DNA of 64,000 bases from Candidatus Micrarchaeota archaeon (GTDB taxonomy: Archaea; Micrarchaeota; Micrarchaeia; Anstonellales; Bilamarchaeaceae), in the NCBI GenBank assembly GCA_023129075.1, contig JAGMCT010000002.1:67077-131076 (forward strand), in the 5' to 3' direction. Position 1 is the first letter of the stretch, and every line of letters begins with the position of its first letter. Shown here one piece after another: positions 1-64,000 of the stretch. The position numbers and the translations under genes are program-made. The notes below the pieces were generated by a model. It was not told the origin of the DNA. It did no database searches and saw only the letters and a list, made by a program, of their open reading frames with translations.

Positions 1-38
1 GTAAGTCCTTTACTTCCTGCATAAGGAGCATTATATTG

Positions 39-123
39 GAAAACCTTTTAAGCATTTATTGAGTAATTACCCCATGGCCAAATCCATAGTATTCAAACCA
101 AAAAAATCAAAGAACATCCTTCT
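39..123. repeat. Direct repeat copy A (~80 bp) spanning the promoter and first ~16 codons of the TPR gene; near-identical to 1649..1725
   Basis: 48-nt perfect identity (gaaaaccttttaagcatttattgagtaattaccccatggccaaatcca) plus a flanking near-identity, seen by eye at both sites. Confidence 0.8.
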
Positions 124-1618
124 TTCTTCCAAACCTAAAATTTTGGCCAAAAGAAAACCAGTTAGAAAATACAAAACAGCAGGGTCAAGGCGAATAGCAA
201 TAGAGCTGGAGGGACAACCCGAAAAAATAAAACAGTATACAAAGAAATGGAATGGATTGGTTGAAAAGATTGCTTCAATAGTTAAAGAGAATATAAAAGG
301 AGAGGTTTCCAGAAGAGAAAGAGAGCCAGCGTTCTTCCTTGAAGTGTGGGGGGTCTTTAAATCCAATTGCAAGTTAGCCCCCCCCAAAGGTCGTGATATT
401 CTCCTTTTATCAGATTCTTTGGATTCCAATAAATTTGATTGTGATACTTCTTCTTTTCTGATTTATGATGTTGCAAAGCATTTGGATATATACATGGAAA
501 TAGTCATTGGTAAGCATAGGCATCTAAGTGAAAATGACCATGTAGTTGTAAAAACAATCAATTTGTTTTTTGAAACAACTAATGGAAATATTTTTAGTCT
601 ATGGGAGTTGGAGAAGAGATATCCAATAAGGAATATACTCAGAACCGATGATGAAATACAATCAATCTCCTACAGAACCAGAGGTATTTTGCATTTTGAA
701 AAAGGAGACTACGACAAGGCAATAGCAGACTACACCAAATCCCTGGAACTCAATTCAAAAAATAGCGGAACTTACAATAACCTAGGTGTTGCTTACTCAA
801 GGAAGGGAAACCACCGCAAAGCAATGGTGAATTTCAACAAGGCAATAAAATTCGACCCAAGAGATGCCGATGTTTATTACAATAAAGCTGGAACTTACTC
901 AGATATAGGTGAATATGACAAAGCGATAGCAGACTACAACATATCCCTGAAGCTCAACCAAAAAATAAGAGGCGCCCATCTTAACAGAACGAAAATAGCA
1001 GAGATTTATCTTGGCATGGGTGCTGCCCATCTTGGAAAAGGAGACTACGACAAGGCAATAGCAGACTACACCAAATCCCTGGAACTCAATTCAAAAAATA
1101 GCGGAACTTACAATAACTTAGGTGTTGCTTACTCAAGGAAGGGAAACCACCGCAAAGCAATGGCGAATTTCAACAAGGCAATAAAACTCGACCCAAGAGA
1201 TGCCAATGCTTATTTTAGCAGAGCTGGAATTTACTCAAATAGGGGGGAATATGACAAAGCAATAGCAGATTACACCAAGTCCCTGAAGCTCAACCCAGAA
1301 ATAGCAGGTATTTACCTTAATAGGGGTAACGCTTATTATGAAAAAGGAGACTATGACAAGGCAATAGCAGATTACACCAAATTGATAAAACTCAGACCAA
1401 CATACGCAGGAGTTTACACCAACAGGGCTCTTGCTTATTCAATGTCAGGAAAATACAAAAAAGCCATACAAGATTATACAAAAGCTATAGAACTAGGTTC
1501 AGAGAATGCATTTACTTTTCATAACCGTGGTGTTACGTACCAAAGAATAGGAGAGGATAAAAAAGCTGAGAAGGATTTCGAAAAAGCAAAAGAACTTGAG
1601 AAGAAAACCAAAAAATGA
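74..1618 (+). CDS. TPR-repeat protein with a non-TPR N-terminal domain that may be transglutaminase-like (Cys/His). The ATG at 74 is preferred over the track's TTG at 59
   Basis: About 8 canonical TPR units (GDYDKAIADYTKSLELN..., NLGVAYSRKGNHRKA...). The N-terminal ~190 aa has FDCDTSSFL...HRHL...NDHVVV, reminiscent of a transglutaminase-like core. There is an internal ~170-bp near-identical duplication (720-870 vs 1045-1200). Confidence 0.8.
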   Translation: MAKSIVFKPKKSKNILLSSKPKILAKRKPVRKYKTAGSRRIAIELEGQPEKIKQYTKKWNGLVEKIASIVKENIKGEVSRREREPAFFLEVWGVFKSNCKLAPPKGRDILLLSDSLDSNKFDCDTSSFLIYDVAKHLDIYMEIVIGKHRHLSENDHVVVKTINLFFETTNGNIFSLWELEKRYPIRNILRTDDEIQSISYRTRGILHFEKGDYDKAIADYTKSLELNSKNSGTYNNLGVAYSRKGNHRKAMVNFNKAIKFDPRDADVYYNKAGTYSDIGEYDKAIADYNISLKLNQKIRGAHLNRTKIAEIYLGMGAAHLGKGDYDKAIADYTKSLELNSKNSGTYNNLGVAYSRKGNHRKAMANFNKAIKLDPRDANAYFSRAGIYSNRGEYDKAIADYTKSLKLNPEIAGIYLNRGNAYYEKGDYDKAIADYTKLIKLRPTYAGVYTNRALAYSMSGKYKKAIQDYTKAIELGSENAFTFHNRGVTYQRIGEDKKAEKDFEKAKELEKKTKK

Positions 1619-1648
1619 TTTTTGAAGATGTTCTTTTCTAGAAACTCA

Positions 1649-1725
1649 GAAAACCTTTTAAGCATTTATTGAGTAATTACCCCATGGCCAAATCCAGGGT
1701 ATTCAAATCAAAAAAATCAAAGACG
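1649..1725. repeat. Direct repeat copy B, which duplicates the promoter and first 11 codons of the TPR gene (MAKSRVFKSKK... remnant, stop at 1747)
   Basis: Sequence identity with 39..123. The in-frame remnant ORF 1684..1749 encodes MAKSRVFKSKKSKTVIPNGKN*. Confidence 0.8.
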
Positions 1726-1735
1726 GTGATTCCAA

Positions 1736-1888
1736 ATGGGAAAAACTAAAAAGACTCTTGGTAAAATATCCCAAAACATAAAGAGGCAAATAGCGGAACT
1801 TGAGGCAAAGGCAAGACGCGACCCTTTAAAGAAAAACGTTGCTCTTCACGACGAACTCAAAAAACTGAAGAAGAAGCTCCAAGACTAA
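1736..1888 (+). CDS. Small basic/helical hypothetical protein (50 aa) lying downstream of the duplicated promoter copy; below the ORF-track size cutoff
   Basis: ATG 1736 to TAA 1886-1888, MGKTKKTLGKISQNIKRQIAELEAKARRDPLKKNVALHDELKKLKKKLQD. Codon usage is typical of the locus. No family recognised. Confidence 0.25.
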   Translation: MGKTKKTLGKISQNIKRQIAELEAKARRDPLKKNVALHDELKKLKKKLQD

Positions 1889-1988
1889 ACCGCCATCGGA
1901 GCGTTCTTTTAATAAAATGCAGAAAAAACATTCACGGAAAATATTAGAAGATTTTTAAACTCATCCACTCACTTATTAGCGTGATAAA

Positions 1989-3527
1989 ATGAATAATGTT
2001 TATGTCTGCGATACAAGCGTAATTATAGATGGAAGAATCCTTGACCTGATAAAAAAGGAAAAGCTTACAGGAAAGATATACATTACAAATGCAACAATCG
2101 CAGAATTGGAGCATCAGGCAAATGAGCACAAGGAAATCGGGTTTGCGGGGTTCAAAACCATAAAGCACCTGAGGGAGCTTTCTGCTGAATGTGATATAGA
2201 GATTCTGGTTGAAGGAGAACGGCCTAAAAAGCACCATATAGAATATGCAGGGAAAGGAGGAATGGACGCCCTTATAAGGGATTTTGCAAAGCAAATCGGA
2301 GGAACTCTTATTACAGGCGACAAGGTTCAGCACGAGGCAGCCGAAGCCGAAGGAATCCAAACAACATACCTTAGAGCAGTGGAAGAGATAAAGGAGCTTC
2401 TTTTTGAAAACTATTTTACTCCGGAAACAATGTCTATCCATCTAAAGGAGAACTGCAAACCGCTTGGAAAAAGAGGAATGCCAGGTAGGTTTGAACTGAC
2501 GGAGCTTGGAAAAAAACTCACAATAACAGAATTAAGAAAGATGGGAGAGGAGATAGTTGAGCATACTGAAAGAAATAAGGAATATTCATTTGAAATAGAA
2601 AAGGAGGGTGCAAGTGTAATACAAATGGGCCTTTACCGCATTGTGATCTCCAAAAGGCCGTTTTCAGATGGTTTTGAAATTACTGTTGTAAAACCAATAA
2701 CAAAATTAGGCCTGGATGATTATGAAATAAGCTCAAAACTCATGCAAAGACTAGAAGAGAAAGCAGAGGGAATCGTTGTGTGCGGTCCCCCAGGCTCTGG
2801 AAAATCAACTTTTGCAACTGCCCTTGCAGAATATTACCATTCAAAGAAAAAAATCGTAAAAACAATGGAGAATCCAAGAGACATGAGAGTGATTGATGAG
2901 ATAACCCAATACACAGCTCTTGAAGGAAGTTTTGAAAACACAAAGGACGTGCTTCTTTTGGTAAGGCCGGATTATACATTTTATGATGAGATGCGCCAGA
3001 CAAGGGATTTCAGTGTTTTTGTGGACATGAGGCTTTCAGGGGTTGGTTTGGTTGGTGTTGTGCACGGAAGCAGGGCCATAGATGCAATCCAGAGATTTAT
3101 AGGCAAGGTTGATTTGGGAGTAATCCCCCAGGTTATTGACACAGTAATTCTGATTGACGGCGGAAGGATAGCAAAGGTTTACGAGCTTGAGCACCTTGTA
3201 AAGGTCCCAAGCGGAATGACAGAAAAGGACCTTGCAAGGCCTGTTGTTGAAGTAAGGGAGTTTGAGACAGGGAAAGTGGAATTTGAGATGTATAAATTCG
3301 GGGAGGAAACAATTGTTCTTCCCCTAAAGGAAAAGACACATACAAGAAAAACAGGAATAGAAGGAGAGCTTTCAAGACTTTTAAGAGGCGAATTTCATAT
3401 TGAAAAAAGAAAAGGAAAATATGTTCTTTCTGTAAGCAGCAAAGATGCAAATTATTTATTCAGAAACAGAAAAAGGCTGAGAAGGATTGAAAACAGGTAC
3501 GGACCTATAGAGATAGAGGAATTTTGA
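1989..3527 (+). CDS. PIN-domain ATPase (PilT/PhoH-like, COG1855-type) with a C-terminal KH-like region
   Basis: N-terminal PIN (VCDTSVIIDGRI...), Walker A VVCGPPGSGKSTFA, and the archaeal PIN+ATPase+KH architecture. Confidence 0.7.
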   Translation: MNNVYVCDTSVIIDGRILDLIKKEKLTGKIYITNATIAELEHQANEHKEIGFAGFKTIKHLRELSAECDIEILVEGERPKKHHIEYAGKGGMDALIRDFAKQIGGTLITGDKVQHEAAEAEGIQTTYLRAVEEIKELLFENYFTPETMSIHLKENCKPLGKRGMPGRFELTELGKKLTITELRKMGEEIVEHTERNKEYSFEIEKEGASVIQMGLYRIVISKRPFSDGFEITVVKPITKLGLDDYEISSKLMQRLEEKAEGIVVCGPPGSGKSTFATALAEYYHSKKKIVKTMENPRDMRVIDEITQYTALEGSFENTKDVLLLVRPDYTFYDEMRQTRDFSVFVDMRLSGVGLVGVVHGSRAIDAIQRFIGKVDLGVIPQVIDTVILIDGGRIAKVYELEHLVKVPSGMTEKDLARPVVEVREFETGKVEFEMYKFGEETIVLPLKEKTHTRKTGIEGELSRLLRGEFHIEKRKGKYVLSVSSKDANYLFRNRKRLRRIENRYGPIEIEEF

Positions 3528-4120
3528 TGAAGAAGAAGATTGTCTCGCTGGAAAAGGATTATAATGGGGCGGTCACCAGGTTGGAAAAGGTTTTGAAGGA
3601 AGGAGGAGTTGCCGTTTACCCAACCGATACCCTTTATGGCATTGGAGGAAATGCACTTGATTCAAAGGTTGTGAAAAGGGTATTAGAGATAAAGAAAAGA
3701 CCTGTTGATGTTGCACTTTCAGTAATTCTTGGAAATCTTGCAATGGTTGGAGAATACTGCATTCTTGATGATTATGATAGGATGAAGCTTGTGCATTATT
3801 TTCCGGGTCCATACACACTTATTTTTGAGGCAAGGAAGGACATTCCGGTTGTAAGGAACAGGAGAATAGGGATAAGGGTTTCTGAACACGTGTTGCTAAG
3901 GAAAATGTCCTTTAAATTAAAGATGCCAATAGTTTCCACAAGTGCTAATTTTCATGGAGGCAAACCCCCTGTTTCTATTCAGGATATTCCTAAAGAGATT
4001 CTTTCCGATGTTGACCTTGTTGTTGACGGGGGGACTACGATGTATGGAGAGTGTTCTACTGTAATAGATATGATTAAGAGAAAAATTGTGAGGCAGGGTG
4101 CAGGAAAACCAATATTCTAA
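3524..4120 (+). CDS. tsaC: L-threonylcarbamoyladenylate synthase (YrdC/Sua5 family, single-domain TsaC type)
   Basis: YrdC signature VYPTDTLYGIG and ~200 aa length. The 4-nt start/stop overlap with the upstream gene indicates an operon. Confidence 0.8.
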   Translation: MMKKKIVSLEKDYNGAVTRLEKVLKEGGVAVYPTDTLYGIGGNALDSKVVKRVLEIKKRPVDVALSVILGNLAMVGEYCILDDYDRMKLVHYFPGPYTLIFEARKDIPVVRNRRIGIRVSEHVLLRKMSFKLKMPIVSTSANFHGGKPPVSIQDIPKEILSDVDLVVDGGTTMYGECSTVIDMIKRKIVRQGAGKPIF

Positions 4121-4170
4121 AAACCAATGACAACCATTTTAATTTCTATCCTTCCATTCTTTCTTATTCT

Positions 4171-4911
4171 TTGAAAATAAAAAAAGGTGAAAGTGTGACA
4201 GAAGATATATCAAATATACAGGAAGAAAAAGTAGGGGAAAGCCCTGAAGAGAAACCAGAAGAAAAGATTGAGGAAAAAGCCGAGGAAAACCTTGAAGAGA
4301 AATCGGAAGAGATATCAGTAGAACAACCAACGGAGGAAACATCAGTAGAAACAGAAGAAACACCAGAGGAAAAACCAGAAGAAAACCCTGAAGAAAAGAC
4401 AGAAGAAACACCAGCAGAGCCAGTAGAAACACCAACGGAGGAAACATCAGTAGAAACAGAAGGAACAGAAGGAACAGAAGGAACATCAGAAGAAAAAGCT
4501 GAGGAAACACCAGAAACACCAGAAGAAAAACCAGAGGAAAAAGCTGAGGAAACACCAGCAGAAACACCAGAAACATCAGAAGAAAAACCAGAAGAAAAAG
4601 CCGAGGAAACACCAGAAACATCAGAAGAAAAACCAGAAGAAAAGATTGAAGAAAAAGCCGAGGAAACACCAGAAACACAAGAAACACCAGAGGAAAAACC
4701 AGAAGAAAGAAAAGATTTTGGGGGCATCCCTTGTCCTGTTAGAGTTGGTGACGAAGTAGAGGTAACCATTGAAGCAGTTGGTGCCAAAGGAGACGGCATT
4801 GCTAAGAAAGATGGTTTCGTTATTTTTGTTGCAAATGCACAAAAGGACGAGAATGTAAAGGTAAAAATTACAGAATTAAAAAGAACATTTGCCTTAGGTC
4901 AAAAACTCTGA
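4171..4911 (+). CDS. TRAM-domain protein with a long N-terminal acidic E/P/K/T-rich tandem-repeat region
   Basis: C-terminal TRAM fold motif GDEVEVTIEAVGAKGDGIAKKDGFVIFVANAQKDENVKVKITELKRTFALG. The N-terminus has EEKPEEKAEETPET repeats encoded by tandem DNA repeats. Confidence 0.7.
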   Translation: MKIKKGESVTEDISNIQEEKVGESPEEKPEEKIEEKAEENLEEKSEEISVEQPTEETSVETEETPEEKPEENPEEKTEETPAEPVETPTEETSVETEGTEGTEGTSEEKAEETPETPEEKPEEKAEETPAETPETSEEKPEEKAEETPETSEEKPEEKIEEKAEETPETQETPEEKPEERKDFGGIPCPVRVGDEVEVTIEAVGAKGDGIAKKDGFVIFVANAQKDENVKVKITELKRTFALGQKL

Positions 4912-4968
4912 TTTTTCAGGGTTATCCTTTTATTTTTTTCTATTTTTATATTATTTTGAGATGATATA

Positions 4969-5520
4969 ATGGGTATGTTAATGGATCCATATGATGAATT
5001 GGATAAGATAAGAAGAAGAATGAAGAAACTTTTTGGCTCTGAACACGAAGTCGGAATTCTTACAGCACACAGAGGTTTTGTTGCTCCTTCCGTGGAGATA
5101 AGTAAGAAAGGAGGAAAACTGATTGTTACTGCAAGATTACCAAAAGTAAGCGGAAAAGATATTGACATAAAGGTTACAGATGATGAGATTGTGATAAGAG
5201 GGGAAGAAAAAAAGACAAAAGCAGGAAAGAGTAAAGGAAAAATTTATTCGGAAACAAAAGAATCCATGTTTTATACTGCGATGTCTCTTCCTGAAAAGGT
5301 AGACCCAAAAACAGCCAGAGCGGAATTTAAGAACGGAATTTTGACTGTAACAATGAAACCAAAAAAGAAAACATTGGTTATGAAAGAGACTCCAAAAAGA
5401 AAAACAAAGAAAACCACAAAAAAGAGAGCAAAGAAAACCACAAAAAAGAGAGCAAAGAAAACCACAAAAAAGAGAGCAAAGAAAACCACAAAAAAGAGAA
5501 AAACAAGAAAAAAGAGATAA
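4969..5520 (+). CDS. Small heat-shock protein (Hsp20/alpha-crystallin) with a C-terminal basic KKTTKKRA tandem-repeat tail
   Basis: ACD motifs (PSVEISKKGGKLIVTARLPKV, AEFKNGILTVTMPKK). The tail consists of 4x KKTTKKRAK. Confidence 0.75.
   Translation: MGMLMDPYDELDKIRRRMKKLFGSEHEVGILTAHRGFVAPSVEISKKGGKLIVTARLPKVSGKDIDIKVTDDEIVIRGEEKKTKAGKSKGKIYSETKESMFYTAMSLPEKVDPKTARAEFKNGILTVTMKPKKKTLVMKETPKRKTKKTTKKRAKKTTKKRAKKTTKKRAKKTTKKRKTRKKR
5411..5505. repeat. 27-bp coding tandem repeat (~3.5 units) encoding KKTTKKRAK inside the sHSP gene
   Basis: The unit aaaccacaaaaaagagagcaaagaaaa repeats with a 27-nt period. Confidence 0.85.
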
Positions 5521-6357
5521 TTAAAGCCATTTCAAATATTCTTTTTTCATTTTTTTTGCATCTATTTCAAGGGCAGGGGTTTCACAAATTATCCTGCCTC
5601 CATAACCGTTCTCAGCAAGCATTTTCATAAGAGGTTTATACGGCGGTTCATTGTTGCTTCCCAATACAAGATGATTCCTTTCTCCTTTTTCCGTATAATT
5701 AATCTCTGAAAAATGTGAATGAAAGTTTTTTGTAATGCCCGGAAGTTCCCTTTCCACATACTCAAAGAATTTCAAATAATCATCTTTTTTCCTGAATCTC
5801 CAGTCTTCTCTTGCATGCATATGTGCAAAATCAAAAACCGGTTTTACAAAATTAAGCTCCTGCGCCATTTCTATATTTTCTTTTAAACTGCCGAACTGAC
5901 TTTTTTTTCCTACTGTTTCAGCACCAAGGATTATTTTAAGCTTCTTTTTGTCCAATTTTTCTTTTATTTCCGCAAGCAGTTTCTTTGTTCTCTTTAAACA
6001 GATTTTTGAATCCTGTTTTTGGTAATACCCTGGATGGAAAACAGTTATTGTTGCCCCTGCAAGTGCGCTTGCCTTTGCAGAAAGATAAAGATTTCTTATG
6101 CTTGTTTCCTGTTTCTTTTTTTCTTTTGAGCAGAAATTTATCCAGTAGGGTGCATGAGAAGAAAGATGGACATTCATTTTCTTTGCCAGTTTTTTCACTT
6201 CCTTTGTTTTATCCTCCTTGAGCCATATCCCCATTCCGAATTCCATTTCCATTGCTTTGAATCCTAATTCATTACAACATTCCACCCCTTCAAGGATACC
6301 TCCTTTGCACTGAAGCGGAATCCCTGCAGGTCCGAAAAATACCTTTTGTTTTTTCAT
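5521..6357 (-). CDS. nfo: Endonuclease IV (AP endonuclease family 2, TIM barrel)
   Basis: HAPYWINF (Nfo HxPYLINL), FHPGYY (Nfo FHPGSH), and metal-ligand-like FDFAHMHA. Length 278 aa. Confidence 0.7.
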   Translation of the reverse strand: MKKQKVFFGPAGIPLQCKGGILEGVECCNELGFKAMEMEFGMGIWLKEDKTKEVKKLAKKMNVHLSSHAPYWINFCSKEKKKQETSIRNLYLSAKASALAGATITVFHPGYYQKQDSKICLKRTKKLLAEIKEKLDKKKLKIILGAETVGKKSQFGSLKENIEMAQELNFVKPVFDFAHMHAREDWRFRKKDDYLKFFEYVERELPGITKNFHSHFSEINYTEKGERNHLVLGSNNEPPYKPLMKMLAENGYGGRIICETPALEIDAKKMKKEYLKWL

Positions 6358-6392
6358 ATATCAAATAAAAGAAGACAGAATAATTAAAAGAT

Positions 6393-6464
6393 TGAGCCCG
6401 GGAGGAATCGAACCCCCTATCTATACCATGTCAAGGTAGTGTCTTACCGGTCGACTACGGGCTC
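6393..6464 (-). tRNA. tRNA-Val (anticodon GAC)
   Basis: Reverse complement GAGCCCGTAGTCGACCGGTAAGACACTACCTTGACATGGTATAGATAGGGGGTTCGATTCCTCCCGGGCTCA. The acceptor stem is 7 bp, the T-arm is GGGGG-TTCGATT-CCTCC, and the anticodon loop is UUGACAU. Confidence 0.75.
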
Positions 6465-6522
6465 TGGATTTCTAATCTTTATACATAGGTTTTTTATTCT
6501 CTGCGGTATTTTCTTGCCCCCT

Positions 6523-7914
6523 CTAATTTTTCCAGAATTTAAACAGCATATAAGAGATAAAGAGAAAACTCATCCATAACCCAATTATGGTGCTTACCGG
6601 CCCCTGCTGTATAAATGGAAGATATACAAGGGCAGACACAACCGATAGCACCCTCTCAGTCCTTGTAATCCTTGGATAGTAATGCATCTTTATTTTCAGT
6701 GCAGATTTTAACCCGGAATACAATCTTGGGAATAAAAGTGAAAAGTTTAGAAGGTATGCAAGAAAGGACCTTGTTAGCGACTTTGAAAAGATATAAGAAA
6801 GTAAAACCAAGAATGTTATGTGCTGTATAAAATAAAGCAGAGCGGCAACCATACCTACTTGGTATCCCTGCACCAATATACTTAGTATAACTAGTGCAAA
6901 CAGCAATTGGACAACAGAAAGATAATGCAGACCGTACATTACCGTTCCCATAAGTATATTTTCAAATACCCCAAATAGCGGAAATCTCCGCATATATATA
7001 GGGATTAGTTCCGTGATACCATACATATATCTGCTGTGGCTTTTTGTGAATTCACTGAATCTTTCATAAGGCTTTCCTTTTGCATAGCTAATCTGCATAT
7101 GCAGACCTATTTTCTCTCTTAGCCGTAACCTAAAAGATGAAGAAACATCTTCTATGAGAGCCCTTGGAAAACCACCTATGGCTTTTAGGTCCTTTATTCT
7201 TAGAATACCGCACGAACCGCTGAATAAGGAAATACCATACCTTGTATTCACAGGTTGGACCAAATTGAAAAAGCCAGTATCTGTAATTGTTGCAGCATCC
7301 TGGAATAGGTCCCCCTTCCGAAAACCTTTATCTGTTTGGATGAATGCAACCTTTTCATTTTCAAAGTGCCCCATAGTATCCATAAGAAAATTGAAGTTTG
7401 TAACCTTTTCATCAGCATCAAATATTGCCAGGTATTCTTCTTTCGCAGTCTTTAGGAATTCATTTATTGCTCCGCCTTTGAAGCCTTCCCTGTTATTTCT
7501 TGTAAAATATCCAATTCCATTTTTTTTGCAGAATTCCTTCAGCACCTTATTTTTACCGTCATCTAACAAATAGATGTTCATCTCTCCGGGGTATTCTATC
7601 TTTTTTATTGATTCCAGGGTTTCCTTTACGATTTCAGGGTTCACCTTGTAGGTTGGTACAACAACAGCAACAGGTGAAAATTTTGTCGGCGGTTTTGGTT
7701 TCAGCTGATTCCTTCCGCATTCCCAGGAATAGATGCCCCCTATGACTGTGAAAAAGCTAGTTCCAATCATCAACAAAAAGAATACTATTGCATGCACCAG
7801 CTCAAACCAGCTCTGTTGCATAATGGAATAAACTATCCACCAGCCTGAAAAACCCACAGCAATAATGGTTATTATGGCAATAAAACTCAAGAGCAAGATA
7901 TTGTCAAATCTCAT
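6523..7914 (-). CDS. Membrane-embedded family-2 glycosyltransferase (cellulose/chitin-synthase-like processive GT2)
   Basis: GT2 core VAVVVPTYKVN...YLLDDGKN...AIFDADE (DxD), with multiple N- and C-terminal TM helices. Confidence 0.75.
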   Translation of the reverse strand: MRFDNILLLSFIAIITIIAVGFSGWWIVYSIMQQSWFELVHAIVFFLLMIGTSFFTVIGGIYSWECGRNQLKPKPPTKFSPVAVVVPTYKVNPEIVKETLESIKKIEYPGEMNIYLLDDGKNKVLKEFCKKNGIGYFTRNNREGFKGGAINEFLKTAKEEYLAIFDADEKVTNFNFLMDTMGHFENEKVAFIQTDKGFRKGDLFQDAATITDTGFFNLVQPVNTRYGISLFSGSCGILRIKDLKAIGGFPRALIEDVSSSFRLRLREKIGLHMQISYAKGKPYERFSEFTKSHSRYMYGITELIPIYMRRFPLFGVFENILMGTVMYGLHYLSVVQLLFALVILSILVQGYQVGMVAALLYFIQHITFLVLLSYIFSKSLTRSFLAYLLNFSLLFPRLYSGLKSALKIKMHYYPRITRTERVLSVVSALVYLPFIQQGPVSTIIGLWMSFLFISYMLFKFWKN

Positions 7915-7939
7915 GTTTTCTCCTTCTTTGAAAATGGAT

Positions 7940-8040
7940 GGGCCTGTGGAGATTTGAACTCCAGACCTTCGGCTGTCTTAGACCTATATTAGAGGAGGCC
8001 ATATAAGACCGGCGCTCTAACCAGCCTGAGCTACAGGCCC
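7940..8040 (-). tRNA. Intron-containing tRNA of Ile/Met type whose deduced spliced anticodon is UAU (tRNA-Ile(UAU)). The 27-nt intron lies at the canonical 37/38 position
   Basis: Reverse complement GGGCCTGTAGCTCAGGCTGGTTAGAGCGCCGGTCTTATA[TGGCCTCCTCTAATATAGGTCTAAGAC]AGCCGAAGGTCTGGAGTTCAAATCTCCACAGGCCCA. Acceptor and T arms are perfect. The anticodon stem is CCGGU/GCCGA with one C.A mismatch. The D-arm is near-identical to the CAU tRNA at 42251. Confidence 0.6.
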
Positions 8041-8175
8041 ATTATGGAATTTTATAAGCATGTGATGATTTAAAAAGCATTCGTCTTTTCCAACAGTCCA
8101 AGTTTTAGAAGAAGAAATCTGCACATTCTCCTTTTTTCCGATAGTTTTTTTAATTCCACGCAGTTATATTCTATT

Positions 8176-8583
8176 ATGGCATTCAATTTCAAGGCTTTCA
8201 CAAAAAAAGTCCTTTCTTTGTTAAAAGGAAAAATCAGTCCAGATGAGATTACCATACTTTCACATCTTTTTAATAAGACAAGCAAAAAGAACCGCATCCT
8301 TGCAACAGGAATTCTTTCTGTCTTGAAGGTTGGCGGTGCAACAAAAGACGATATCATGAAGTTTTCCACTATTCTTGATGAGGCAAACAATAGAATAATG
8401 CAGGAGAAGCTTCCGTTCACTAAGAAAGCTGAAAAAGAACTTGCAAAGATTTTCTCAAAAACAAAATTTCCTCAGAAGGCAAGGCGCACGTTCAAGCACG
8501 ACCTTGATATACCTCTTACCTCAGCAATAAACGAAAACATCCGAAGAAAAAAGAGAGTACCACGGAAAAAATTTTCCAAGTGA
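8176..8583 (+). CDS. Hypothetical protein (135 aa) with a basic C-terminus, immediately upstream of the LAGLIDADG gene
   Basis: Coding-like purine-rich composition. The overlapping minus-strand ORF 8070..8420 looks like an antisense artefact. Confidence 0.45.
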   Translation: MAFNFKAFTKKVLSLLKGKISPDEITILSHLFNKTSKKNRILATGILSVLKVGGATKDDIMKFSTILDEANNRIMQEKLPFTKKAEKELAKIFSKTKFPQKARRTFKHDLDIPLTSAINENIRRKKRVPRKKFSK

Positions 8584-8587
8584 GTCC

Positions 8588-9160
8588 ATGAAAATAAAGC
8601 TTACACCCGAACTCTCTTACATTATAGGATTATGGGGGCCGGTAAGAACAGAAGAAGGAATAGGGGTTGAAGGAGACGATGAACTTCTCTCAATTTTTTC
8701 ATCCGAAATTATAAAATTGGGTCTTGCCGAACCTAATAGAATCCAACATCGTGAAGGAAAGATTTTTTTCTATCATTCAGCGTACAGAAAGTTTTTTCAG
8801 GATGTGTTGAAAAATAAGGCAGACAGGTTTAAGTATAAGAATAAATACATGGCAAATTATCTTGCAGGCCTTTTTGATTCATGCGGTATGATAGATAGCA
8901 AAGGACTGGTTTTTTTCACCGTCAACGACCTTGTGCTGGAATCCATACTTGATGGAATAAATTTCAAGCCCAAGAAGAAAAAACAAGGTATAATGATAAG
9001 AGACCCATTGAAATTTCTTTCATTCATAAAACCGCTTCTTAAAAAAGATTACCCTTTACTAGATAAGATTTATGGAAAAGAGCAAGATACTAAAACAGGG
9101 ATTCGTCGAAGCAGAGGTAAGAACAAGCGGAATGCTCCAAAAAAGAAAATTCAGGATTGA
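8588..9160 (+). CDS. Free-standing LAGLIDADG-family homing-endonuclease-like protein (double-motif, I-DmoI-sized). The first motif is degenerate
   Basis: Motif 2 is ANYLAGLFDSCGMIDSKG. Motif 1 is LSYIIGLWGPV at residues ~9-19, about 80 aa upstream. The 190-aa length is typical of small archaeal LAGLIDADG enzymes. Confidence 0.5.
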   Translation: MKIKLTPELSYIIGLWGPVRTEEGIGVEGDDELLSIFSSEIIKLGLAEPNRIQHREGKIFFYHSAYRKFFQDVLKNKADRFKYKNKYMANYLAGLFDSCGMIDSKGLVFFTVNDLVLESILDGINFKPKKKKQGIMIRDPLKFLSFIKPLLKKDYPLLDKIYGKEQDTKTGIRRSRGKNKRNAPKKKIQD

Positions 9161-9323
9161 TTATGAGAATATTGTTTATGGAAAACTTCCTGTTGTAGTA
9201 ATAGACATAATTCTTCCGATGGGGGAGCTCATAGGATTAGCAGGTAAATTGGATATTGCGTTGAGGTCAGGTCCAAATCTTATAATACCTCCCGGAAGGA
9301 AGGAGAGAGAGCTGGTTGTATGA
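9072..9323 (+). CDS. Small hypothetical protein (likely start at M 9132) overlapping the LAGLIDADG gene end and the thyX start
   Basis: ORF with a hydrophobic core (KLPVVVIDIILPMGELIGLAGKLDIAL). A 4-nt overlap with thyX suggests translational coupling. No family recognised. Confidence 0.3.
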   Translation: MEKSKILKQGFVEAEVRTSGMLQKRKFRIDYENIVYGKLPVVVIDIILPMGELIGLAGKLDIALRSGPNLIIPPGRKERELVV

Positions 9324-10657
9324 AGAGGAGGGTCTATACTTTAGATGGTTATCCTGAAGAGCTTATTGCAGTTGCGTTTGCAAAAACCAGCAGAAGCCCT
9401 GAACCATTTGATAAAATTGTGGCAGAACTCAATGAGATAAAATCCAGGGAATTTCATGAGAAATGGGTTGTTGGCTATGGACATTCCAGCGTCGCTGAGC
9501 ATGCTGTTATCCATCTTGCGGTTGAGAATGTTTCAAGACTGGCGGTAGAGGTTATAGAAAGCACACGGCTTGCTTCTTTCACAGAGAAGTCAACAAGATA
9601 TCAAAAGATATCTTCAGAAGAATGTTATGTTCCTGCAGAGCTTTCCTCTTCAAAACAATCCTATCTTGAAGCAAAGGAATGTTTATTCTCAGTTTATGGA
9701 ATCCTAATGTCTGATTTGATAAATTATTATACCTCGCAAAATCCAGAATTAAAGAAAAGGGCTGTTGGAGTAAAGGCGATGGACAGCGCCAGATTTCTTC
9801 TTCCAAATGCAACCCTTGCTAATGCTGGGATTACAATAAATGCAAGGTCTCTTGAGCATCTTCTTGTAAAAATGCTTTCCAATCCATTGAGGGAAGTGCA
9901 GGAGGTTGGAGAAGAGATGAAACAAGCGGCTTTGAAGACAGCTCCAACGCTGATAAAATACGCAAACGAAAACCCATATTTAGTTTCGTTGGATAAAGAA
10001 TTCCCGCAGATGTTTTCAGGGCTTTCTTCAAGCGATAAAACAAAAGTAAAACTTATTTCTTATGATGAAGAAGGGGTTGAAAAGCTGATTGCCGCCCTTG
10101 TTTACAGGTACAGCAGTCTTTCCTATGAAGAAGCCCTTGCCTATTCAAAAGACCTTAATTCATCGGAAAAAAATAAAATCCTTGAAATAGGATTAGGAGG
10201 GAGGGGAAAGTACGACCATCCGGCAAGGGAATTTGAACATACTACCTTTACCTTTGATATTATCATGGACCAGGGTGCATATTATGAATTCAAGAGGCAC
10301 AGAATGCTTTCACTTTCCTGCAAAAAGCCGGATATTAGTTTGGGCTATAGAATTCCCGAGGACATAATAAAAATAGGAAAGGAAAAGGAATTCAAAGATG
10401 TACTGCAAGAAGCAGAAGATGCATTCAGGGAAATAGAAAATGAGAATCCTTATGCAGCAGGATATATAGCAACCAATGCGCATTACAGGAGGGTTCTTGT
10501 TAGCATGAATCTCAGGGAGCTATTCCATTTCATAAGACTGAGGAGAAAACCAAATGCACATTTTACTATAAGGGAGATAGCAGAATCCATGAGGGATGAG
10601 TTGAGAAGGGTTCATCCTGAGCTTGAAAGATATCTGCTCTTGGAGGGAGAAGAATGA
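9320..10657 (+). CDS. thyX: Flavin-dependent thymidylate synthase ThyX, a tandem-duplicated (fused pseudo-dimer) form
   Basis: Two ThyX-like halves. The first is HSSVAEHAVIHLAVENVSRLAVEVIESTRLASFTEKSTRY, with the RHR motif degenerate. The second has the canonical KRHRMLSLS (RHRx7S) motif. 445 aa versus ~220-250 aa for a canonical ThyX. Confidence 0.75.
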   Translation: MKRRVYTLDGYPEELIAVAFAKTSRSPEPFDKIVAELNEIKSREFHEKWVVGYGHSSVAEHAVIHLAVENVSRLAVEVIESTRLASFTEKSTRYQKISSEECYVPAELSSSKQSYLEAKECLFSVYGILMSDLINYYTSQNPELKKRAVGVKAMDSARFLLPNATLANAGITINARSLEHLLVKMLSNPLREVQEVGEEMKQAALKTAPTLIKYANENPYLVSLDKEFPQMFSGLSSSDKTKVKLISYDEEGVEKLIAALVYRYSSLSYEEALAYSKDLNSSEKNKILEIGLGGRGKYDHPAREFEHTTFTFDIIMDQGAYYEFKRHRMLSLSCKKPDISLGYRIPEDIIKIGKEKEFKDVLQEAEDAFREIENENPYAAGYIATNAHYRRVLVSMNLRELFHFIRLRRKPNAHFTIREIAESMRDELRRVHPELERYLLLEGEE

Positions 10658-11898
10658 AGATAAGTTGTTTTGGTGCAGGAAGAGAAGTAGGCAGAAGTGC
10701 ATTTCTTCTGCAGACAGATGTTAATATACTGCTGGACCATGGAATAAAGTTATTCGGAGCAAAAAGAGGAGCAGCATACCCTCTTCCTTTTCAGGTTTCT
10801 CTGGATGCAGTGATAATCTCACATGCACATCTTGACCACAGCGGTTTTCTTCCTTATCTTTATCCTCATCCAGTCTCCTTTAATTGGTTTGCAACAAAGC
10901 AGACAGTAGAAATCTCCGAGGTGTTGTGGAATGATTCCATGAAAATAATGGGGGATGAGCTTCCTTACTCCAGAAAGGAGAAGGATTTTGCATTAAAAGC
11001 ATTCGTGCCCATAGATTATAATCAAAAGGTTTTCATAGGAAAAACCTCCTTTTATATGACTGATGCAGGGCACATTCTGGGTGCTGGAATGACGCATCTT
11101 GAGCATGAAAAGAAAAGAATAACATATACAGGTGATTTTAAGATAGAGGAAACCCTATTGCATAAAGGCGCGGTTCCGGAAAAAACAGATGTCCTTATTA
11201 TAGAAACGACCTACAGCAATAGAGAGCATCCCAAAAGAGATGAAGCGGAAAAAACAATTATAGAAAAAGTGAAACAAACACTTGAAAAAGGAGGTTCTGT
11301 TTTGTTTCCTTCATTTGCTGTTGGAAGGTCTCAGGAATTAATAATGCTCATAAGGAAATATCTTCCTGATGTTCCTCTTTATCTTGATGGTATGGCAAGA
11401 ACAATAACCAACATCTATTCCAAAAATTCTTATCTTCTGAATGACGGGGAAAAATTCAAGGAGGATTTGCTTTCGGTAAATTTTATTGAGTCATCAGGAC
11501 AGAGGAGAAAGGCGGTTTCCAAGCCCTCCGTTATTATCTCAACAGCAGGCATGCTTCAGGGAGGTCCGGCACTAGGTTATCTCTTTAACATCAATGCTGA
11601 TTCAAGGATAATCTTTACTGGATATAATATTGAGGGGACCAACGGATGGAATCTCTTAAATCACGGGAAGGTTGAGATAGATGGAAACATGCTTGATGTT
11701 TCTCTTCCTGTGGATTACATAGATTTGAGCGCCCACGCAGGAAAAACAGACCTTTTGGATTACATTAAAAAAGCACAACCCTCAAAGATAATATTAAATC
11801 ATGGGGACAACCCCCAGGAATTCGGGCAGGAATTAAGGGAAAAAGGATATGATGCTGTTGCCCCGAAGATTGGTGACATTATCGAGGTGAATATATGA
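10654..11898 (+). CDS. Beta-CASP family metallo-beta-lactamase ribonuclease (aCPSF2/RNase J-like, no KH domains)
   Basis: Motifs HAHLDHSG, TDAGHILG, IIETTYS, HGDN and LSAHAG (beta-CASP motif B). Confidence 0.75.
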   Translation: MKISCFGAGREVGRSAFLLQTDVNILLDHGIKLFGAKRGAAYPLPFQVSLDAVIISHAHLDHSGFLPYLYPHPVSFNWFATKQTVEISEVLWNDSMKIMGDELPYSRKEKDFALKAFVPIDYNQKVFIGKTSFYMTDAGHILGAGMTHLEHEKKRITYTGDFKIEETLLHKGAVPEKTDVLIIETTYSNREHPKRDEAEKTIIEKVKQTLEKGGSVLFPSFAVGRSQELIMLIRKYLPDVPLYLDGMARTITNIYSKNSYLLNDGEKFKEDLLSVNFIESSGQRRKAVSKPSVIISTAGMLQGGPALGYLFNINADSRIIFTGYNIEGTNGWNLLNHGKVEIDGNMLDVSLPVDYIDLSAHAGKTDLLDYIKKAQPSKIILNHGDNPQEFGQELREKGYDAVAPKIGDIIEVNI

Positions 11899-13127
11899 AG
11901 GCGGTTATACTTGTAGGTGGAGAAGGAATTAGGATGAGGCCATTTACATTCACAAGGCCAAAAGGAATGCTTTATGCAGGAGGAAAGCCATTGCTTTATC
12001 ATTTACTAAAGCAGGTGAAAGGCGCAGGGATAAAAGAAGCAATAATAATTGTGAGAAGCAATAAGGAAAAGATAATAGATTATTTTTCAAAAAAGAAAAA
12101 TTCACCAGGGCTTAAAATTTCTTTTGTAACCCAGGGTAAAAAAACAGGCACTGCAGCCGCCCTGCTTTACGTGGAGAAAATGCTGGATTGCCCCTTTATT
12201 GTATTGGCTGGCGACACCTATATAGAAACAAAGGACATTTCTTCACTTATAAAAGCATATCATTCCTACAAGGACAAATGTCTTCTTGTAAAGGAGGCAG
12301 AGAACCCTTCACGCTATGGTGTTGTTGAAAAGAAAAAAGGAAAGGTTTTCAACATAATCGAAAAGCCAAAGAAGCCGAAATCAACTCTCGTGAGCCTTTC
12401 TTCTTATGTTTTTGACCCATGCATCTTCAACGAATTAAAAAAGATAAAGAAATCTGCAAGTGGAGAGTATGAGATTACTCCGGTTCTGAAAGGCGCAAGG
12501 GTTGTTCATCTGAAAGGGGTTTGGATAGATATAACATATCCATGGGACCTGTTCAGATTGAATGATTATCTTTTGAGAAGAATGAAGGCAAAGGCCGGGA
12601 AGATTGTAAATTCAACAATAAAAGGCAAGGTAATAATGGAGGAAGGAGCAGAGATAATTAATAGTTATGTTGATGGAAATTTATATATTGGAAAGAATTC
12701 AAGGGTCGGCCCGTTTTCCTATATAAGAGGTTCAGTATCTATCGGAGAAAACTGCGAAATCGGGGATTCCGCAACCATAAAAAATTCTATTCTTTTTGAC
12801 AATGTAAAGGCAAAACATCTTGTGTATATAGGAGACAGTATAATAGGAGACAATGTAAATTTTGGAGCAGGAACGCAGATTGCCAACTACCGTTTTGATT
12901 CCGGGAAGATAAATGTTTATACAGAAAAGGGATGGGCAAACAGCGGAACCGCAAAACTCGGCGCCTTCATAGGAGATAATGTAAAGTTCGGTGTTCTTTC
13001 CTGCACCATGCCAGGGAAGATAATAGAACCTGACTGCTGGATAAGTTCAGGTGTTGTGGTGAATAAGAACATCAAAAGAGGCTCAAAACTCTTCATAAAG
13101 CAGGAGATACATATTATGAAGGATTGA
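11895..13127 (+). CDS. Bifunctional sugar-1-phosphate nucleotidylyltransferase / hexapeptide acetyltransferase (GlmU-like, UDP-GlcNAc synthesis type)
   Basis: N-terminal NTP-transferase motif AVILVGGEGIRMRPFT...KPL. The C-terminus is a left-handed beta-helix of hexapeptide repeats (IGDSATIKNSILFDNVKA..., IGDNVNFGAGTQI). Confidence 0.7.
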   Translation: MKAVILVGGEGIRMRPFTFTRPKGMLYAGGKPLLYHLLKQVKGAGIKEAIIIVRSNKEKIIDYFSKKKNSPGLKISFVTQGKKTGTAAALLYVEKMLDCPFIVLAGDTYIETKDISSLIKAYHSYKDKCLLVKEAENPSRYGVVEKKKGKVFNIIEKPKKPKSTLVSLSSYVFDPCIFNELKKIKKSASGEYEITPVLKGARVVHLKGVWIDITYPWDLFRLNDYLLRRMKAKAGKIVNSTIKGKVIMEEGAEIINSYVDGNLYIGKNSRVGPFSYIRGSVSIGENCEIGDSATIKNSILFDNVKAKHLVYIGDSIIGDNVNFGAGTQIANYRFDSGKINVYTEKGWANSGTAKLGAFIGDNVKFGVLSCTMPGKIIEPDCWISSGVVVNKNIKRGSKLFIKQEIHIMKD

Positions 13128-13819
13128 GAGGTGTTTCAATATATCTTATAGTCGGGATAGACCCCGGAATAAAAACCGCATTCTGTGCTCTTAATCTTAA
13201 GGGAACAATAGTTGCAGAGGAATCCAAAAAAGAAATGGGTGAAGACAAGATAATCAGAAAAATAATGGAAATAGGAAACCCCTCTCTTGTTGCAACCGAT
13301 GTTTTTCCACCCCCTTCTTTTGTTTCAAAGGTTGCGGCAAGGTTTAATGTAAGGGTGTTTTACCCAAAAAAAAATCTTAAGCTTCTGCACAAGAAGGCTG
13401 TTTCACCTGGTTTGAAGGACCCGCACATAAGGGATGCAAGGGCCGCAGCCCTGAAAGCATTCCATTTTTATGAAAATAGATTAAGGCAGATTGAAGGGAT
13501 GAAGCATCCGGAAGCAGACCTTTTGAAGCACATGGTTATACAGGGCTTCCAGCTCAAAAGTGCATTGATTTCCCTTCAGAAAAAGCAGGAAGAGAAACCC
13601 AGCCCCAAAACAAAAAAGAAAAAATCCCTGAAAAAGGACAATGAAAGAGTCCTTGAGCTGGAAGAAGAGAACGCTTCCCTTAGAAAATACATAAACCAGC
13701 TGAAGATTAGGGTTCTCAACCTTGAAAAGGAATTAAAGAAAACAAGGAGTTCTGTTCATAGAGAGATATTAAGGGAAAAGGAGATAAGAAAACTAAAAAG
13801 AAAGCGAAGTCAGCATTAG
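13124..13819 (+). CDS. RNase-H-fold (YqgF/RuvC-like, DUF460-type) protein with a C-terminal basic coiled-coil
   Basis: N-terminal LIVGIDPGIKTAFCAL resembles the resolvase-like GIDxG motif. The C-terminal half is charged coiled-coil. Confidence 0.4.
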   Translation: MRGVSIYLIVGIDPGIKTAFCALNLKGTIVAEESKKEMGEDKIIRKIMEIGNPSLVATDVFPPPSFVSKVAARFNVRVFYPKKNLKLLHKKAVSPGLKDPHIRDARAAALKAFHFYENRLRQIEGMKHPEADLLKHMVIQGFQLKSALISLQKKQEEKPSPKTKKKKSLKKDNERVLELEEENASLRKYINQLKIRVLNLEKELKKTRSSVHREILREKEIRKLKRKRSQH

Positions 13820-13833
13820 GAGAGTGTTGTTGA

Positions 13834-13866
13834 GTATCGGATAAAACTAAATATGCTCTATCCGAT
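13834..13866. terminator. Perfect 9-bp inverted repeat (TATCGGATA / TATCCGATA, 15-nt loop) between convergent genes, followed by a T-run. Putative bidirectional terminator
   Basis: The palindrome is visible by eye in the 95-bp convergent intergenic region. tttatttttt follows. Confidence 0.5.
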
Positions 13867-13914
13867 ATAGAATGACCATGGCAATAAACGAAGTAGTAAT
13901 CTTTCCATCCACAT

Positions 13915-14946
13915 TTATTTTTTATTTTCCAAACCATCAACATTGAATTTCCTTATCTTTACCCCTGCTTCATTCAAAAGCCTGAATGCACCTTCTGTAA
14001 TGGAATACCTTGCATTGTAAACTACCTCTTTTATTCCTGCATTTATTATCATTCTTGTGCAGTAAAGGCATGGGGAAAAGGTGGTATATATTGTACCTCC
14101 ATTAATGGATATTCCATGATATGCTGCCTGCACTATTGAATTTTCCTCTGCATGCGAACAATAACATTCCTCAAGGTTTTTTCCGCTCTCAGCAAATGAA
14201 TTGCACCTTGGGCAGCCTCCTTCATTGCAGTTGGTTGTTCCCCTCGGAGTGCCGTTATATCCTGTTGATATAATTCTTTTATCTCTTACTATTATTGCTG
14301 CTATCTGCCTTTTCATGCAGTTGCTTCTTGTTGCAACCTGTTTTGCTATACTCATAAAGTATTCATCCCACCCAGGCCTCTCAGGGTTAATCTCTTTCAT
14401 AACCTCTTTTAGGATTTCATTAATTCCAGTATAAAGTTCCTCAAGAGTGCCGTTGTTTTCTATAATTAAATCTGCTTTTGAAAATGTTGCTTTGAGGTTT
14501 TGGGCATTCGGGTCATCGCTTTCCATTTCTTTTTTATCCATTTCTAAGAATCTTTCATAGGTTTCAGCATCCCCTTTTCTTTCCCTATTTTTCATTCTCT
14601 CAAATCTTATTTCCGGTTTTGCATCAACATGAAAAAGGAAAAAATTCATAAGCTTTGCAAGCTCATCAACCTCTGCAGGATGCCTTATGGAATCTACAAC
14701 ATAGTTCCTGTCATTGAGCAATAATTCTTTTACTTTTACTGCGCATGCTCCTGCCCCGAGTTTTTCTCTTAATTCATTCCCCGTTGCTACCATATTTTCT
14801 CTGGTTTTTTCCTTTCCTTCAAGGTCTAGTTCTCTTCTTATGACATCCGAGAGGGAAAGCGGATAAAATCCTCTTTTTTTAAGGTTTTCCAGAACCGTTC
14901 CTTTTCCTGCACAGTTTGTGCCTGTTAATCCTATTATAATCTGCAT
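13915..14946 (-). CDS. Fusion protein with an N-terminal P-loop NMP/dNMP-kinase-like (or dephospho-CoA-kinase-like) domain and a C-terminal dCMP deaminase (cytidine/deoxycytidylate deaminase zinc-binding fold)
   Basis: P-loop GLTGTNCAGKGT. Deaminase motifs HAEENSI and PCLYCTRMI (HAE...PCxxC). The start at M 14946 is preferred over the track's 14991. Confidence 0.7.
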   Translation of the reverse strand: MQIIIGLTGTNCAGKGTVLENLKKRGFYPLSLSDVIRRELDLEGKEKTRENMVATGNELREKLGAGACAVKVKELLLNDRNYVVDSIRHPAEVDELAKLMNFFLFHVDAKPEIRFERMKNRERKGDAETYERFLEMDKKEMESDDPNAQNLKATFSKADLIIENNGTLEELYTGINEILKEVMKEINPERPGWDEYFMSIAKQVATRSNCMKRQIAAIIVRDKRIISTGYNGTPRGTTNCNEGGCPRCNSFAESGKNLEECYCSHAEENSIVQAAYHGISINGGTIYTTFSPCLYCTRMIINAGIKEVVYNARYSITEGAFRLLNEAGVKIRKFNVDGLENKK

Positions 14947-15066
14947 TTTATCACCTTTAAAATATGTAAAATGTAAAATAATCGCACTCATTTTTTAAGG
15001 CTTGTTTTTTTATCCCCTTTTTCCTAAATCAGATAAGTTTTAAAACAATCTGTTGGAAATAGGAGT

Positions 15067-15879
15067 ATGCTCAGGCGTTTACTGTTAGGTTTACTTCTAC
15101 TCTCATTTGTTTCAGCTGATTTCATCCCAAGAAATCTTGATGTTTTTGTCACGGTAAATGAAGACGGCACGGCTTACATTGTCGAACAATTGGATTTTCT
15201 TGTGACCGGAAGTTACCATCTTTCTTTGTATGAAACAGGAATACCTAAGAACGACCTTGCTTCGTGGGCAACACTTACAGGACTTAATGATGTGAGATAC
15301 CATGTAGACAGCAGGGTAGTGGACATTCAGAATCAGGTTATAGGACCGCAGCCTCTTTCAAGATGCAATCCTATTGAGGATACATGCTATGGCCAGCTGA
15401 TAATTACTTATACTGCTGCACCGTATTATACTGATGAAGGAATTACTGAAGGTACAGGGGTTGTTTTCATTGATTCTTACAAACCAAGAACAAAACAATA
15501 TATACTTAACTCAAGGGCGTTTGTTTTTGAATTCAGCCAGAAAGAAGACATTATCCTAAGTGAGATAACAACACTCACACTTGAGGTTCCTGAAGGAAGT
15601 GTTGTTGTTGAGGTTAAACCTTTGCCAGAGGATTTTGGAGGGTTGAAACCTCCTTTCAAGGAAGTCTCTTACTCATGGTCTAATACAATTCTTCCTAATT
15701 TTTCCTTTATTTTTGAAAAGGAAGGAAGCCTTGACAGTGAAATCACTGCGTTTTTTCTTGGGTTCCAAGGCGAAGTTTTCTCCTGGCTTTCAGGGGAATA
15801 TGGATTGGCAATAATTATTCTTGTTGCCATACTGCTGGTTTCCTATTTTTATCTAACGAGGTCGCGGAAGGGTGTTTAG
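15067..15879 (+). CDS. Secreted protein with a C-terminal TM anchor and basic tail (surface-anchored hypothetical)
   Basis: N-terminal signal peptide MLRRLLLGLLLLSFVSA. C-terminal TM IIILVAILLVSYFYL followed by TRSRKGV. Confidence 0.5.
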   Translation: MLRRLLLGLLLLSFVSADFIPRNLDVFVTVNEDGTAYIVEQLDFLVTGSYHLSLYETGIPKNDLASWATLTGLNDVRYHVDSRVVDIQNQVIGPQPLSRCNPIEDTCYGQLIITYTAAPYYTDEGITEGTGVVFIDSYKPRTKQYILNSRAFVFEFSQKEDIILSEITTLTLEVPEGSVVVEVKPLPEDFGGLKPPFKEVSYSWSNTILPNFSFIFEKEGSLDSEITAFFLGFQGEVFSWLSGEYGLAIIILVAILLVSYFYLTRSRKGV

Positions 15880-17259
15880 ATGGGAGTCGAAGCTTATAAG
15901 GCAGAATTATTAAGCATTCTTAAGGAAAAACCCAGTTTCTCATCTTTGGATATGGCTACTGAAAAGAAGGACGGGTTGATGAGTGCTGCATTTTATCTTG
16001 AAAAAGAAGGGCTTGTTAAGATTGAAAAAAAAGAGCATACGGCCCATCCTCTAACCAAGGAAGGAAAGGAGTTTCTTGAGCACGGTTTTCCCGAATCACA
16101 ACTTCTTGAAAAGGATGGGGCAGAATTAAGCGAATTAACAGAAAAGCAGAAAAAAATAGGGATAATGTGGGCTAAACGCTATGGTTGGATTGCGATAAAG
16201 GATGGAAGAATTCATGTTCTTAAATCCAAGGAGGTGCACCCTCTGAAGGAAGCACTGAAAGCCCCCTCAAAGGCAAAGAAAGAGCATCTGGAATTTATTA
16301 AGAAAAGAGGCCTCATAAAAGAGACCTCTGAGATCGAATATAAGATATTTATCACAGAAAAAGGAAAACATACTGAGTTTGAAGAAAAAGGAGGAATAGG
16401 AAATCTTACACATTCTATTATTGTTTCCAAACAACCCGGAGAGCTTAGATTCAGGAGATATAACATCACGAAGGCGGAGCCTGCACGAATAGGAAAAATC
16501 CATCATCTTTCTGCATTTATTTATAAGGTTAAAAGGGTTTTTGAAGACCTTGGTTTTGAAGAGATGGAAGGCAATCTTGTTGAGAGCACCTTTTGGAATT
16601 TTGATGCACTTTTTCAGCCCCAGGACCATCCTGCAAGGGAACTTGCAGATACCTTTTATTTGGAGGGGGAATCCGAACTGCCGGAAGAAAAGCTCGTTGA
16701 AAGGGTTAAGAAAAGCCATGAAAAATACTGGGGATACGAATGGAGTGAAAAGGAAGCAAAAAGAACGGTTCTAAGGACACATACAACTCCAGTAAGCGGA
16801 AGATATCTGTCAAAGATAAAGAAAGGAGGAAAGAAGTATTTTTCAATCGGAAGCGTTTTCAGAAATGAAGCAACAGATTTCAAACATCTTGCAGAATTCC
16901 GCCAGGTTGAAGGAATAATTGCATGGGAAGGTGCAAACTTCAGGCACCTTTTAGGTATTCTCAAGGAGTTCTACAAAAGACTTGGATTTGAGAAGATTCG
17001 TTTCAGGCCAAGCTATTTTCCATACACTGAACCAAGCCTGGAGATAGAGGTTTTCTTTGAAGAGAGGAATGAGTGGATTGAGCTTGGAGGCGCAGGTATT
17101 TTCAGGCCAGAGATGACCAAGCCATTATGCGATATTTATCCTGTTCTTGCATGGGGCCTTAGTCTTGAGAGGCCCCTCATGCTTTTTGAGGACCTGAAGG
17201 ATATAAGGACATTTTACAAAAACGACCTTGATTGGTTGAACAAACCAGGTGTTATATAA
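15880..17259 (+). CDS. pheS: Phenylalanine--tRNA ligase alpha subunit (archaeal type)
   Basis: Class II aaRS motifs FRNEATDFKHLAEFRQVEG and GAGIFRPE. Archaeal N-terminal wH extension. Confidence 0.85.
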   Translation: MGVEAYKAELLSILKEKPSFSSLDMATEKKDGLMSAAFYLEKEGLVKIEKKEHTAHPLTKEGKEFLEHGFPESQLLEKDGAELSELTEKQKKIGIMWAKRYGWIAIKDGRIHVLKSKEVHPLKEALKAPSKAKKEHLEFIKKRGLIKETSEIEYKIFITEKGKHTEFEEKGGIGNLTHSIIVSKQPGELRFRRYNITKAEPARIGKIHHLSAFIYKVKRVFEDLGFEEMEGNLVESTFWNFDALFQPQDHPARELADTFYLEGESELPEEKLVERVKKSHEKYWGYEWSEKEAKRTVLRTHTTPVSGRYLSKIKKGGKKYFSIGSVFRNEATDFKHLAEFRQVEGIIAWEGANFRHLLGILKEFYKRLGFEKIRFRPSYFPYTEPSLEIEVFFEERNEWIELGGAGIFRPEMTKPLCDIYPVLAWGLSLERPLMLFEDLKDIRTFYKNDLDWLNKPGVI

Positions 17260-19157
17260 TGCGAATGAAGATATTTATCATATTCATGCTTATTGTGTTT
17301 GGCATAGTAGCATTTTTCCTTTTCCTTCCTTCAGGAGAAGAAATAGAGATAAAGACAGGAACAGCAGAGGTCCTTTCCTTTGGAAGGGCAGGAGATGAGG
17401 GATATGCGATTGTAAATCTTAATGGAACAGGGGCGTTTCGCATATTATCGCTTGAGGAAGCACCGAAAAGAAATCTATATATACTGAGTGAAGAAGGAGT
17501 CGGGATGGAAAGTTTTGATGAACTTATGGATTCAGTGTATGAATTGGAGGATTACGGGTTTCTTATCCAGATTGTGGGGAGGTCAAAACTACTTACTCTT
17601 AAACAGCAGATAATACTCATTCCAACCGGGGCAATGCCGGATTATATACTTGAAAATATAGATGAAATGGCCTCTGACAATAAGATTATTTATATAGGAA
17701 AAACCAACTTTATAAAGAAAAAAGACCTTAAAATGAGTTTTTGGGTGAATGAACTTGGTAACGGGACTGAAGAGAAATTGATAATCTACGATATGACGCT
17801 TGATGAATTCATAGATAAAGGAAATCTTGATGCTCTGTTTGATTCAATTGTTGAGAATTCCTGGGCTTTGAAAGATAAGATGAAATACTCATTTGAGGAT
17901 GTGATTGAAAAAAGGACATTATTTAGTTGGCTGCCAGAAACAGGATATGTTTCAGTAATATTTGATTCAGAGACAGAACATTTCCTTGTAGATTCAGGTT
18001 TCATAAGGCAGGATACAATAACTATAGATGCTGATGACTCAATCTTTCCATGGGAGATCTCAAACGTTGAGTTTTCCATTAATGAAAGTATAGGAAAGGC
18101 ATTTTATTCCCTTGAAAAAAACGGAGTTGTGCTCCTGACCGAGGAATTGGGCAGGATAAATGAGGAAAAGGCATTTTTCTTCCCGTTTGAATTTGATGCT
18201 CCCGGGGATTACATAATGAAGATTTATGACAGCGTTGGAGTCAGAGGAACAGAGAGAATACATGTAAAGGATATAGACATATCACTTGAAACAGCCGAGG
18301 ATGTGAGATATGTCTTTTTTGTCATGATTGATGATGTGCCTGTTGAATCAGGAATGGTTTATGTTTCTTTGAATGATGGAGAGGAAAGGGAATATGCAAT
18401 CTCACATGGATATGTTACTGTAAGCGCAAAGACGGAGAAGGGTATGAACATCTTTAAGATGAAATACCTTCAGTTCTATGAGGAGATATCTTATGAATCA
18501 AAAGCAGAGGATTGGATTGGTGCAATAATAAAATTCGGAATTCCAGGAATGATTGTGATACTAATAATATTTGCTTATGTATGGGCATCAAAAAAGCCGA
18601 TGTACAAACTTAGGCTGGAACATTCTTCATCTGAAAAGAGGAAAGAACTTCCTGTTAATGAAAAACAAATAATAGAAACATTTGAAGGTGTTGAGAAGCT
18701 TTTCAAGTGGAAACAAATTCCCCTTACCCCAAAGGAAATAATGATAGGGCTTAAGAAAAGGATTACGGATGGTGCGGATATATCCGATGGAAACCTTGAG
18801 AATATTCTTAAGAAGCTGATGGAAAAGGACCTTGTTGAGTCCCATCTGGAATATTATCAGCTTAATGGATGGGGAGATGTAAAGAAGAATGTTCTTCTGA
18901 GGATTATTCAGGACAAGCTTGTTGAGAAGGGAACAACGTTCAAAAGGGTTGAGGATGGTTTTCTTGTTGGCAACAGGGTGATAACGCCTGTTTATGACCA
19001 TAGAAAGAAGAAAACAATTGTTGTTTTTGAGGATGCTGAAGAGGTAAGGCGTTTTGTTAAGGGAATGAGTGAAGACGACAGGGCCGTTTTTGAATTGAAA
19101 AAAGAGAATGATATTCTCCAGATTACAACACTCTCCAGATTGGATGAGATATTATGA
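17259..19157 (+). CDS. Membrane protein with an N-terminal TM, a large extracytoplasmic domain, a second TM (~aa 530) and a ~90-aa cytoplasmic winged-helix-like C-terminal domain. It occupies the position where pheT is usually found
   Basis: Hydrophobic segments MKIFIIFMLIVFGIVAFFLFL and IPGMIVILIIFAYVWA. The ATG at 17259 overlaps the pheS stop (TAATG). Confidence 0.5.
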   Translation: MRMKIFIIFMLIVFGIVAFFLFLPSGEEIEIKTGTAEVLSFGRAGDEGYAIVNLNGTGAFRILSLEEAPKRNLYILSEEGVGMESFDELMDSVYELEDYGFLIQIVGRSKLLTLKQQIILIPTGAMPDYILENIDEMASDNKIIYIGKTNFIKKKDLKMSFWVNELGNGTEEKLIIYDMTLDEFIDKGNLDALFDSIVENSWALKDKMKYSFEDVIEKRTLFSWLPETGYVSVIFDSETEHFLVDSGFIRQDTITIDADDSIFPWEISNVEFSINESIGKAFYSLEKNGVVLLTEELGRINEEKAFFFPFEFDAPGDYIMKIYDSVGVRGTERIHVKDIDISLETAEDVRYVFFVMIDDVPVESGMVYVSLNDGEEREYAISHGYVTVSAKTEKGMNIFKMKYLQFYEEISYESKAEDWIGAIIKFGIPGMIVILIIFAYVWASKKPMYKLRLEHSSSEKRKELPVNEKQIIETFEGVEKLFKWKQIPLTPKEIMIGLKKRITDGADISDGNLENILKKLMEKDLVESHLEYYQLNGWGDVKKNVLLRIIQDKLVEKGTTFKRVEDGFLVGNRVITPVYDHRKKKTIVVFEDAEEVRRFVKGMSEDDRAVFELKKENDILQITTLSRLDEIL

Positions 19158-20347
19158 AGACTACTTTTATTTTTTTCCTATTTCTTACCCTTGTTTTTTC
19201 ATATTCCGAACCACCGGTTAATGAAACTATAATTCATAATACCCAGCTTGCCTCTTCCCTGATGGATTACTCAGGGGCTGTCCTTTCCTCTAACTGCTGG
19301 GATGATTGGAATACTGAGGGTGAAGAGGTTTGCATAGGAGCAGCAATATCCCTTATAAAACCCATTCCAACTGTTGATAATTTTACTTCACAGAATCCAA
19401 TTGGTTTTTTATGGATGTGGGGGTCTTCTTATCCGGTTTCAGCGAGTGCAGGGGAACATTCATCCTGCGAAGAGGTTACTCTTATGTTTTTGGATACCTC
19501 CCATTCAGGGAATGCAACGTTTATCTTTGAGAACATGAGCAAAACTGTTTCCCTTGATTTTGATGAAGGAATAATCCAGATTCCGTTTCCTCTGGACGGG
19601 AATACTACCAATATAACGCTTACTGTTCTTCTTAATGCAACGCTTAGATTTAATTATCTTAAATTGAGTGATTACATGGACGGGCCGTTCTGTAAGCAGG
19701 CCACAAGCCAGGTTTTTTTTGATGTCAAGCTCTCCGATGTCAGCTCTTCTTATTATGTTGAATCTGGAGAGCCGTTGTTTTTTACTTTAAGACCGGTTCT
19801 TAAGGAGCAATGGTACAAAAACAATAAGTTTGACAATCTTGCATTCAGCAGGAAGAGATTTTACAAGGCAGAGGTTTTTCTTGATAATGAATCCATATAC
19901 AAACAAAATCTTTATAATTTTACAATAGAAAACGATTCCTATGAGGTCTGGTATGTTCATTCGCACAAACTCAATAATTCCGAGTTTCTTGAGGTTAAGG
20001 AACAGAACAATGCCTCTTCCCTGTCAACCCTGAACCGAACATATTTCTATTCTTATTTCCTTAACTCAACTTACAATGCAACAGGCCTGCATTCCGTTCA
20101 GCTTATTTTGTATTCACTGTTTGCAGAAGAGCATAATCTTACGGTTCCAATAAAGAGCAGAAAGTTAACAGCATATAATTCCCTTTCTGAAACAGGAGAA
20201 GAAAAGGGAGATGAAGATTCTTACAGGCCTTCAGTTCCAATGCTTTCTTTTTCTGAATTGAAGATGGTTTATCTTGAGGGCGGGATGCTTGCTTTATTTC
20301 TAATCGTTTCTCTTGTATGGGTAGGGGTGAAGATTAGGTCTAGATAA
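19154..20347 (+). CDS. Secreted, N-glycosylation-sequon-rich surface protein with a C-terminal TM anchor
   Basis: Signal peptide MKTTFIFFLFLTLVFS. About 15 N-x-S/T sequons in 397 aa. C-terminal TM MLALFLIVSLVWVGV + KIRSR. Start overlaps the upstream gene. Confidence 0.55.
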   Translation: MKTTFIFFLFLTLVFSYSEPPVNETIIHNTQLASSLMDYSGAVLSSNCWDDWNTEGEEVCIGAAISLIKPIPTVDNFTSQNPIGFLWMWGSSYPVSASAGEHSSCEEVTLMFLDTSHSGNATFIFENMSKTVSLDFDEGIIQIPFPLDGNTTNITLTVLLNATLRFNYLKLSDYMDGPFCKQATSQVFFDVKLSDVSSSYYVESGEPLFFTLRPVLKEQWYKNNKFDNLAFSRKRFYKAEVFLDNESIYKQNLYNFTIENDSYEVWYVHSHKLNNSEFLEVKEQNNASSLSTLNRTYFYSYFLNSTYNATGLHSVQLILYSLFAEEHNLTVPIKSRKLTAYNSLSETGEEKGDEDSYRPSVPMLSFSELKMVYLEGGMLALFLIVSLVWVGVKIRSR

Positions 20348-21506
20348 ATTCATTTAGTCTGCTCTGTCCAAAAACCTCGCTCCTTTTTAGATATTCCAAG
20401 ATATTTACCCGCAACCTTTTTCCTGCTTCAGCAGCAGCCTCTTTAATCCCTGAGAATCCCTCCCATTTTTTCATTGCATCCCTGGTATTCTCTCTCACCT
20501 GGAATACCCCTACAGGTATTTGATATCCTTCATACACCTCTCTTATTGCAAGCACTGCAGCCTGTTTTCGTATTTTTCTCAGGTATTCTAGAACAGCCAG
20601 TTTTACTGCATAATATGCGCCGGCCTGTTTGTCTGCATACTTTGTTCTCCCTTTAAAGGATTCGTATTCCCTGTTTATTCTGAATTCCCTGCTGTTTTTT
20701 GTCCATATTGTGCTTGGAGCCCATGCCTCAAAGTTTTCGAATTCCCATTTGCGCGGAAGCAGTATAATCTCATAATGATTGTGCAGGGATTCATGATGGA
20801 ATACCCTTACCTGGTTTATTACAGGATATTCTTTTATCTCTTTCATGAGTATTTTTCCCAGCATGTCATCTGTTGCTGTTATGCTCCATCTTGTAGGCAC
20901 CATTCTTTTTGCCTTTTTTTCCCCAAGAAGTCCTGCCGAAAGCAGATTTGTAATATAATAGTTGTCAAGTTTCTTATGGTGCATCTCCTTTACCGACTCA
21001 ACCGCTTTGATATCCTCTCCTATGAGTTCATCCACTAATCTGGGTATTCTTGGGTTGCTGCACAGGTCAAGCCTCTTGAGCGGAGCACTACCTCCAACCG
21101 GTTGGCTTATCTCGGAGAAGGAGGGCCTCTTGAATATTGGTTTTCTTGTGAATCTTAATTCCATATCAACAGGTGTCAAAGAAAGGATGCTTTCCTTAAG
21201 GTTTTCTTCAACCCGTTTCCCAAACCTTTTTCCGACCACCACAGCACCCCGGTATTCTATTATTTTATCATATCCTGCTTCATAAAGTTCCCTGAATGTG
21301 CTGGAGTTTTCATACGGTACTGCAGGTCCGAAGCTTATGTCAGGGTAGCCGTAGCTGCCTACAAATATTTCATTACTTTCCCCAAAATAATGTTCATTTA
21401 TAGCCGGCGGTCTGGTCTTTATGGATGAGAGCAAAGGACACCGTTCAAGTCCGCAAAGTTTTTTTGCACCCTTGCAAAGAAGGCAGAGATTATCTGGTTT
21501 CATCAA
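20340..21506 (-). CDS. NreA-like archaeal DNA-repair-associated protein (DUF650/DUF651-type) with an N-terminal Cys4 cluster and a C-terminal PIP-box-like motif
   Basis: N-terminal CLLCKGAKKLCGLERCP. C-terminal QSRLNEFI matches Qxx[LIM]xxF[FYI] at the extreme C-terminus, as reported for NreA proteins. The family assignment is from memory only. Confidence 0.4.
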   Translation of the reverse strand: MMKPDNLCLLCKGAKKLCGLERCPLLSSIKTRPPAINEHYFGESNEIFVGSYGYPDISFGPAVPYENSSTFRELYEAGYDKIIEYRGAVVVGKRFGKRVEENLKESILSLTPVDMELRFTRKPIFKRPSFSEISQPVGGSAPLKRLDLCSNPRIPRLVDELIGEDIKAVESVKEMHHKKLDNYYITNLLSAGLLGEKKAKRMVPTRWSITATDDMLGKILMKEIKEYPVINQVRVFHHESLHNHYEIILLPRKWEFENFEAWAPSTIWTKNSREFRINREYESFKGRTKYADKQAGAYYAVKLAVLEYLRKIRKQAAVLAIREVYEGYQIPVGVFQVRENTRDAMKKWEGFSGIKEAAAEAGKRLRVNILEYLKRSEVFGQSRLNEFI

Positions 21507-21622
21507 TTAGTAATTTCATCATTTTCTTTTAAATTCCTATGCACATTTTATTACTTTTATTATAACCTATTAGCAAACATTTAAATACTTAAATTGCGTA
21601 ATTAGTACACTGGTGATGTTTT

Positions 21623-22636
21623 ATGGTTAAAAAAAGGAAACTGGTTAAAGGCAGGAGTCCGAAATCAGCACCGCGTACTGGTGCCTCTCAGCATTCGTCA
21701 CGTCCACCTTCTAAATCAGCAAAAAAAAGGTCTTCTATTTCCCCTAAAGCTGGAAAGATGCTGAAAAAGAAAATAAAGAGTAAGGTACTGGGAGCAGGAA
21801 AGGTTAAGAAAACCATTAAGAAAACCGTAAAGAAAGTAAAAACCACCAGGAAGATAAAAATAACATCACTCAAAAAGAAAGGAAAAACAGCAAAGAAGAT
21901 GGGGAGAGCAGGGAAAACAACAAAGAAACTAAAAAAAATAATAAAAAAAATAAAAAAAATAAAGAAATCTATAAAAAAAATAAAAACAGTAAAAAAATCA
22001 ATAAGAAAGCCAATAAAATCAAAGAGAATAAAGAAACTCAAGACTAAAAAACAAAGAAAGTCCATTGTAAAAAAACCAAAAATAAAAAAAATAACCAAGA
22101 AAAAGGCAAAGGAACTGCTAAAGAAAAAGGTTCCTAAGCCGAACCTTGAACTGCTGAAAAGACTTTCTGAACCAAAGGTAAGGGAAGCACTGGTGGAACA
22201 TGCGGGTGAGAATGCGCTTCCACTTCTTAAGTCTTTTGAAGGTTCTACAAGCGATGATGAGCTCTCCAAAACCTTGAAGATAAAGATAAGTGATGTTCGT
22301 GCAGCGCTTAACAAGTTGCATACTCTCGGCATAGTCCGCTATAATAGAACCAGAGATACTGAAACAGGGTGGTTTTCCTACTTCTGGACTATTAATTCGC
22401 AGAAGATGAATGAATGGTCGGAGACTGTGCAGGAAAAACATGAAAAAGAATTTGTACTTCCTGAAGGAGACCATTATTTCTGTCCAAAATGCAAAAGGGA
22501 TAGCATCCATAATTTTGACAGCGCTTCTGAGTATGGTTTTAGATGCCCTCTCTGCAGTTCTTCACTTGATTTCCTTGAGGAAAAGCATATCCCTAAGTTA
22601 TTTGGGGAGATTGTTCCTAAAAGGATGAGGTTATAA
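21623..22636 (+). CDS. tfe: Transcription factor E (TFE alpha, TFIIE-alpha homologue) fused to a ~170-aa N-terminal lysine-rich histone-H1/SPKK-like extension
   Basis: The C-terminal 165 aa has the TFE winged helix (ELSKTLKIKISDVRAALNKLHTLGIVRY) and a Zn ribbon (CPKCK...CPLC). The N-terminus has KKIKKIKKSIKKIK... and SPKS/SPKA motifs. Confidence 0.7.
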   Translation: MVKKRKLVKGRSPKSAPRTGASQHSSRPPSKSAKKRSSISPKAGKMLKKKIKSKVLGAGKVKKTIKKTVKKVKTTRKIKITSLKKKGKTAKKMGRAGKTTKKLKKIIKKIKKIKKSIKKIKTVKKSIRKPIKSKRIKKLKTKKQRKSIVKKPKIKKITKKKAKELLKKKVPKPNLELLKRLSEPKVREALVEHAGENALPLLKSFEGSTSDDELSKTLKIKISDVRAALNKLHTLGIVRYNRTRDTETGWFSYFWTINSQKMNEWSETVQEKHEKEFVLPEGDHYFCPKCKRDSIHNFDSASEYGFRCPLCSSSLDFLEEKHIPKLFGEIVPKRMRL

Positions 22637-22638
22637 TC

Positions 22639-23022
22639 GTGGCAAAGAAACCCGAACTGAATGTGTATACTGTTCCTTTTTTTAATGAAAAAATACTTGT
22701 TCTGAAAAGACATAATGGAATATGGGAGTTCCCAGGAGGGGGCGTTGTTTTCGGAGAAAAACCAGAACAGACTGCATTAAGGGAACTAAAGGAGGAAACA
22801 AGCCTAAGCGGAAAGAACCTTTCCTTCCTTGGGATTACCTCAGCAGTATACGAAAAGGATGAAAAGGAAAAGCACTCGGTATATTTAGTATATAAGTGCA
22901 GTGTTGATTCTGATGCTTATTCTACCTCTCTTGAGCATGAAGAAGGAAGATGGCTTACTATTAATGAATTGAAATATCTCAAATTAGGGCTTAATGTTGA
23001 ACCAATTCTGGATATGCTGTAA
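22639..23022 (+). CDS. Nudix hydrolase (GTG start)
   Basis: Nudix box GGGVVFGEKPEQTALRELKEETSL. Confidence 0.8.
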   Translation: MAKKPELNVYTVPFFNEKILVLKRHNGIWEFPGGGVVFGEKPEQTALRELKEETSLSGKNLSFLGITSAVYEKDEKEKHSVYLVYKCSVDSDAYSTSLEHEEGRWLTINELKYLKLGLNVEPILDML

Positions 23023-23078
23023 TTTTAAAATTCGAGTTTTGTAGAAAAAGAAAAGAAAAAAAGAAAATTTTTATTTCT

Positions 23079-23747
23079 TCACTGTAATTCAAGGAAGAAA
23101 TAATATGTTTCTGTATGACCTGCAGTATCTGTGGTTGGCACCATCAACTGATAATCTGCAACATGACCATCAAGAGCTGTTGCAGCTCCAGTAGTATCTA
23201 TCTTTACACAGAATGCAAAGTCAACTTCTGCACCATCGTTTCCATCATCTACTACACCGGTTTCCCAGCCCTGTACATCTGTTGCCGTCTCCACATTAGT
23301 AAGAGCTGCTCCTGCTATTTCATAGTTCTCAAAGGTTGTATATGTTGCTGTTGCATTGTCCTTTGCAGCTCCAAAGCTCCATACTGTGTTTAATGAACTG
23401 TTGGTTGCTGTTGAAACAGAGCTCCAGTCAAAGGATGCATCCTGAGATACACAAACCTCTCCACCATCTGCTTGGTCCCATGACCATGCAAACATTATAG
23501 AGGTGCTGTCAAGACCCAACACAAGGTTACCAGTTACGTTACCATAGTAACCTGCCCACTTCTGTGTGGATGTGTTACCAGTTAATACGATCCCGGTTAC
23601 GTTTCCTCCTTCTGTTAAGTCGGTTGCAGTTGTACCAGATGTATAACTACCCTCTCCTTTTGTTTCAATACTAGAAGCGTCCTGTATTGCAAACCCCAAT
23701 CCTACAAAAGTGAGCAATACTATTCCAAATACTATCGCCTTATTCAT
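23079..23747 (-). CDS. Secreted ~200-aa protein that is a stand-alone copy of the N-terminal domain of the 2238-aa giant protein
   Basis: N-terminal signal/anchor MNKAIVFGIVLLTFVGLGFA. The shared blocks are DLTEGGNVTGIVLTGNTSTQKWAGYYGNVTG (giant protein DLTEGGNITAVNLQGNDTTQRWAGFYGNISIG) and ADYQLMVP...YYFFLELQ (giant protein SDYQLILP...DYWLFADVQ). Confidence 0.6.
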   Translation of the reverse strand: MNKAIVFGIVLLTFVGLGFAIQDASSIETKGEGSYTSGTTATDLTEGGNVTGIVLTGNTSTQKWAGYYGNVTGNLVLGLDSTSIMFAWSWDQADGGEVCVSQDASFDWSSVSTATNSSLNTVWSFGAAKDNATATYTTFENYEIAGAALTNVETATDVQGWETGVVDDGNDGAEVDFAFCVKIDTTGAATALDGHVADYQLMVPTTDTAGHTETYYFFLELQ

Positions 23748-23811
23748 ATCTAATCACCAAGGAAAATAAGAAATGAAAGTATTTAAATACTTTTCTGAAT
23801 AAACTCTCGTT

Positions 23812-25500
23812 ATGAGACGATTTCTCACATTTTTAATGGGTTTAATGGTTTTAGTGAACCTCTCAAGCGCATTGGTTGTAGTAAACTCACAGGATGGACT
23901 GGACGTTTCCTCTGCAGCATTTTATGCTATACTTACAGAAGAAAAACTAGTGTTTTTCGCTCCAGGTTCCAGTGGAATTGCAGAGCTGGTTCTTATTGGA
24001 GAAGGTAAAGAAGTATATTACATAGAATCCAGCGATAATGCAGTTTACGTAGGTTTCAAGGGTTCTATGGAGCAGAAAGGCAATACTGTTGAACAGTATT
24101 CTTCAGAGGACCCGCTTTCAACAAATCGTTATCTTGCAGAAAAATCCGGAGCAGAGAATTTTATTCTTGCAGACCCTGCATACGGCACCACAATTGTTTC
24201 AACGATGCCGTATGGCAAACTCACAAACTCCTTTCTTTTGTTTGTGACCGAGGCAAATGCCGGCCAGGTTGCAGACTTCCTTAAGGGAAAAGGAGAGATC
24301 CTTGTTTACGGCTATGTTGATGATGCAGTTCTTGAATCGCTTGATGAAAATAATATAAATTATGACAGGATTTACAATGAGGATATCTATGAAGACAACC
24401 TTGCTCTGGTTGACAAATACTTTGAAATAAACCCGGATAAAAAGCAGGTTGTATTTGCAGGCGGTGAATACCTTGAAGACAGCATCATAACAGGAGAAGA
24501 CCCGATTATTCTTGCCTCAGAGGTTCTTCCTACTGCAGTTGAGAATTATATAAAAGAAAAAGCCAGGGAAGGACAAATAACAGTGGGAGTAATTATTGAT
24601 AATAGGTATACTGCTGCTTTGGGCAGTATTATGCGTAAGATAAATGAAGAAGCAGGAAACAAGATTTTTTCTTTATTCCTTAAGTTCGGCCAGACACTTC
24701 CAGGAGTAAACCAGGGAGTGAATCCGCTTGTTACATTTCCCCTTCCTCATGTTATCCTGAATCTGGTAGTAAAGAATATGGAATATAACACAGCAACAAA
24801 AACCCTTGACATAACCTATGAAAACAAAGGAAATGTTCCGATTTACTACAAATCAAGCATGAATCTGTTTTTGGACGGGGAATCCTTTAAATCAGTAGGA
24901 GATGAAGACGCAGAGACAATAGGAAAAGGAGGGATAACTGGTGTTTCCTATTCTCTTGAGGTAGAAGAAGGGGAGCTTACAACGAATATAACAGTGCTTT
25001 ACGGTTCCTCAAAGAATTCTTTTGAAAAAGGTTTTATACAGGATTGGAATATAGGGAGAATAGATTATATTGATATTTCTGAACTTAGCATGTCAGAAGC
25101 GGTTTACAATCCTGAAACCGATGAGCTCTCAATAAGGTTCACGAATTCAGGAGAAGAGAGTGTTTATTTCAAGGTTTCTTCTGCATATCTTATTGAAGGA
25201 ATCTCAACAGCTGTTGAAAGCGAAGGACAGTATGACCTTGAACCCAATAGTGCAAGGGTTGTAAAGCTCACCAGTCTCCTTGTTCCAAAGGACAAGCTTG
25301 AAGAGGTCGAGATGAAGGCTACAGCCAATTATGGGGGGAGGGAAGGTTTCCTTGTAAAGACAGCCGAAACCGATGTTGAGATAAAACAGCCGGAGATGGA
25401 CCTTACCATTCTGTGGATAGTGCTCGCGGTAATCCTGGTTTTGGTAGTTGCTTACTTCCTGTTTTCAGGAAAGGAGAAGAACAGAAGTGAGAAAAGATGA
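23812..25500 (+). CDS. Large secreted surface protein with a C-terminal TM anchor and basic tail (S-layer/surface-protein-like architecture)
   Basis: Signal peptide MRRFLTFLMGLMVLVNLSSA. C-terminal LTILWIVLAVILVLVVAYFLF + SGKEKNRSEKR. Confidence 0.55.
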   Translation: MRRFLTFLMGLMVLVNLSSALVVVNSQDGLDVSSAAFYAILTEEKLVFFAPGSSGIAELVLIGEGKEVYYIESSDNAVYVGFKGSMEQKGNTVEQYSSEDPLSTNRYLAEKSGAENFILADPAYGTTIVSTMPYGKLTNSFLLFVTEANAGQVADFLKGKGEILVYGYVDDAVLESLDENNINYDRIYNEDIYEDNLALVDKYFEINPDKKQVVFAGGEYLEDSIITGEDPIILASEVLPTAVENYIKEKAREGQITVGVIIDNRYTAALGSIMRKINEEAGNKIFSLFLKFGQTLPGVNQGVNPLVTFPLPHVILNLVVKNMEYNTATKTLDITYENKGNVPIYYKSSMNLFLDGESFKSVGDEDAETIGKGGITGVSYSLEVEEGELTTNITVLYGSSKNSFEKGFIQDWNIGRIDYIDISELSMSEAVYNPETDELSIRFTNSGEESVYFKVSSAYLIEGISTAVESEGQYDLEPNSARVVKLTSLLVPKDKLEEVEMKATANYGGREGFLVKTAETDVEIKQPEMDLTILWIVLAVILVLVVAYFLFSGKEKNRSEKR

Positions 25501-25988
25501 AAAAAAGAAGAGGGTTTGATGAGTTCTTTAGCATAAACAATGAATTCGAGGCAATGAAAGAGGAAATGGAGCAGATAATGGAACGCATGCTCTCAGATAT
25601 TCCCGAAGAGAAGTTAAGAAGACTCACAGAGATGCAAAGGCCGAATGTTTATGGTTTTTCAATCAAGGTTTCTTCGGATGGAAAACCAGAAGTAAAGGAG
25701 TTCGGGAACATAAAACCCGCCAAAAGAGAGAAAGGTTTTATTCACGATGAAAGAGAGCCTCTTATTGATGTTTTCAAAACAGAAAATGAGGTTATGGTTA
25801 TGGCCGAGGTTCCTGGAGCAGATGAAAAGGACATTCATATAACTAAAACCGATGGAGAATTAGAGATTATTGTTGATTCAGAAAAAAGGCAGTATTATAA
25901 GAGACTGAAGCTTCCAGCCGATGTTGATTTGGCCAAGATGAAAAAGAACTATAAAAATGGTGTGCTTGAACTGAGATTCCAACTTTGA
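25497..25988 (+). CDS. Small heat-shock protein (Hsp20 family), the second copy in the window
   Basis: ACD PLIDVFKTENEVMVMAEVPGADEKDIHI ... KNGVLELRF. Confidence 0.8.
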   Translation: MKKRRGFDEFFSINNEFEAMKEEMEQIMERMLSDIPEEKLRRLTEMQRPNVYGFSIKVSSDGKPEVKEFGNIKPAKREKGFIHDEREPLIDVFKTENEVMVMAEVPGADEKDIHITKTDGELEIIVDSEKRQYYKRLKLPADVDLAKMKKNYKNGVLELRFQL

Positions 25989-26037
25989 CATCCATTTAAA
26001 AAACAATCCCAATACAATAGATGTGTGGTGACTAATT

Positions 26038-26577
26038 ATGTACTACGTGGCAAAGATTGATGATAAGATAAGATTTCCCCCGTCTTACCTTACTATGAAA
26101 AAGGAGACTGCAGTAAAAAAGATTATTCAGGAGAAATATGAAAGAAGGATAAATAAGGAGCTGGGTCTTGTTCTTACGATAGGGGAAGTAGGAGTAAAGG
26201 GAGAAGGAAAGATAATCCCAGGGGATGGAGCAATTTATTATAATGTTAACTTCGAGGCATTGCTTTTCAAGCCGCAGATAAATGAGGTTTATGCTTCAGA
26301 TATCAAAGAGATTGTGGATTTCGGCGCCTTTGCATCTATAGGGCCCATAGATGGTTTGATACATCTTTCCCAGATAGGGCAGGAAAAGTATTTCTATGAT
26401 AAGAAGGCAAAGAAACTTACTTCAAAAAGGGGAAAATCATTGGGAAAAGGAGAGATGGTTATTGCAAAAATTTCAACCGTAAGCATTAAGGAAACAACCT
26501 CAGATACCAAGATAGGGTTGACTATGAGGGGGCCCGGATTGGGTTCTTTTAAAGAAAAGAAGAGGGAGAAAAAATGA
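26038..26577 (+). CDS. rpoE: DNA-directed RNA polymerase subunit E' (Rpo7; S1 domain)
   Basis: Rpo7 N-domain plus an S1-like C-domain (GEMVIAKISTVSIKE). A conserved rpoE'-spt4 gene pair follows. Confidence 0.75.
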   Translation: MYYVAKIDDKIRFPPSYLTMKKETAVKKIIQEKYERRINKELGLVLTIGEVGVKGEGKIIPGDGAIYYNVNFEALLFKPQINEVYASDIKEIVDFGAFASIGPIDGLIHLSQIGQEKYFYDKKAKKLTSKRGKSLGKGEMVIAKISTVSIKETTSDTKIGLTMRGPGLGSFKEKKREKK

Positions 26578-26759
26578 AGGCATGTGTTAACTGCGGTCTT
26601 ATTTCAGAAGAGGATGTGAAGGAATGTCCAAGGTGCAGTTCTTCTGAATTCACAGAAAAATATTCAGATATGCTTATCGTGATAAATGCGGATGAATCCG
26701 AGATTGCCAGGAATTTAGGTATTACAGGGATAGGGCAGTATGCCCTTAAGATGAGATAA
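26574..26759 (+). CDS. spt4: Transcription elongation factor Spt4 (RpoE'')
   Basis: 61 aa. Zn ribbon CVNCG...CPRCSS and the conserved C-terminal ...GQYALK. Start overlaps rpoE'. Confidence 0.75.
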   Translation: MKACVNCGLISEEDVKECPRCSSSEFTEKYSDMLIVINADESEIARNLGITGIGQYALKMR

Positions 26760-26770
26760 GAGGTAATAAA

Positions 26771-27022
26771 ATGGGAAAGAAAAGAAGAGGTAGAGACAGG
26801 CTTTTAACATGTGAAAGCTGTGGAAGAGCAGTTCCAAGAACTAAAGCAGTTGAATATTACAAGAGGCAGGTTTACAGCACTGACCTAAAAGGGGAAGAGA
26901 ATGTTACAACATTCACAGGCAGAAATGTTTATTATTGTATCAGCTGTGCAAAACACAGAAAAATATTCGAGAAAAATAAGGAAAGAGCCAGAAGAGAAAA
27001 GGAACGGGGGCAGAGACCATGA
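26771..27022 (+). CDS. rps26e: 30S ribosomal protein S26e
   Basis: KKRRGRDR..TCESCGRAVPRTKAV and YYCISCAKHRK match the eS26 pattern (KKRRN..RCTNCARCVPKDKAI / YCVSCAIHSK). Confidence 0.65.
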   Translation: MGKKRRGRDRLLTCESCGRAVPRTKAVEYYKRQVYSTDLKGEENVTTFTGRNVYYCISCAKHRKIFEKNKERARREKERGQRP

Positions 27023-27306
27023 AAAAGATATCTATTGATGGAAAAACATACCTTGGTTTTGATTATAAGCTTGGAAATCTCCCGATGATTTTGATAAAGG
27101 CAAAGAAAGGTTATGTTGCCTGCAGTTATCTTGCTCCTGAAACTGCAGAAAAGGTAGGAGATGTTGCTGCTTTTGTAACAGGTGTAAAAAATATTGAAGG
27201 TTTGTATAATGCAAAGATACGAAAGATAACCTCATGGGCTGAAGAGATTGGTATAAGAGAGGGAATGAGTGTAAGGAAAGCCCTTGAGATAATGGACTCT
27301 GATTAG
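27019..27306 (+). CDS. DUF1805 (YunC-like) domain protein
   Basis: Size and pattern (IDGKTYLGFDYKLGNLPMILIKAKKGYVACSYL...) are typical of the archaeal DUF1805 family. Assignment from memory. Confidence 0.45.
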   Translation: MKKISIDGKTYLGFDYKLGNLPMILIKAKKGYVACSYLAPETAEKVGDVAAFVTGVKNIEGLYNAKIRKITSWAEEIGIREGMSVRKALEIMDSD

Positions 27307-27743
27307 TTCCTTGAGATAATCAATAACAGGAATGGAAGAGAAAATAAGATAAATGAGATGCAGGCCGGGTTATCCCTTTTATATTCCTTTTCCCCTATCT
27401 CACTTAAACACATTGTCCGTGTTGTTTCATAATAATCCTTATCTTTATCTATTCCTCCCATAAATTCAGTTGTTATATGACTGCATATGGTTTTATCCAT
27501 TGAGATTATAGCGACTTTCTTAAGGCATTTTGCTATACTGTCTTCGTATTCTTTTGCATCTATCTCCAAACATGCCTGCTCTGCTTCTTCAGCCATTCCT
27601 TTGTAAGCATACCCTATAGCAACTTCTGAATAACAAGTAGGTTTTTCACCCGGCAAAAGCCCGCTGCAGTCTGCCTCTGTTTTGAAGCTGACACACCCAA
27701 TACTCAAAAAAATAATGATAATAATAAGAAATACAAATCTCAT
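27303..27743 (-). CDS. Small secreted Cys-rich protein (start preferred at M 27743; 4-nt overlap with the HD gene stop)
   Basis: Signal peptide MRFVFLIIIIIFLSIGCVSF. Six or more Cys. C-terminal hydrophobic segment. Confidence 0.4.
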   Translation of the reverse strand: MRFVFLIIIIIFLSIGCVSFKTEADCSGLLPGEKPTCYSEVAIGYAYKGMAEEAEQACLEIDAKEYEDSIAKCLKKVAIISMDKTICSHITTEFMGGIDKDKDYYETTRTMCLSEIGEKEYKRDNPACISFILFSLPFLLLIISRN

Positions 27744-28282
27744 TTTTTTCTCACCTTCATAAGCCATCCGAATGAATCAGTTCCAAGCGCTTTTTTGAGC
27801 ATTTTTTTTGCTGTTTTTGTTTTCAGTTTCTTTTCTGCGTTCTCTATCCAAGAATGCACATAAGGATTCCCCAAATCTTCATATTCCCTTGCCTGGAATA
27901 TCACTTCAAGGCAATCAGCATCCTTTATTATCTGCATGAGTTTTTTATTCTTGTATATCTTTTTAACCTCTTTTATTTTGAAATAAACATCATTCTGCAG
28001 TTTTTTTTCTTTAACAGAAACATATCTTTTTGCAACAAGGTGAAGGTCCCCTGTTCTCGTCTCCCCAAGGTCGTGAAGAAGCGTTCCAAGCATAATATCT
28101 TTCAGTTCCTTATCTTTAAGACCCTCTCCCTCCCCAAGAAAATAAGCGATTACTGCGCTTCTGTAGGAATGTTCAGCAACACTCTCTCCATCTTTAATTC
28201 CGATGGTTTCCCATCCGCTTCTTTTTACTCTTTTCAATGCACCAACTTCATAAATAAGGTCTGCATCCATATTATCTTTCAC
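27740..28282 (-). CDS. HD-domain phosphohydrolase (YfbR-like 5'-deoxynucleotidase family)
   Basis: HD motif LLHDLGETRTGDL plus an earlier H (AEHSYRSAV). Length 180 aa. Confidence 0.65.
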   Translation of the reverse strand: MKDNMDADLIYEVGALKRVKRSGWETIGIKDGESVAEHSYRSAVIAYFLGEGEGLKDKELKDIMLGTLLHDLGETRTGDLHLVAKRYVSVKEKKLQNDVYFKIKEVKKIYKNKKLMQIIKDADCLEVIFQAREYEDLGNPYVHSWIENAEKKLKTKTAKKMLKKALGTDSFGWLMKVRKK

Positions 28283-29439
28283 CTGTTGAATATCTTTTTA
28301 AGGTCCTTTATTATTTCATGCGGAGGGCTTGTAAGCATTATCAGCCTTGCCCTTCCTTTTATTCCCCTTCCGCTTTCAGTAGAGATTATGAATCCGAGCA
28401 TTTCCAAATCGTTGAGGTATTCTCTGAACCAGCGAGATGTTCTGGGGGTCTTCCCCACTTTATTGGACAAAGAACAGTATTCCTCATAAATCTCTCCTGA
28501 AAATAGATAACGGCTCCCTTCACTGCCGTCCAGCTTTACATATTTTTGATTGGAAAGGGTGAGTCTTGCAATGGCATAAAGTACAATAAGGTAATTTTCA
28601 GGAAGGGTTGTTAATGCCTCTTTTATTATGTTGACATCAACTATTTCAACTGCTTTTTTTACCTCCTTGTCCGTAATCTTTCCTGTTTTCTCTTCTTCGG
28701 CTATCTCTGCGGCCTGGGTTAGCAGTTTAAGGGCATATCTCGCATCTCCGCTTTCTCTTGCTGCAATCGCACCTGCAAGACTTAGTGCAGATAATTCAAT
28801 GCTTCCTTTTTTGAAGGCAAGTTCAGCCCTTTGCTCAAGAATCTTTTTCAGCTGAATTGCAGAATAAGGCGGAAAAACCATTTCCTTTTCGTGTAAACTA
28901 CTCTTGCTTCTGGGGTCCAGCTGGTTCTTGAATAATAATCTATTGGATATCCCTATAAGAGTAAGTCCCCCTGCTTCTGTATCATCATTTGACCTTGTTA
29001 GGGTATATATAAGCTCATCTACATCCTTAACCATATCTATTTCGTCAAGCACAACAAGAAGCTGTCTGTTGTCACTCATCCATTCCACTATTTTTTCATA
29101 AAGAGTTGGCAGTCCAAAACCGCTTTTATCAAATCCCTCCATCATACTCTTTACTATTTTCTGTATTACTCTATATCTTGTATTGTAAATTCTGCAGTTG
29201 AGGTATATATATTTTCCTTTTATCTTCCCCATTTTTTTGAGGATGTTTTTTACTATACATGTTTTTCCGGTTCCTGTTTTTCCATAGATTATTATATTTC
29301 TGGATTTTTGGTTTTTTATGAAGGGAGAAAGAACACTTTCCAGTCCCTTCATCTGCGCCTCTCTGAATTTTATTTCATCCGGGATATAATGAGGAGAAAG
29401 CACATCATTATTAATAATTATTAAGGATTTGTCTTCCAT
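28279..29439 (-). CDS. cdc6: Orc1/Cdc6 replication initiator (AAA+ with C-terminal winged helix)
   Basis: Walker A IIIYGKTGTGKTC. Walker B/sensor LLVVLDEID. Typical ~390 aa length. Confidence 0.85.
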   Translation of the reverse strand: MEDKSLIIINNDVLSPHYIPDEIKFREAQMKGLESVLSPFIKNQKSRNIIIYGKTGTGKTCIVKNILKKMGKIKGKYIYLNCRIYNTRYRVIQKIVKSMMEGFDKSGFGLPTLYEKIVEWMSDNRQLLVVLDEIDMVKDVDELIYTLTRSNDDTEAGGLTLIGISNRLLFKNQLDPRSKSSLHEKEMVFPPYSAIQLKKILEQRAELAFKKGSIELSALSLAGAIAARESGDARYALKLLTQAAEIAEEEKTGKITDKEVKKAVEIVDVNIIKEALTTLPENYLIVLYAIARLTLSNQKYVKLDGSEGSRYLFSGEIYEEYCSLSNKVGKTPRTSRWFREYLNDLEMLGFIISTESGRGIKGRARLIMLTSPPHEIIKDLKKIFNR

Positions 29440-29517
29440 TTTTCACACACATTAAACATTCTTTTCGTAGCATTTATTAAACCTTCCATATTAAAGGAGT
29501 ATTATAAAGGTGGTCAT

Positions 29518-29886
29518 GTGGGTTTTTTCGATAAAATTTTGGGGAAGGAACAGGAAGGAGATGCGCCGGACCTGGAAGAATATTTAGATGAGAGAGAAGG
29601 CGACATAATAAATCCTCCAGCAGATTTTTATGTAAAGAGAGTAGACCTTAGAAATGAGGGGGATGCTGCGCTTGCATTAAAGGAGCTCGCCGAAAAGAAT
29701 ATTATCATTCTTAACGTCAAACCGATAGTAAACCAGCCAAAGAGACTTAAGACGTTGATAGGTAAGCTGAAGGCAAATGCAGATAAGATAAATGGGGATA
29801 TTGCTCTTCTTACAACAGAACTTATTATTCTTACTCCGTCAAAAGTATTGATTGTCAAGAGCAAGAAACAGAAAAAGAAGTTATAG
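29518..29886 (+). CDS. sepF: SepF-like cell-division protein (FtsZ anchor)
   Basis: N-terminal MGFFDKILG (an amphipathic membrane-binding helix, typical of SepF). C-terminal domain NIIILNVKP...RLKTLIGKLKANADKINGDIALLTTELIILTP matches the SepF core. Confidence 0.6.
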   Translation: MGFFDKILGKEQEGDAPDLEEYLDEREGDIINPPADFYVKRVDLRNEGDAALALKELAEKNIIILNVKPIVNQPKRLKTLIGKLKANADKINGDIALLTTELIILTPSKVLIVKSKKQKKKL

Positions 29887-29887
29887 G

Positions 29888-30799
29888 ATGTTTGAATTAA
29901 CCTTTTTCGGCACCAGCGCCGCCGTGCCCTCCCTAAAAAGGGGCATGCCTGCTTTTTCCCTTCGTTTTAATGAACTTTTTTTATTTGACTGCGGAGAAGG
30001 AACACAGCGCCAGATGATGCGTTATGGGGTTGGTTTTGGAAGAATAAAGGCGGTTTTCATCTCCCACCTTCATCTTGACCATTTTCTTGGTTTTTTCGGG
30101 CTTGCCGAAACCCTTCATTTAAATGAAAGGGAGGAGCCGTTAACTGTTTTCGCTCCTAAGGGATTCGGGGAAATGATAAGGGCGATAAGTCCTGCATCCG
30201 ACTGGAAAGAGAATTATCTTGATTCAAATGAAATAAATGAAGGTGTTCTTTATGAAGGCCGTGATTTTTCTATTTCTGCTTTCAGGGTAAAACATTCCAA
30301 GGAGAGTTATGGTTTTATTTTTCAGGAAAAGGATAAGGTTAAATTCAATGAAAAAAAGGCCAAATCTCTTGGGATTAAGGGTGTTCTATTCAAAAAAATA
30401 GAAAAAGAAGGAAAGGTAACAGTCGATGGAAAGACCATTTCTCTCGGAGAGATTAGCTGGATAAGGAAGGGGAGAAAGATAGTTTATTCTGGGGATACAA
30501 GGTCCTGTCCTGCTGTTTACAGGGCTGCAGAAGGCGCAGACATTCTTATACACGAGTCTACATATGCAGAAGACAGGAAAGATGAGGCAGGGAGCAGAGG
30601 CCATTCTACAGCTGTAGAGGCTGCAGAAACAGCAAAAAAAGCAAGAGTTAAGCATCTTATTCTCACTCATATAAGCGGAAGATACAGCACTCCCTCAGTC
30701 CTTGAAAAAGAAGCAAAAAAAGTATTCAAGAACACAACAATAGCAAAGGACGGCTTGAGGGTTCTGCTCTCGCCTGATGGTGTTATAAAGATAGAATAA
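29888..30799 (+). CDS. rnz: Ribonuclease Z (tRNA 3'-processing endonuclease). The ATG at 29888 is preferred over the track's 29852
   Basis: HLHLDHFLG, GDT and HEST motifs. About 300 aa. Confidence 0.8.
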   Translation: MFELTFFGTSAAVPSLKRGMPAFSLRFNELFLFDCGEGTQRQMMRYGVGFGRIKAVFISHLHLDHFLGFFGLAETLHLNEREEPLTVFAPKGFGEMIRAISPASDWKENYLDSNEINEGVLYEGRDFSISAFRVKHSKESYGFIFQEKDKVKFNEKKAKSLGIKGVLFKKIEKEGKVTVDGKTISLGEISWIRKGRKIVYSGDTRSCPAVYRAAEGADILIHESTYAEDRKDEAGSRGHSTAVEAAETAKKARVKHLILTHISGRYSTPSVLEKEAKKVFKNTTIAKDGLRVLLSPDGVIKIE

Positions 30800-30875
30800 T
30801 AGTATTATAATAATATTGGACCTGAGATGGTGGAAAAGCTTTAAAAAATCTTTTCACTTTAACCTCCTTGTAAGA

Positions 30876-30946
30876 GCGGCCATAGTCTAGTGGTAGGATA
30901 CAAGATTGCCAATCTTGAGACCCGGGTTCGAGCCCCGGTGGCCGCA
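30876..30946 (+). tRNA. tRNA-Gly (anticodon GCC)
   Basis: GCGGCCATAGTCTAGTGGTAGGATACAAGATTGCCAATCTTGAGACCCGGGTTCGAGCCCCGGTGGCCGCA. All four arms fold. The anticodon loop is UUGCCAA. Confidence 0.85.
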
Positions 30947-31142
30947 TACTGAACCGCGGAGGGGGACACCCTCAGTTTCATGGTTCTCCTGACCCTCCCC
31001 CAAATTTTGAATATTATCCAAACGGAAGGGGTCCTGGAAATCCGTAGGATTTCTGAGAGGATTATCCTCGGGATAGTTTTATTGAGCCAAAGTTGTATCT
31101 TATGCACACATTTTTAAATATTTCTAAACATTATATTAGAGT

Positions 31143-34100
31143 ATGACTAATATTCAAAGAAAAGTTTCAGGTGATAAGGTAAGGGAGGGAGGCTCAACTA
31201 AGTCCCTTCAGATAATAAATGGAGGACGGCAGGGTTCATCCCAACAGAGGGACCCATTTGGAAGGAAAGCCTATAAATTGCTGGAAAATGCAGTAGGTTA
31301 TACCGGAAAGATTGGAACAACGGGTTTTTTCAAGAATATTCTCTTGGGGGGTGCAGGAGCAGGTCTCCTTTATGGTTCTTATCAGGGTCTTAAGGCTATT
31401 CCATCCAGCGCAGAACAAATTATTACAGGAATTAAAGCTACAACAATATCCGCAACCTCGTGGTTTGAGGAACTTACTTTAAGTTCTGCAATGAATGGCG
31501 CAAAAGGAGTAGCCGGGAAGGCGGTTGCCTATGCTTCAATGTCAAATATACTGACTGCAGCAGCTTATCCAGCATATGTGCTTACTCCGATAATTGCAGC
31601 AGGAAAGGTAACAAGAGACGTAAACAAGGCGATGGGAGAAAGAAGGCTGCTTGCAGAGAAACAAAAGAGGTCATTAACCGGCATAGGAGACATCGGAAGG
31701 ATTGGATGGGAGACAGTCAAAAGTGCTTCACTTTATTCAATGATTGCAGCAACTGTAATCTCAGTTCCGACCGTAATTGCTGTGGCTGTAGGAGCAACAA
31801 TTCCAGGGAGTGTTACTGCCCTTGGAATATTTGCTGTTTTGGCTGAAACCGCAGGTCCATTGTATGTAGGTATGAAAGGTGCTGAACTTGGAAGAGTGGT
31901 TCTTAAAAAGATAACTCCGAAGTGCCTGGAAAAATACCTTTCTGATAAAATAGATGAGCATTATTATGGAAACAGGCATTGGTTTTCTGCTGGAAGCAGA
32001 TGGGCAAGGGTTCAGGAAAAGATGTCCTTTTCTGGCTCTCAGAATAGGGTGCAGGTTAATGAAAGTGGTGATGGGCAGTCTTCTCAAGCCGAGGAACAGG
32101 CAGTTGAGCAGCACACAACCCCCATCTTTGGCGCCTTAAAACAAAAAATATTAAACAAACTAAAAGGTGTTTTTTCCAGAGGAAAAGAACAACAGACCAT
32201 TGGAAATTTTTTCGATACCTCTGAATCCTTGAAAAGTAGGATATTAAACAAAACAGGAGGCTTTTTTTCCAAAAGAAAAATCCTAAAGGCAAGCGACGAA
32301 AATCTGGTTGAACTCCACCAAGAGGCAAAAAAGGAGCTCAAAAGACTAAGAAAAACCCTAAAAAATGCTGAAAAAAATGTTGAGAAATCTGTTAGGAAGG
32401 GATATACAGATAACATAAAGAAGCTAGAAAAGGATATAGAGAGCCTAAGGGTTCAGATTACTTCGCTTGGAAAAGAAAAAACGACCTTCCAAACCCGTTT
32501 GGACGAAGAAATACAGCAGAAAGAGAATTTACTTGGAGAGATAACAAAACTTTCCGAAGAATACAATAAAAGCAGGGAAGAACTCAAAGTCAAAAATAAT
32601 TGCATCTCAGAATTAGAACAGCAGATGAAGGAAGTACAAGATACTTTTAACCAGTCCCTTGAGGATTCAAAGAAAGAGATAACTGATTTGAAAATTCAGT
32701 TGACTGAAGTAGAAAAACTGAAACAAACATTAACAGATGATGCAGACCAGCTCAAGAGCCTGCAAAAAGCCACCAGAAATACACTAATAACTAAGGAAAA
32801 AAAGATTTCAGAATTGGAAGACAAATTGCGTGATTTGGAGCTGGACATAGGAAATATCACCCACCTCTCTGATGGAAGAAACAGGAGAATTGAAGAGTTA
32901 AAATCACAGCTGGAAAAAGCGAACAGTGAGAAGGAAACTGCTGTTTTTGAATTAGATCTGTTCAATGCAAGATATGAAGCTGCACAGGAAGAGCTAAAAT
33001 ATGGACAGGAAAAGATTTCTGCATTGGAAATACAGGTAAGCGAATTGGAATTACAGAAAGGAACAGGGTTGTCTGCTGATGAAAAGGACAAGAAGATAGG
33101 AGAGTTAATAGAAAAATTGAAAGCCATGAAAGGTATAGTTAAGCTTGCACAAATTGATAAGCGTGAACTGGAGAAGAAAATTGATTCTCTGAATCAGAAA
33201 ATGGATAAGAAGGTTGAGAAAGCAGCAGGTGAATTGGTCTCTGAGCTGGACAGAACCAAGAAATTACTTGAAGAAACTGAATATCAAATAGTAACTCTTG
33301 CAAATGAAAAATTAGAATTACAAAAGGAAAATGAAAGATTAAAAACTCAGATAGGCCCAACAGATGAAGAGATTGCACGGCTTATAGCTCAGAATGCCTC
33401 AAAGAATGAAATAATTGCACAACTTCAAAAAGAGATGGATGACCTTAACCAGCAAATAGAAGATAAATATATGGAGCTTGATGAGGGGTCCTTTATAAGC
33501 GAGGAAAAGCTTCCTGAAAATGAGAACCTAAGCGAGGAAGAGCTTTCTGGAAATGAGAACCCCCCTTCACTTTCTGAAGCAGAAAAAGGAAATTTAATTG
33601 AGATGGACGACCTTAGGATGCAAATTAGTGAACTTGAAAAAAGCAAGGAGCAAAACACCGAGAAAATACAAGAGTTAGTAAGCAGGGAAAAGAAATACGG
33701 GGAGGAAGTCTCAAAACTTGAAGAACAGCTTAAAGATAAAGACATGGAATTCTCAAATATCCAAGCAGATTACAATTACCTTAATGATATGCTTAACCAG
33801 ATGACATGTCAAAATAAAGGAGGAAAAAAAGAACAATTAGCTAAAATATTGGAACTTACTAAACAGGTTAAAGAAAAAGAAAAAGAATTGTTAGATTTTG
33901 GTTCAAGAATGCTCAAACGGGAGAATGAGTTTAATCAAATCAAGCAGAAAAAAACAAAAATAGAGGAGCAATTGGAAGAAGCTAATAAAAAGATTGATGA
34001 GCTGAATTCCAAACTCTCCGAAACTAACTGCGAGGGAGAAAATTCCGGATGCAAAGACGAAAAAAATTGCGGGGAGAAGAAGAATTCAATCCTTTCTGAT

Positions 34101-34631
34101 AAGTCGAAAAGAACCAACGGCTCCTTTGATGGTAGGGATCCAAACGGGAACGAGAGTTTTACTGCTGAAGAGCTGAAACAATTTGACAGCATGAAGGAAG
34201 ATGTTCCTAAAAAAGAAACAAAGAATGTTGAAAATAAAAAACCCAACGAACCTTTTGTTGAAGGAATTATTGTTGATACGAGTAAAGAAGGAAATCAGGA
34301 TACTGAGAAAAAAGAGAAAGAAACCCAGAAACCAAAGAGAAATGGGGTGGAAACCCTTTTTGATGATAATGGAGGGGTACTTCCGGATGACCCTGTGGAA
34401 AGGCAAAAAATTCTTGACAAAGTAGGAGATGAACTTGGATTAGGCGACGACAATGTAGAGGTTACCCCTGAGAGCGTCGCAGAAGCACAAAAGGCTCTGG
34501 ATAAAGAAGACGAAGAGGAAGAAAAAAAGAAGAAAGAAGAAAAGAAACCGAAAAACGGAGAAGAGATGACAATTGAGGAAATATTTTCTGAGTTTAGAAA
34601 CCAAGGAGAAGAAGAGGACGAAGATACATAA
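31143..34631 (+). CDS. 1162-aa membrane-anchored coiled-coil protein. The N-terminal ~280 aa has several hydrophobic Gly/Ala-rich helices. It is followed by ~800 aa of continuous coiled coil and an acidic C-terminus, with no NTPase motif
   Basis: Hydrophobic segments (ILLGGAGAGLLYGSY..., IAATVISVPTVIAVAVGATIPGSVTALGIFAVLAETAG). Heptad-rich E/K/L/Q sequence from ~aa 330 to 1000. C-terminal EEEDEDT. Confidence 0.6.
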   Translation: MTNIQRKVSGDKVREGGSTKSLQIINGGRQGSSQQRDPFGRKAYKLLENAVGYTGKIGTTGFFKNILLGGAGAGLLYGSYQGLKAIPSSAEQIITGIKATTISATSWFEELTLSSAMNGAKGVAGKAVAYASMSNILTAAAYPAYVLTPIIAAGKVTRDVNKAMGERRLLAEKQKRSLTGIGDIGRIGWETVKSASLYSMIAATVISVPTVIAVAVGATIPGSVTALGIFAVLAETAGPLYVGMKGAELGRVVLKKITPKCLEKYLSDKIDEHYYGNRHWFSAGSRWARVQEKMSFSGSQNRVQVNESGDGQSSQAEEQAVEQHTTPIFGALKQKILNKLKGVFSRGKEQQTIGNFFDTSESLKSRILNKTGGFFSKRKILKASDENLVELHQEAKKELKRLRKTLKNAEKNVEKSVRKGYTDNIKKLEKDIESLRVQITSLGKEKTTFQTRLDEEIQQKENLLGEITKLSEEYNKSREELKVKNNCISELEQQMKEVQDTFNQSLEDSKKEITDLKIQLTEVEKLKQTLTDDADQLKSLQKATRNTLITKEKKISELEDKLRDLELDIGNITHLSDGRNRRIEELKSQLEKANSEKETAVFELDLFNARYEAAQEELKYGQEKISALEIQVSELELQKGTGLSADEKDKKIGELIEKLKAMKGIVKLAQIDKRELEKKIDSLNQKMDKKVEKAAGELVSELDRTKKLLEETEYQIVTLANEKLELQKENERLKTQIGPTDEEIARLIAQNASKNEIIAQLQKEMDDLNQQIEDKYMELDEGSFISEEKLPENENLSEEELSGNENPPSLSEAEKGNLIEMDDLRMQISELEKSKEQNTEKIQELVSREKKYGEEVSKLEEQLKDKDMEFSNIQADYNYLNDMLNQMTCQNKGGKKEQLAKILELTKQVKEKEKELLDFGSRMLKRENEFNQIKQKKTKIEEQLEEANKKIDELNSKLSETNCEGENSGCKDEKNCGEKKNSILSDKSKRTNGSFDGRDPNGNESFTAEELKQFDSMKEDVPKKETKNVENKKPNEPFVEGIIVDTSKEGNQDTEKKEKETQKPKRNGVETLFDDNGGVLPDDPVERQKILDKVGDELGLGDDNVEVTPESVAEAQKALDKEDEEEEKKKKEEKKPKNGEEMTIEEIFSEFRNQGEEEDEDT

Positions 34632-34663
34632 TCCATTTATTCTTTTCCTTTTGAATTTTATTC

Positions 34664-35719
34664 ATGGGTTTTGATGTTCATGTTGTAGGGGGGGGCCCCT
34701 CAGGGTCTATCTCAGCCATCTCTGCATTAAGAAATAATTTTAATGTGGTTGTCAGCGAGGAGCATGAAAGAAGCGGTTTTCCTGTCCGCTGTTCAGGTCT
34801 CATCTCAAAAAACGGCCTTGACTACCTTTCAAAATATGTGGACTACAAAAAACACATAATAAATTTTTTAAGAGGAGCAATAGTTTACGTTGGAAAGGAA
34901 CAGTTAATTTTTGATGCAAAAGAAACAAATGCCTATGTTGTTGACAGGGCTTCCTTTGACCAGGAGCTTATGTGGAATGCTGAAATTGAAGGGGCAAAAT
35001 TAGAATTCTCAAAAAGAATAACAAACAAATTCCAGGCAAGAAATATAATCGCTGCAGACGGCCCGCTTTCAACAATTGCAAGCAACCTTGGTTTTCCTTC
35101 AATAAAAAAGTATGCAGTAACCCTCCAGGCGTTTGTGAAAAGGAATGCAAGAAAAGATTTTGTTGAGGTTTTTATTTCAAGCAAAAATTATCCAGGACTT
35201 TTTGGATGGTATATCCCGCATAATGAGGAATACGGCGAGGTTGGTGTTGGCACCCTACTTCCAAATAACCCTTCCCTTGCTTTTAGGCATCTTATGAAGA
35301 GACTAAAGATTGTTAATTATCCCACGCCAACCGGTGCTCTTATTCCCTTGAGGCTAAGGAAAAAAACAGCCGTTAACGGAAAAAGAAATGTCCTGCTGGT
35401 TGGTGATGCTGCAGGCCAGGTCAAATCCTCTACAGGCGGGGGAGTTGTTATGGGAGGAAGGTGTGCAGAGATTGCAGGAAGGTTCGCAGATAATCCCGAG
35501 ATGTATGAAAGAGAATGGAAAGGAAAATACATGGCGGATTTTTTGATGCATAAATCCATACAATCCTTTATTTCTTTAAATCCAGACGTGGTTCTTGAAA
35601 AAACAGCTATCCTTTTCAGGAAGCTTGGCGGTATTTCTCTTCTTGAAGGGGCAAGGGAGATGGATATGCCAACAAGGATACTTCCATCATTGCTCACAGC
35701 AAAAAGAATGTTTAAATAG
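34664..35719 (+). CDS. FAD-dependent geranylgeranyl reductase family oxidoreductase (archaeal lipid saturation)
   Basis: FAD-binding VHVVGGGPSGS...E. The GGR-family RCSGL is present. Length 351 aa. Confidence 0.7.
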   Translation: MGFDVHVVGGGPSGSISAISALRNNFNVVVSEEHERSGFPVRCSGLISKNGLDYLSKYVDYKKHIINFLRGAIVYVGKEQLIFDAKETNAYVVDRASFDQELMWNAEIEGAKLEFSKRITNKFQARNIIAADGPLSTIASNLGFPSIKKYAVTLQAFVKRNARKDFVEVFISSKNYPGLFGWYIPHNEEYGEVGVGTLLPNNPSLAFRHLMKRLKIVNYPTPTGALIPLRLRKKTAVNGKRNVLLVGDAAGQVKSSTGGGVVMGGRCAEIAGRFADNPEMYEREWKGKYMADFLMHKSIQSFISLNPDVVLEKTAILFRKLGGISLLEGAREMDMPTRILPSLLTAKRMFK

Positions 35720-35722
35720 CCT

Positions 35723-36202
35723 TTGTTTATATGTTACTGCATGCTGAAACAAGAGGAACAGCAGATTGTTCCCCGCCTAAAAAAATTCAAAAGAGATGAG
35801 GCAGTTGTTCCTCTGCCCCATGAGCGCTATTCTTTTTTGGAGGAAGGTCATAAGGAAAGTTTGATTTATTCATATATTCCTGTACTTAGATACAAATTCA
35901 ATGGAGAATTTGAGCAGGTTCTCAACCTGGAAAAAGATGATAGATTCGCAGTTTATGAAGGAGTTATTCTCGGAGTGCATTCTTCTATTGTTGAGGGAAT
36001 AAATAAAATAAAAAAGAAAAAAACAAGAGGAAGGAGAAAGATAACGCGCGATGAAATTATTTCTCTTATTCTTTCCAATCCAAAAATAAAGGCAGAAGAC
36101 TTGATAGGCAAGGTTCCGCCCTCTTTATTCAGCAGGCTTATGCTTTTTGTTAAATACAGAGCGAACAACCAGGAATCTCTTCTTGAGTTCCTGAAGAAGT
36201 GA
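35723..36202 (+). CDS. Hypothetical protein (159 aa), possibly with a C-terminal winged-helix-like domain
   Basis: ORF with locus-typical composition. No recognisable motif. Confidence 0.4.
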   Translation: MFICYCMLKQEEQQIVPRLKKFKRDEAVVPLPHERYSFLEEGHKESLIYSYIPVLRYKFNGEFEQVLNLEKDDRFAVYEGVILGVHSSIVEGINKIKKKKTRGRRKITRDEIISLILSNPKIKAEDLIGKVPPSLFSRLMLFVKYRANNQESLLEFLKK

Positions 36203-36212
36203 GAGAGGGAAG

Positions 36213-36725
36213 ATGTTAATCGTTTTAAGACTGGGACACAGGCTTCCAAGAGATGAAAGAATAACCACACATGTCTGTCTTGTTGCAAGGGCTTTTGGTG
36301 CTGATGAGATTATTTATTCTGGACAGAAAGACAAAGGTCTTGAGAAATCAGTAAAAAAAATTGTTTCCGATTGGGGGGGAAATTTTAAGATTGGATACAC
36401 AGAAGACCCCGTTGGATTAATAAAAGAATTCAAGGAAAAAGATTTTTACATACTCCATCTTACGATGTATGGTTTTGGAATGGAAGAGATGAAAAAAGAG
36501 AAAGGCAGGAACACCCTCATAATCATAGGCGGAGGAAAGGTTCCTTCAGAGGTTTACGGACTTGCTGATTTTAATATTTCAATAACAAACCAGCCGCATT
36601 CCGAAGTTGCTGCTCTTGCAATTACGCTTGACCGTTTATTTAAAGGAAAAGAATTGAAATTAGAATTCAAGGGAAAGAAAAGAATAGTTCCCTCTGCGAG
36701 AGGGAAAAAGCTCACTGAATTTTGA
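36213..36725 (+). CDS. trm56: tRNA (cytidine56-2'-O)-methyltransferase aTrm56 (SPOUT)
   Basis: N-terminal LRLGHRLPRDERITTHVCLVARAFGADEIIY is the aTrm56 signature. About 170 aa. Confidence 0.8.
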   Translation: MLIVLRLGHRLPRDERITTHVCLVARAFGADEIIYSGQKDKGLEKSVKKIVSDWGGNFKIGYTEDPVGLIKEFKEKDFYILHLTMYGFGMEEMKKEKGRNTLIIIGGGKVPSEVYGLADFNISITNQPHSEVAALAITLDRLFKGKELKLEFKGKKRIVPSARGKKLTEF

Positions 36726-38109
36726 AGAAAGCAGCGAACAATACCATGAGCAATGCCCCTATTGGAACAGGACAAGCTGTTTTATGCCCCTCCACTTCAT
36801 TTGTTACTATGTCCTGATAATTCTGCTCTTCTTCATCTTCTTCTGGTTGTTCAGGCTCTTCCTGCTGTTCGGTTTTATTTTCTACAATAGGTTCCTCAGG
36901 TTCCTGCGGTTCTTCAATTTCTTTAGGTTCTTCTTCAATATAATCCCATGCATATCCACCCTGGGTTAATCCGGAAATGGTCATTAGGGACGTCTGGTCT
37001 GTGCACTGAAATTCTGCTTCTGTTTCTTCCCCTGCAAGTATTCCCACCCTTGTTTTTCCATCTTCTTTATAATACAGGGTATTGTAACAGCCAGGGAGTT
37101 CTGCTTGAATGGAAGCACTCTTGAACTTAAAACCCGGACCAAAATAAAAGAATCCTTCTCCATCCGTAAAACTCTCTTCGTTTAAGTAGTGTCCCTTTGA
37201 ACTCATTGGTATTGACAGGCTTGCACTAAGAATCAGTTCGTTATTGCCTGTTTTCATCAGAAGATTTGTTATGGTCAGCGGAATCCCCATTATTTTTATA
37301 TAGCCTGTCTGCTCATCTACTGTATTGTCCTTCAGGCTTGCTGAGCCTCCATTTGCAAGAACAGCGTATTCACCATTTGCCTTGAATTTATTATTTTCTA
37401 TTATATTGTTTTGGGAGAGAAACTTTAATCCATTTTTGTTTCTTTCTATGATATTATTTATTACCCTGCTTCCAGTTGCATCAGTCCACAATACAATTCC
37501 TTCCAGAGCATTTAGATTTATGTAATTTCCATCTACTTCACTCCCTTCCCCTTCAATTTCAATACCTATCGCATTCTGATAAACTTCATTATCCATTATT
37601 TTCGTTTCTTTTGCTCCTGATTTTATCCCAGTTCCGGTATTTTTGTACACTTTGTTATCATGAATACTGATGGTTTCTCCGAATTTGCCGTCTATATAGA
37701 TCCCTATTTCATTGCCGTATGTTTCGCTGTTTTTTATCTCAGCCCCAGCACCCTGGTTTAGGTCTATTCCATATCCGCATCCGTTTATCTTAACATCATC
37801 TATCTCAATGTTATAACCACTCACTTCTATCCCTTTTTCAAAATCGTTTATCTCACAATTAATTATTTTTATATTATCTTCAAGCACTTCTATTCCCGTT
37901 GCTATGTTTTTTCCATCACCAATTATTTTTCTTCCATTGCAGTCTATTGTAACATCATCAACTATTATTCGTATACACGAATCTTCCAAATTCCTTCTCA
38001 GGTCATCTGTCAATAGATAGGTCCCTTCTTCATCTATAACGACGCATTCCTCAATTTCCATCCCGATTATTAGGCTAAACAAAAGCAGAACAAATACAAT
38101 TTTTTTCAT
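36712..38109 (-). CDS. Secreted right-handed parallel beta-helix (PbH1/NosD-like) repeat protein with an acidic linker and a C-terminal hydrophobic anchor
   Basis: Signal peptide MKKIVFVLLLFSLIIG. Repeated GxxI...N/D beta-helix rungs. C-terminal PEEDEEEQ linker and TACPVPIGALLMVLFAAFF. Confidence 0.6.
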   Translation of the reverse strand: MKKIVFVLLLFSLIIGMEIEECVVIDEEGTYLLTDDLRRNLEDSCIRIIVDDVTIDCNGRKIIGDGKNIATGIEVLEDNIKIINCEINDFEKGIEVSGYNIEIDDVKINGCGYGIDLNQGAGAEIKNSETYGNEIGIYIDGKFGETISIHDNKVYKNTGTGIKSGAKETKIMDNEVYQNAIGIEIEGEGSEVDGNYINLNALEGIVLWTDATGSRVINNIIERNKNGLKFLSQNNIIENNKFKANGEYAVLANGGSASLKDNTVDEQTGYIKIMGIPLTITNLLMKTGNNELILSASLSIPMSSKGHYLNEESFTDGEGFFYFGPGFKFKSASIQAELPGCYNTLYYKEDGKTRVGILAGEETEAEFQCTDQTSLMTISGLTQGGYAWDYIEEEPKEIEEPQEPEEPIVENKTEQQEEPEQPEEDEEEQNYQDIVTNEVEGHKTACPVPIGALLMVLFAAFFKIQ

Positions 38110-38609
38110 ATTCTTACCTCTTTTTCTTCTTTTCCCTGTTCTTTGTTTTCATATAGGGCAAGTAGAAACAATAAATCCGAAAGCCTGTTTAGATAAATTA
38201 GTATATATTTTTTGGGATTGAGAGCAAGAGCTTTCCTCTCCACCCTTCTGCTTACTGTTCTTGCAACATGCAGAAAGGCAGAACCCTTTGAACCACCAGG
38301 AACTATAAAATGTCTGAGACTGCCAATGATTTTTTCCATTTCAGCTATTCTTTTTTCTATTTTTTTCACATACTCTTTTTTCATATCTTCCCCATTTATC
38401 ATCAGGGGGGGCACCATAAATAGTTCTTTTTGTATCTCTTCTATTATTGTTTTTACCTTTCTTTTATTTATGTAAAGAACTGCAAGGCCGAGATATGAAT
38501 TAAGTTCGTCCATTTCTCCAAAACATTCTATTTCCGGAGAGGTTTTTGGAACCCTTTTTCCACCTGGAAGAGTAGTTGTGCCGTCATCTCCAAGTCCTGT
38601 TGAAATCAT
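38106..38609 (-). CDS. ATP:cob(I)alamin adenosyltransferase, PduO/MMAB type
   Basis: N-terminal TGLGDDGTTTLPGGKRVPKTSPEIECFGEMDELNSYLG matches the PduO-type ATR signature. Confidence 0.7.
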   Translation of the reverse strand: MISTGLGDDGTTTLPGGKRVPKTSPEIECFGEMDELNSYLGLAVLYINKRKVKTIIEEIQKELFMVPPLMINGEDMKKEYVKKIEKRIAEMEKIIGSLRHFIVPGGSKGSAFLHVARTVSRRVERKALALNPKKYILIYLNRLSDLLFLLALYENKEQGKEEKEVRI

Positions 38610-38842
38610 ATTTCTCTTTCTCCGTTTTTTTCTATGTGAATGCAGTTTACGGGACAGGATGTTGCAGCCTCTTTTGAACAGCCGATATCTTCAACCTCTA
38701 GAATATGTTCTTTGCCTTCTTTTTTTGCTCCTTTAAGATTGACTTTTCCATCAGGGTCCATCTCCCAATGAAGAGGACAAATGACTGCACAGGCTCCGCA
38801 CCCTATACAAATATCCCTATCATGGATTATTTTGTTTGCCAT
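38606..38842 (-). CDS. 4Fe-4S ferredoxin
   Basis: CIGCGACAVICP ... CSKEAATSCPVNCI (two Cys clusters). Overlaps the ATR gene start (operon). Confidence 0.7.
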   Translation of the reverse strand: MANKIIHDRDICIGCGACAVICPLHWEMDPDGKVNLKGAKKEGKEHILEVEDIGCSKEAATSCPVNCIHIEKNGEREI

Positions 38843-38874
38843 AATATCACAACTTTGTTTTCTCAGAAAATAAT

Positions 38875-39576
38875 TTAAAAGGAGGGGTTTTTTAGAAATG
38901 AGAACTTCTCAGGGTTTTCTTTGAATTCCTTAAGCAAATCAGAAACAACAATTCCATATTTGTAAAGGGTTTCAGATGGTTTCATTTTTTTCATATCCTT
39001 TATTATATAATTCTGGTTTTGAACAAGCATTCTTTCATTTGTATAGTAGTATGCAGCACCGTTGTTCTTTTTATACTCCCCGTATTGGGATTCAAAACCA
39101 TCATAAACAAGATTGCCCATCACAAGAACTTCCTCAAGCGGATTTATGGAAACATGTCCGTAATCCGGAAGCATAAGAATGACATCCCCTTTTTCAGCCT
39201 GTACAATAACAACCTCTACGCTTTCATTGTTGTTTCTTTTCTGCATTATGAAAATCGCCCCTCCGCTGAGAATCTGGTAGAGTTCAGGATATTCCTTTCC
39301 GCTCTGGGATTTTGTATGGTAATGTCCGTAGGTTTTCACATATTCCTTCCCTACAATTCTCGGGGGGATTACAGTTATATCATATCTTATGTCATCTATT
39401 TTCATTATGTCTCTGTACATGAAGTAAAGCGCAGGGTCAAGCTCGTTTTTTGGAAAACTCATAAGAACATCCTTCATATCGCTTAATTTTCTTGTTGAGA
39501 ATGAGCGGGGATTTCCGTTAATGTAGATATTCCTCCCCAAAAGTTCCATTCTTAGAGGTTCTTCATAAAGGATCAT
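38875..39576 (-). CDS. pgiA: Cupin-type glucose-6-phosphate isomerase (archaeal cPGI)
   Basis: TYGHYH metal motif, GEYPELYQIL...GHVSIN cupin motifs. About 230 aa. Confidence 0.65.
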   Translation of the reverse strand: MILYEEPLRMELLGRNIYINGNPRSFSTRKLSDMKDVLMSFPKNELDPALYFMYRDIMKIDDIRYDITVIPPRIVGKEYVKTYGHYHTKSQSGKEYPELYQILSGGAIFIMQKRNNNESVEVVIVQAEKGDVILMLPDYGHVSINPLEEVLVMGNLVYDGFESQYGEYKKNNGAAYYYTNERMLVQNQNYIIKDMKKMKPSETLYKYGIVVSDLLKEFKENPEKFSFLKNPSF

Positions 39577-39998
39577 CTCATATCCTCCTTGTGTTTTTCA
39601 AATTCAAGCTGTTTTTCTTTTCTTTTTGATACTATTAATTTTTCTTTCCTCATTTTTATCAGAAGTATTCTTATAAATTTCAGGACTTCCTGCTTTTCCT
39701 CATTGTATTTCTCAAGTTTTTTTTCTATTTTTGGAACGAGTTTGCTCAGTTTCACATAAAAACCCGTGCTCAGTTCCGGCATCTTATCCGGGTGCTGAAG
39801 ATGCTCATAAAGAACCTGTTTTATCATCTTAAGACTTTTTGCTATTTTTTTTGTTTCTTTTTCTTCAGTAGAAAAGGTTATCTCAAGATTTCTGGCGATT
39901 GCTGCGAGTTCTTCCCAATCAAGATTTTCAATTTGCTTCTCTTCCATATATATCCTTTCCATCCGAATATTAATAATAGTATCCTTAGATGTTTTCAA
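39573..39998 (-). CDS. Hypothetical charged helical protein (possible start at M 39962)
   Basis: ORF overlapping pgiA by 4 nt. No motif recognised. Confidence 0.4.
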   Translation of the reverse strand: MKTSKDTIINIRMERIYMEEKQIENLDWEELAAIARNLEITFSTEEKETKKIAKSLKMIKQVLYEHLQHPDKMPELSTGFYVKLSKLVPKIEKKLEKYNEEKQEVLKFIRILLIKMRKEKLIVSKRKEKQLEFEKHKEDMR

Positions 39999-40101
39999 GA
40001 ATATAATTTTTGTTATTTTTTATTCCAGTTGCTGACACGCAGTTTGAGAGAAAAAACAAAAATCCGAATAGATATTAAAACCTTTACTTCAATATCTCTT
40101 C

Positions 40102-41385
40102 ATGCTTCTAAGCGTTAAGTATGCACCATCAAAACTTGATGAGATTATAGGAAATGTCAGTGTTAAAGAGGTTGTGCAGAAATGGATGCTTAATTGGATT
40201 AGGGGCAGGGTCCAGAAGCCGGTTTTGATTTACGGCCCCCCTGGAATAGGTAAAACAGCCATTGCCTATGCTCTGAAAAAAGAGCACGACCTTGAACTTA
40301 TTGAGATGAATGCAGGCGATTTCAGGAACAAAGAAAACATAAATCGTATCCTTAACAATTCTATGCTTGCTTCAACAATAAGCGGAAAGAAAAGATTTGT
40401 TTTGATAGATGATGTGGATGCTATGAGCAGGGAAGATGCCGGGGGAGTTTCGGCCATTGTTTCATTTCTTAAGAACAGCCCCCACCCCGTAATGCTGACA
40501 GCCATAGACGGATGGAACAGGAAGATAAGCTCTTTGAGGTCTCACTGCCAGCTGTTGGATATGAAGAGGCCTCCGAAACCCACTATTCTTAAATATTTGG
40601 AGAAGATTGCCAAGAAAGAAAAGATTGAGATTACTAATGAGCTTCTTCATGAAATTGTGGATTCTAATCATGGGGATGTCAGGGCTTGTCTTGTTGACCT
40701 TGAAGCAGGAATGAGTTTCAAAAGGGACAGGGATGAAAATATATTTGAGATAATGAGGAAGCTTTTTTCAGGCAGGGATTATTATGAGGTAAGAAACCTT
40801 ACATATGGAACCATTGACCATAATTATCTCAAGTTATGGATAGATGAGAATCTTCCTGCGCAGTATTCAGAAAGACAGCTTGCAGAAGCGTATGATGTTT
40901 TTTCCAGAGCGGATGTTTTTGACGGGCGTATAAGAAAAAGAAATTACTGGGGTTTTCTCAGGTATTCCAGTGATTTGATGACTTCTGGTGTTTCCTTTGT
41001 TGGATTTGAGAATCCACCAAAGTTCGTAAGATATTCATTTCCGAATTATCTAAGGAAGATGGGTGCAACAGTTTCTTCAAGAGCCAAGATGAAATCAATC
41101 CTAAAAAGGATTGCAGGGATTTCGCATACCTCCTCAAAAAGATGCAGGGATTATGTTTATGTTCTTGCAAACCTTGTTCATAAGCACGGAGAGAATGCAG
41201 TTGATTTTTACAGATTAGAAGAAAACGAGCTTGATTTTCTAAAATCTTTTTATAAAATACCTAAAAAACCCAAGAAAAAGCCAAAGAAAACAGAGAAAAA
41301 ATCTGAGAAAGCAGGGGAAAAGAAGAAAAGAGAACCTGAGAAAAAGAAATCCTTAGGGTCTTCTACTCTTCATGAGTTTTTCTGA
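40102..41385 (+). CDS. rfcL: Replication factor C large subunit
   Basis: AAA+ LIYGPPGIGKTAIAYALKKEH. The DEVD-type box is VLIDDVDAM. A C-terminal K-rich tail ends in the PIP-like STLHEFF. Confidence 0.85.
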   Translation: MLLSVKYAPSKLDEIIGNVSVKEVVQKWMLNWIRGRVQKPVLIYGPPGIGKTAIAYALKKEHDLELIEMNAGDFRNKENINRILNNSMLASTISGKKRFVLIDDVDAMSREDAGGVSAIVSFLKNSPHPVMLTAIDGWNRKISSLRSHCQLLDMKRPPKPTILKYLEKIAKKEKIEITNELLHEIVDSNHGDVRACLVDLEAGMSFKRDRDENIFEIMRKLFSGRDYYEVRNLTYGTIDHNYLKLWIDENLPAQYSERQLAEAYDVFSRADVFDGRIRKRNYWGFLRYSSDLMTSGVSFVGFENPPKFVRYSFPNYLRKMGATVSSRAKMKSILKRIAGISHTSSKRCRDYVYVLANLVHKHGENAVDFYRLEENELDFLKSFYKIPKKPKKKPKKTEKKSEKAGEKKKREPEKKKSLGSSTLHEFF

Positions 41386-41393
41386 GTGATAGG

Positions 41394-42155
41394 ATGGAAC
41401 TGGTCTTTTCAAGCATGAATATTGCAAGCATGAATATTGCTGAACATCTTTTTCAAAGGTTTGAGAAAAAGGAAGAGAACATCTGGGTTTACGGCAGTCA
41501 TAGGCTCATAGATTTAAAGGTAGACAGCATTTTGGACATCCCTGATTCGTTCAAAGGCCCTGTTCTTGTTCTTTCAACCCACAAAAGCGAAAAAAATTAT
41601 CCTGCATTTACCACCCACACTCCCGGAAACTGGTCTTCAGCTGATTTTGGTGGGGAGCCCAGAACCCTTAATATTGCCAACGGTTCGTTAATGGTTTCTC
41701 TTTTGAAGAATCTGCATAAAAACAATTCCCTAAACTGGAGTGTTAATCTTGAGGTGGACCATCACGGCCCGACTGTAAGTTACCCAATTACCTATGTTGA
41801 GATAGGCAGTTCGGAAAAGGAGTGGAGGAATAAAGATGCAGGAAGGATAGTTGCTGATTCGGTTTTAGCTTCTTTAGATCATGAGAGGGCAGAAGGTTCA
41901 TATCTTTGCGCCGGCGGGGGGCATTATGCTCCTTTGTTTACAAGGATGGTTCTTGAGAATGGCTTGGTGCCAGGCCATATGCTTCCAAAATATAAGGCCG
42001 GCGAGCTTGAGGAGGATACATTTATTCAGGCGGTTGAAAAGGTTGCTGAAAAAACAAAAGGAATTGTAATGGACAAGGATGGTCTCAACCTGATACAGAA
42101 GAATAAAATAAGGGATTTGGCATCTTCCTATGGGCTTGAGGTGCAGGCGGTTTAA
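41394..42155 (+). CDS. dtdA: D-aminoacyl-tRNA deacylase, archaeal type (DtdA/DTD2)
   Basis: Conserved blocks ASMNI, TTHTPGNW, HHGPT, VEIGSSEKEW, GGGHYAP and GHMLPKY. Confidence 0.8.
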   Translation: MELVFSSMNIASMNIAEHLFQRFEKKEENIWVYGSHRLIDLKVDSILDIPDSFKGPVLVLSTHKSEKNYPAFTTHTPGNWSSADFGGEPRTLNIANGSLMVSLLKNLHKNNSLNWSVNLEVDHHGPTVSYPITYVEIGSSEKEWRNKDAGRIVADSVLASLDHERAEGSYLCAGGGHYAPLFTRMVLENGLVPGHMLPKYKAGELEEDTFIQAVEKVAEKTKGIVMDKDGLNLIQKNKIRDLASSYGLEVQAV

Positions 42156-42250
42156 CTTTTAAAACTATTGTTGCGTATTCTTTTACATTCACACCAAGCC
42201 AAGGTCCATGTTTCCTTCGGAAACTGTTCCTCAGCGTTCGTTGCACTCAC

Positions 42251-42378
42251 GCCAAGGTAGCTCAGTCTGGTTAGAGCGCCAGACTCATAAGGGATTATGA
42301 GTTCTGAGGCAAATGCCTATGATTGAATAGGCGCTCTGAGTAATCTGGAGGTCGGGGGTTCGAAGCCCCCTCTTGGCA
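42251..42378 (+). tRNA. Intron-containing tRNA with anticodon CAU (elongator tRNA-Met, or tRNA-Ile2 if the UAU tRNA call is wrong). The intron is ~55 nt in the anticodon loop
   Basis: GCCAAGGTAGCTCAGTCTGGTTAGAGCGCCAGACTCATA[...intron...]ATCTGGAGGTCGGGGGTTCGAAGCCCCCTCTTGGCA. Anticodon stem CCAGA/UCUGG. T-arm GGGGG-TTCGAAG-CCCCC. No archaeal-initiator features (no A1:U72, no triple GC in the anticodon stem). Confidence 0.75.
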
Positions 42379-42531
42379 TCCAAAAGAAAAGAGGCAAAAT
42401 TCAGATTATTTTTCAGATAGTTTTCTCGGCAATTCTATGAATTTTCAAGATCCCACCTTTTTTCATCAAATTCTAGAGAGTTCAGTGAAATTTCTTATTT
42501 TTTCATCAAGAATTCCAAATAATATATCTTT

Positions 42532-42551
42532 TATGTAACTATGGTTACATA
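42532..42551. promoter_or_regulatory. 8-bp inverted repeat TATGTAAC-TATG-GTTACATA ~60 bp upstream of the PCNA start. Two TTTTTTCATCAA direct repeats (42457-42510) lie further upstream
   Basis: The palindrome and direct repeats are visible in the 230-bp AT-rich leader. Putative operator or binding site. Confidence 0.3.
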
Positions 42552-42607
42552 TAACCCCAACCTTTTTTAATCTTGTTTTAGAATTCCTTTTGGGAGAGAG
42601 TGAGCTT

Positions 42608-43351
42608 ATGAAAATCGTAATTGCAGAAGCAACCAGTTTAAGAGATGCAATAGAAGTTGTAGTAAACCTTGTTGAAGAAGGAACCTTTGAAATCTCAGAA
42701 GAAGGAATTAAGTTAAAAGCAATGGACCCTTCTCAGATTTCCATGGTCTCATTTTCTATGCCAAAGGACGTATTTTCCATTTACGAGGTCTCTGAACCCA
42801 GAAAAGTAGGAGTTGATATAGATAGATTAAGCAAGGTTCTCTCAAGAGGAACCAGAGGCGAAAGCGCAGAGCTTTCCTTTGAAGACAATAGGCTCAGCAT
42901 AAAATTCCTTAAAGAAAAAAGAAGCAGACATTTCAAGATACCTCTTCTTGAACTCAGCGCCGGGGTTGAAAAGGAGCCAAAGATTGAATATAAACAGGAA
43001 GTAGTGATGAGTTCAGAAACAATGAAAGAGATTTTGAAAGACGCAAAGCTCATAAGTTCGCACATCACATTCAGCCTCAATTCCAAAGGATTTTTTGTGC
43101 ATGTAAAAGGAGACAATGGAGAAATAGACGAAGAGTTTGGTGTGGGCACAGAAGAGATAAAAGAGGTAAAAGCAACTTCTGACTCAAGGGCAACATTCCC
43201 TCTCCAATACCTTGAAGACATAGTAAAGGCAAGTAAATCCTCCATAGATATAACGCTCCACCTTGAAACAGATAGACCCTTAAAACTCTCTTATAATGTA
43301 GAGGGTGCACAGGCAGTTTATTATCTTGCCCCAAGAATAGAGAGCATATAA
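42608..43351 (+). CDS. pcn: DNA polymerase sliding clamp PCNA (start preferred at MKIVIAEA)
   Basis: About 247 aa. PCNA pattern ...LRDAIEVVVNLVEEGTFEISEEGIKLKAMDPSQISMV... with both domain halves present. Confidence 0.8.
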   Translation: MKIVIAEATSLRDAIEVVVNLVEEGTFEISEEGIKLKAMDPSQISMVSFSMPKDVFSIYEVSEPRKVGVDIDRLSKVLSRGTRGESAELSFEDNRLSIKFLKEKRSRHFKIPLLELSAGVEKEPKIEYKQEVVMSSETMKEILKDAKLISSHITFSLNSKGFFVHVKGDNGEIDEEFGVGTEEIKEVKATSDSRATFPLQYLEDIVKASKSSIDITLHLETDRPLKLSYNVEGAQAVYYLAPRIESI

Positions 43352-43373
43352 TCCAACCAAGAGGAGAAGAAGA

Positions 43374-44336
43374 ATGAAATCCAAGATCATTAATCCATTC
43401 TTAGTCGTCCTAACCTTCTCATTCTTTTTAATCAGCGGATGCATAGATGATAGAACCGAAACCGGAGCTCCTGGCTGTGATGGCGGTGGATGGGTACCCA
43501 CAGGCTGTCTTGGCAAGTCCCTAATAAAGAACATAACTGTTGAGCCTGCTGTTGCGTGCCTGAAGGTGGATGCAAACAACTGCAACGGCGGCATACTGGG
43601 TATTGAAAATAAGTGCGATGTAGATTTTAAGATTGGCGGCCAAACAATTTATGCCCATTCCTACCAGACCGTTGAGTTTGTAAGAAATGCTGAAGGAGAG
43701 ATATTTGTTATTGAACCCCACGGAAATTTTGATTCCTACAATCCAGAAGATGAAGATTTCCTAAGTTTTAAAGGAACTCTTGGAGAAGAGGAGATTACAA
43801 TCTCCTATTTGAAGAAAAATGTTTGCGGAACTGCAAAAACACCAGACATTGGCGGTGTTTCCTTGGAGATGTTTAAGACCAATTTTGACCCCAGCGAGCC
43901 CGTCGAAGCCTTCGTTGAAGCCGACAAAATGTTTTTTACTGGTTTTCCTGCTTTTGAGGTTTACCAACTGATTGATGAAGAATGGCATTATGTTGATATC
44001 TACGACTTCTTCTGCGCTCTGCCCTGCTCAGCTAACATAAGCGAGATTTGCGGAGGACCGATAGCATGCGCCCCGCTCCCACTCCATTGCATGGATTTTG
44101 ATTTTCTTTCCGATAACTTTGAATGGGACCAGACAATCCTGAAAATCCGCACTATTGAATGCCCTGATTCAAACGAAACAGCGATTTGCTCTTTTGAAGA
44201 AAAGGCCGAACCAGGCACCTACAAATTTGTTTTCCAATATTCCACAAACTGTATTAATACCGAATTTTTCTATGCGGAAGAAAATAATGTTCAAACTATT
44301 GAAAAGACCTTTGAGATTACCCCCAGTGCAGAATAG
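43374..44336 (+). CDS. Secreted Cys-rich lipoprotein-like protein (lipobox-like LISGC)
   Basis: Signal peptide with FFLISGC. About 24 Cys in 320 aa. No known domain. Confidence 0.5.
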   Translation: MKSKIINPFLVVLTFSFFLISGCIDDRTETGAPGCDGGGWVPTGCLGKSLIKNITVEPAVACLKVDANNCNGGILGIENKCDVDFKIGGQTIYAHSYQTVEFVRNAEGEIFVIEPHGNFDSYNPEDEDFLSFKGTLGEEEITISYLKKNVCGTAKTPDIGGVSLEMFKTNFDPSEPVEAFVEADKMFFTGFPAFEVYQLIDEEWHYVDIYDFFCALPCSANISEICGGPIACAPLPLHCMDFDFLSDNFEWDQTILKIRTIECPDSNETAICSFEEKAEPGTYKFVFQYSTNCINTEFFYAEENNVQTIEKTFEITPSAE

Positions 44337-44359
44337 TGAAAGAGCGAATGAACAACTCT

Positions 44360-45673
44360 TTAATTCCGATAATCAAATCCAAATAACCCAACCAGCAAAA
44401 GAAATGCAAGAGGAATACTGCACACATCATTAAAATTGTTCAAATCAACACTACCTTCTCCTATCTTTTCAATAGCAATCTCACTTTTTGATTTTCCTTT
44501 TTTTTCTATAATTATACTTCCATCTATTTCATTGTAACCAGTTTTAATCATAAAAGGAATCGTATGTATAAAATTATCCTCAAGCGCACTCTCATTTATT
44601 TCATAATAAACTGTTTTTAGTTCTCCAGGATTCATGAGAATAAAACTGTAATCATTCCCGTGCACATTTTCATCTATTACAAGTTTCATACATACCGGCA
44701 GATATCTATTCTTTGTATTTTTCATATAAATTTCAAGTTTCTGTTCTGTTGATTCATACACAAAGTCTATATCTATTGGCCCGTCTCTTTCATAGCTGTT
44801 TAATTCTGTTATTTTAACATCACTTTCCATTTCGAACCTGCCTCCCCTTGCACTCATCTGGTCCCCCATCTTTTTCTGGTCTTCTGCATTTGCCATTGCA
44901 ATATGCTCCCCGCTTAGGATACCCATCTCAAAAAATGTTGGGTCAACCGAAATCCATTTTCCATCAATCTTTATTTCTGCCCATGAATGAGACTGCCATC
45001 CTTCCTCCCCTTTTACATATCCTGATACTACATTACCTTCAAATCCTATGCTCTTTGCAAGCGCCAGGAACAGGTGTGAATATTCAACACACACACCCTT
45101 CTTATCCTGAAAGATTTTTTCCGCAGATTCAAATGTTCCCCAATACCCAAGGTCATACTCAAGATTATTGTGCACCCACTCAATAAGTTTTCCTGCAGTA
45201 TCCACCTGCCCTTCTGCTTCCCTTGTTATCTCAATTGCTTTCTGCTGCATTTCCTCAGTATATAAAGTCAGACCGCTTCCATTTACCGGTTTTCCACCCA
45301 ATTCAGGATTCTGCTCAAATCCATCTTCATATTCAATCTCAACCAGACCCCATACCCAAACCTGTTTTTCATCTTCCACCTCTGGAATCTCAAAGATTAC
45401 TCTTATTTCTGTATTATTCCTTTCAAACCTGCATTCATCAGAACATTTCATTTCAATTACTTTTTGGTACGAGGTATTAAGCAAAAAAATAGCATCTATT
45501 TCTATATCACTGATTTTTTCATCAGTCTTTATATTTATTGTTTTATTTATTTCTGCTTTCATATATCCTGTGTTTGCCACTATTATTGTTATAACCAGAA
45601 AAAGCATGAGGACTCTTTTCATGACTTTCTTTTTTTCTTTTCTCCTTTTAATTCTTTCTTTTTCTTTCTCCAC
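44360..45673 (-). CDS. Secreted/membrane-anchored transglutaminase-like cysteine-protease-fold enzyme. An alternative start at M 45622 would give a 4-nt overlap with the giant-gene stop
   Basis: Catalytic-core pattern GVCVEYSHLFLALAKSIG...SHSWAEIKIDGKWISVDPT (Cys-His-Asp). N-terminal signal anchor. Confidence 0.65.
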   Translation of the reverse strand: MEKEKERIKRRKEKKKVMKRVLMLFLVITIIVANTGYMKAEINKTINIKTDEKISDIEIDAIFLLNTSYQKVIEMKCSDECRFERNNTEIRVIFEIPEVEDEKQVWVWGLVEIEYEDGFEQNPELGGKPVNGSGLTLYTEEMQQKAIEITREAEGQVDTAGKLIEWVHNNLEYDLGYWGTFESAEKIFQDKKGVCVEYSHLFLALAKSIGFEGNVVSGYVKGEEGWQSHSWAEIKIDGKWISVDPTFFEMGILSGEHIAMANAEDQKKMGDQMSARGGRFEMESDVKITELNSYERDGPIDIDFVYESTEQKLEIYMKNTKNRYLPVCMKLVIDENVHGNDYSFILMNPGELKTVYYEINESALEDNFIHTIPFMIKTGYNEIDGSIIIEKKGKSKSEIAIEKIGEGSVDLNNFNDVCSIPLAFLLLVGLFGFDYRN

Positions 45674-48600
45674 AACAACAGCACCATAAAAAATATTATT
45701 TCAACATCAAGCATTGAGCAGGGATTGAATATATTGCCTGCCAGCCAGTTTCCATACAAGCTCCATCCAAATAGGAACGGAAGCGAGAATAATATCGGAA
45801 TAAATAGAATACCAATTCCAAGCATGCGCCCTTTCTTTTTCTTGTATTTCCTGCCCAGCAGATGTAAATTGAGAATAAATAGAATAACCATAGCAGTCCA
45901 CAGAATCCATGCACTGCTTTTTGGTATGTTATACAGCCCAAGACACAAAGGCCCTGAGCACATTCTCTCAAACTCACCTATAGATAACCCCTCATCCATT
46001 ATTGCATATCCGTCTTTATGTGCCTGCACAAGGTATTCCCCAGGTTCGCTGAAAGTAAGATATATCTCTCCCTTTTCATTTGTCTGGTATTCAACCTTCC
46101 CAAGACACATAGGTCCGGTACAAATCTTTGCGGTTTCCAGTTTTCCTGCTTCATCTGTTACTATGTATCCTCCATACTCGTCAAGGGTTATATAAGCCCC
46201 TTCTTTCTCAAATGTGTACCCCACCCTGTTTATCACCACAACAGCATTTGGAATTGGATTTCCTTTACTGTCTACAATAACAATCCAGGTCCTTTCATTA
46301 AGATAAATTTCATCCTCTGTTTGCACAAAACCTTTTCTTATTATCTCAAAAATCTTTTTCAGATCAAGATAGTTCTCCTTTTCTACGATTATTTCTCCTT
46401 TATATGAAATTATTACCCTTGCAATTCCCCCCTCACCAGCATAAGTATCAGTATCTTCATTATAAACATGTGCAAAAGGAACAGGCTCCCCCCTATTATT
46501 TATAATCTCCATTATTACTGTTTTTCCTTCAATAAGCTCCCCTTCAATTATCTTTAAATCCATCTCCTTTGGAACGCATGAATTATTTATGCAGAATTCT
46601 GTTTCCTTACATTCATAACCAGGTATTCCTTCACAGCACTCGTATTCTCTGCAGTCGTGGTTAAGTATGATTCCGCAAGCACAATCTATCTCAATACACA
46701 TACCTTCATTACAGTATTCATTCCATTCACAATCTCCATTCTCCTCGCATTCTATACACACTTCATCACAGAGATTGCTTTTGCACATTGCATTCCTTTC
46801 GCAGTCCTCTTCCAGTTCTCTTTTCTCTTCGCATATTATACCATTACAAAATTCGTCCTCTGCACAATCACTGTCATTGTAGCACTGAGGTATTACCTCA
46901 AAATAAAATTCATAATAATCATCGGCCCTTCCATTATCTGCAAGAACCTTAATTAGATATTCCCCCAACTCAGTTGGATAAACACCAAGCGCAATCTCTC
47001 CACTCTCCTTCTTTTCTATTTCCTGTATGAGCCCATCGCTTCCTGTTATTGACGGCGGGGTTACAAGCTCAACAAATATATCTTTTTCATCATAATTCCC
47101 AGTATTTTCTATAACCACAGCAACCAAGGTATTCTTGTATATTATTCCTTCCTCCGGTTCCGCAGAAATTATCTCTATCTTATGCTTCTTTTTATGGTCT
47201 TCTTCCCCCCCTGCTTCCTCAAGCGTTACATACCATGTTTGGTTAACCTCTTCATAAAGCGTTTCCAGCACCACCACAATTTCATATTCCTGAAGCGCAA
47301 GTCCATCCACATTCCATGCATATGTGCTCGTATCATTGGTTCCTGATGTTTCATTGTACTCAGCACCATCTACATACCACCTAATTACTACTTCGCTTGA
47401 ATTTTCATAGGTGATTATGAAATCCTGCACATCTGAATTCTCTATTGTTATATTTATTGGCGTGTCTCTCTCATAATCTCTTGTCCCCATATTCTCATCA
47501 GGATAAACAGTCAATATTCTTACACTCAGCGGAATATCACAGCTGTCCTTATATCCATCATCATCCATATCTGCAAATAAGCAGGTCCACTTCTCTCCGT
47601 TCGTTCCGGTTCCCTGGGCCGTAAGATTTGCACACAGGAAGAACACTTTTGATGCTGAGCTTACCTCATCCCCTTCAGCATCCGTCACGTTAATATAAAG
47701 CTCATACATTTCATCCTGCGCAGGTGCATTTATGGTTCCAGAGCATTCTACTCTGTCTGTCCCCACAACCACTGCAGGCAGATTCCCTGCAAGCTGGTCT
47801 ACCCCCCCGCTTTTCTTATAATACACCTGGCAGTTCGCTATCACTGTTGAGTCATCCGTCCTAAACTGTGCACTCACATCAATTGTATCGCTTATATTAT
47901 ACCAGACATCACTCAGGCTGAATGAACCGCTTACATATGCAGGCTTCAAATCCACAACAAACGAAGTTGTATTCATAAGCCCATAATTCCCTGCAGGGTC
48001 TCTTGCCCTTACACTCACATAATAGGTTCCGTCATCCACCATACTCCCTATATTGAATTTACAATTAGAGTCATAGGTTTCTCCAATAGAATATCCCCCC
48101 GGCCCTGTTGCATTATAATAACACCCATAAATCTCCCCGTCATGGAAGTTCGTATTTGCAGTATCACTGTCATTTGCAAGAACCCCCATCCATACTGCTC
48201 CATTATACACAATTTCGTCCTTAACACCCGGTTCTGTAACTATCCTCGTTATATTCGGCGCATCATCATCCAATATTAAATAATACGGGAAATTCTCTGA
48301 TGTTGCTCCCCCAGGATTGATGCTGTGCGAATACTCAAATTTCTTATAACTCCCAACATCAGCATAGCTGTAAGCAGAGGTTGTTGGAATCCTTATCGTC
48401 ACATCAAACCCATTATAGGTTGTTCCCAGGTGGTCATCATCCCATAATTTAATTACAGCCTGCCCTGCATTATCCTCATAAGAAAATGTTTCAAATATTC
48501 CTGCATCCGGCCCTTCTTTTGTCATCCCGGCCAGGTTCAATCCCTGCCCGTGCGAAAGCCCAAACCCATTTTTATTTCCAATAAACATCTTCACCTGGTC

Positions 48601-51600
48601 AAAACTCTCTGTGCTTGTAAGCCTTATCAAAAAGTCATTTCCTGTCCGCACCCTTCTCGGATAAGTCATGGTTACCTGGTTCCCTGGGCCTCCATATGTC
48701 ACAGTAATATTCTGCTCATCATATAATGTCCCATGCAGTGTTGAATCCACCCTGCATACAACATCATTTACACAATCACCATCAACACAATCCACAACTC
48801 CATCCCCATCATTATCAACATCATCATTGCATGTTGCTTCTGCAGGATTTTCGCATGCTCCTATTCCATTACAGTTTGCGTCTGCACAATCCGCATTCCC
48901 ATCATTATCATTATCCGCCCCATCAGAACAGAAATATGCATTGTTCTCATTTCCTCCAGCCACACAAATATGTGCATCGTAATCCACCAGCCATCCTACA
49001 CAATTTGTATCTCCACAATCAGTTCCCCCGCCATCAAACCTATCATAATCATTATCAAAACTATCCGCACATGAATCCCAGCTCACATTCTCTTCATCCG
49101 GGCACGGTCCGCAGTAGTCAAACTGCTGCCAGCAGTCCAAGTCATCACAGTCCGCTTTCACAGGAGGATAGGTTCCTTTATAAACATCTGTCGGCAGTGG
49201 GTCATCGTCCACCCCATTCTCACAATACGTCCAGTTCCTAAGCAGATTGTTAAAGAAAGGAGTCGCCCCAGTCGGGTCATATTCCATGTCAAGACACATC
49301 TCAAACGGATTGTTCGGATTCTGAACCCCTGTACAATTCATATCCCCGCAGTCAACCCCTCCAGATGCATTCACAATCCACGGACCACCTCCCCAAAAGT
49401 TTGCAGGATTTGTCCATTTATATGCATCCATATCATTATCCACATCATCAAAACACCATGAATCCTGAACATTTTCAACTGCAGGAACCGCCCCATCAAA
49501 CTGGCAGTCATAATCATCATAATCTCCATCATTTACGTATACAATCCCATAATACGCCAGATAAGCAGAAGGATTGTTTCCCCATCCAGGATTCGGCATC
49601 CCGCCTGCATTCCCATCATAATCATTATCAAATCCATCATTACAGGTAAGCTCTCTGCTCAATTCACAGGTATTTCCGCCTCCCATTACCGTAGTGTTGC
49701 AATCCTCATCCGGATACCTGTCGCTTCCATACCCGTAATAACCTCCCCATTCACAATCCATTCCTGCCCCATAACTATTGTTTATTGCATACCCAAATAT
49801 TCCTGCTTCCAGCCATTTATCCCAGTCATTATCTACACCATCATCACACTGCACCCCAACTTCAGTAAATATAGTAAAGTTCTGCTGGCAGAAAAACCTG
49901 CAGTCATACTCTGCATCATTATATCCACCCCCTCCCTGCAATTGACAATCCAATAAATTATACATATCATTATCAAAATTGTCATCACACGTAAGTTCTC
50001 TTCCATACTCACACCTATGATAAGGAGGAGTAGGCTCTGTCACCAAGTTGCAGTCCAAATCCCTGCAGTCCACCAAACTCAATCCTGGATTCACATGCCC
50101 CCAATTCGAATCCTCCATAGCCCAGTCATTATTATACTCATCAAAACAACTCTCATTCCCCAGCAGTTCACTTGCATAACCGCACAGCCCATAGGTAAAT
50201 GCACCAATATAATCATTCCATGCAGAAGGCCCCCAGCTTGCATTACAATCCAAATCATAACAATCATAAGAAGACTCGTAAAAACAATTCTGCTCATTCC
50301 CTGCACAGTTCAGATAATCAAAGTCTGCATTCTCAGTATCGTTGCATGAGCCCCAGTTCACCCCCTCAACCCAGATATCATCCTCATGTTCATTTGTTGA
50401 GTTCCATTTTCCCCCAGGGCTTCCCCCATAGCTCTCATTATCAAAATAAATAGGCACACTAACTGTTTCAGAATATACTGTAATCCCCTGCACATATGTC
50501 ACAGTAATATTTATCTCATACCCCTGGCTCATATCTATTGAACCCGGGTCCGCAAAACTCAAGTTGAATGTTGTATCTATCTTTGCAATCGTCTGGTCAT
50601 TGTCAAATGATTTTAGTATAACCTCATTCTGCCTTGTGTTCGCAGGCCCAAGAGAATCTGTTAATATAGGATTACTATTCTTATCAATAAAATAAAGCAG
50701 TTTCCCTTCATTTGCTGTCGCTCCCGGCGCATACTTATTAACCTGCTCAATATCCGGGAACCCCTCAACATTTACTGTTGTAAGATAACTATTTCCTGCA
50801 TTTATCTGCCATGCCCTAATTCTCATCTTGAATGTTCCGTCCGGCATTGAATGCATAGTATACCATATATTAGTGCTGAATGTTACTGCAGTGCTCTGCT
50901 CCTTTCCAATATCCCCAGCAGGTATATTTACAGCCAGCGTTCCATGCGAACCCGAAGGAGAATAATACAAACTTGAATTAGCAAATGCCTGTTTCACCAA
51001 ACAAGAATATGTAATCCCCCTGCAGTCCGAATCAAAGCAGTCCACAAAGGTATCATCCTCAGCAAAATCCGCAAACCCAGGCGCCCCAATTGCAGAATCT
51101 ACCCCATCATTGCACCATTCCTCCACAGAAATCCCATTATATTTTGTAACAGAATAGGTAACATCCCCAGGCCCATCCGCCTTTACAGTATTCCTAAAAT
51201 ACTGCGCCTCAATACTCTTTCCGTTGAATGCATTTGCTATATCCGCAGAGCTCCAGTTCAAAGGATGCACATGTATTCTCCAGTTTGTCTTATAGCTCTC
51301 TTTTACTGTTCCCCCTCCATCTATTACCTCGCATTTATCTATCTCCCACGGCACATAAATAGAGGTATTCCCTCCCATGCTTGTATTTATGGAATCCGTT
51401 ATCTGCAGGGAATAATTAAGCGAAACATTCTCACTATTTATCCCCCCCGCCCCAATGGTTCTGTTCAGGAAAAATCTTGTGCAGCTGCTGTTGTAAGGAT
51501 GGTCCCCGCAGTCCGACTGATTTATCCAGCATCCAACTTTATCCCCGGCATTCGCAGTCATATTTTCCAATATAATAGTAAAATTATACTTCAACCCTTC

Positions 51601-52335
51601 TCCAGTATGCGGGTCCCCTGCATCATATGCATAATAAACTCCCTCAGGAAATGTTGTATTCTTTTCTATACATTCATACTGAACATCTGCAAAGAGCCAG
51701 TAATCCACTGTCTGCCCTGCAAGGCTTCCATTCACCGGAAGTATGAGCTGGTAATCGCTTGTTGTTCCGTTCCAATCCGGCTTATCATCCTCATATGTTG
51801 CAGAAAGCACAAACCTATTTTCTGCATCCTGTAGATATCCTGCCCTGAAAATACCTGGTTTGGTATATGCAGAGGGAACATTACTCACTTCCCCAAAGCT
51901 GAAATTAAATGTTGAGACAAAAGTAAATGTATTGCTCGCATTATCCGCATCTGTTCCCGCGTTCATAAAAGCATTAAGTGCAATGAGATTTCCTGCACTA
52001 AAAGGAGTTGCTGCACTGCTTTCATTTACTGCATAGATAGTAACATTAATTATATTATAACCTGTTATTACGCCCCCGACCGCAGGACAATCCGGCTCTT
52101 TTGCCGTCACATCCAAATAGGTTATGTTCTCTCCTTCAGCCAGCACATGATAGTAATCCGGCCCACCACCTATTGAGATATTCCCATAAAAACCAGCCCA
52201 TCTCTGCGTAGTATCATTTCCCTGAAGGTTTACTGCAGTTATATTTCCCCCCTCAGTCAAATCTACATTCGCCCCATAAAGTAGAGAACAGAGCAGCACA
52301 AACACCAATACAAATCGCATGCCTGCATATTGCAT
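45619..52335 (-). CDS. Giant (2238 aa) secreted cell-surface protein. It has an N-terminal shared domain, extensive Cys/Asp-rich TSP3-like putative Ca-binding repeats (CxDxxDNDxDG...DCxDxDC), a C-terminal Cys-rich EGF-like cluster, and 3-4 C-terminal TM helices plus a poly-K tail
   Basis: Single uninterrupted ORF. Signal peptide MRFVLVFVLLCSLLYGA. At least 9 CxDGxDNDxD repeats. C-terminal TMs (ILWTAMVILFILNLHLL, GIGILFIPILFSLPFLFGWSL, IIFFMVLLLW). Confidence 0.75.
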   Translation of the reverse strand: MQYAGMRFVLVFVLLCSLLYGANVDLTEGGNITAVNLQGNDTTQRWAGFYGNISIGGGPDYYHVLAEGENITYLDVTAKEPDCPAVGGVITGYNIINVTIYAVNESSAATPFSAGNLIALNAFMNAGTDADNASNTFTFVSTFNFSFGEVSNVPSAYTKPGIFRAGYLQDAENRFVLSATYEDDKPDWNGTTSDYQLILPVNGSLAGQTVDYWLFADVQYECIEKNTTFPEGVYYAYDAGDPHTGEGLKYNFTIILENMTANAGDKVGCWINQSDCGDHPYNSSCTRFFLNRTIGAGGINSENVSLNYSLQITDSINTSMGGNTSIYVPWEIDKCEVIDGGGTVKESYKTNWRIHVHPLNWSSADIANAFNGKSIEAQYFRNTVKADGPGDVTYSVTKYNGISVEEWCNDGVDSAIGAPGFADFAEDDTFVDCFDSDCRGITYSCLVKQAFANSSLYYSPSGSHGTLAVNIPAGDIGKEQSTAVTFSTNIWYTMHSMPDGTFKMRIRAWQINAGNSYLTTVNVEGFPDIEQVNKYAPGATANEGKLLYFIDKNSNPILTDSLGPANTRQNEVILKSFDNDQTIAKIDTTFNLSFADPGSIDMSQGYEINITVTYVQGITVYSETVSVPIYFDNESYGGSPGGKWNSTNEHEDDIWVEGVNWGSCNDTENADFDYLNCAGNEQNCFYESSYDCYDLDCNASWGPSAWNDYIGAFTYGLCGYASELLGNESCFDEYNNDWAMEDSNWGHVNPGLSLVDCRDLDCNLVTEPTPPYHRCEYGRELTCDDNFDNDMYNLLDCQLQGGGGYNDAEYDCRFFCQQNFTIFTEVGVQCDDGVDNDWDKWLEAGIFGYAINNSYGAGMDCEWGGYYGYGSDRYPDEDCNTTVMGGGNTCELSRELTCNDGFDNDYDGNAGGMPNPGWGNNPSAYLAYYGIVYVNDGDYDDYDCQFDGAVPAVENVQDSWCFDDVDNDMDAYKWTNPANFWGGGPWIVNASGGVDCGDMNCTGVQNPNNPFEMCLDMEYDPTGATPFFNNLLRNWTYCENGVDDDPLPTDVYKGTYPPVKADCDDLDCWQQFDYCGPCPDEENVSWDSCADSFDNDYDRFDGGGTDCGDTNCVGWLVDYDAHICVAGGNENNAYFCSDGADNDNDGNADCADANCNGIGACENPAEATCNDDVDNDGDGVVDCVDGDCVNDVVCRVDSTLHGTLYDEQNITVTYGGPGNQVTMTYPRRVRTGNDFLIRLTSTESFDQVKMFIGNKNGFGLSHGQGLNLAGMTKEGPDAGIFETFSYEDNAGQAVIKLWDDDHLGTTYNGFDVTIRIPTTSAYSYADVGSYKKFEYSHSINPGGATSENFPYYLILDDDAPNITRIVTEPGVKDEIVYNGAVWMGVLANDSDTANTNFHDGEIYGCYYNATGPGGYSIGETYDSNCKFNIGSMVDDGTYYVSVRARDPAGNYGLMNTTSFVVDLKPAYVSGSFSLSDVWYNISDTIDVSAQFRTDDSTVIANCQVYYKKSGGVDQLAGNLPAVVVGTDRVECSGTINAPAQDEMYELYINVTDAEGDEVSSASKVFFLCANLTAQGTGTNGEKWTCLFADMDDDGYKDSCDIPLSVRILTVYPDENMGTRDYERDTPINITIENSDVQDFIITYENSSEVVIRWYVDGAEYNETSGTNDTSTYAWNVDGLALQEYEIVVVLETLYEEVNQTWYVTLEEAGGEEDHKKKHKIEIISAEPEEGIIYKNTLVAVVIENTGNYDEKDIFVELVTPPSITGSDGLIQEIEKKESGEIALGVYPTELGEYLIKVLADNGRADDYYEFYFEVIPQCYNDSDCAEDEFCNGIICEEKRELEEDCERNAMCKSNLCDEVCIECEENGDCEWNEYCNEGMCIEIDCACGIILNHDCREYECCEGIPGYECKETEFCINNSCVPKEMDLKIIEGELIEGKTVIMEIINNRGEPVPFAHVYNEDTDTYAGEGGIARVIISYKGEIIVEKENYLDLKKIFEIIRKGFVQTEDEIYLNERTWIVIVDSKGNPIPNAVVVINRVGYTFEKEGAYITLDEYGGYIVTDEAGKLETAKICTGPMCLGKVEYQTNEKGEIYLTFSEPGEYLVQAHKDGYAIMDEGLSIGEFERMCSGPLCLGLYNIPKSSAWILWTAMVILFILNLHLLGRKYKKKKGRMLGIGILFIPILFSLPFLFGWSLYGNWLAGNIFNPCSMLDVEIIFFMVLLLWRKKKKELKGEKKKRKS

Positions 52336-52542
52336 AAATTCATTTAAACTAAGTCTCTTAAAAAAGGTTTCTAAAACACATTTTCATATTAAATAACAAA
52401 TAATTTAACAGCAAATAATTTATTTTGGAATTCATTTTAATAGAATATTAGTTCTATTTTATGTGTTTATACTGCTCTTTCTTATCTTTCCCAACAATAA
52501 ATAACCCTAACCTTTAAAACGCCCCTTGATATTACTTTAGTG

Positions 52543-55500
52543 ATGTTGGGTTCGAAAAGTGGCTTAGGATTAGCACTATTGCTATTCATTCTTGCTTTAC
52601 TCCAACCAATCTCCGACACCACTTTCACAAAAACAATAAACATTTCCTACTTCGAGAGTATGGAATCTGATTTCTCTAATCTGCAGGTTTTTTCGATTTC
52701 CGACGAAGGCGCAGAACCCCTTGTTTATACTATTCTGGAGTATTCCCCAGGAGAATGGGCGCTCCTGGAAATTTCAATCCCTTATGACAGCGAAAGATTA
52801 CTTTTCACCCATTTCTTACTGGATAATTACGAGCCGGTAACCATCAGCGGAAAAGAAGTAAAATACTATTTTGAGAAAATAAATGGAGCTGGATACATAA
52901 GATTAAAGGATTCTTTTATAGAAAACATCACGATCCACAATATCTCCGCTTCCTCAAACATAGAGATATTCAAAGACATTATTGTTTCCAATGATGAGCT
53001 TGAAAACCTAAGAGCATTTTCCTTTAACCCAAAGAATATAGAATCCGCAGAGATATCTATAATTGCAAAAGGTTATTTCCTTTTCAAATGCAAAGACTGG
53101 AATTACACCACCCAGTCCTGCCAAGGAGAATGGGAATACCAGTTCCCCATAACCCCTGGAAAACCCTACACAATCCACCTCAATTCTTTAGACCCCGGCT
53201 ATGCTGAATCAGGCCCGTTCATTGCTTTTGACGACCGCGGTCTAACCGTAACCTCCAATGTTTATTCTTCAGATAATGTTTATGCAAACAAAAAGGCCAG
53301 TATTAGTTATTGGGTAAACGGCACTTGGAACATGGACATTCTTGGAGACCTAAACAGCGCCAACTTCAAATGTGAATTAAAGGTAGATTTAGCAGCCTTA
53401 GGAACCCTTTACCATGAATGGTTCAACTCTTCCTCTTCTTCCTGGAAAACAATCTGCACAAAATCAACCACTATTCAAATTACAGATACCACTCATAGTT
53501 GTGATGTTTCTTCTGATTTGAATACATCTGAATCCTCCCATACTCTGAGATGCAGGATTGCTTTCCTTCTTTTAAAAGATATTTCAATAGATTATATTTC
53601 TCTTGATTCTGATTTCCAATGTGTAAACCTCTCCAATCCCTCAACCTATCAAAACAGAGTAGTAAACATGAGCGGAATCTACTACATAAACGATAACGTA
53701 ATCCTATGCACAGATAATTATTCAACCACTGATGATTTAATCCGAATAAATGCTTCTTCCATTACTTTAGATTGCGGAGGTTCAACATTAGATGGAGATG
53801 ATGCGGGGAGTGATTACGGGATAGATACACAGCAGAATAATTACTTAGAAATAAAAAATTGCATAATTACTGATTTCAGAAGCGGTATTTACACAGATGC
53901 TAATTACAGTAATTTCACCAACAACACTGTTTATTCTAATATTGAAGGTTTTTCTGTTGTATCCTCTTCAAACAACAGTTTCACAAACAATACTGCACAT
54001 AATAACCTTAAATGCGGTTTTTCCCTCTCATCATCCTTAAACAACACTCTCACAAACAATACGGCCAATTCCAATCAGGATGGTTTTCACCTTCAATCCT
54101 CCTCTATTTACAATACTCTCATAAACAACACAGCGCAGGAAAATCTTGGATGTGATTTAGTAATTGCAATTTCCACAGCAGGAGACTGCAACAATCTTAT
54201 TGAGAATAATACTGGTTCTGGCGGCAGGCCAATTTTGTACGCAAATGAATCAGTCACATGGAGCAATTTAGAAGCATCAGAGGTTATTCTATGCAATGCA
54301 GATTATTCAGTCATCACTAATGTAACTGTAAAGGGTTCTGATGCTTTAGATAACAATTATTTCTTACTCTACCATTCAGATAACCTTTCAATATCCGATT
54401 CAAGCTCCGTAAATAATCTTTATGGTTTTTACGCTAGTTATTGCTCGCATAACAATTTCACCAATAATACTGCCAATTCAAACAATAATTATGGCTTCTA
54501 CATTCGCTACGGTTCTAATAATGCTTTCACTAATAATACAGCCAATTACAATAATTATGGCTTCTATATTCGTTCTTCACCCAGCAACATTTTCACAAAT
54601 AATACTGCTGATTCAAATGATAACTATGGCATTTACCTTTATTCTACCTCCGACAATAAGCTGACTAATAACACTGCCAGCATGAACGGTCGGTGTGGTT
54701 TTACCCTTTACTCCTCTTCAAACTATAATACCCTGGCTAGCAACACTGTTAGCTCAAATGAAAGGTCTGGTTTCTATTTTTACTCTTCCTCAGGCAATAA
54801 TATATCCAACTCAATAATTATAAACAACTCACAGCGTGGAATGCACCTGTACGGAAATTCAGATAATAATACATTTGAAAATATAACACTACATGGTAAT
54901 GCCCAGTCTTCTTCTTATTATGAGATTTACTTTGACCGCAGCGGAGTAATTTACCCAGAATACAATACCTTTACAGATATAAAACTCTACAATTCCACAA
55001 GATACATTGGATTTGACGACCAAACCCATACAAACCAAAACAACTTCACCAACCTTTCCATATGCTACAATTCCACAATAGGCTGCATAAATTGGGACTT
55101 CCTTAATCTCACTTATGCAAACCTTGCAAATGCAACAACAATAATCCTTGACCCAGAATTCATTTCCCTAAACACCTCAAACACAGGAGCAGCCCAATTC
55201 AATTCCTCTGCAAACATAACTATTTATGCTGAGGACTGCGCACACCCAATTTACAAAGCTTCAAATTTTCCAGATTCAAGAGATTCAATTCTCTCTTCCG
55301 GCTCTAAAGTTAACCCCATATACAATACCTGTTCAAATAATATTGCAGTATTTTCCACAGTAAATGATTTCTCAGGATATACAAAAGGATATGTTGGCTG
55401 TGTAAACCTTTCCAATCCCTCAACCTACCAAAACAAAGTAGTAAACATGAGTGGAATCTATTACATAAATGATAATGTAACCCTATGCACAGATAATTAT

Positions 55501-58500
55501 TCAACAACTGATGATTTAATCCGAATAAACGCCTCTTCTATTACTTTAGACTGCAACGGTTCAACATTAGATGGAGATGATGCAGGGGATGATTATGGAA
55601 TAGATACACAAGGAAATGATTACCTGGAGATAAAAAATTGCATAATTACTGATTTTGAAAGTGCAATATCTGCAACAGGCACAACCTACAGCAATTTCAC
55701 CAATAACACAGCCATTTCAAATACTGATGGTTTTATTGCTTCTTCTTTTAATTTTAATATTCTCTTAAACAATACCGCTACTTCAAACACAAAACATGGT
55801 TTCCACATTTCTTCTTCTTCCAATAATATTTTCACCAACAACACAGCCCAGCATAATGGCTATGGTTTCGGCATCTATACCACATCCGAGTATAATACCT
55901 TCACTAACAACATAGCTTATAGCAATAATGCTGGCGGTTTTTATCTTCGCACTTCAACCTACAGCATTTTCACTAACAACACAGCCAGTTCAAATAGTAA
56001 TGGTTTTTATTTTTACTCATCTTCAAGCAATAATATATCCAACTCAATAATTATAAACAATTTAAATCGTGGAATATACCTGTACAGAAATTCAGATAAT
56101 AATACATTTGAAAATATAACACTACATGGCAATGCCCAATCTTCTTCTTATGAGATTTACTTTGACCGCAATCTTGCGGATTATCCTGAACACAACACCT
56201 TTACAGATATAAAACTCTACAATTCCACAAGATACATTGGATTTGACGACCAAACCCATACAAACCAAAATAATTTCACCAACCTTTCCATATGCTACAA
56301 TTCCACAATAGGCTGCATAAATTGGGACTTCCTCAACCTCACTTATGCAAACCTTGCAAATGCAACAACAATCATCCTTGACCCAGAATTCATTTCCCTA
56401 AACACCTCAAATGCCGGAGCAGTCCAGTTCAATTCCTCTGCAAACATAACCGTAGAGGTCGTTTCCTGCATAAAACCTGCCGAATTCATAATAAGAAGAT
56501 TAACAGAATTCCCGCAAAGCAAAAACATCATACTGACCAGCGGGCAGGATTATGATCCAACATCTATATCCTGCCCTTCTTCCACATCCATTAAGTTCAA
56601 TATTTCTTCCTTCTCAGGCTTTGCTCCATTGAAAGCAGGAATCACAGATTGCTATACCATAGCTCATCCCGGAGACTACTGGATAGTAGATGACATAGAC
56701 GCAAGCTCTGTAAATGAAGTTTCTGCACGCGCCTGCATAAATATATCTTCAAGTAATGTCAACCTCAACCTCAACGGCTTCTCAATAGCAAACGGTTCAA
56801 ACATAAGCGGCATCTTTGCAAACGGTTCAAGCTCATATCAGTATACTAATATAACCATCCGTGATGGAACAGTAACGAACTTCACCCACAACAGCACCAT
56901 CGGCCCGGCATATATCGGAGGAATCATATTTACTTATATAGAGAATTCAAGTCTCTCAAACCTATCAGTAAGCTATGCTTCAAAACAAACCCCTGCAAAG
57001 GTTTCCACATATGGAATATTCTTTGATGGGAGCTCTTATAACTCCATTCTCAACCTTACGGTGCACAACAACGAACAAAATGGAATTAGAATTGAATCCT
57101 ATTCAAACTACAATAATTTCTCAGATATAATATCCTTAAGTAACATAGGGACTGGAATCCGAATCTCCTCAAGCCTAAACAACAGAATAGACCAAAGCAC
57201 CATATACAGCAATTCAGGAAGAGGAATCCATCTAGACTCCTCAAATTACACCATGGTCTTAGATACCCTTACTTATGATAACAGCTATGGCATCTCCTTA
57301 ACCTCAACCTCAAACAACACCCTCACCAACATCACCAGCCACACTAATTCCAACGGCGGTTTTTACTCTTCTGCAAGCTCCGGAAACAACATAACAAATA
57401 TACTATCCTACAACAATACCCAAGAGGGTTTCTTCATCACAACCTCCCATTTCAATAAATTGGAAAACATAACAACCTACACTAATTCCAGAAGAGGTTT
57501 AGTGCTTTTTTTGAGTAATTACAACACTCTTGAAAATATCACTACATACAATAACCCCTGGTACGGCATTTTTATCTCTTCTGCCTCCAACAACAACCTC
57601 ATCAACATTACCTCCTATAACAATTCCCAACACAGCCTTTACATATACGCAAATTCAGACAATAATATATTCACAGATTTAACATTCTATGAGGATGGGA
57701 AATCTCCTTCCTATTATGAGGTTTACTTTGGCCGCAATGGAGTAATTTACCCGGAATACAATACCTTTACAGATATAAAACTCTACAATTCCACAAGATA
57801 CATTGGATTTGACGACCAAACCCATACAAACCAAAATAATTTCACCAACCTTTCCATATGCTACAATTCCACAATAGGCTGCATAAATTGGGACTTCCTC
57901 AACCTCACTTATGCAAACCTTGCAAATGCAACAACAATAATCCTTGACCCAGAATTCATTTCCCTAAACACCTCAAATGCCGGAGCAGTCCAGTTCAATT
58001 CCTCTGCAAACATAACTATTTATGCTGAGGACTGCGCACACCCAATTTACAAAGCCTCAAATTTCCCAGATTCAAGAGATTTAATTCTCTCTTCCGGCTC
58101 TAAAGTTAACCCCATATACAATACCTGTTCAAATAATATTGCAGTATTTTCCACAGTAAATGATTTCTCAGGATATACAAAAGGATATGCTGGCTGTGTA
58201 AACCTTTCCAATCCCTCAACCTATCAAAACAAAGTAGTAAACATGAGCGGAATCTATTACATAAATAATGACGTAATTCTATGCACAGATAATTATTCAA
58301 CAACTGATGATTTAATCCGAATAAACGCCTCTTTCATTACATTGGACTGCAATGATTCTATTCTTGATGGAGATAATGCAGGGGGTGATGAGGGTATAAA
58401 CACACAACAGAATAATTACTTAGAAATAAAAAATTGCATAATTACTGATTTTGAAAGAGGCATATATCTATTTAATTCTACATACAATAGAATAGACAAT

Positions 58501-61500
58501 AACAATATTAGTAATTGTATTAATGCCGGAATACTAATTTCAAAGTCTTCTAATAATACCAATATAACAAATAATTTTATAACTAATACTGGCGGGGATG
58601 CAATCAAAATCGATAATTCCATATATAACTGGGTCTATAACAATACTTTAAGTAATAGTAATGGAATGGGAGTAAATTGTCTGATTTCTCCATATACAAC
58701 TATTGAACAAAACACAATCAGCATCAGCCAAATAAACGGGATATGCATAGAAAATACTTCTTATATTAATGTGATTAATAATAATATTTCAGATTCAGGA
58801 TATTTGGATATTGTAGTTGCTTATGCTCATTATAATAACATAACTTCTAATGAAATTCATAGTTTAAACGACCCCGGAGTGTTTGGAGGAATAGTCATTA
58901 CTGCACAAAGTGAGAATAATACAATAGAAAACAATGTACTTAGTGGGGATTCTACTGAAAATGGAATTGCTTTAAGTAATACTAATTATCCTACTGAGCC
59001 GCAATATCTGAAAGATTTGGGTTCTGCAAATGTTCATAACAATATCATCAATAATACAATTACTAATTACAAGAAAGGGATTTATGTTTTCAATTCCACG
59101 TTCAATACCTTCATCAGCAATAAGGTAAGCTTGAACAACGACACTGGATTTTATCTCAATATCAGTCATAATAATTCAATCTATGATAATTATTTCGCTG
59201 ACAATAATAAAAGTGTCTTTGACAACGGAAACAACTCCTGGAATACTACATACAATTGTACAGGCCCGGCGAATATAATCGGAGGCTCCTGTAGAGGCGG
59301 TAATTTCTATTCAGATTACAGCGGAATGGACAACGGAATGTCCCTTGAGCCAGGCCACAACTATTCACTGGATGGAATAGGCGACCAACCACTAAATTAT
59401 ACAATTTTAGGGGGAAGCGCAGTTGATAACTTACCCCTATCAAATAATGCTTCTCTGTATTATCTGCATAAGTGCCGTGCGACGAGTTTTTGTGATGAGG
59501 GAACCTTGTCCCTCTCGCCTCTAACATCAGAACTGGAAGTGGCGCTTTGCAGTAATTTTGTGTCATTTAGAATGAGGGAGCCAGCACTTGAAAATACCAC
59601 AATTTATATTTCAAATATATATTATCACACTTGGTTCAGAGGATACAATAACAGCAATATATCCGTGGGTTGGCAGAAATATTATAATTGGAGCAATCAG
59701 ACAGATGCCTACTTTTACCCTACTGATAAACTTGTCTCTGAGTATCTTGGCTTTCATTTGTTATCGCACATTCAATCAGCCAATATTTCATATGCCAATC
59801 CTGGCGAGATAAATGGCAATTTTGCTATCAAATGGGCGAGGTATGAATATTCCCCAATAATATGGTCAAGGTATGACAGGCCTTCTTATATTATGCTTAA
59901 TTTGCCAAGCATTGCTGTTTTGCAAAATGGGGACTCAGATGGTGATGGTTTATCGAACTATGAGGAATTAATGAATGGAACTAATCCAGTAAGCAATGAC
60001 ACTGATAGTGATGGGTTAAGCGATTATAATGAGACTCACTGGGTGACTGACCCGAATAATCCAGATGTGGATAATGATGGCTTGGTTGACGGCTCTGACC
60101 CAATGCCATGTGATACACGATATAATACTACATATAATATGTCGGCAGAAAACGGAATTGTTGAAGTAACATGCAATGCTTCAAATTCTGGTTACATTTT
60201 CCAAGATTTGAATGTAGATAATGGCGACGACTTCACGATTAGAAACTGCAGGATATTATTTAATAGCACTGATAATTCACTTGGAGATCCAAGAGGTATA
60301 ACAGTGCTGAACGGCGGACGATTGCAGATTTATAACTCAACTATAGAAACTTACAATAGAACATATTCTTGGTTGTTTGAAGTAAATGGAACGACAACGC
60401 TGGAAGATTCCACATTATTTGAAATGGTAACGATTGGCCTCCATGATAGCTCAACTTCTATTGTTAATAATTGCACGATGGCAACATGGTCTGGAGATAA
60501 TATAATTAATGGAAAGGATGGTGGTAATGACATTATAACAAATAACACATTTATGTATTGCTCTAATGAAGGCACAGGATACCCACATAGGATAATTACA
60601 CTTAGTGACACCTATAACATTACTATTTCAAACAATAACTTTTTAGTGTCCTGCGGGAGTATTGGCGGAATTCAAATATCTGACAATTCACATGATAATA
60701 AAATTATAAACAACGTTGTGCAGAACACTGTTTGTTTTCTTGATGGACCTCATGCTAATAGTAATCTAAGTGATAACACAATAGCATATAACAACGTGTC
60801 AACCAGTCTTCTCGGTGCAGTAATATTATGGGGCGATAATACTAAAAGCAGAATAATTGGCAATAGACTTTCCGGAAGGATAGAAGCGAACTTTGCTGAT
60901 GATGCGGTTATAGAAAATAACACAATATATCATGATGGCACCTTCAATTATCGCGGGGTAACACTGGATCAGAGTGACAATGCCACCATTGTTGGCAATC
61001 ACATCTATGACAGAGATATCGCTATTATGGTTACTGAAAGCACCAACATGAACATAAAAAATAATAGAATTCATAATAATACGCAGCATGGTATTTATGT
61101 CTGGGATATAGATAACAGCTCGGTTACGAACAATACAATTCATAATAGCTCGATGGCAGGAATCTTTCTCAATGCAAGTTCCAATAACATCATCACTAAT
61201 AATAATATATCCCTAAATGAAGAAGATGGCATCTCGCTTATTAATAGTTCTTACAATAACATCACAGAAAATACACTCTTTGATAATTCAGATAATGGAA
61301 TAATACTTGAGGAAGAATCAGAGCATAACCTAATACAAAACAATGCAGTGAATGAATCAACCGTGGCCAATGTCATTATTGTAGGCAGCAACTATAATAA
61401 TATAATTAGTAATAATCTCTCTAACGCTAAAGTTGCTGAGATGATTGTAATATTCTCTGGGTGGATTACTATATCTGATAATGAGCTAGTTAGTTCTTCT

Positions 61501-64000
61501 TCTATGTTTGGCGGGATTATTCTCTCAGGTATGAGTTCCTATTGTACTATTAATAATAATAATATTTCAGGCAGTTTAAATGGAAATGGAATTAGCCTAA
61601 CGGAAATAAGGTCACCACCAGCATCAGATTATATTCCTTCATCATGTATGTACAATAATATCACCAACAACACAATTACTAATTATCAGAAAGGGATTGA
61701 TGTCTTCAATTCCACGTTCAACATTTTCACCAGCAATAATGTAAGCTTGAACAACGACACCGGATTTTATCTCAACATCAGCCATAATAATTCAATCTAT
61801 AATAATTATTTCGCTGATAATAATAAAAGCGTCTTTGACAACGGCAACAACTCCTGGAATACTACATACAATTGTACGATACTCGGCTACACCAATATAA
61901 TCGGCGGGAACTGCACGGGAGGGAATTACTGGAGTGATTATAATGGAACAGACAATACTGGTGACGGCATTGGCGATACCGAACTCCCTTGGCAGGGCTC
62001 TTCGTCCATTCAGAATGGCGGTGACTGGCTGCCTCTGGTGCCGGTTGCTGGACCATCTCCATTTCTTGTAAGATTCACACCCCCCACCCCGTCAAATGGC
62101 ACAACTGTCATGTCACCCCCCATAACAATAAATGTAAGCATATCAGGAGCCGCTGCTTTGAATGAAGTTAACTTTAGCTGGGATAATACAACTCATGGAA
62201 TGTACAATAGCAGTTTAATCCTCATGTATAATTTTGATAACATCCCAATCATAGGAGATAATAATACATACGTAAAAGACATAAGCAACAGCAGTTATGA
62301 TGGAGTTCTAATAGGAGATGCACATTATGTAACCGGAAGATACGGAGAGGCAATAAATTTTGATGGGGATGGAGATTATCTTGCCATCAAAAACTTACAC
62401 TTTGACACAACAGGAGAGATTGGAAATCTTACGGTATGCGTTTGGTTCAAGACTAAAGAATCAGGCGGAGGGACCTTTGATAACTGGGCGTTTGTAGATT
62501 TTGACCGAAGCGAATATTTCAATTTCTTTATCCGGCCAAACGGGCTTTTAGGCTTTGGAACGACCAGTTGCGGCGGTTGCACACATGACTTCTACGGAAG
62601 CACTCCTGCCAATGATGATGAATGGCATTTCGGCTGTGCTGTATTTGATTCTTTAGATACATATGACAAAAAATTATATTTAGATGGAAAGCTGGATAAT
62701 AAAGTTGATGCTTATTCAACAGGGATAACCTTAGGAACAGGAACTACCAGGTACGGATTTATTGGAGACGGTTCTGAAGCTGCAGTTTTCAATGGAACTA
62801 GAAACGAGTTGTACTATAACGGAACAATCGATGAAGTAAGAATTTGGAATATGAGTTTAAGCGCAGACCAAATACAACAACAGTATTTTTCCAATTTATA
62901 CAAATATGATGCAGATAAATGGCAGTTGTACATTGACCAAGAAGACTCAGACGGCACATATGATTATTATGCCTGCGCTTCTGACCTATCCAACGATTTT
63001 AATTGCACTGAAATAAGAACCATAACAATAGACATGTTCCCTCCTGTAATAACAATCATAAGCCCTGAAGCAAAAACATATATTGCAGATATGATAGACT
63101 TTAATGTAAGTTTAAATAAACCTGGAGACTGGTGCGGATACAGCTTGGACGGCCCTGAGAAATACAATGAAATGGTTGCATTCTGGAAGTTTGAAAAAAC
63201 TGCCAAAGATTTTGCAGGAAGCAATCATGGAACAGCCTATGGTGTTACAGATACCGCTGGATACAGCGGTTTTGCTTATAATTTTGACGGCGATGATTAC
63301 ATCAGCATACCCAATTCATATGATATCAACCTGGGAGTTCATGACAAGAGAACAATAAGCGCATGGTTCAAAGTAAATGATAAGGATTTAGATGCCAAGC
63401 AGGTAATATATGAAGAGGGAGCAACAGTAAGAGGATTGAATATATATGTATACAACGGCTCCCTTTATGTTGGAGGCTGGAATGAGCCAGCTGCTGAGAG
63501 CAATTGGGATGGAACCTGGATGAATACAAGCAGTATATCCAGCAACACCTGGCATCATGTAGTGGTGCGCCTTGATGGAACACCAGCAGTCCAAATTGAT
63601 GCACTAAAAGGCTATCTGGACGGCGCCAATTTTGCAAACGGCAGCGGTTCACAATTATGGTCCCACAGCGGTGACATCAGTATAGGAAGAAATGGAGATA
63701 CAAAATTCCATGATGGAGATGATGGCAGTTTAGGTGAATATTTCAATGGAACAATAGATGAGGTAATAATTTACAATGATGCGCTTACAGATACTCAAAT
63801 AGAAAACATATATAATAGTACATTGGTTTCAATGGACAAATACAGCAATACATATTTCAACTATACAAAAAACATGTCTGGTAAAGCACCTCATATTGTT
63901 GTATTCTACTGCAATGACACGCACGGAAATATGGGAAAATCCAATAAAAGATATTTTGCAGTAGATACTGTTCCGCCGGCAATTTCATTAGAAGCTCCCC
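52543..64000 (+). CDS. Second giant secreted surface protein (>3819 aa visible; no stop before the window end, hence missing from the ORF track). It has a signal peptide, many right-handed beta-helix (PbH1-like) NNT-rich rungs, TSP3/dockerin-like DxDxDG Ca-binding repeats (~59.9-60.1 kb) and two LamG/ConA-like jelly-roll domains (~62.3-63.8 kb)
   Basis: Frame 1 (pos mod 3 = 1) is open from ATG 52543 to 64000, checked by manual translation at nine separate points (52.5, 54.4, 56.5, 59.5-60.1, 61.0, 62.4, 64.0 kb). N-terminal MLGSKSGLGLALLLFILALLQPIS. Motifs IDEVRIWNMSLSADQI and IDEVIIYNDALTDTQI (LamG). DSDGDGLSNYEEL...DVDNDGLVDGSDP. Confidence 0.75.
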   Translation, partial: MLGSKSGLGLALLLFILALLQPISDTTFTKTINISYFESMESDFSNLQVFSISDEGAEPLVYTILEYSPGEWALLEISIPYDSERLLFTHFLLDNYEPVTISGKEVKYYFEKINGAGYIRLKDSFIENITIHNISASSNIEIFKDIIVSNDELENLRAFSFNPKNIESAEISIIAKGYFLFKCKDWNYTTQSCQGEWEYQFPITPGKPYTIHLNSLDPGYAESGPFIAFDDRGLTVTSNVYSSDNVYANKKASISYWVNGTWNMDILGDLNSANFKCELKVDLAALGTLYHEWFNSSSSSWKTICTKSTTIQITDTTHSCDVSSDLNTSESSHTLRCRIAFLLLKDISIDYISLDSDFQCVNLSNPSTYQNRVVNMSGIYYINDNVILCTDNYSTTDDLIRINASSITLDCGGSTLDGDDAGSDYGIDTQQNNYLEIKNCIITDFRSGIYTDANYSNFTNNTVYSNIEGFSVVSSSNNSFTNNTAHNNLKCGFSLSSSLNNTLTNNTANSNQDGFHLQSSSIYNTLINNTAQENLGCDLVIAISTAGDCNNLIENNTGSGGRPILYANESVTWSNLEASEVILCNADYSVITNVTVKGSDALDNNYFLLYHSDNLSISDSSSVNNLYGFYASYCSHNNFTNNTANSNNNYGFYIRYGSNNAFTNNTANYNNYGFYIRSSPSNIFTNNTADSNDNYGIYLYSTSDNKLTNNTASMNGRCGFTLYSSSNYNTLASNTVSSNERSGFYFYSSSGNNISNSIIINNSQRGMHLYGNSDNNTFENITLHGNAQSSSYYEIYFDRSGVIYPEYNTFTDIKLYNSTRYIGFDDQTHTNQNNFTNLSICYNSTIGCINWDFLNLTYANLANATTIILDPEFISLNTSNTGAAQFNSSANITIYAEDCAHPIYKASNFPDSRDSILSSGSKVNPIYNTCSNNIAVFSTVNDFSGYTKGYVGCVNLSNPSTYQNKVVNMSGIYYINDNVTLCTDNYSTTDDLIRINASSITLDCNGSTLDGDDAGDDYGIDTQGNDYLEIKNCIITDFESAISATGTTYSNFTNNTAISNTDGFIASSFNFNILLNNTATSNTKHGFHISSSSNNIFTNNTAQHNGYGFGIYTTSEYNTFTNNIAYSNNAGGFYLRTSTYSIFTNNTASSNSNGFYFYSSSSNNISNSIIINNLNRGIYLYRNSDNNTFENITLHGNAQSSSYEIYFDRNLADYPEHNTFTDIKLYNSTRYIGFDDQTHTNQNNFTNLSICYNSTIGCINWDFLNLTYANLANATTIILDPEFISLNTSNAGAVQFNSSANITVEVVSCIKPAEFIIRRLTEFPQSKNIILTSGQDYDPTSISCPSSTSIKFNISSFSGFAPLKAGITDCYTIAHPGDYWIVDDIDASSVNEVSARACINISSSNVNLNLNGFSIANGSNISGIFANGSSSYQYTNITIRDGTVTNFTHNSTIGPAYIGGIIFTYIENSSLSNLSVSYASKQTPAKVSTYGIFFDGSSYNSILNLTVHNNEQNGIRIESYSNYNNFSDIISLSNIGTGIRISSSLNNRIDQSTIYSNSGRGIHLDSSNYTMVLDTLTYDNSYGISLTSTSNNTLTNITSHTNSNGGFYSSASSGNNITNILSYNNTQEGFFITTSHFNKLENITTYTNSRRGLVLFLSNYNTLENITTYNNPWYGIFISSASNNNLINITSYNNSQHSLYIYANSDNNIFTDLTFYEDGKSPSYYEVYFGRNGVIYPEYNTFTDIKLYNSTRYIGFDDQTHTNQNNFTNLSICYNSTIGCINWDFLNLTYANLANATTIILDPEFISLNTSNAGAVQFNSSANITIYAEDCAHPIYKASNFPDSRDLILSSGSKVNPIYNTCSNNIAVFSTVNDFSGYTKGYAGCVNLSNPSTYQNKVVNMSGIYYINNDVILCTDNYSTTDDLIRINASFITLDCNDSILDGDNAGGDEGINTQQNNYLEIKNCIITDFERGIYLFNSTYNRIDNNNISNCINAGILISKSSNNTNITNNFITNTGGDAIKIDNSIYNWVYNNTLSNSNGMGVNCLISPYTTIEQNTISISQINGICIENTSYINVINNNISDSGYLDIVVAYAHYNNITSNEIHSLNDPGVFGGIVITAQSENNTIENNVLSGDSTENGIALSNTNYPTEPQYLKDLGSANVHNNIINNTITNYKKGIYVFNSTFNTFISNKVSLNNDTGFYLNISHNNSIYDNYFADNNKSVFDNGNNSWNTTYNCTGPANIIGGSCRGGNFYSDYSGMDNGMSLEPGHNYSLDGIGDQPLNYTILGGSAVDNLPLSNNASLYYLHKCRATSFCDEGTLSLSPLTSELEVALCSNFVSFRMREPALENTTIYISNIYYHTWFRGYNNSNISVGWQKYYNWSNQTDAYFYPTDKLVSEYLGFHLLSHIQSANISYANPGEINGNFAIKWARYEYSPIIWSRYDRPSYIMLNLPSIAVLQNGDSDGDGLSNYEELMNGTNPVSNDTDSDGLSDYNETHWVTDPNNPDVDNDGLVDGSDPMPCDTRYNTTYNMSAENGIVEVTCNASNSGYIFQDLNVDNGDDFTIRNCRILFNSTDNSLGDPRGITVLNGGRLQIYNSTIETYNRTYSWLFEVNGTTTLEDSTLFEMVTIGLHDSSTSIVNNCTMATWSGDNIINGKDGGNDIITNNTFMYCSNEGTGYPHRIITLSDTYNITISNNNFLVSCGSIGGIQISDNSHDNKIINNVVQNTVCFLDGPHANSNLSDNTIAYNNVSTSLLGAVILWGDNTKSRIIGNRLSGRIEANFADDAVIENNTIYHDGTFNYRGVTLDQSDNATIVGNHIYDRDIAIMVTESTNMNIKNNRIHNNTQHGIYVWDIDNSSVTNNTIHNSSMAGIFLNASSNNIITNNNISLNEEDGISLINSSYNNITENTLFDNSDNGIILEEESEHNLIQNNAVNESTVANVIIVGSNYNNIISNNLSNAKVAEMIVIFSGWITISDNELVSSSSMFGGIILSGMSSYCTINNNNISGSLNGNGISLTEIRSPPASDYIPSSCMYNNITNNTITNYQKGIDVFNSTFNIFTSNNVSLNNDTGFYLNISHNNSIYNNYFADNNKSVFDNGNNSWNTTYNCTILGYTNIIGGNCTGGNYWSDYNGTDNTGDGIGDTELPWQGSSSIQNGGDWLPLVPVAGPSPFLVRFTPPTPSNGTTVMSPPITINVSISGAAALNEVNFSWDNTTHGMYNSSLILMYNFDNIPIIGDNNTYVKDISNSSYDGVLIGDAHYVTGRYGEAINFDGDGDYLAIKNLHFDTTGEIGNLTVCVWFKTKESGGGTFDNWAFVDFDRSEYFNFFIRPNGLLGFGTTSCGGCTHDFYGSTPANDDEWHFGCAVFDSLDTYDKKLYLDGKLDNKVDAYSTGITLGTGTTRYGFIGDGSEAAVFNGTRNELYYNGTIDEVRIWNMSLSADQIQQQYFSNLYKYDADKWQLYIDQEDSDGTYDYYACASDLSNDFNCTEIRTITIDMFPPVITIISPEAKTYIADMIDFNVSLNKPGDWCGYSLDGPEKYNEMVAFWKFEKTAKDFAGSNHGTAYGVTDTAGYSGFAYNFDGDDYISIPNSYDINLGVHDKRTISAWFKVNDKDLDAKQVIYEEGATVRGLNIYVYNGSLYVGGWNEPAAESNWDGTWMNTSSISSNTWHHVVVRLDGTPAVQIDALKGYLDGANFANGSGSQLWSHSGDISIGRNGDTKFHDGDDGSLGEYFNGTIDEVIIYNDALTDTQIENIYNSTLVSMDKYSNTYFNYTKNMSGKAPHIVVFYCNDTHGNMGKSNKRYFAVDTVPPAISLEAP
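53628..53880. repeat. Partial (~250 bp) additional copy of the second half of the repeat module
   Basis: gtaaacctctccaatccctcaacctatcaaaacagagtagtaaacatgagcggaatctactacataaa... matches 55408.. and 58198.. Confidence 0.75.
54871..55680. repeat. About 0.8-kb intragenic repeat module, copy 1 (near-identical to 57661..58470)
   Basis: Long identical runs seen by eye (e.g. ctctacaattccacaagatacattggatttgacgaccaaacccatacaaaccaaaa..., ...gtaaacctttccaatccctcaacctaccaaaacaaagtagtaaacatgag...). Confidence 0.8.
56101..56450. repeat. Partial (~350 bp) third copy of the first half of the repeat module
   Basis: Same sequence as 54871-55220 and 57661-58010. Confidence 0.75.
57661..58470. repeat. About 0.8-kb intragenic repeat module, copy 2
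   Basis: See copy 1. About 95% identity by eye, including the encoded LYNSTRYIGFDDQTHTNQNNFTNLSICYNSTIGCINWDF... and CVNLSNPSTYQNKVVNMSGIYYIN... Confidence 0.8.

Follow-up and report, generated by a model that had tools for sequence, protein, structure and literature searches.

Organization of the Locus

The locus analyzed here raises the question of why some 20 kb of an archaeal contig are given over to two huge and two smaller proteins, all with predicted export, and what these proteins could be doing at the cell surface. The window, that is, the whole stretch of 64,000 nucleotides that was analyzed, comes from a metagenome-assembled genome (MAG) of Candidatus Micrarchaeota from a deep-sea cold seep in the South China Sea. 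Its archaeal, and specifically micrarchaeal, origin is marked by intron-containing tRNAs, PCNA, RFC, and aTrm56, the NCBI protein names, and the cold-seep sample; identical proteins carry the NCBI name Candidatus Micrarchaeota, in agreement with an earlier note on this DNA that had pointed to a DPANN archaeon. On balance, we favor the reading that the locus is a lineage-specific cell-envelope gene cluster of cold-seep Micrarchaeota (DPANN), with giant products that are exported, glycosylated, and adhesive. The two giant genes and the promoter-like motifs between them are as follows.

45619..52335, minus strand: giant surface protein (the minus giant), ORF of 2238 aa
52543..63999, plus strand: giant surface protein (the plus giant), at least 3819 aa, with a putative signal peptide, running off the window end
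52342..52348, minus strand: TATA-like box TTTAAAT of the minus giant, 28 nt upstream of ATG 52320
52513..52519, plus strand: TATA-like box TTTAAAA of the plus giant, 30 nt upstream of ATG 52543

The spacer between the divergent giants spans 207 bp (52336-52542) and holds one TATA-like box per giant, as expected for the divergent promoter region of about 200 bp that had been proposed there. The TTTAAAT box recurs with equal spacing at five further transcript-leading genes of the window. For the minus giant, ATG 52320 (2233 aa) is the likely start, since it is the NCBI start and has the TATA-like box at -28.

Sec-type hydrophobic N-termini were recognized in all four proteins of the locus by inspection and a hydropathy scan. 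N-glycosylation sequons (N-x-S/T) are enriched in both giants, with 188 versus 105 expected in the plus giant and 51 versus 20 expected in the minus giant; the cytoplasmic proteins of the window have at most one per 100 aa. The sequon enrichment, the hydrophobic N-termini, and the TATA-like boxes (at -28 and -30) agree with a pair of exported glycoproteins that have separate promoters. Each giant would be transcribed from its own TATA-type promoter, probably as a leaderless mRNA, and both products would be Sec-exported and heavily N-glycosylated.

The GC content is 0.35-0.43 inside the locus versus 0.36-0.42 in the rest of the window, and the composition skew at the locus tracks the amino-acid composition. 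A scan of four upstream genes showed housekeeping functions throughout, namely a cupin GPI, the RFC large subunit, a D-aminoacyl-tRNA deacylase, and PCNA. The non-deviant GC content and these flanking genes argue against a horizontally acquired genomic island, a reading that was rejected on these grounds, and the word "island", where applied to the locus, is a purely descriptive label.

The Plus-Strand Giant Protein

The earlier note had described a plus-strand protein of more than 3800 aa that has no stop codon inside the window. Indeed, the frame is open from 52501 to 63999, a run of 3833 codons whose chance probability is about 1e-117 at the stop frequency of about 0.07 per codon given by the base composition. 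In-frame stops, named in that note as the mark of a pseudogene, are lacking in both giant ORFs, and the two frames are intact as assembled. The following modules were mapped on the plus giant.

53623..59442, plus strand: four right-handed beta-helix modules (aa 361-950, 951-1340, 1341-1880, and 1881-2300), from Pfam searches on fragments
59932..60102, plus strand: three TSP3-type repeats, predicted to bind calcium (DSDGDG.., DTDSDG.., and DVDNDG.., at aa 2464, 2486, and 2508)
60163..62022, plus strand: fifth beta-helix module (aa 2541-3160; NosD 3.5e-46, Beta_helix 6.8e-38)
62362..62877, plus strand: LamG domain 1 (aa 3274-3445; Laminin_G_3 7.2e-18)
63286..63801, plus strand: LamG domain 2 (aa 3582-3753; Laminin_G_3 3e-19)

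The Pfam search for the domains named beforehand (PbH1, TSP_3, Laminin_G_3, and transglutaminase) thus recovered the adhesin-type domains in the plus giant and Transglut_core in the enzyme encoded nearby. On the whole plus giant, the best scores belong to the repeat models NosD (PF05048; 417.7 bits, cut-off 23.6, E-value 1e-126) and Beta_helix (PF13229; 371.7 bits in 15 stretches, cut-off 25.9, E-value 3e-112), accompanied by TIGR03804 (224 bits). Laminin_G_3 (PF13385) scores 107 bits, above its gathering cut-off. The TSP3_bac model (PF18884) is above its cut-off of 25 bits both on the whole protein (25.1 bits) and on a fragment (30.6 bits), and Ca2+ binding by these repeats is predicted. An assignment of the plus giant to NosD proper, the copper-enzyme maturation protein (TIGR04247), was rejected, as its 138.6 bits are far below the 300 required and reflect a generic match to the beta-helix fold.

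Pectate lyases and many glycosidases fold as right-handed beta-helices, and a frequent role of LamG/ConA-like domains is that of a carbohydrate-binding module. The plus giant could be mainly an extracellular enzyme array that degrades host or environmental glycans, for food or entry; its five beta-helix modules would then cleave polysaccharides as lyases or hydrolases, with the LamG domains as carbohydrate-binding modules. The strong scores of the beta-helix and LamG families would agree with such a role, but the matches are to the generic NosD and Beta_helix repeat models and to no catalytic family, the NosD subfamily model stays at 139 bits against its cut-off of 300, and no catalytic residues were identified; we regard an enzyme array as unlikely. 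Even so, individual beta-helix modules may be enzymes and not adhesins, a possibility that counts against an adhesive role.

The internal similarity of the modules bears on the integrity of the gene. According to self-BLAST, the first four beta-helix modules share DNA repeats of 260-825 nt with 88-92% identity, and the order and number of modules depend on short-read assembly across them. Repeat junctions of the plus giant lie at 53.6-53.9, 54.8-55.7, 56.0-56.5, 57.6-58.5, 59.0-59.3, and 61.65-61.9 kb. The ORFs of the locus are intact in three other contigs from other assembly pipelines, that of the minus giant being identical in all three; at least the ENA and Logan contigs derive from one sample. 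The ENA scaffold is colinear with the plus giant to position 62335 at 99.92% identity. The 3' end of the gene was not recovered from the other contigs, which stop within it at aa 440, 892, and 3447. A homologue search with the last 800 aa yielded nothing beyond generic proteins with LamG or beta-helix domains, and the protein itself was not among them; neither the last 500 aa, compared with genome contigs, nor exact look-ups of partial products gave a match.

Could the plus giant be a pseudogene or an assembly artefact, with paralogous beta-helix genes joined via common repeats? The Logan and NCBI contigs stop precisely at repeat ends (aa 440 and 892), the ENA scaffold differs from the window in 21 places, every one within a repeat, and the assemblies probably stem from one sample. 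Against this, the frame is open for 11.5 kb across every junction, two assemblers agree on the order over 9.8 kb without a gap, and repeats that are merely 88-92% identical are usually resolvable by short reads. An artefact is thus very improbable.

The Minus-Strand Giant Protein and Its Family

The minus-strand protein of 2238 aa reported previously was confirmed as an ORF at 45619-52335, and its Cys/Asp-rich character holds as well (Cys 3.8%, Asp 9.1%). Three regions of it are considered below.

47536..51660, minus strand: conserved core (aa ~226-1600), common to giants of MAGs labelled as several DPANN lineages
48772..50148, minus strand: Cys/Asp repeat array of about nine copies (aa 730-1188), from a regular-expression map
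45676..45915, minus strand: C-terminal membrane anchor, with three hydrophobic segments (aa 2141-2220) ahead of a Lys-rich tail, from the hydropathy scan and the sequence

The earlier note had ascribed beta-helix, TSP3, and LamG domains, as well as C-terminal membrane anchors, to both giants. The domain set is confined to the plus giant. With the minus giant, searched whole and as ten fragments, Pfam gave no match at cut-off, and the fragments give sub-threshold matches to Ig-like, CARDB, and CarboxypepD_reg domains. Conversely, the anchor is found in the minus giant, where the chain stops about 18-20 residues past the last TM-like segment, and the C-terminus of the plus giant lies outside the window. 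No protease or ATPase domain was found by Pfam in either giant.

The Cys/Asp repeats have the form C-x-[DN]-x-x-D-N-D...D-C-x-D-x-[DN]-C. One extra copy at aa 408-438, found with the same regular expression, brings the total to about ten. By sequence, the repeat appears to be an alignable four-Cys acidic unit of the teneurin C-rich type: it matches Teneurin-4 (PDB 7plp) with an E-value of 8.1e-6 over a 33-residue alignment, and its unit of about 20-30 residues, C-x-D-x-x-D-N-D-x-D-G-x-x-D-C-x-D-x-D-C, can be aligned nearly residue for residue with the teneurin C-rich domain (PDB 7plp, 7bam). The similar NCBIfam model NF033662 ("acidic double-disulfide repeat") scores 38.2 bits in two stretches, just below its cut-off of 41. 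We read the repeats as small acidic units that are locked by disulfides and probably bind Ca2+. Whereas the teneurin domain occurs as a single copy in an animal receptor, the archaeal protein carries about ten copies, several of them with long inserted loops.

A word-indexed homologue search gave just two relatives of the minus giant, which could have passed for an orphan gene; an exhaustive HMMER search revealed a real family. In a phmmer search against 1.84 billion representatives, hundreds of library proteins match through the repeat alone, and about 17 proteins of 1.7-7.3 kaa match nearly the entire 1000-aa core query at 39-52% identity. Homologues of the core occur in eight loci of GTDB genomes labelled Aenigmatarchaeota, Micrarchaeota, Woesearchaeota, and Nanoarchaeia, and in BLASTP comparisons the region of aa ~226-1600 aligns at 34-48% identity in nine loci. 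Altogether, the core of about 1400 aa is 34-52% identical to giants in DPANN-labelled MAGs. In the family alignment, the Cys and DND columns are conserved along with the motifs WRIHVH and YSPSGSHGT, and 56 columns are invariant in alignment A2. Judged by sequence, the minus giant is a member of an unnamed family of giant proteins of DPANN-labelled MAGs that share this core. The best explanation of the core itself is a combination of beta-sandwich domains, about ten Cys/Asp repeats, and Ig-like domains. With no Pfam match at cut-off and a presence in at least four DPANN-labelled lineages, it is a sensible target for family definition, structure determination, and antibody or cryo-ET studies.

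Outside the core, the family members vary in their accessory domains, which include lipase-like, cadherin-like, and beta-propeller domains. Among full-length homologues with a C-terminus that was read, most have a TM segment and a basic tail there. In three of the nine loci, the homologue is preceded upstream by a second giant gene, and in two of these three cases the product of that gene resembles the plus giant in its LamG region. Comparable upstream giants in two loci (L010 and L015) have C-termini without a TM segment.

The Transglutaminase-Like Enzyme

44360..45622, minus strand: transglutaminase-like enzyme of 420 aa, predicted to be exported, with Cys-His-Asp residues and a Transglut_core match

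The longest ORF of this gene is 44360-45673, starting at GTG 45673; other starts are ATG 45622 and the NCBI start at 45607. As noted previously, the gene overlaps the stop of the minus giant: ATG 45622 and the TGA of the giant share the 4-nt sequence ATGA. The product matches Transglut_core (PF01841) with 75.3 bits (cut-off 23, E-value 5.7e-21), and C178, H212, and D227 are invariant in its 12-member family. An N-terminal signal or anchor is followed in it by a beta-sandwich, the transglutaminase core, and another beta-sandwich; the C-terminus is a TM helix with an invariant Cys ahead of it. The AF2 model (pLDDT 80) finds as its best PDB match 3isr (E-value 2.5e-17, target-normalised TM-score 0.69; sequence E-value 1.5e-7), a transglutaminase-like putative cysteine protease of Cytophaga hutchinsonii, and the fold also matches TG2 and factor XIII. 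Score, triad, and modelled fold place the enzyme in the transglutaminase-like superfamily; sequence and model would fit cross-linking, protease, or amidase chemistry alike. A beta-sandwich and a papain-like core are common to the enzyme and 3isr, whereas the extra C-terminal beta-sandwich, the TM helix, and the invariant Cys ahead of it are absent from 3isr. Also, members of the family described here come from MAGs labelled Micrarchaeota, where their genes normally follow purD, and 3isr is annotated only as a "putative cysteine protease".

In the model that goes back to the earlier note, the enzyme would be dedicated to the minus giant, cross-linking it covalently or maturing it by proteolysis. 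The two genes lie on the same strand with a 4-nt overlap, so the proteins are probably made together and, in this genome, probably co-translated; both are predicted to be exported and membrane-anchored, and the catalytic triad is intact. However, among 41 loci with full-length relatives of the enzyme, its gene directly follows purD, often overlapping it, in 31, and adjoins a giant gene in none; conversely, the ten loci that encode homologues of this giant contain no transglutaminase-like gene. As purD was not found in the window, the adjacency of the enzyme and giant genes looks like a recent local rearrangement. The comparison of synteny thus gives no backing to the attractive idea of a dedicated transglutaminase, which we now consider improbable, and places the enzyme in a conserved purD-linked family. 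General envelope maintenance, by cross-linking or proteolysis, is the more likely role.

A C-terminal tail of the type "Cys + hydrophobic + basic" is common to the enzyme family, a beta-helix protein, and a 154-aa protein, and perhaps to the giant; curated models of C-terminal sorting signals gave no match to the Cys tails at cut-off. More speculatively, the enzyme might have been recruited in this lineage to tie the giant covalently to either the envelope or a partner cell, forming an isopeptide-locked attachment organ, or the Cys tail might be an undescribed sorting or lipid-anchoring signal of Micrarchaeota; we would give either idea little credence.

Possible Function of the Giant Proteins

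An attached life on other cells is generally assumed for DPANN archaea, with their giant surface proteins as the chief candidates for making the contact. We suggest that the minus giant would be held in the membrane via its three C-terminal hydrophobic segments, displaying the core of about 1400 aa, and that the plus giant would present in series five beta-helix modules, the TSP3 repeats with their predicted Ca binding, and two or more LamG lectin-like domains. Both could extend outward from the cell as glycosylated stalks stiffened by Ca2+, the lectin-like and beta-helix modules of which may bind glycans or glycoproteins on another cell, presumably a host, or on a surface. By analogy, this stalk and adhesion mechanism would match the proposals made for other DPANN archaea with giant and LamG-rich proteins.

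Two published systems are closest in description. The "SPEARE" giants of Nanohaloarchaeota (SVXNc_0300, BNXNv_0298) are membrane-anchored and take up a considerable part of a small genome; a role in contact with the host has been proposed for them (PMC6642349, PMC10266531). They resemble the proteins described here in their DPANN origin, length of thousands of residues, Sec signal, mostly extracellular location, LamG and Ig-like domains, and C-terminal TM anchor. However, where the minus giant has a Lys-rich tail of about 20 aa, their TM segment is followed by a conserved cytoplasmic domain, which has been interpreted either as restriction-enzyme-like or as a VirB4/TraG-like ATPase. By this comparison of domain layouts, the minus giant was not classified as SPEARE-type.

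The second system is that of "Ca. Mancarchaeum acidiphilum" Mia14, whose ARMAN/Micrarchaeota lineage we take to be related to the source organism. In Mia14, LamG-like jelly-roll proteins are expanded, and strain-specific secreted surface proteins, interpreted as a host interface, make up about 2.5% of the genome (PMC5498576). These proteins of a cultured Micrarchaeota-related strain are rich in LamG and contain CARDB/PKD domains; LamG is common to the plus giant. Likened here by description, the domain sets differ, with PKD, Kelch, and YVTN beta-propellers in Mia14 versus beta-helix, TSP3, and teneurin-like C-rich repeats in the present locus. Since giant and LamG surface proteins of DPANN archaea have been published (PMC6642349, PMC10266531, PMC5498576), gene content of this kind is already known for the group. 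The locus leaves current views of DPANN biology unchanged and adds two well-delimited examples of giant surface proteins for Micrarchaeota.

Alternatively, the giants could be structural parts of the cell's own envelope, such as an S-layer-like coat or a glycocalyx, that protect and shape the cell and do not serve host attachment. Archaeal S-layer proteins, too, typically combine beta-helix, Ig-like, and CARDB-type domains with heavy N-glycosylation and TM anchors at the C-terminus, and similar proteins have been counted among surface-layer components (PMC5498576). Moreover, the window has no other obvious S-layer gene, and the retention of the minus-giant core across several DPANN lineage labels fits a housekeeping role in the envelope. 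On the other hand, family sizes of 1.7-7.3 kaa with differing accessory domains resemble variable interaction proteins and not a lattice former, and the LamG lectin domains suggest ligand binding. We regard a purely structural role as a serious alternative, though a rather unlikely one, and retain the adhesive reading.

A Cysteine-Rich Protein Next to the PCNA Gene

43374..44336, plus strand: Cys-rich protein of 320 aa, predicted to be secreted, with a lipobox-like LISGC

The last of the four proteins has 15 Cys residues and the N-terminus MKSKIINPFLVVLTFSFFLISGC. It has no Pfam family and forms a singleton cluster, named "hypothetical protein [Candidatus Micrarchaeota archaeon]". Its earlier description as a Cys-rich lipoprotein encoded beside the transglutaminase-like gene stands with respect to adjacency, Cys-richness, and the lipobox motif; the gene is convergent with its neighbor, on the opposite strand. 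By inspection, I-S-G-C at residues 20-23 fits the lipobox pattern [LVI][ASTVI][GAS]C, making the protein a candidate lipoprotein. Since the gene starts 22 bp after PCNA on the same strand, with an SD-like GAGGAG and no TATA box upstream, it is probably part of the PCNA transcript.

Gene content and integrity of the region

The region holds exactly the four ORFs described in the earlier note:

43374-44336, plus strand, 320-aa ORF (Cys-rich protein)
44360-45673, minus strand, 437-aa ORF (transglutaminase-like protein)
45619-52335, minus strand, 2238-aa ORF (minus giant)
52501 through the window end, plus strand, open frame encoding at least 3819 aa from ATG 52543 (plus giant)

Given a stop-codon frequency of about 0.07 by base composition, the chance of 3833 open codons is, by our arithmetic, about 1e-117, and thus the plus-strand frame is not a chance run. 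The same stretch is present, colinear with the window and at 99.92-100% identity, in three further contigs, namely a 98-kb ENA scaffold, the 100.6-kb NCBI contig DAOVQD010000005.1, and a 15-kb Logan contig. Frameshifts, named in the earlier note as evidence against intact giant genes, number zero across these three contigs.

The assignment to a DPANN-like archaeon, initially a guess, is correct, since four lines of evidence converge on it. Rfam detects four tRNAs in the window, and two of them, 102 and 128 nt long (7939-8040, minus strand, and 42251-42378, plus strand; both missed by ARAGORN), presumably contain introns. The neighboring genes encode archaeal housekeeping proteins, that is, PCNA, the RFC large subunit, aTrm56, an archaeal D-aminoacyl-tRNA deacylase, and a cupin-type GPI. 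Identical NCBI proteins, found by exact look-up, are named Candidatus Micrarchaeota archaeon (MCK4319124-35, locus tags KAW38_010xx). Finally, the sample (SAMN18200505 / SRR13892594) is a cold-seep metagenome from Site-F in the South China Sea (PMC9357000).

Besides the giants, five transcript-leading genes in the window have a TTTAAA(A/T) box 27-30 nt ahead of the start codon. Both giant genes have this box too, at -28 for the minus giant (ATG 52320) and at -30 for the plus giant (ATG 52543). Starts with this box or ATTAAAA 27-30 nt upstream are 15067, 21506, 23812, 31143, 40102, 52320, and 52543. Archaeal TATA boxes ahead of leaderless mRNAs have this spacing, which implies that mRNAs of this organism would be mostly leaderless. 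The boxes at -28 and -30 support two separate promoters in the 207-bp spacer, in agreement with the proposed divergent promoter region, and the former favors the 2233-aa start of the minus giant chosen by NCBI. The recurring box can be used for picking start codons in this organism.

The plus-strand giant

By inspection, the N-terminus of the plus giant looks like a typical signal peptide (MLGSKSGLGLALLLFILALLQP). A Pfam search with fragments gave no match for the first 360 aa. Beyond them it detected five right-handed beta-helix modules (aa 361-950, 951-1340, 1341-1880, 1881-2300, and 2541-3160), three TSP3-type DxDxDG repeats (aa 2464-2520; 30.6 bits, cut-off 25), and two LamG domains (aa 3274-3445 and 3582-3753). 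The adhesin-type domains suggested for both giants are thus confirmed in this protein, whereas no Pfam family passes the cut-off in the minus giant, either with the whole protein or with ten fragments. Both giants are rich in N-x-S/T sequons (188 in the plus giant, whose own composition predicts 105, and 51 in the minus giant, where 20 are expected), compared with at most one per 100 aa in cytoplasmic proteins of the window.

The plus giant is cut mid-protein at the window end and its 3' end lies beyond all contigs searched, so that its length is a lower bound. The gene contains internal DNA repeats of 260-825 nt with 88-92% identity. The Logan and NCBI contigs end at aa 440 and 892, precisely at repeat ends, and every one of the 21 positions at which the ENA scaffold differs from the window (55041-55197, 56373, and 58056-58278; seven residues altered) falls within the repeats. 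The mismatches could be due to consensus mixing among repeat copies during assembly, or to population variation or gene conversion. Therefore the order and number of modules depend on short-read assembly, and the two pipelines that agree on them probably used identical source reads.

The minus-strand giant and its conserved core

The minus giant starts with a likely signal peptide (MRFVLVFVLLCSLLYGANV, by inspection). Its middle part is rich in Cys and Asp, a further Cys-rich patch occupies aa 1811-1930, and Ig-like, CARDB-like, and CarboxypepD_reg-like stretches are seen, each below threshold. At the C-terminus, a Lys-rich tail comes after three hydrophobic segments. Hence, of the C-terminal membrane anchors proposed for both giants, the one in the minus giant is upheld, while the sequence of the plus giant stops before that point.

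A word-indexed search with the minus giant yielded two relatives; an exhaustive HMMER search with aa 216-1215 yielded 1549 hits. Some 17 representatives, 1.7-7.3 kaa in length, cover nearly the full query at 39-52% identity, about 30 further matches cover the Cys/Asp half alone, and hundreds cover just the last two repeats. The shared core, delimited by BLASTP, spans aa ~226-1600. Named family members come from MAGs of Woesearchaeota and Nanoarchaeota, and a scan of GTDB species genomes revealed eight loci with the core. The MAGs with these loci are labelled Aenigmatarchaeota, Micrarchaeota, Woesearchaeota, Nanoarchaeia, and Nanoarchaeota, as well as, in two cases, Methanosarcinales. As to the latter two, L016 (CAYSVS010000003.1) and L018 (CAYRYC010000001.1), both named 'uncultured Methanosarcinales archaeon', either the contigs belong to DPANN and were mislabelled or mis-binned, or the family reaches outside DPANN. 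Other members carry accessory domains, such as a lipase-like alpha/beta hydrolase, cadherin-like domains, and a PQQ beta-propeller (the last by NCBI name), and, among the C-termini read, most full-length homologs terminate with a TM segment and a basic tail. A literature search found no name for this family. A core module of giant surface proteins is now delineated, occurring in MAGs with several DPANN lineage labels.

In the family alignment of the core, the Cys and D-N-D columns are strongly conserved. A regular expression identifies about ten units C-x-[DN]-x-x-D-N-D...D-C-x-D-x-[DN]-C in the minus giant, several of them with long inserted loops. The last unit matches the C-rich domain of Teneurin-4 (solved structure 7plp; E 8e-6), and the NCBIfam 'acidic double-disulfide repeat' model reaches 38.2 bits, its cut-off being 41. 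Teneurin C-rich-like is a better description of this array than TSP3-like. The teneurin C-rich domain has been reported to bind Ca2+, and by analogy we infer that the repeats of the minus giant may do so as well. A 30-aa stretch at 23532-23621 (minus strand), within ORF 23079-23747, shows 63% identity to part of the minus giant by tblastn and is probably a further copy of the repeat in a 222-aa protein.

Pairing of the two giants

In three of nine loci with minus-giant homologs (L010, L015, and L017), a second giant ORF lies upstream on the same strand, so these pairs are tandem, in contrast to the divergent pair in the window. The second giants of L010 and L015 resemble the LamG region of the plus giant, with a Laminin_G_3 domain in that of L010; the pairing thus appears partly conserved. 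Both terminate without a TM anchor, and for this reason an anchor should not be assumed in the plus giant.

Directly upstream of the homologs in L010 (9313-9933) and in L011 (161-748), another such locus, a small conserved protein is encoded; it is about 200 aa long, carries a signal peptide, and ends in a TM segment plus a Lys-rich tail. No counterpart was detected by BLASTP among five window proteins, namely the two giants and the transglutaminase-like, 320-aa, and 465-aa proteins.

The transglutaminase-like gene

ATG 45622 (N-terminus MKRVLMLFLVITIIVANTGY) is the preferred start of this gene and forms an ATGA overlap with the TGA of the minus giant; that the gene overlaps this stop was stated in the earlier note. 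The protein matches Transglut_core with 75 bits, and C178, H212, and D227 are invariant in a 12-member family alignment. The AF2 model (pLDDT 80) has two beta-sandwiches, one on either side of the transglutaminase core, and a TM helix at the C-terminus. Among solved structures, 3isr, a putative cysteine protease by annotation, matches it best (E 2.5e-17), and animal transglutaminases come next. Given the core score, the invariant triad, and the modelled fold, an active, exported, membrane-tethered enzyme is plausible.

Its suggested partnership with the giant is not supported by gene context elsewhere. The gene directly follows purD, often with a 1-4-nt overlap, in 31 of 41 loci. These comprise all four relatives looked up individually (L005, L006, L008, and L009, three of them NCBI assemblies, at least two of those named Micrarchaeota; overlap 1-4 nt) and 27 of 37 full-length JGI metagenome loci (among L020-L058; for instance, L023, 5478-7891). 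No neighboring ORF of at least 1500 aa occurs in any of the 37 JGI loci, and none of the 10 loci holding a minus-giant homolog has a transglutaminase-like gene. Since purD is linked to this gene elsewhere and is not found within the 64-kb window, the adjacency of the gene to the giant appears to be a local rearrangement. The two genes are likely co-expressed here; their functional coupling is unsupported.

The operon-like linkage of purD, encoding GAR synthetase of cytoplasmic purine synthesis, with a membrane-anchored extracellular enzyme is odd. Our literature search found no paper tying transglutaminase-like proteins to DPANN surfaces. A family of exported transglutaminase-like enzymes linked to purD is a by-product of this analysis.

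The 320-aa protein has 15 Cys in all, and its residues 20-23, I-S-G-C, resemble a lipobox; no Pfam family matches it, and its cluster is a singleton. As noted earlier, its gene adjoins the transglutaminase-like gene, to which it is convergent. However, it starts 22 bp after PCNA, with an SD-like GAGGAG and no TATA box, and for these reasons probably belongs to the PCNA transcript and not to a 'surface operon'.

Comparison with known giant proteins

DPANN genomes characteristically encode giant Sec-exported, C-terminally anchored LamG/Ig-like proteins, for which a role in host contact has been proposed (PMC6642349, PMC10266531, PMC5498576). The SPEARE proteins of Nanohaloarchaeota reach 8553 aa, and that of Nha-C was found by proteomics (PMC6642349). 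SVXNc_0300 has 9409 aa, LamG operons taking up ~6% of nanohaloarchaeal genomes (PMC10266531), and the Micrarchaeota-related Mia14 shows LamG expansion and strain-specific surface proteins (PMC5498576). By analogy, we take the present giants to work like these proteins, and it is reasonable, in line with the literature, to see in them a putative apparatus of this DPANN archaeon for its surface or for attachment. Unlike SPEARE proteins, the minus giant has no cytoplasmic domain, which rules out its membership in that group; no such domain was seen in the part of the plus giant that the window covers, which ends before its C-terminus. The giants extend an already known class of DPANN surface proteins; the core family, the purD link, and a possible Cys-containing sorting tail at the C-terminus are the most useful by-products.

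Other likely envelope proteins and a C-terminal Cys tail

Several proteins with signal peptides end in a Cys (often x-x-Pro), about 15 hydrophobic residues, and a short basic or polar end, for instance ..VCSIPLAFLLLVGLFGFDYRN, ..ACPVPIGALLMVLFAAFFKIQ, ..ACISFILFSLPFLLLIISRN, and ..GCVGAILIFSLAALLFFRRG. Such tails are found at:

44360-44440, C-terminus of the transglutaminase-like protein
36712-36790, 465-aa beta-helix protein
27303-27380, 154-aa protein
45619-45700, perhaps, minus giant
19669-21159 of L005, a purD-linked relative

The tail Cys is invariant in 12 of 12 members of the transglutaminase-like family, and none of the curated CTERM sorting models scores above its cut-off on the tails. 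This pattern may be a C-terminal signal of Micrarchaeota, so far undescribed, for sorting or lipid anchoring.

Likely envelope proteins are also encoded outside the giant-gene region. The 465-aa beta-helix protein (36712-38109, minus strand) combines a signal peptide with a TM segment at the C-terminus, the 397-aa protein (19154-20347, plus strand) likewise has a C-terminal TM segment along with 16 sequons, and the 641-aa protein (17232-19157, plus strand) has a hydrophobic N-terminus and no Pfam match. Finally, the 1162-aa protein (31143-34631, plus strand), with weak Pfam hits of coiled-coil type (ATG16, crescentin rod) and two adjacent hydrophobic segments at aa 196-233, is predicted to be a large membrane-associated coiled-coil protein.

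What the first reader, a model, noticed from the sequence alone, without database searches (positions are those of the whole stretch)
53628..58470. Near-identical 0.25-0.8 kb repeat modules inside the giant plus-strand gene, a recombination substrate for surface variation
Two 0.8-kb blocks (54871-55680 and 57661-58470) are about 95% identical at the DNA level. Further partial copies lie at 56101-56450 and 53628-53880. All are in frame and encode the same beta-helix and linker segment (LYNSTRYIGFDDQTHTNQNNF...CVNLSNPSTYQNKVVNMSGIYYIN...). Such high nucleotide identity implies recent intragenic duplication or ongoing homogenisation by gene conversion. It predicts copy-number and length polymorphism of the surface protein between cells or strains. 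The effect would be like phase or antigenic variation, or could tune adhesin length. The same repeats generate the recurring spurious antisense ORFs (MLNNYLCIGL...) in the track.
Basis: seen in the sequence. Interest (0 to 1): 0.6.

Follow-up and report, generated by a model that had tools for sequence, protein, structure and literature searches.

The report
Repeat modules in giant archaeal surface protein
A giant, probably cell-surface protein gene of a tiny cold-seep archaeon (Micrarchaeota) contains several in-frame copies of a 0.3-0.8 kb segment that look partly homogenised by gene conversion; this is a familiar property of large repetitive adhesin-like genes, and there is no evidence yet that it drives surface variation.

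Summary
The repeats are real. Blocks 54850-55669 and 57646-58465 align without gaps, in frame, at 91.1% identity. A 600-nt core is 95.8% identical. Partial copies lie at 56077-56450 and 53620-53952.

The repeats sit in a gene that starts at 52543 and encodes at least 4,977 aa. It has multiple beta-helix and LamG domains and many N-glycosylation sequons. NCBI labels the neighbouring genes Candidatus Micrarchaeota.

Each block is a module junction: the last beta-helix rungs, a roughly 120-aa uncharacterised linker domain, and the cap of the next beta-helix. The same head-body-linker design recurs in 139 proteins elsewhere.

Synonymous divergence is about 0.13 in the core and 0.5-0.85 in the flanks. 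The copies are mosaics of each other. This fits gene-conversion patches laid over older module duplications.

A second assembly of the same sample differs from the window at only 21 sites in 26.7 kb. All 21 lie in these repeats and all switch to a paralogue's base. This is either conversion polymorphism or assembler ambiguity; short reads cannot decide.

I found no length variants, silent cassettes or switch elements. Programmed antigenic or phase variation is therefore unsupported.

The parts
52543..64000 (+). Giant gene, cut off by the window end. ATG at 52543, then an N-terminal hydrophobic signal or anchor segment. The product is at least 4,977 aa (P0001), and P0001 is itself cut at a contig end.
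   Evidence: The frame is open from 52501 to the window end. P0001 is 100% identical over 3,819 aa. Pfam on P0001 finds 12-14 NosD/Beta_helix stretches, 4 Laminin_G_3 and one TSP3_bac. There are 242 N-X-S/T sequons against 126 expected from composition, and 82 Cys.
53620..53952 (+). Head copy 1: the N-terminal cap and first rungs of beta-helix module 1 (CVNLSNPSTYQNR...). The family profile matches 53614-53889 here.
   Evidence: 83.6% identical to 55399-55734; 53620-53876 is 87.5% identical to 58195-58451. Family profile hit over positions 122-213.
54850..55669 (+). Junction block, copy 1. It holds the last rungs of module 1, the linker domain (55030-55398) and the head of module 2 (55399-55668).
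   Evidence: An AlphaFold model of 54985-55815, built with a 27-sequence family alignment, has mean pLDDT 88.9. It shows beta rungs, a small beta-rich domain with one helix, then new beta-helix rungs.
54940..55539 (+). High-identity core of copy 1, paired with 57736-58335. It is the candidate gene-conversion tract.
   Evidence: 95.8% identical in the window, with dS 0.13 and omega 0.15. It is 99.2% identical in the ENA assembly.
56077..56450 (+). Partial copy: the last rungs of module 2 and the first half of its linker. The whole linker spans 56260 to about 56620, and its second half has diverged.
   Evidence: 89.9% identical to 57640-58016. It shares a 176-nt identical run with copy 3. Profile hit at 56260-56889.
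57646..58465 (+). Junction block, copy 2. It holds the last rungs of module 3, the linker (57826-58194) and the head of module 4 (58195-58464).
59038..59308 (+). A further in-gene repeat (C-terminal end of a beta-helix domain), paired with 61654-61930. It is not part of the finding.
   Evidence: 85.6% identity over 277 nt. Family D5 is 91% over 224 nt.
61654..61930 (+). Second member of the pair that starts at 59038.
62059..64000 (+). First copy of a roughly 780-aa C-terminal repeat unit (LamG and Ig-like region). Its partner lies beyond the window.
   Evidence: P0001 aa 3173-3951 matches aa 4200-4977 at 67-97.5% amino-acid identity in 200-aa chunks. P0001 ends inside the second copy.
55310..55507 (-). 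Antisense ORF MLNNYLCIGL... (65 aa), with copies at 58106-58303(-) and 53480-53725(-). I take these as by-products of the repeated sense sequence.
   Evidence: They lie wholly inside the giant ORF, which is the frame supported by domain hits and by purifying selection.

Best explanation
The gene encodes a giant modular protein of a Micrarchaeota (DPANN) archaeon. It is most likely extracellular and N-glycosylated. It is built from 'head - body - linker' modules strung end to end. The head is a roughly 90-aa N-cap and the body here is a right-handed beta-helix. The linker is a roughly 120-aa cysteine-containing beta-rich domain with no Pfam or PDB sequence match.

The repeats in the finding are the junctions between modules: end of body, linker, then the next head. 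The modules arose by old intragenic duplications. Background DNA identity is about 70-80%, as in relatives.

On top of that, 0.25-0.6 kb patches have been copied non-reciprocally between junctions by ectopic gene conversion through homologous recombination. This produces cores of 96% identity or more with sharply lower-identity flanks, and mosaic relationships among the three or four copies. Differences between copies are mostly synonymous, so every copy is kept functional.

The same identical runs would allow unequal crossovers that add or remove whole modules in frame (410, 522, 593 or 932 aa). No such length variant has been observed, so this is passive repeat dynamics of a large adhesin-like gene, not a demonstrated variation system.

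What is shown: the repeats, their frame, the module anatomy, the heterogeneity of dS, the mosaicism, and the disagreement between assemblies. What is inferred: gene conversion as the cause, the surface location, and an adhesive or carbohydrate-binding role.
For: Repeats and frame.

Heterogeneous synonymous divergence: dS is 0.13 in the core and 0.49-0.85 in the flanks, and omega is 0.15-0.26. Fisher tests give p = 8e-6 for synonymous differences and p = 3e-5 for third positions. The longest identical run is 107 nt (permutation p = 0.0015).

Not a tandem duplication: the similarity is an 820-nt patch inside a 2796-nt spacing. The rest of the interval does not match at the DNA level.

Mosaics: the three-way site pattern changes along the tail alignment (33 runs against 78.5 expected, p < 1e-5) and along the head alignment (21 against 31.6, p = 0.0007).

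Module anatomy and family: the representative search finds 139 proteins, 31 of them below 1e-30, with 1-8 junctions each. In the giants P0001-P0004, P0006 and P0008, most or all copies have their nearest relative inside the same protein.

Relatives' repeats are mostly 69-81% identical at the DNA level. This sets the background level.

Structure: pLDDT 88.9. Five cysteines are invariant or nearly so.

Surface indicators: a twofold sequon excess; LamG, TSP3 and beta-helix domains. Large N-glycosylated LamG surface proteins are reported as a common DPANN feature (bioRxiv 10.1101/794461; PMC6642349).
Against: The sequence comes from 2x150 Illumina reads (PMC9357000). The tail copies of modules 2 and 3 share a 176-nt identical run, longer than a read.

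A second assembly of the same sample differs at 21 sites. All are in the repeats and all take a paralogue's state. That assembly has a 99.2% core with a 580-nt identical run. The exact identity values and part of the mosaic therefore depend on how the assembler phased the copies.

Part of the runs-test signal in the tails comes from regions where one copy simply stops being homologous. Staggered partial duplications could give similar patterns.

No orthologue close enough to polarise the changes was found.
Confidence: 0.6

Rival explanations
1. Recent partial duplication only. A 0.6-0.8 kb junction segment was duplicated or inserted recently. The identity gradient reflects different ages of nested duplications, with no later exchange between copies.
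For: Family members show internal duplications of many ages: 69-81% DNA identity in relatives, and a 100% identical repeat of about 550 aa in P0004. So duplication is frequent in this family.
Against: A duplication that lands exactly on a pre-existing homologous junction, in frame, replacing it, cannot be told apart from gene conversion. The alternating nearest-neighbour pattern among three copies needs several nested events.
Confidence: 0.2
2. Assembly artefact or mis-phasing. The modules exist, but the near-identity, the mosaic pattern and possibly the module order are products of short-read assembly. The causes would be bubble collapse, path switching in shared k-mers, or mixing of strains.
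For: All 21 differences between the two assemblies are paralogue swaps inside the repeats. In the tail core, 10 of 10 go to the 2-of-3 majority state, as bubble popping would give. The ENA scaffold, the Logan contig and P0001's contig all end inside repeats. The 176-nt identical run exceeds the read length and MEGAHIT's k of 141.
Against: Two assemblies agree on order and length with no gaps over 26.7 kb. In the window version, all identical runs between copies 1 and 3 are 107 nt or shorter, so single reads can bridge them. Differences between copies are biased to synonymous sites (omega 0.15-0.26), which errors would not produce. Collapse needs copies that are already very similar. The tract 58056-58278 follows one haplotype even against the per-site majority at 4 sites.
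Confidence: 0.12
3. Active variation system. The repeats are used at high frequency to generate length or sequence variants of a host-attachment fibre within the population. This would be functionally like antigenic or phase variation.
For: The paralogue-swap differences between assemblies of one sample could be co-existing conversion variants. Every possible crossover is in frame. Homologues differ widely in module number, from 1 to 8 junctions.
Against: There is no length variant. There are no donor cassettes in the 64 kb. There are no tandem or simple-sequence switches or inverted-repeat switches. Relatives carry mostly old repeats. The dS of 0.13 in the core argues against very frequent homogenisation.
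Confidence: 0.08

Closest known systems
Repeat-bearing bacterial surface adhesins whose long intragenic repeats evolve in concert and vary in number (for example streptococcal alpha C/Rib, staphylococcal SasG/Aap, Bap/Esp). Named from my own knowledge, not tested here.
   Same: A large secreted protein with long in-frame repeats of high nucleotide identity. Homologous recombination between repeats is the accepted cause of homogenisation and of copy-number change. The gene is hard to assemble.
   Different: Here the repeats are not tandem. They are 0.3-0.8 kb junction patches separated by 1.2-2.8 kb of diverged beta-helix. Identity is 91-96%, not about 100%. The host is an archaeon. Copy-number variation has not been seen.
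Large LamG/ConA-like, N-glycosylated surface proteins of DPANN archaea, including nanohaloarchaeal SPEARE proteins (PMC6642349; bioRxiv 10.1101/794461).
   Same: A DPANN lineage, multi-thousand-aa length, LamG domains, many N-glycosylation sequons, and a predicted extracellular adhesion role.
   Different: No serine-protease or restriction-endonuclease domain was detected in the 4,977 aa available. The architecture is dominated by NosD/PbH1 beta-helix modules with a linker domain that has no Pfam match. The C-terminus is unknown.
Cassette-based antigenic variation by gene conversion (Neisseria pilE/pilS, Borrelia vlsE, Mycoplasma genitalium MgPa repeats). Named from my own knowledge.
   Same: Non-reciprocal transfer of sequence patches between homologous segments of a surface-protein gene.
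   Different: Those systems use silent donor cassettes outside the expressed gene, and donors and recipient differ in hypervariable regions. Here the exchange is between expressed modules of the same ORF and makes them more alike, not more diverse.
Right-handed parallel beta-helix carbohydrate-active proteins (GH87 glucanase, K1 capsule lyase, phage tailspikes).
   Same: The fold of the module bodies and heads. The top Foldseek PDB hits are 6k0v, 7w1c and 2vbk, and Pfam finds NosD/Beta_helix.
   Different: The matches are weak (best E = 4.7e-4, TM 0.31 or less). No catalytic residues were assessed. There are many beta-helix domains in series rather than one.

Membership tests
Intragenic repeats under concerted evolution (gene conversion) in a surface protein | Long in-frame repeats with nucleotide identity far above that of the surrounding paralogous sequence | tested here: met
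   The core is 95.8% identical and the flanks 76-80%. Other module parts have no DNA-level match.
Intragenic repeats under concerted evolution (gene conversion) in a surface protein | Low synonymous divergence in the tract relative to its flanks, and mosaic phylogenetic signal among copies | tested here: met
   dS is 0.13 in the core against 0.49-0.85 in the flanks, p about 1e-5. Runs tests give p < 1e-5 and p = 0.0007. Caveat: short-read phasing.
Intragenic repeats under concerted evolution (gene conversion) in a surface protein | Copies within a genome more alike than copies at the same position in orthologues | tested here: inconclusive
   In the giant family members, most or all copies have their nearest neighbour inside the same protein. 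However, the library is clustered at 50% identity and no close positional orthologue was found.
Copy-number-variable repeat adhesin (length polymorphism between strains) | Different repeat or module numbers in closely related strains or cells | tested here: not met
   The window and the ENA scaffold are collinear over 26.7 kb with no gaps. Only two assemblies of one sample were available. Distant homologues do differ in module number.
Cassette-type antigenic variation system | Silent donor cassettes outside the expression locus | tested here: not met
   blastn and tblastn of the block against the whole 64-kb window find copies only inside the gene. The one exception is a 34% match to the head in the 465-aa beta-helix protein. 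The rest of the genome could not be searched.
Phase-variable gene (simple-sequence or invertible-promoter switch) | A homopolymer or short tandem tract in the 5' region, or inverted repeats flanking the promoter together with a recombinase | tested here: not met
   TRF finds only PbH1-rung periodicity (66 nt, 69% matches) and one 18-nt, 2-copy unit. Only weak 14-16 nt inverted repeats lie near the start.
SPEARE proteins of Nanohaloarchaeota | Serine protease, adhesion and intracellular type III restriction-endonuclease domains, with a C-terminal transmembrane anchor (PMC6642349) | tested here: inconclusive
   LamG adhesion domains are present. No protease or restriction-enzyme domain is found in 4,977 aa. 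The C-terminus is missing from every assembly, so the anchor and any intracellular part cannot be judged.
PbH1/NosD right-handed parallel beta-helix repeat proteins | Multiple PbH1 rungs detected by profile | tested here: met
   PF05048 at 9.8e-126 with 13 stretches, PF13229 at 3.3e-112, and TIGR03804 with 14 stretches.
NosD (nitrous-oxide reductase maturation) | Full-length match above the NCBIfam subfamily cutoff | tested here: not met
   TIGR04247 scores 138.6 bits against a cutoff of 300. Only the fold is shared.

The most novel reading that the evidence does not exclude
The junction repeats may be the working substrate of a population-level diversification mechanism in an episymbiotic DPANN archaeon. 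Frequent intragenic conversion and unequal crossover would continually reshuffle and resize a host-attachment fibre. The 21 paralogue-swap differences between assemblies of one sediment sample would then be co-existing variants. This would be an archaeal counterpart of bacterial antigenic or adhesin variation, acting on a previously undescribed head-body-linker module family.
Probability: 0.12. Interest if true: 0.6.

Novelty: new member of a known kind. Interest (0 to 1): 0.3.

Why it matters
Practical point: this gene, and probably its whole family, cannot be trusted base by base in short-read MAGs. Three assemblies break or disagree exactly at its repeats, so its true length and module number are unknown.

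Biological point: it adds a Micrarchaeota example to the giant LamG-bearing surface proteins thought to mediate DPANN-host attachment. It also shows a recurring head-body-linker module design with a linker domain that has no Pfam or PDB sequence match.

If the paralogue swaps prove to be real polymorphism, it would be direct evidence of ectopic gene conversion shaping an archaeal surface protein in a natural population.

As it stands, the repeat phenomenon itself is ordinary for large adhesin-like genes.

Tried and rejected
- The search for homologous proteins found nothing, either with the junction block or with the unique N-terminal domain. That index evidently lacks these giant or cut proteins, so no orthologues from 90% clusters could be obtained.
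- The genome-contig scan gave only a 38% head match in a Woesearchaeota MAG.
- The first metagenome-contig scan found nothing. A 5-sequence alignment gave five relatives at 43-53% identity, too distant to polarise changes.
- The look-up of encoding contigs for P0001 and for P0144 (the NCBI version of the neighbouring gene) returned nothing. P0144 turned out to be the same protein with a start codon 5 residues later. The NCBI contig of 134.5 kb could therefore not be read.
- Single-sequence AlphaFold of the block failed (pLDDT 34.8). The run with a family alignment worked.
- The PDB profile search and a Pfam scan of the linker alone found nothing.
- Foldseek against PDB gave only weak generic beta-helix hits.
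- A tandem duplication of the full 2796-nt unit was rejected, because similarity covers only 820 nt of it.
- NosD function was rejected because the score is far below the subfamily cutoff.
Full report
**1. The observation**

The + strand frame is open from 52501 to the end of the window. It starts with ATG at 52543.
- 54850-55669 vs 57646-58465: 91.1% over 820 nt, no gaps, offset 2796 nt.
- 56077-56450 vs 57640-58016: 89.9%.
- 53620-53952 vs 55399-55734: 83.6%.
- 53620-53876 vs 58195-58451: 87.5%.

Identity is uneven along the main pair. A 600-nt core (54940-55539) is 95.8% identical. The first 90 nt are 76% identical and the last 129 nt are 80%.

It gives 29% if taken literally and 90.1% at the true offset.

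All offsets are multiples of three. The quoted peptides each occur three times. The antisense ORFs exist as described.

**2. What the gene is**

The window carries intron-containing tRNAs. Its proteins are identical to NCBI entries named Candidatus Micrarchaeota archaeon.

The neighbouring gene places the sequence in sample SAMN18200505 / SRR13892594. This is a South China Sea Site-F cold-seep metagenome (RS_17), sequenced as Illumina 2x150 and assembled with MEGAHIT (PMC9357000).

The exhaustive representative search returned P0001. It has 4,977 aa and is 100% identical to the window protein over 3,819 aa. P0001 itself ends inside a repeat.

Pfam on P0001 finds 12-14 NosD/Beta_helix stretches, four Laminin_G_3 domains and a TSP3 calcium-binding repeat. 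NosD proper is excluded: 138.6 bits against a cutoff of 300.

The protein has an N-terminal hydrophobic segment. It has 242 N-X-S/T sequons against 126 expected from composition, and 82 cysteines. These features fit the large N-glycosylated LamG surface proteins described as common in DPANN archaea (bioRxiv 10.1101/794461; SPEARE proteins, PMC6642349). Surface location and an adhesion or carbohydrate-binding role are inferred, not shown.

**3. Anatomy of the repeat**

A profile built from the block finds an orderly pattern in the 139 homologues.
- A 'head' lies near the N-terminus.
- Then come repeated units of body, linker and next head.
- The series often ends with a linker alone.

In the window protein:
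- Heads lie at 53620-53889, 55399-55668 and 58195-58464. The head of module 3 is of a divergent type.
- Linkers lie at 55030-55398, 56260 to about 56620, and 57826-58194.

It holds the last beta-helix rungs, a linker of about 120 aa, and the cap and first rungs of the next beta-helix.

An AlphaFold model of 54985-55815, made with a 27-sequence family alignment, has pLDDT 88.9 and shows exactly this layout. The linker has no Pfam hit and no PDB sequence relative. Five cysteines are invariant or nearly invariant. Foldseek finds only weak matches to beta-helix glycoside hydrolases, lyases and tailspikes.

In some homologues the body is not a beta-helix but a different repeat region rich in 'WNWT' motifs. 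So head and linker act as connectors for different cargo domains.

**4. How the repeats arose**

The similarity is an 820-nt patch within a 2796-nt spacing. The remaining roughly 2 kb of each interval does not match at the DNA level. A simple tandem duplication is excluded.

Synonymous divergence is 0.13 in the core and 0.49-0.85 in the flanks. Omega is 0.15-0.26. The contrast is significant, with Fisher p = 8e-6 for synonymous differences and 3e-5 for third positions. Protein-level selection would not keep silent sites identical.

The three tail copies are mosaics. Going 5' to 3':
- Upstream, copies 1 and 2 group together.
- Then copies 1 and 3 group together.
- In the shared core, copies 2 and 3 are identical for 176 nt while copy 1 differs at 9 sites.
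- Downstream, copies 1 and 3 group together again.

This gives 33 runs against 78.5 expected. Part of that signal comes from places where one copy stops being homologous. The three heads show a similar patchwork (p = 0.0007).

Internal repeats in relatives are mostly 69-81% identical at the DNA level. I take this as the background age of module duplications.

The most economical reading is old module duplications plus recent non-reciprocal patch transfer (ectopic gene conversion) between homologous junctions. Nested partial duplications are the main biological alternative. When a duplication replaces a homologous segment in frame, the two amount to the same thing.

**5. The assembly caveat, and the only variation seen**

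A second assembly (ENA scaffold_58, L001) matches the window over 26,717 nt with no gaps and 21 mismatches.
- All 21 lie in the repeats (55041-55197, 56373, 58056-58278).
- Each changes the base to that of a paralogous copy.
- In that assembly the main pair is 93.5% identical, the core is 99.2%, and there is a 580-nt identical run.

In the tail core, 10 of 10 changes go to the 2-of-3 majority state, as bubble collapse would produce. The 58056-58278 tract instead follows the copy-1 haplotype, even against the per-site majority at four sites.

Every accessible assembly stops at one of this gene's repeats.
- The Logan contig ends at 53862, the last unique 31-mer before the k-mers shared with 58408.
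- The ENA scaffold ends inside the C-terminal repeat.
- P0001's contig also ends inside the C-terminal repeat.

The 176-nt run shared by copies 2 and 3 is longer than a read.

So the repeats are certainly real. But the exact identities, and part of the mosaic, depend on phasing. The 21 differences are either assembler collapse, which I think somewhat more likely, or co-existing conversion variants.

**6. Is it a variation system?**

Identical runs of 55-176 nt are adequate substrates for homologous recombination. That statement rests on established knowledge of minimal homology lengths and was not tested here. Any crossover would add or remove 410, 522, 593 or 932 aa in frame.

Against an active system:
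- No length difference is seen between the two spanning assemblies.
- No donor cassettes exist elsewhere in the window.
- No simple-sequence or invertible-switch signatures are present.
- Most relatives carry old repeats.

Module number does differ widely among distant homologues, from 1 to 8 junctions. In the largest proteins, most or all junction copies have their nearest relative inside the same protein, and the closest pair is 84-93% identical in four of them. P0004 has a repeat of about 550 aa at 100% identity. So module gain is a recurrent evolutionary process in the family. Evolutionary-scale expansion is supported; programmed or high-frequency variation is not.

**7. Comparison and verdict**

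The closest known phenomenon is the concerted evolution of long repeats in bacterial surface adhesins. The closest known proteins are the giant LamG-bearing DPANN surface proteins. SPEARE membership cannot be claimed, because no protease or restriction domain is found in 4,977 aa and the C-terminus is unknown. Cassette-type antigenic variation is not met.

I rate the finding as a new member of a known kind, with interest 0.3. The more novel reading is ongoing recombinational diversification of a host-attachment fibre in a DPANN archaeon. It is not excluded, and I give it about 0.12.

Noticed in passing
window 62059-64000 and beyond (P0001 aa 3173-3951 vs 4200-4977): A second, larger repeat system in the same gene. 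A C-terminal unit of about 780 aa (LamG plus Ig-like region) is duplicated with up to 97.5% amino-acid identity. Only the first copy is in the window, and P0001's contig ends inside the second copy.
   Followed up: partly
window 59038-59308 and 61654-61930: Another in-frame repeat pair at 85.6% DNA identity. It encodes the C-terminal end of two later beta-helix domains (…NNDTGFYLNISHNNSIY.NYFADNNKSVFDNGNNSWNTTYNC).
   Followed up: partly
window 55030-55398, 56260-56620 and 57826-58194; 139 proteins: The linker domain of about 120 aa (NNFTNL…FVSL…SANITI…C…GFP…C…FSGY) has no Pfam or PDB sequence match. With the 'head', it defines a rare family of giant modular proteins. Only 139 representatives out of 1.84 billion match. 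In some members the bodies are a different repeat type, rich in 'WNWT' motifs, instead of beta-helices.
   Followed up: partly
L004 (ENA scaffold_15 of the same metagenome), gene 4691-18511: P0002 (4,606 aa) shares the window protein's unique N-terminal domain and has 8 heads or junctions. It lies in a different, non-syntenic context. It is either a paralogue in the same genome or a relative in the same sample. The 3' end of its gene is 88.7% identical over 650 nt to the 3' end of the adjacent upstream giant gene.
   Followed up: partly
window 45619-52335 (-): A divergently transcribed 2,238-aa neighbour with only weak Big_13, CARDB and 'acidic double-disulfide repeat' matches. It is probably a second large surface protein. 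The two genes share a 207-nt intergenic region.
   Followed up: no
window 36712-38109 (-): A 465-aa NosD/Beta_helix protein whose N-terminus has a 34% match to the 'head' cap of the giant protein's modules.
   Followed up: no
window 42251-42378 (+) and 7939-8040 (-): Two tRNA genes of 128 and 102 nt that Rfam detects and ARAGORN misses. They presumably contain introns, which is consistent with an archaeal genome.
   Followed up: no
whole giant protein (P0001): N-X-S/T sequons occur at about twice the frequency expected from composition (242 against 126). Asn is 13% of residues. This suggests very dense N-glycosylation.
   Followed up: partly
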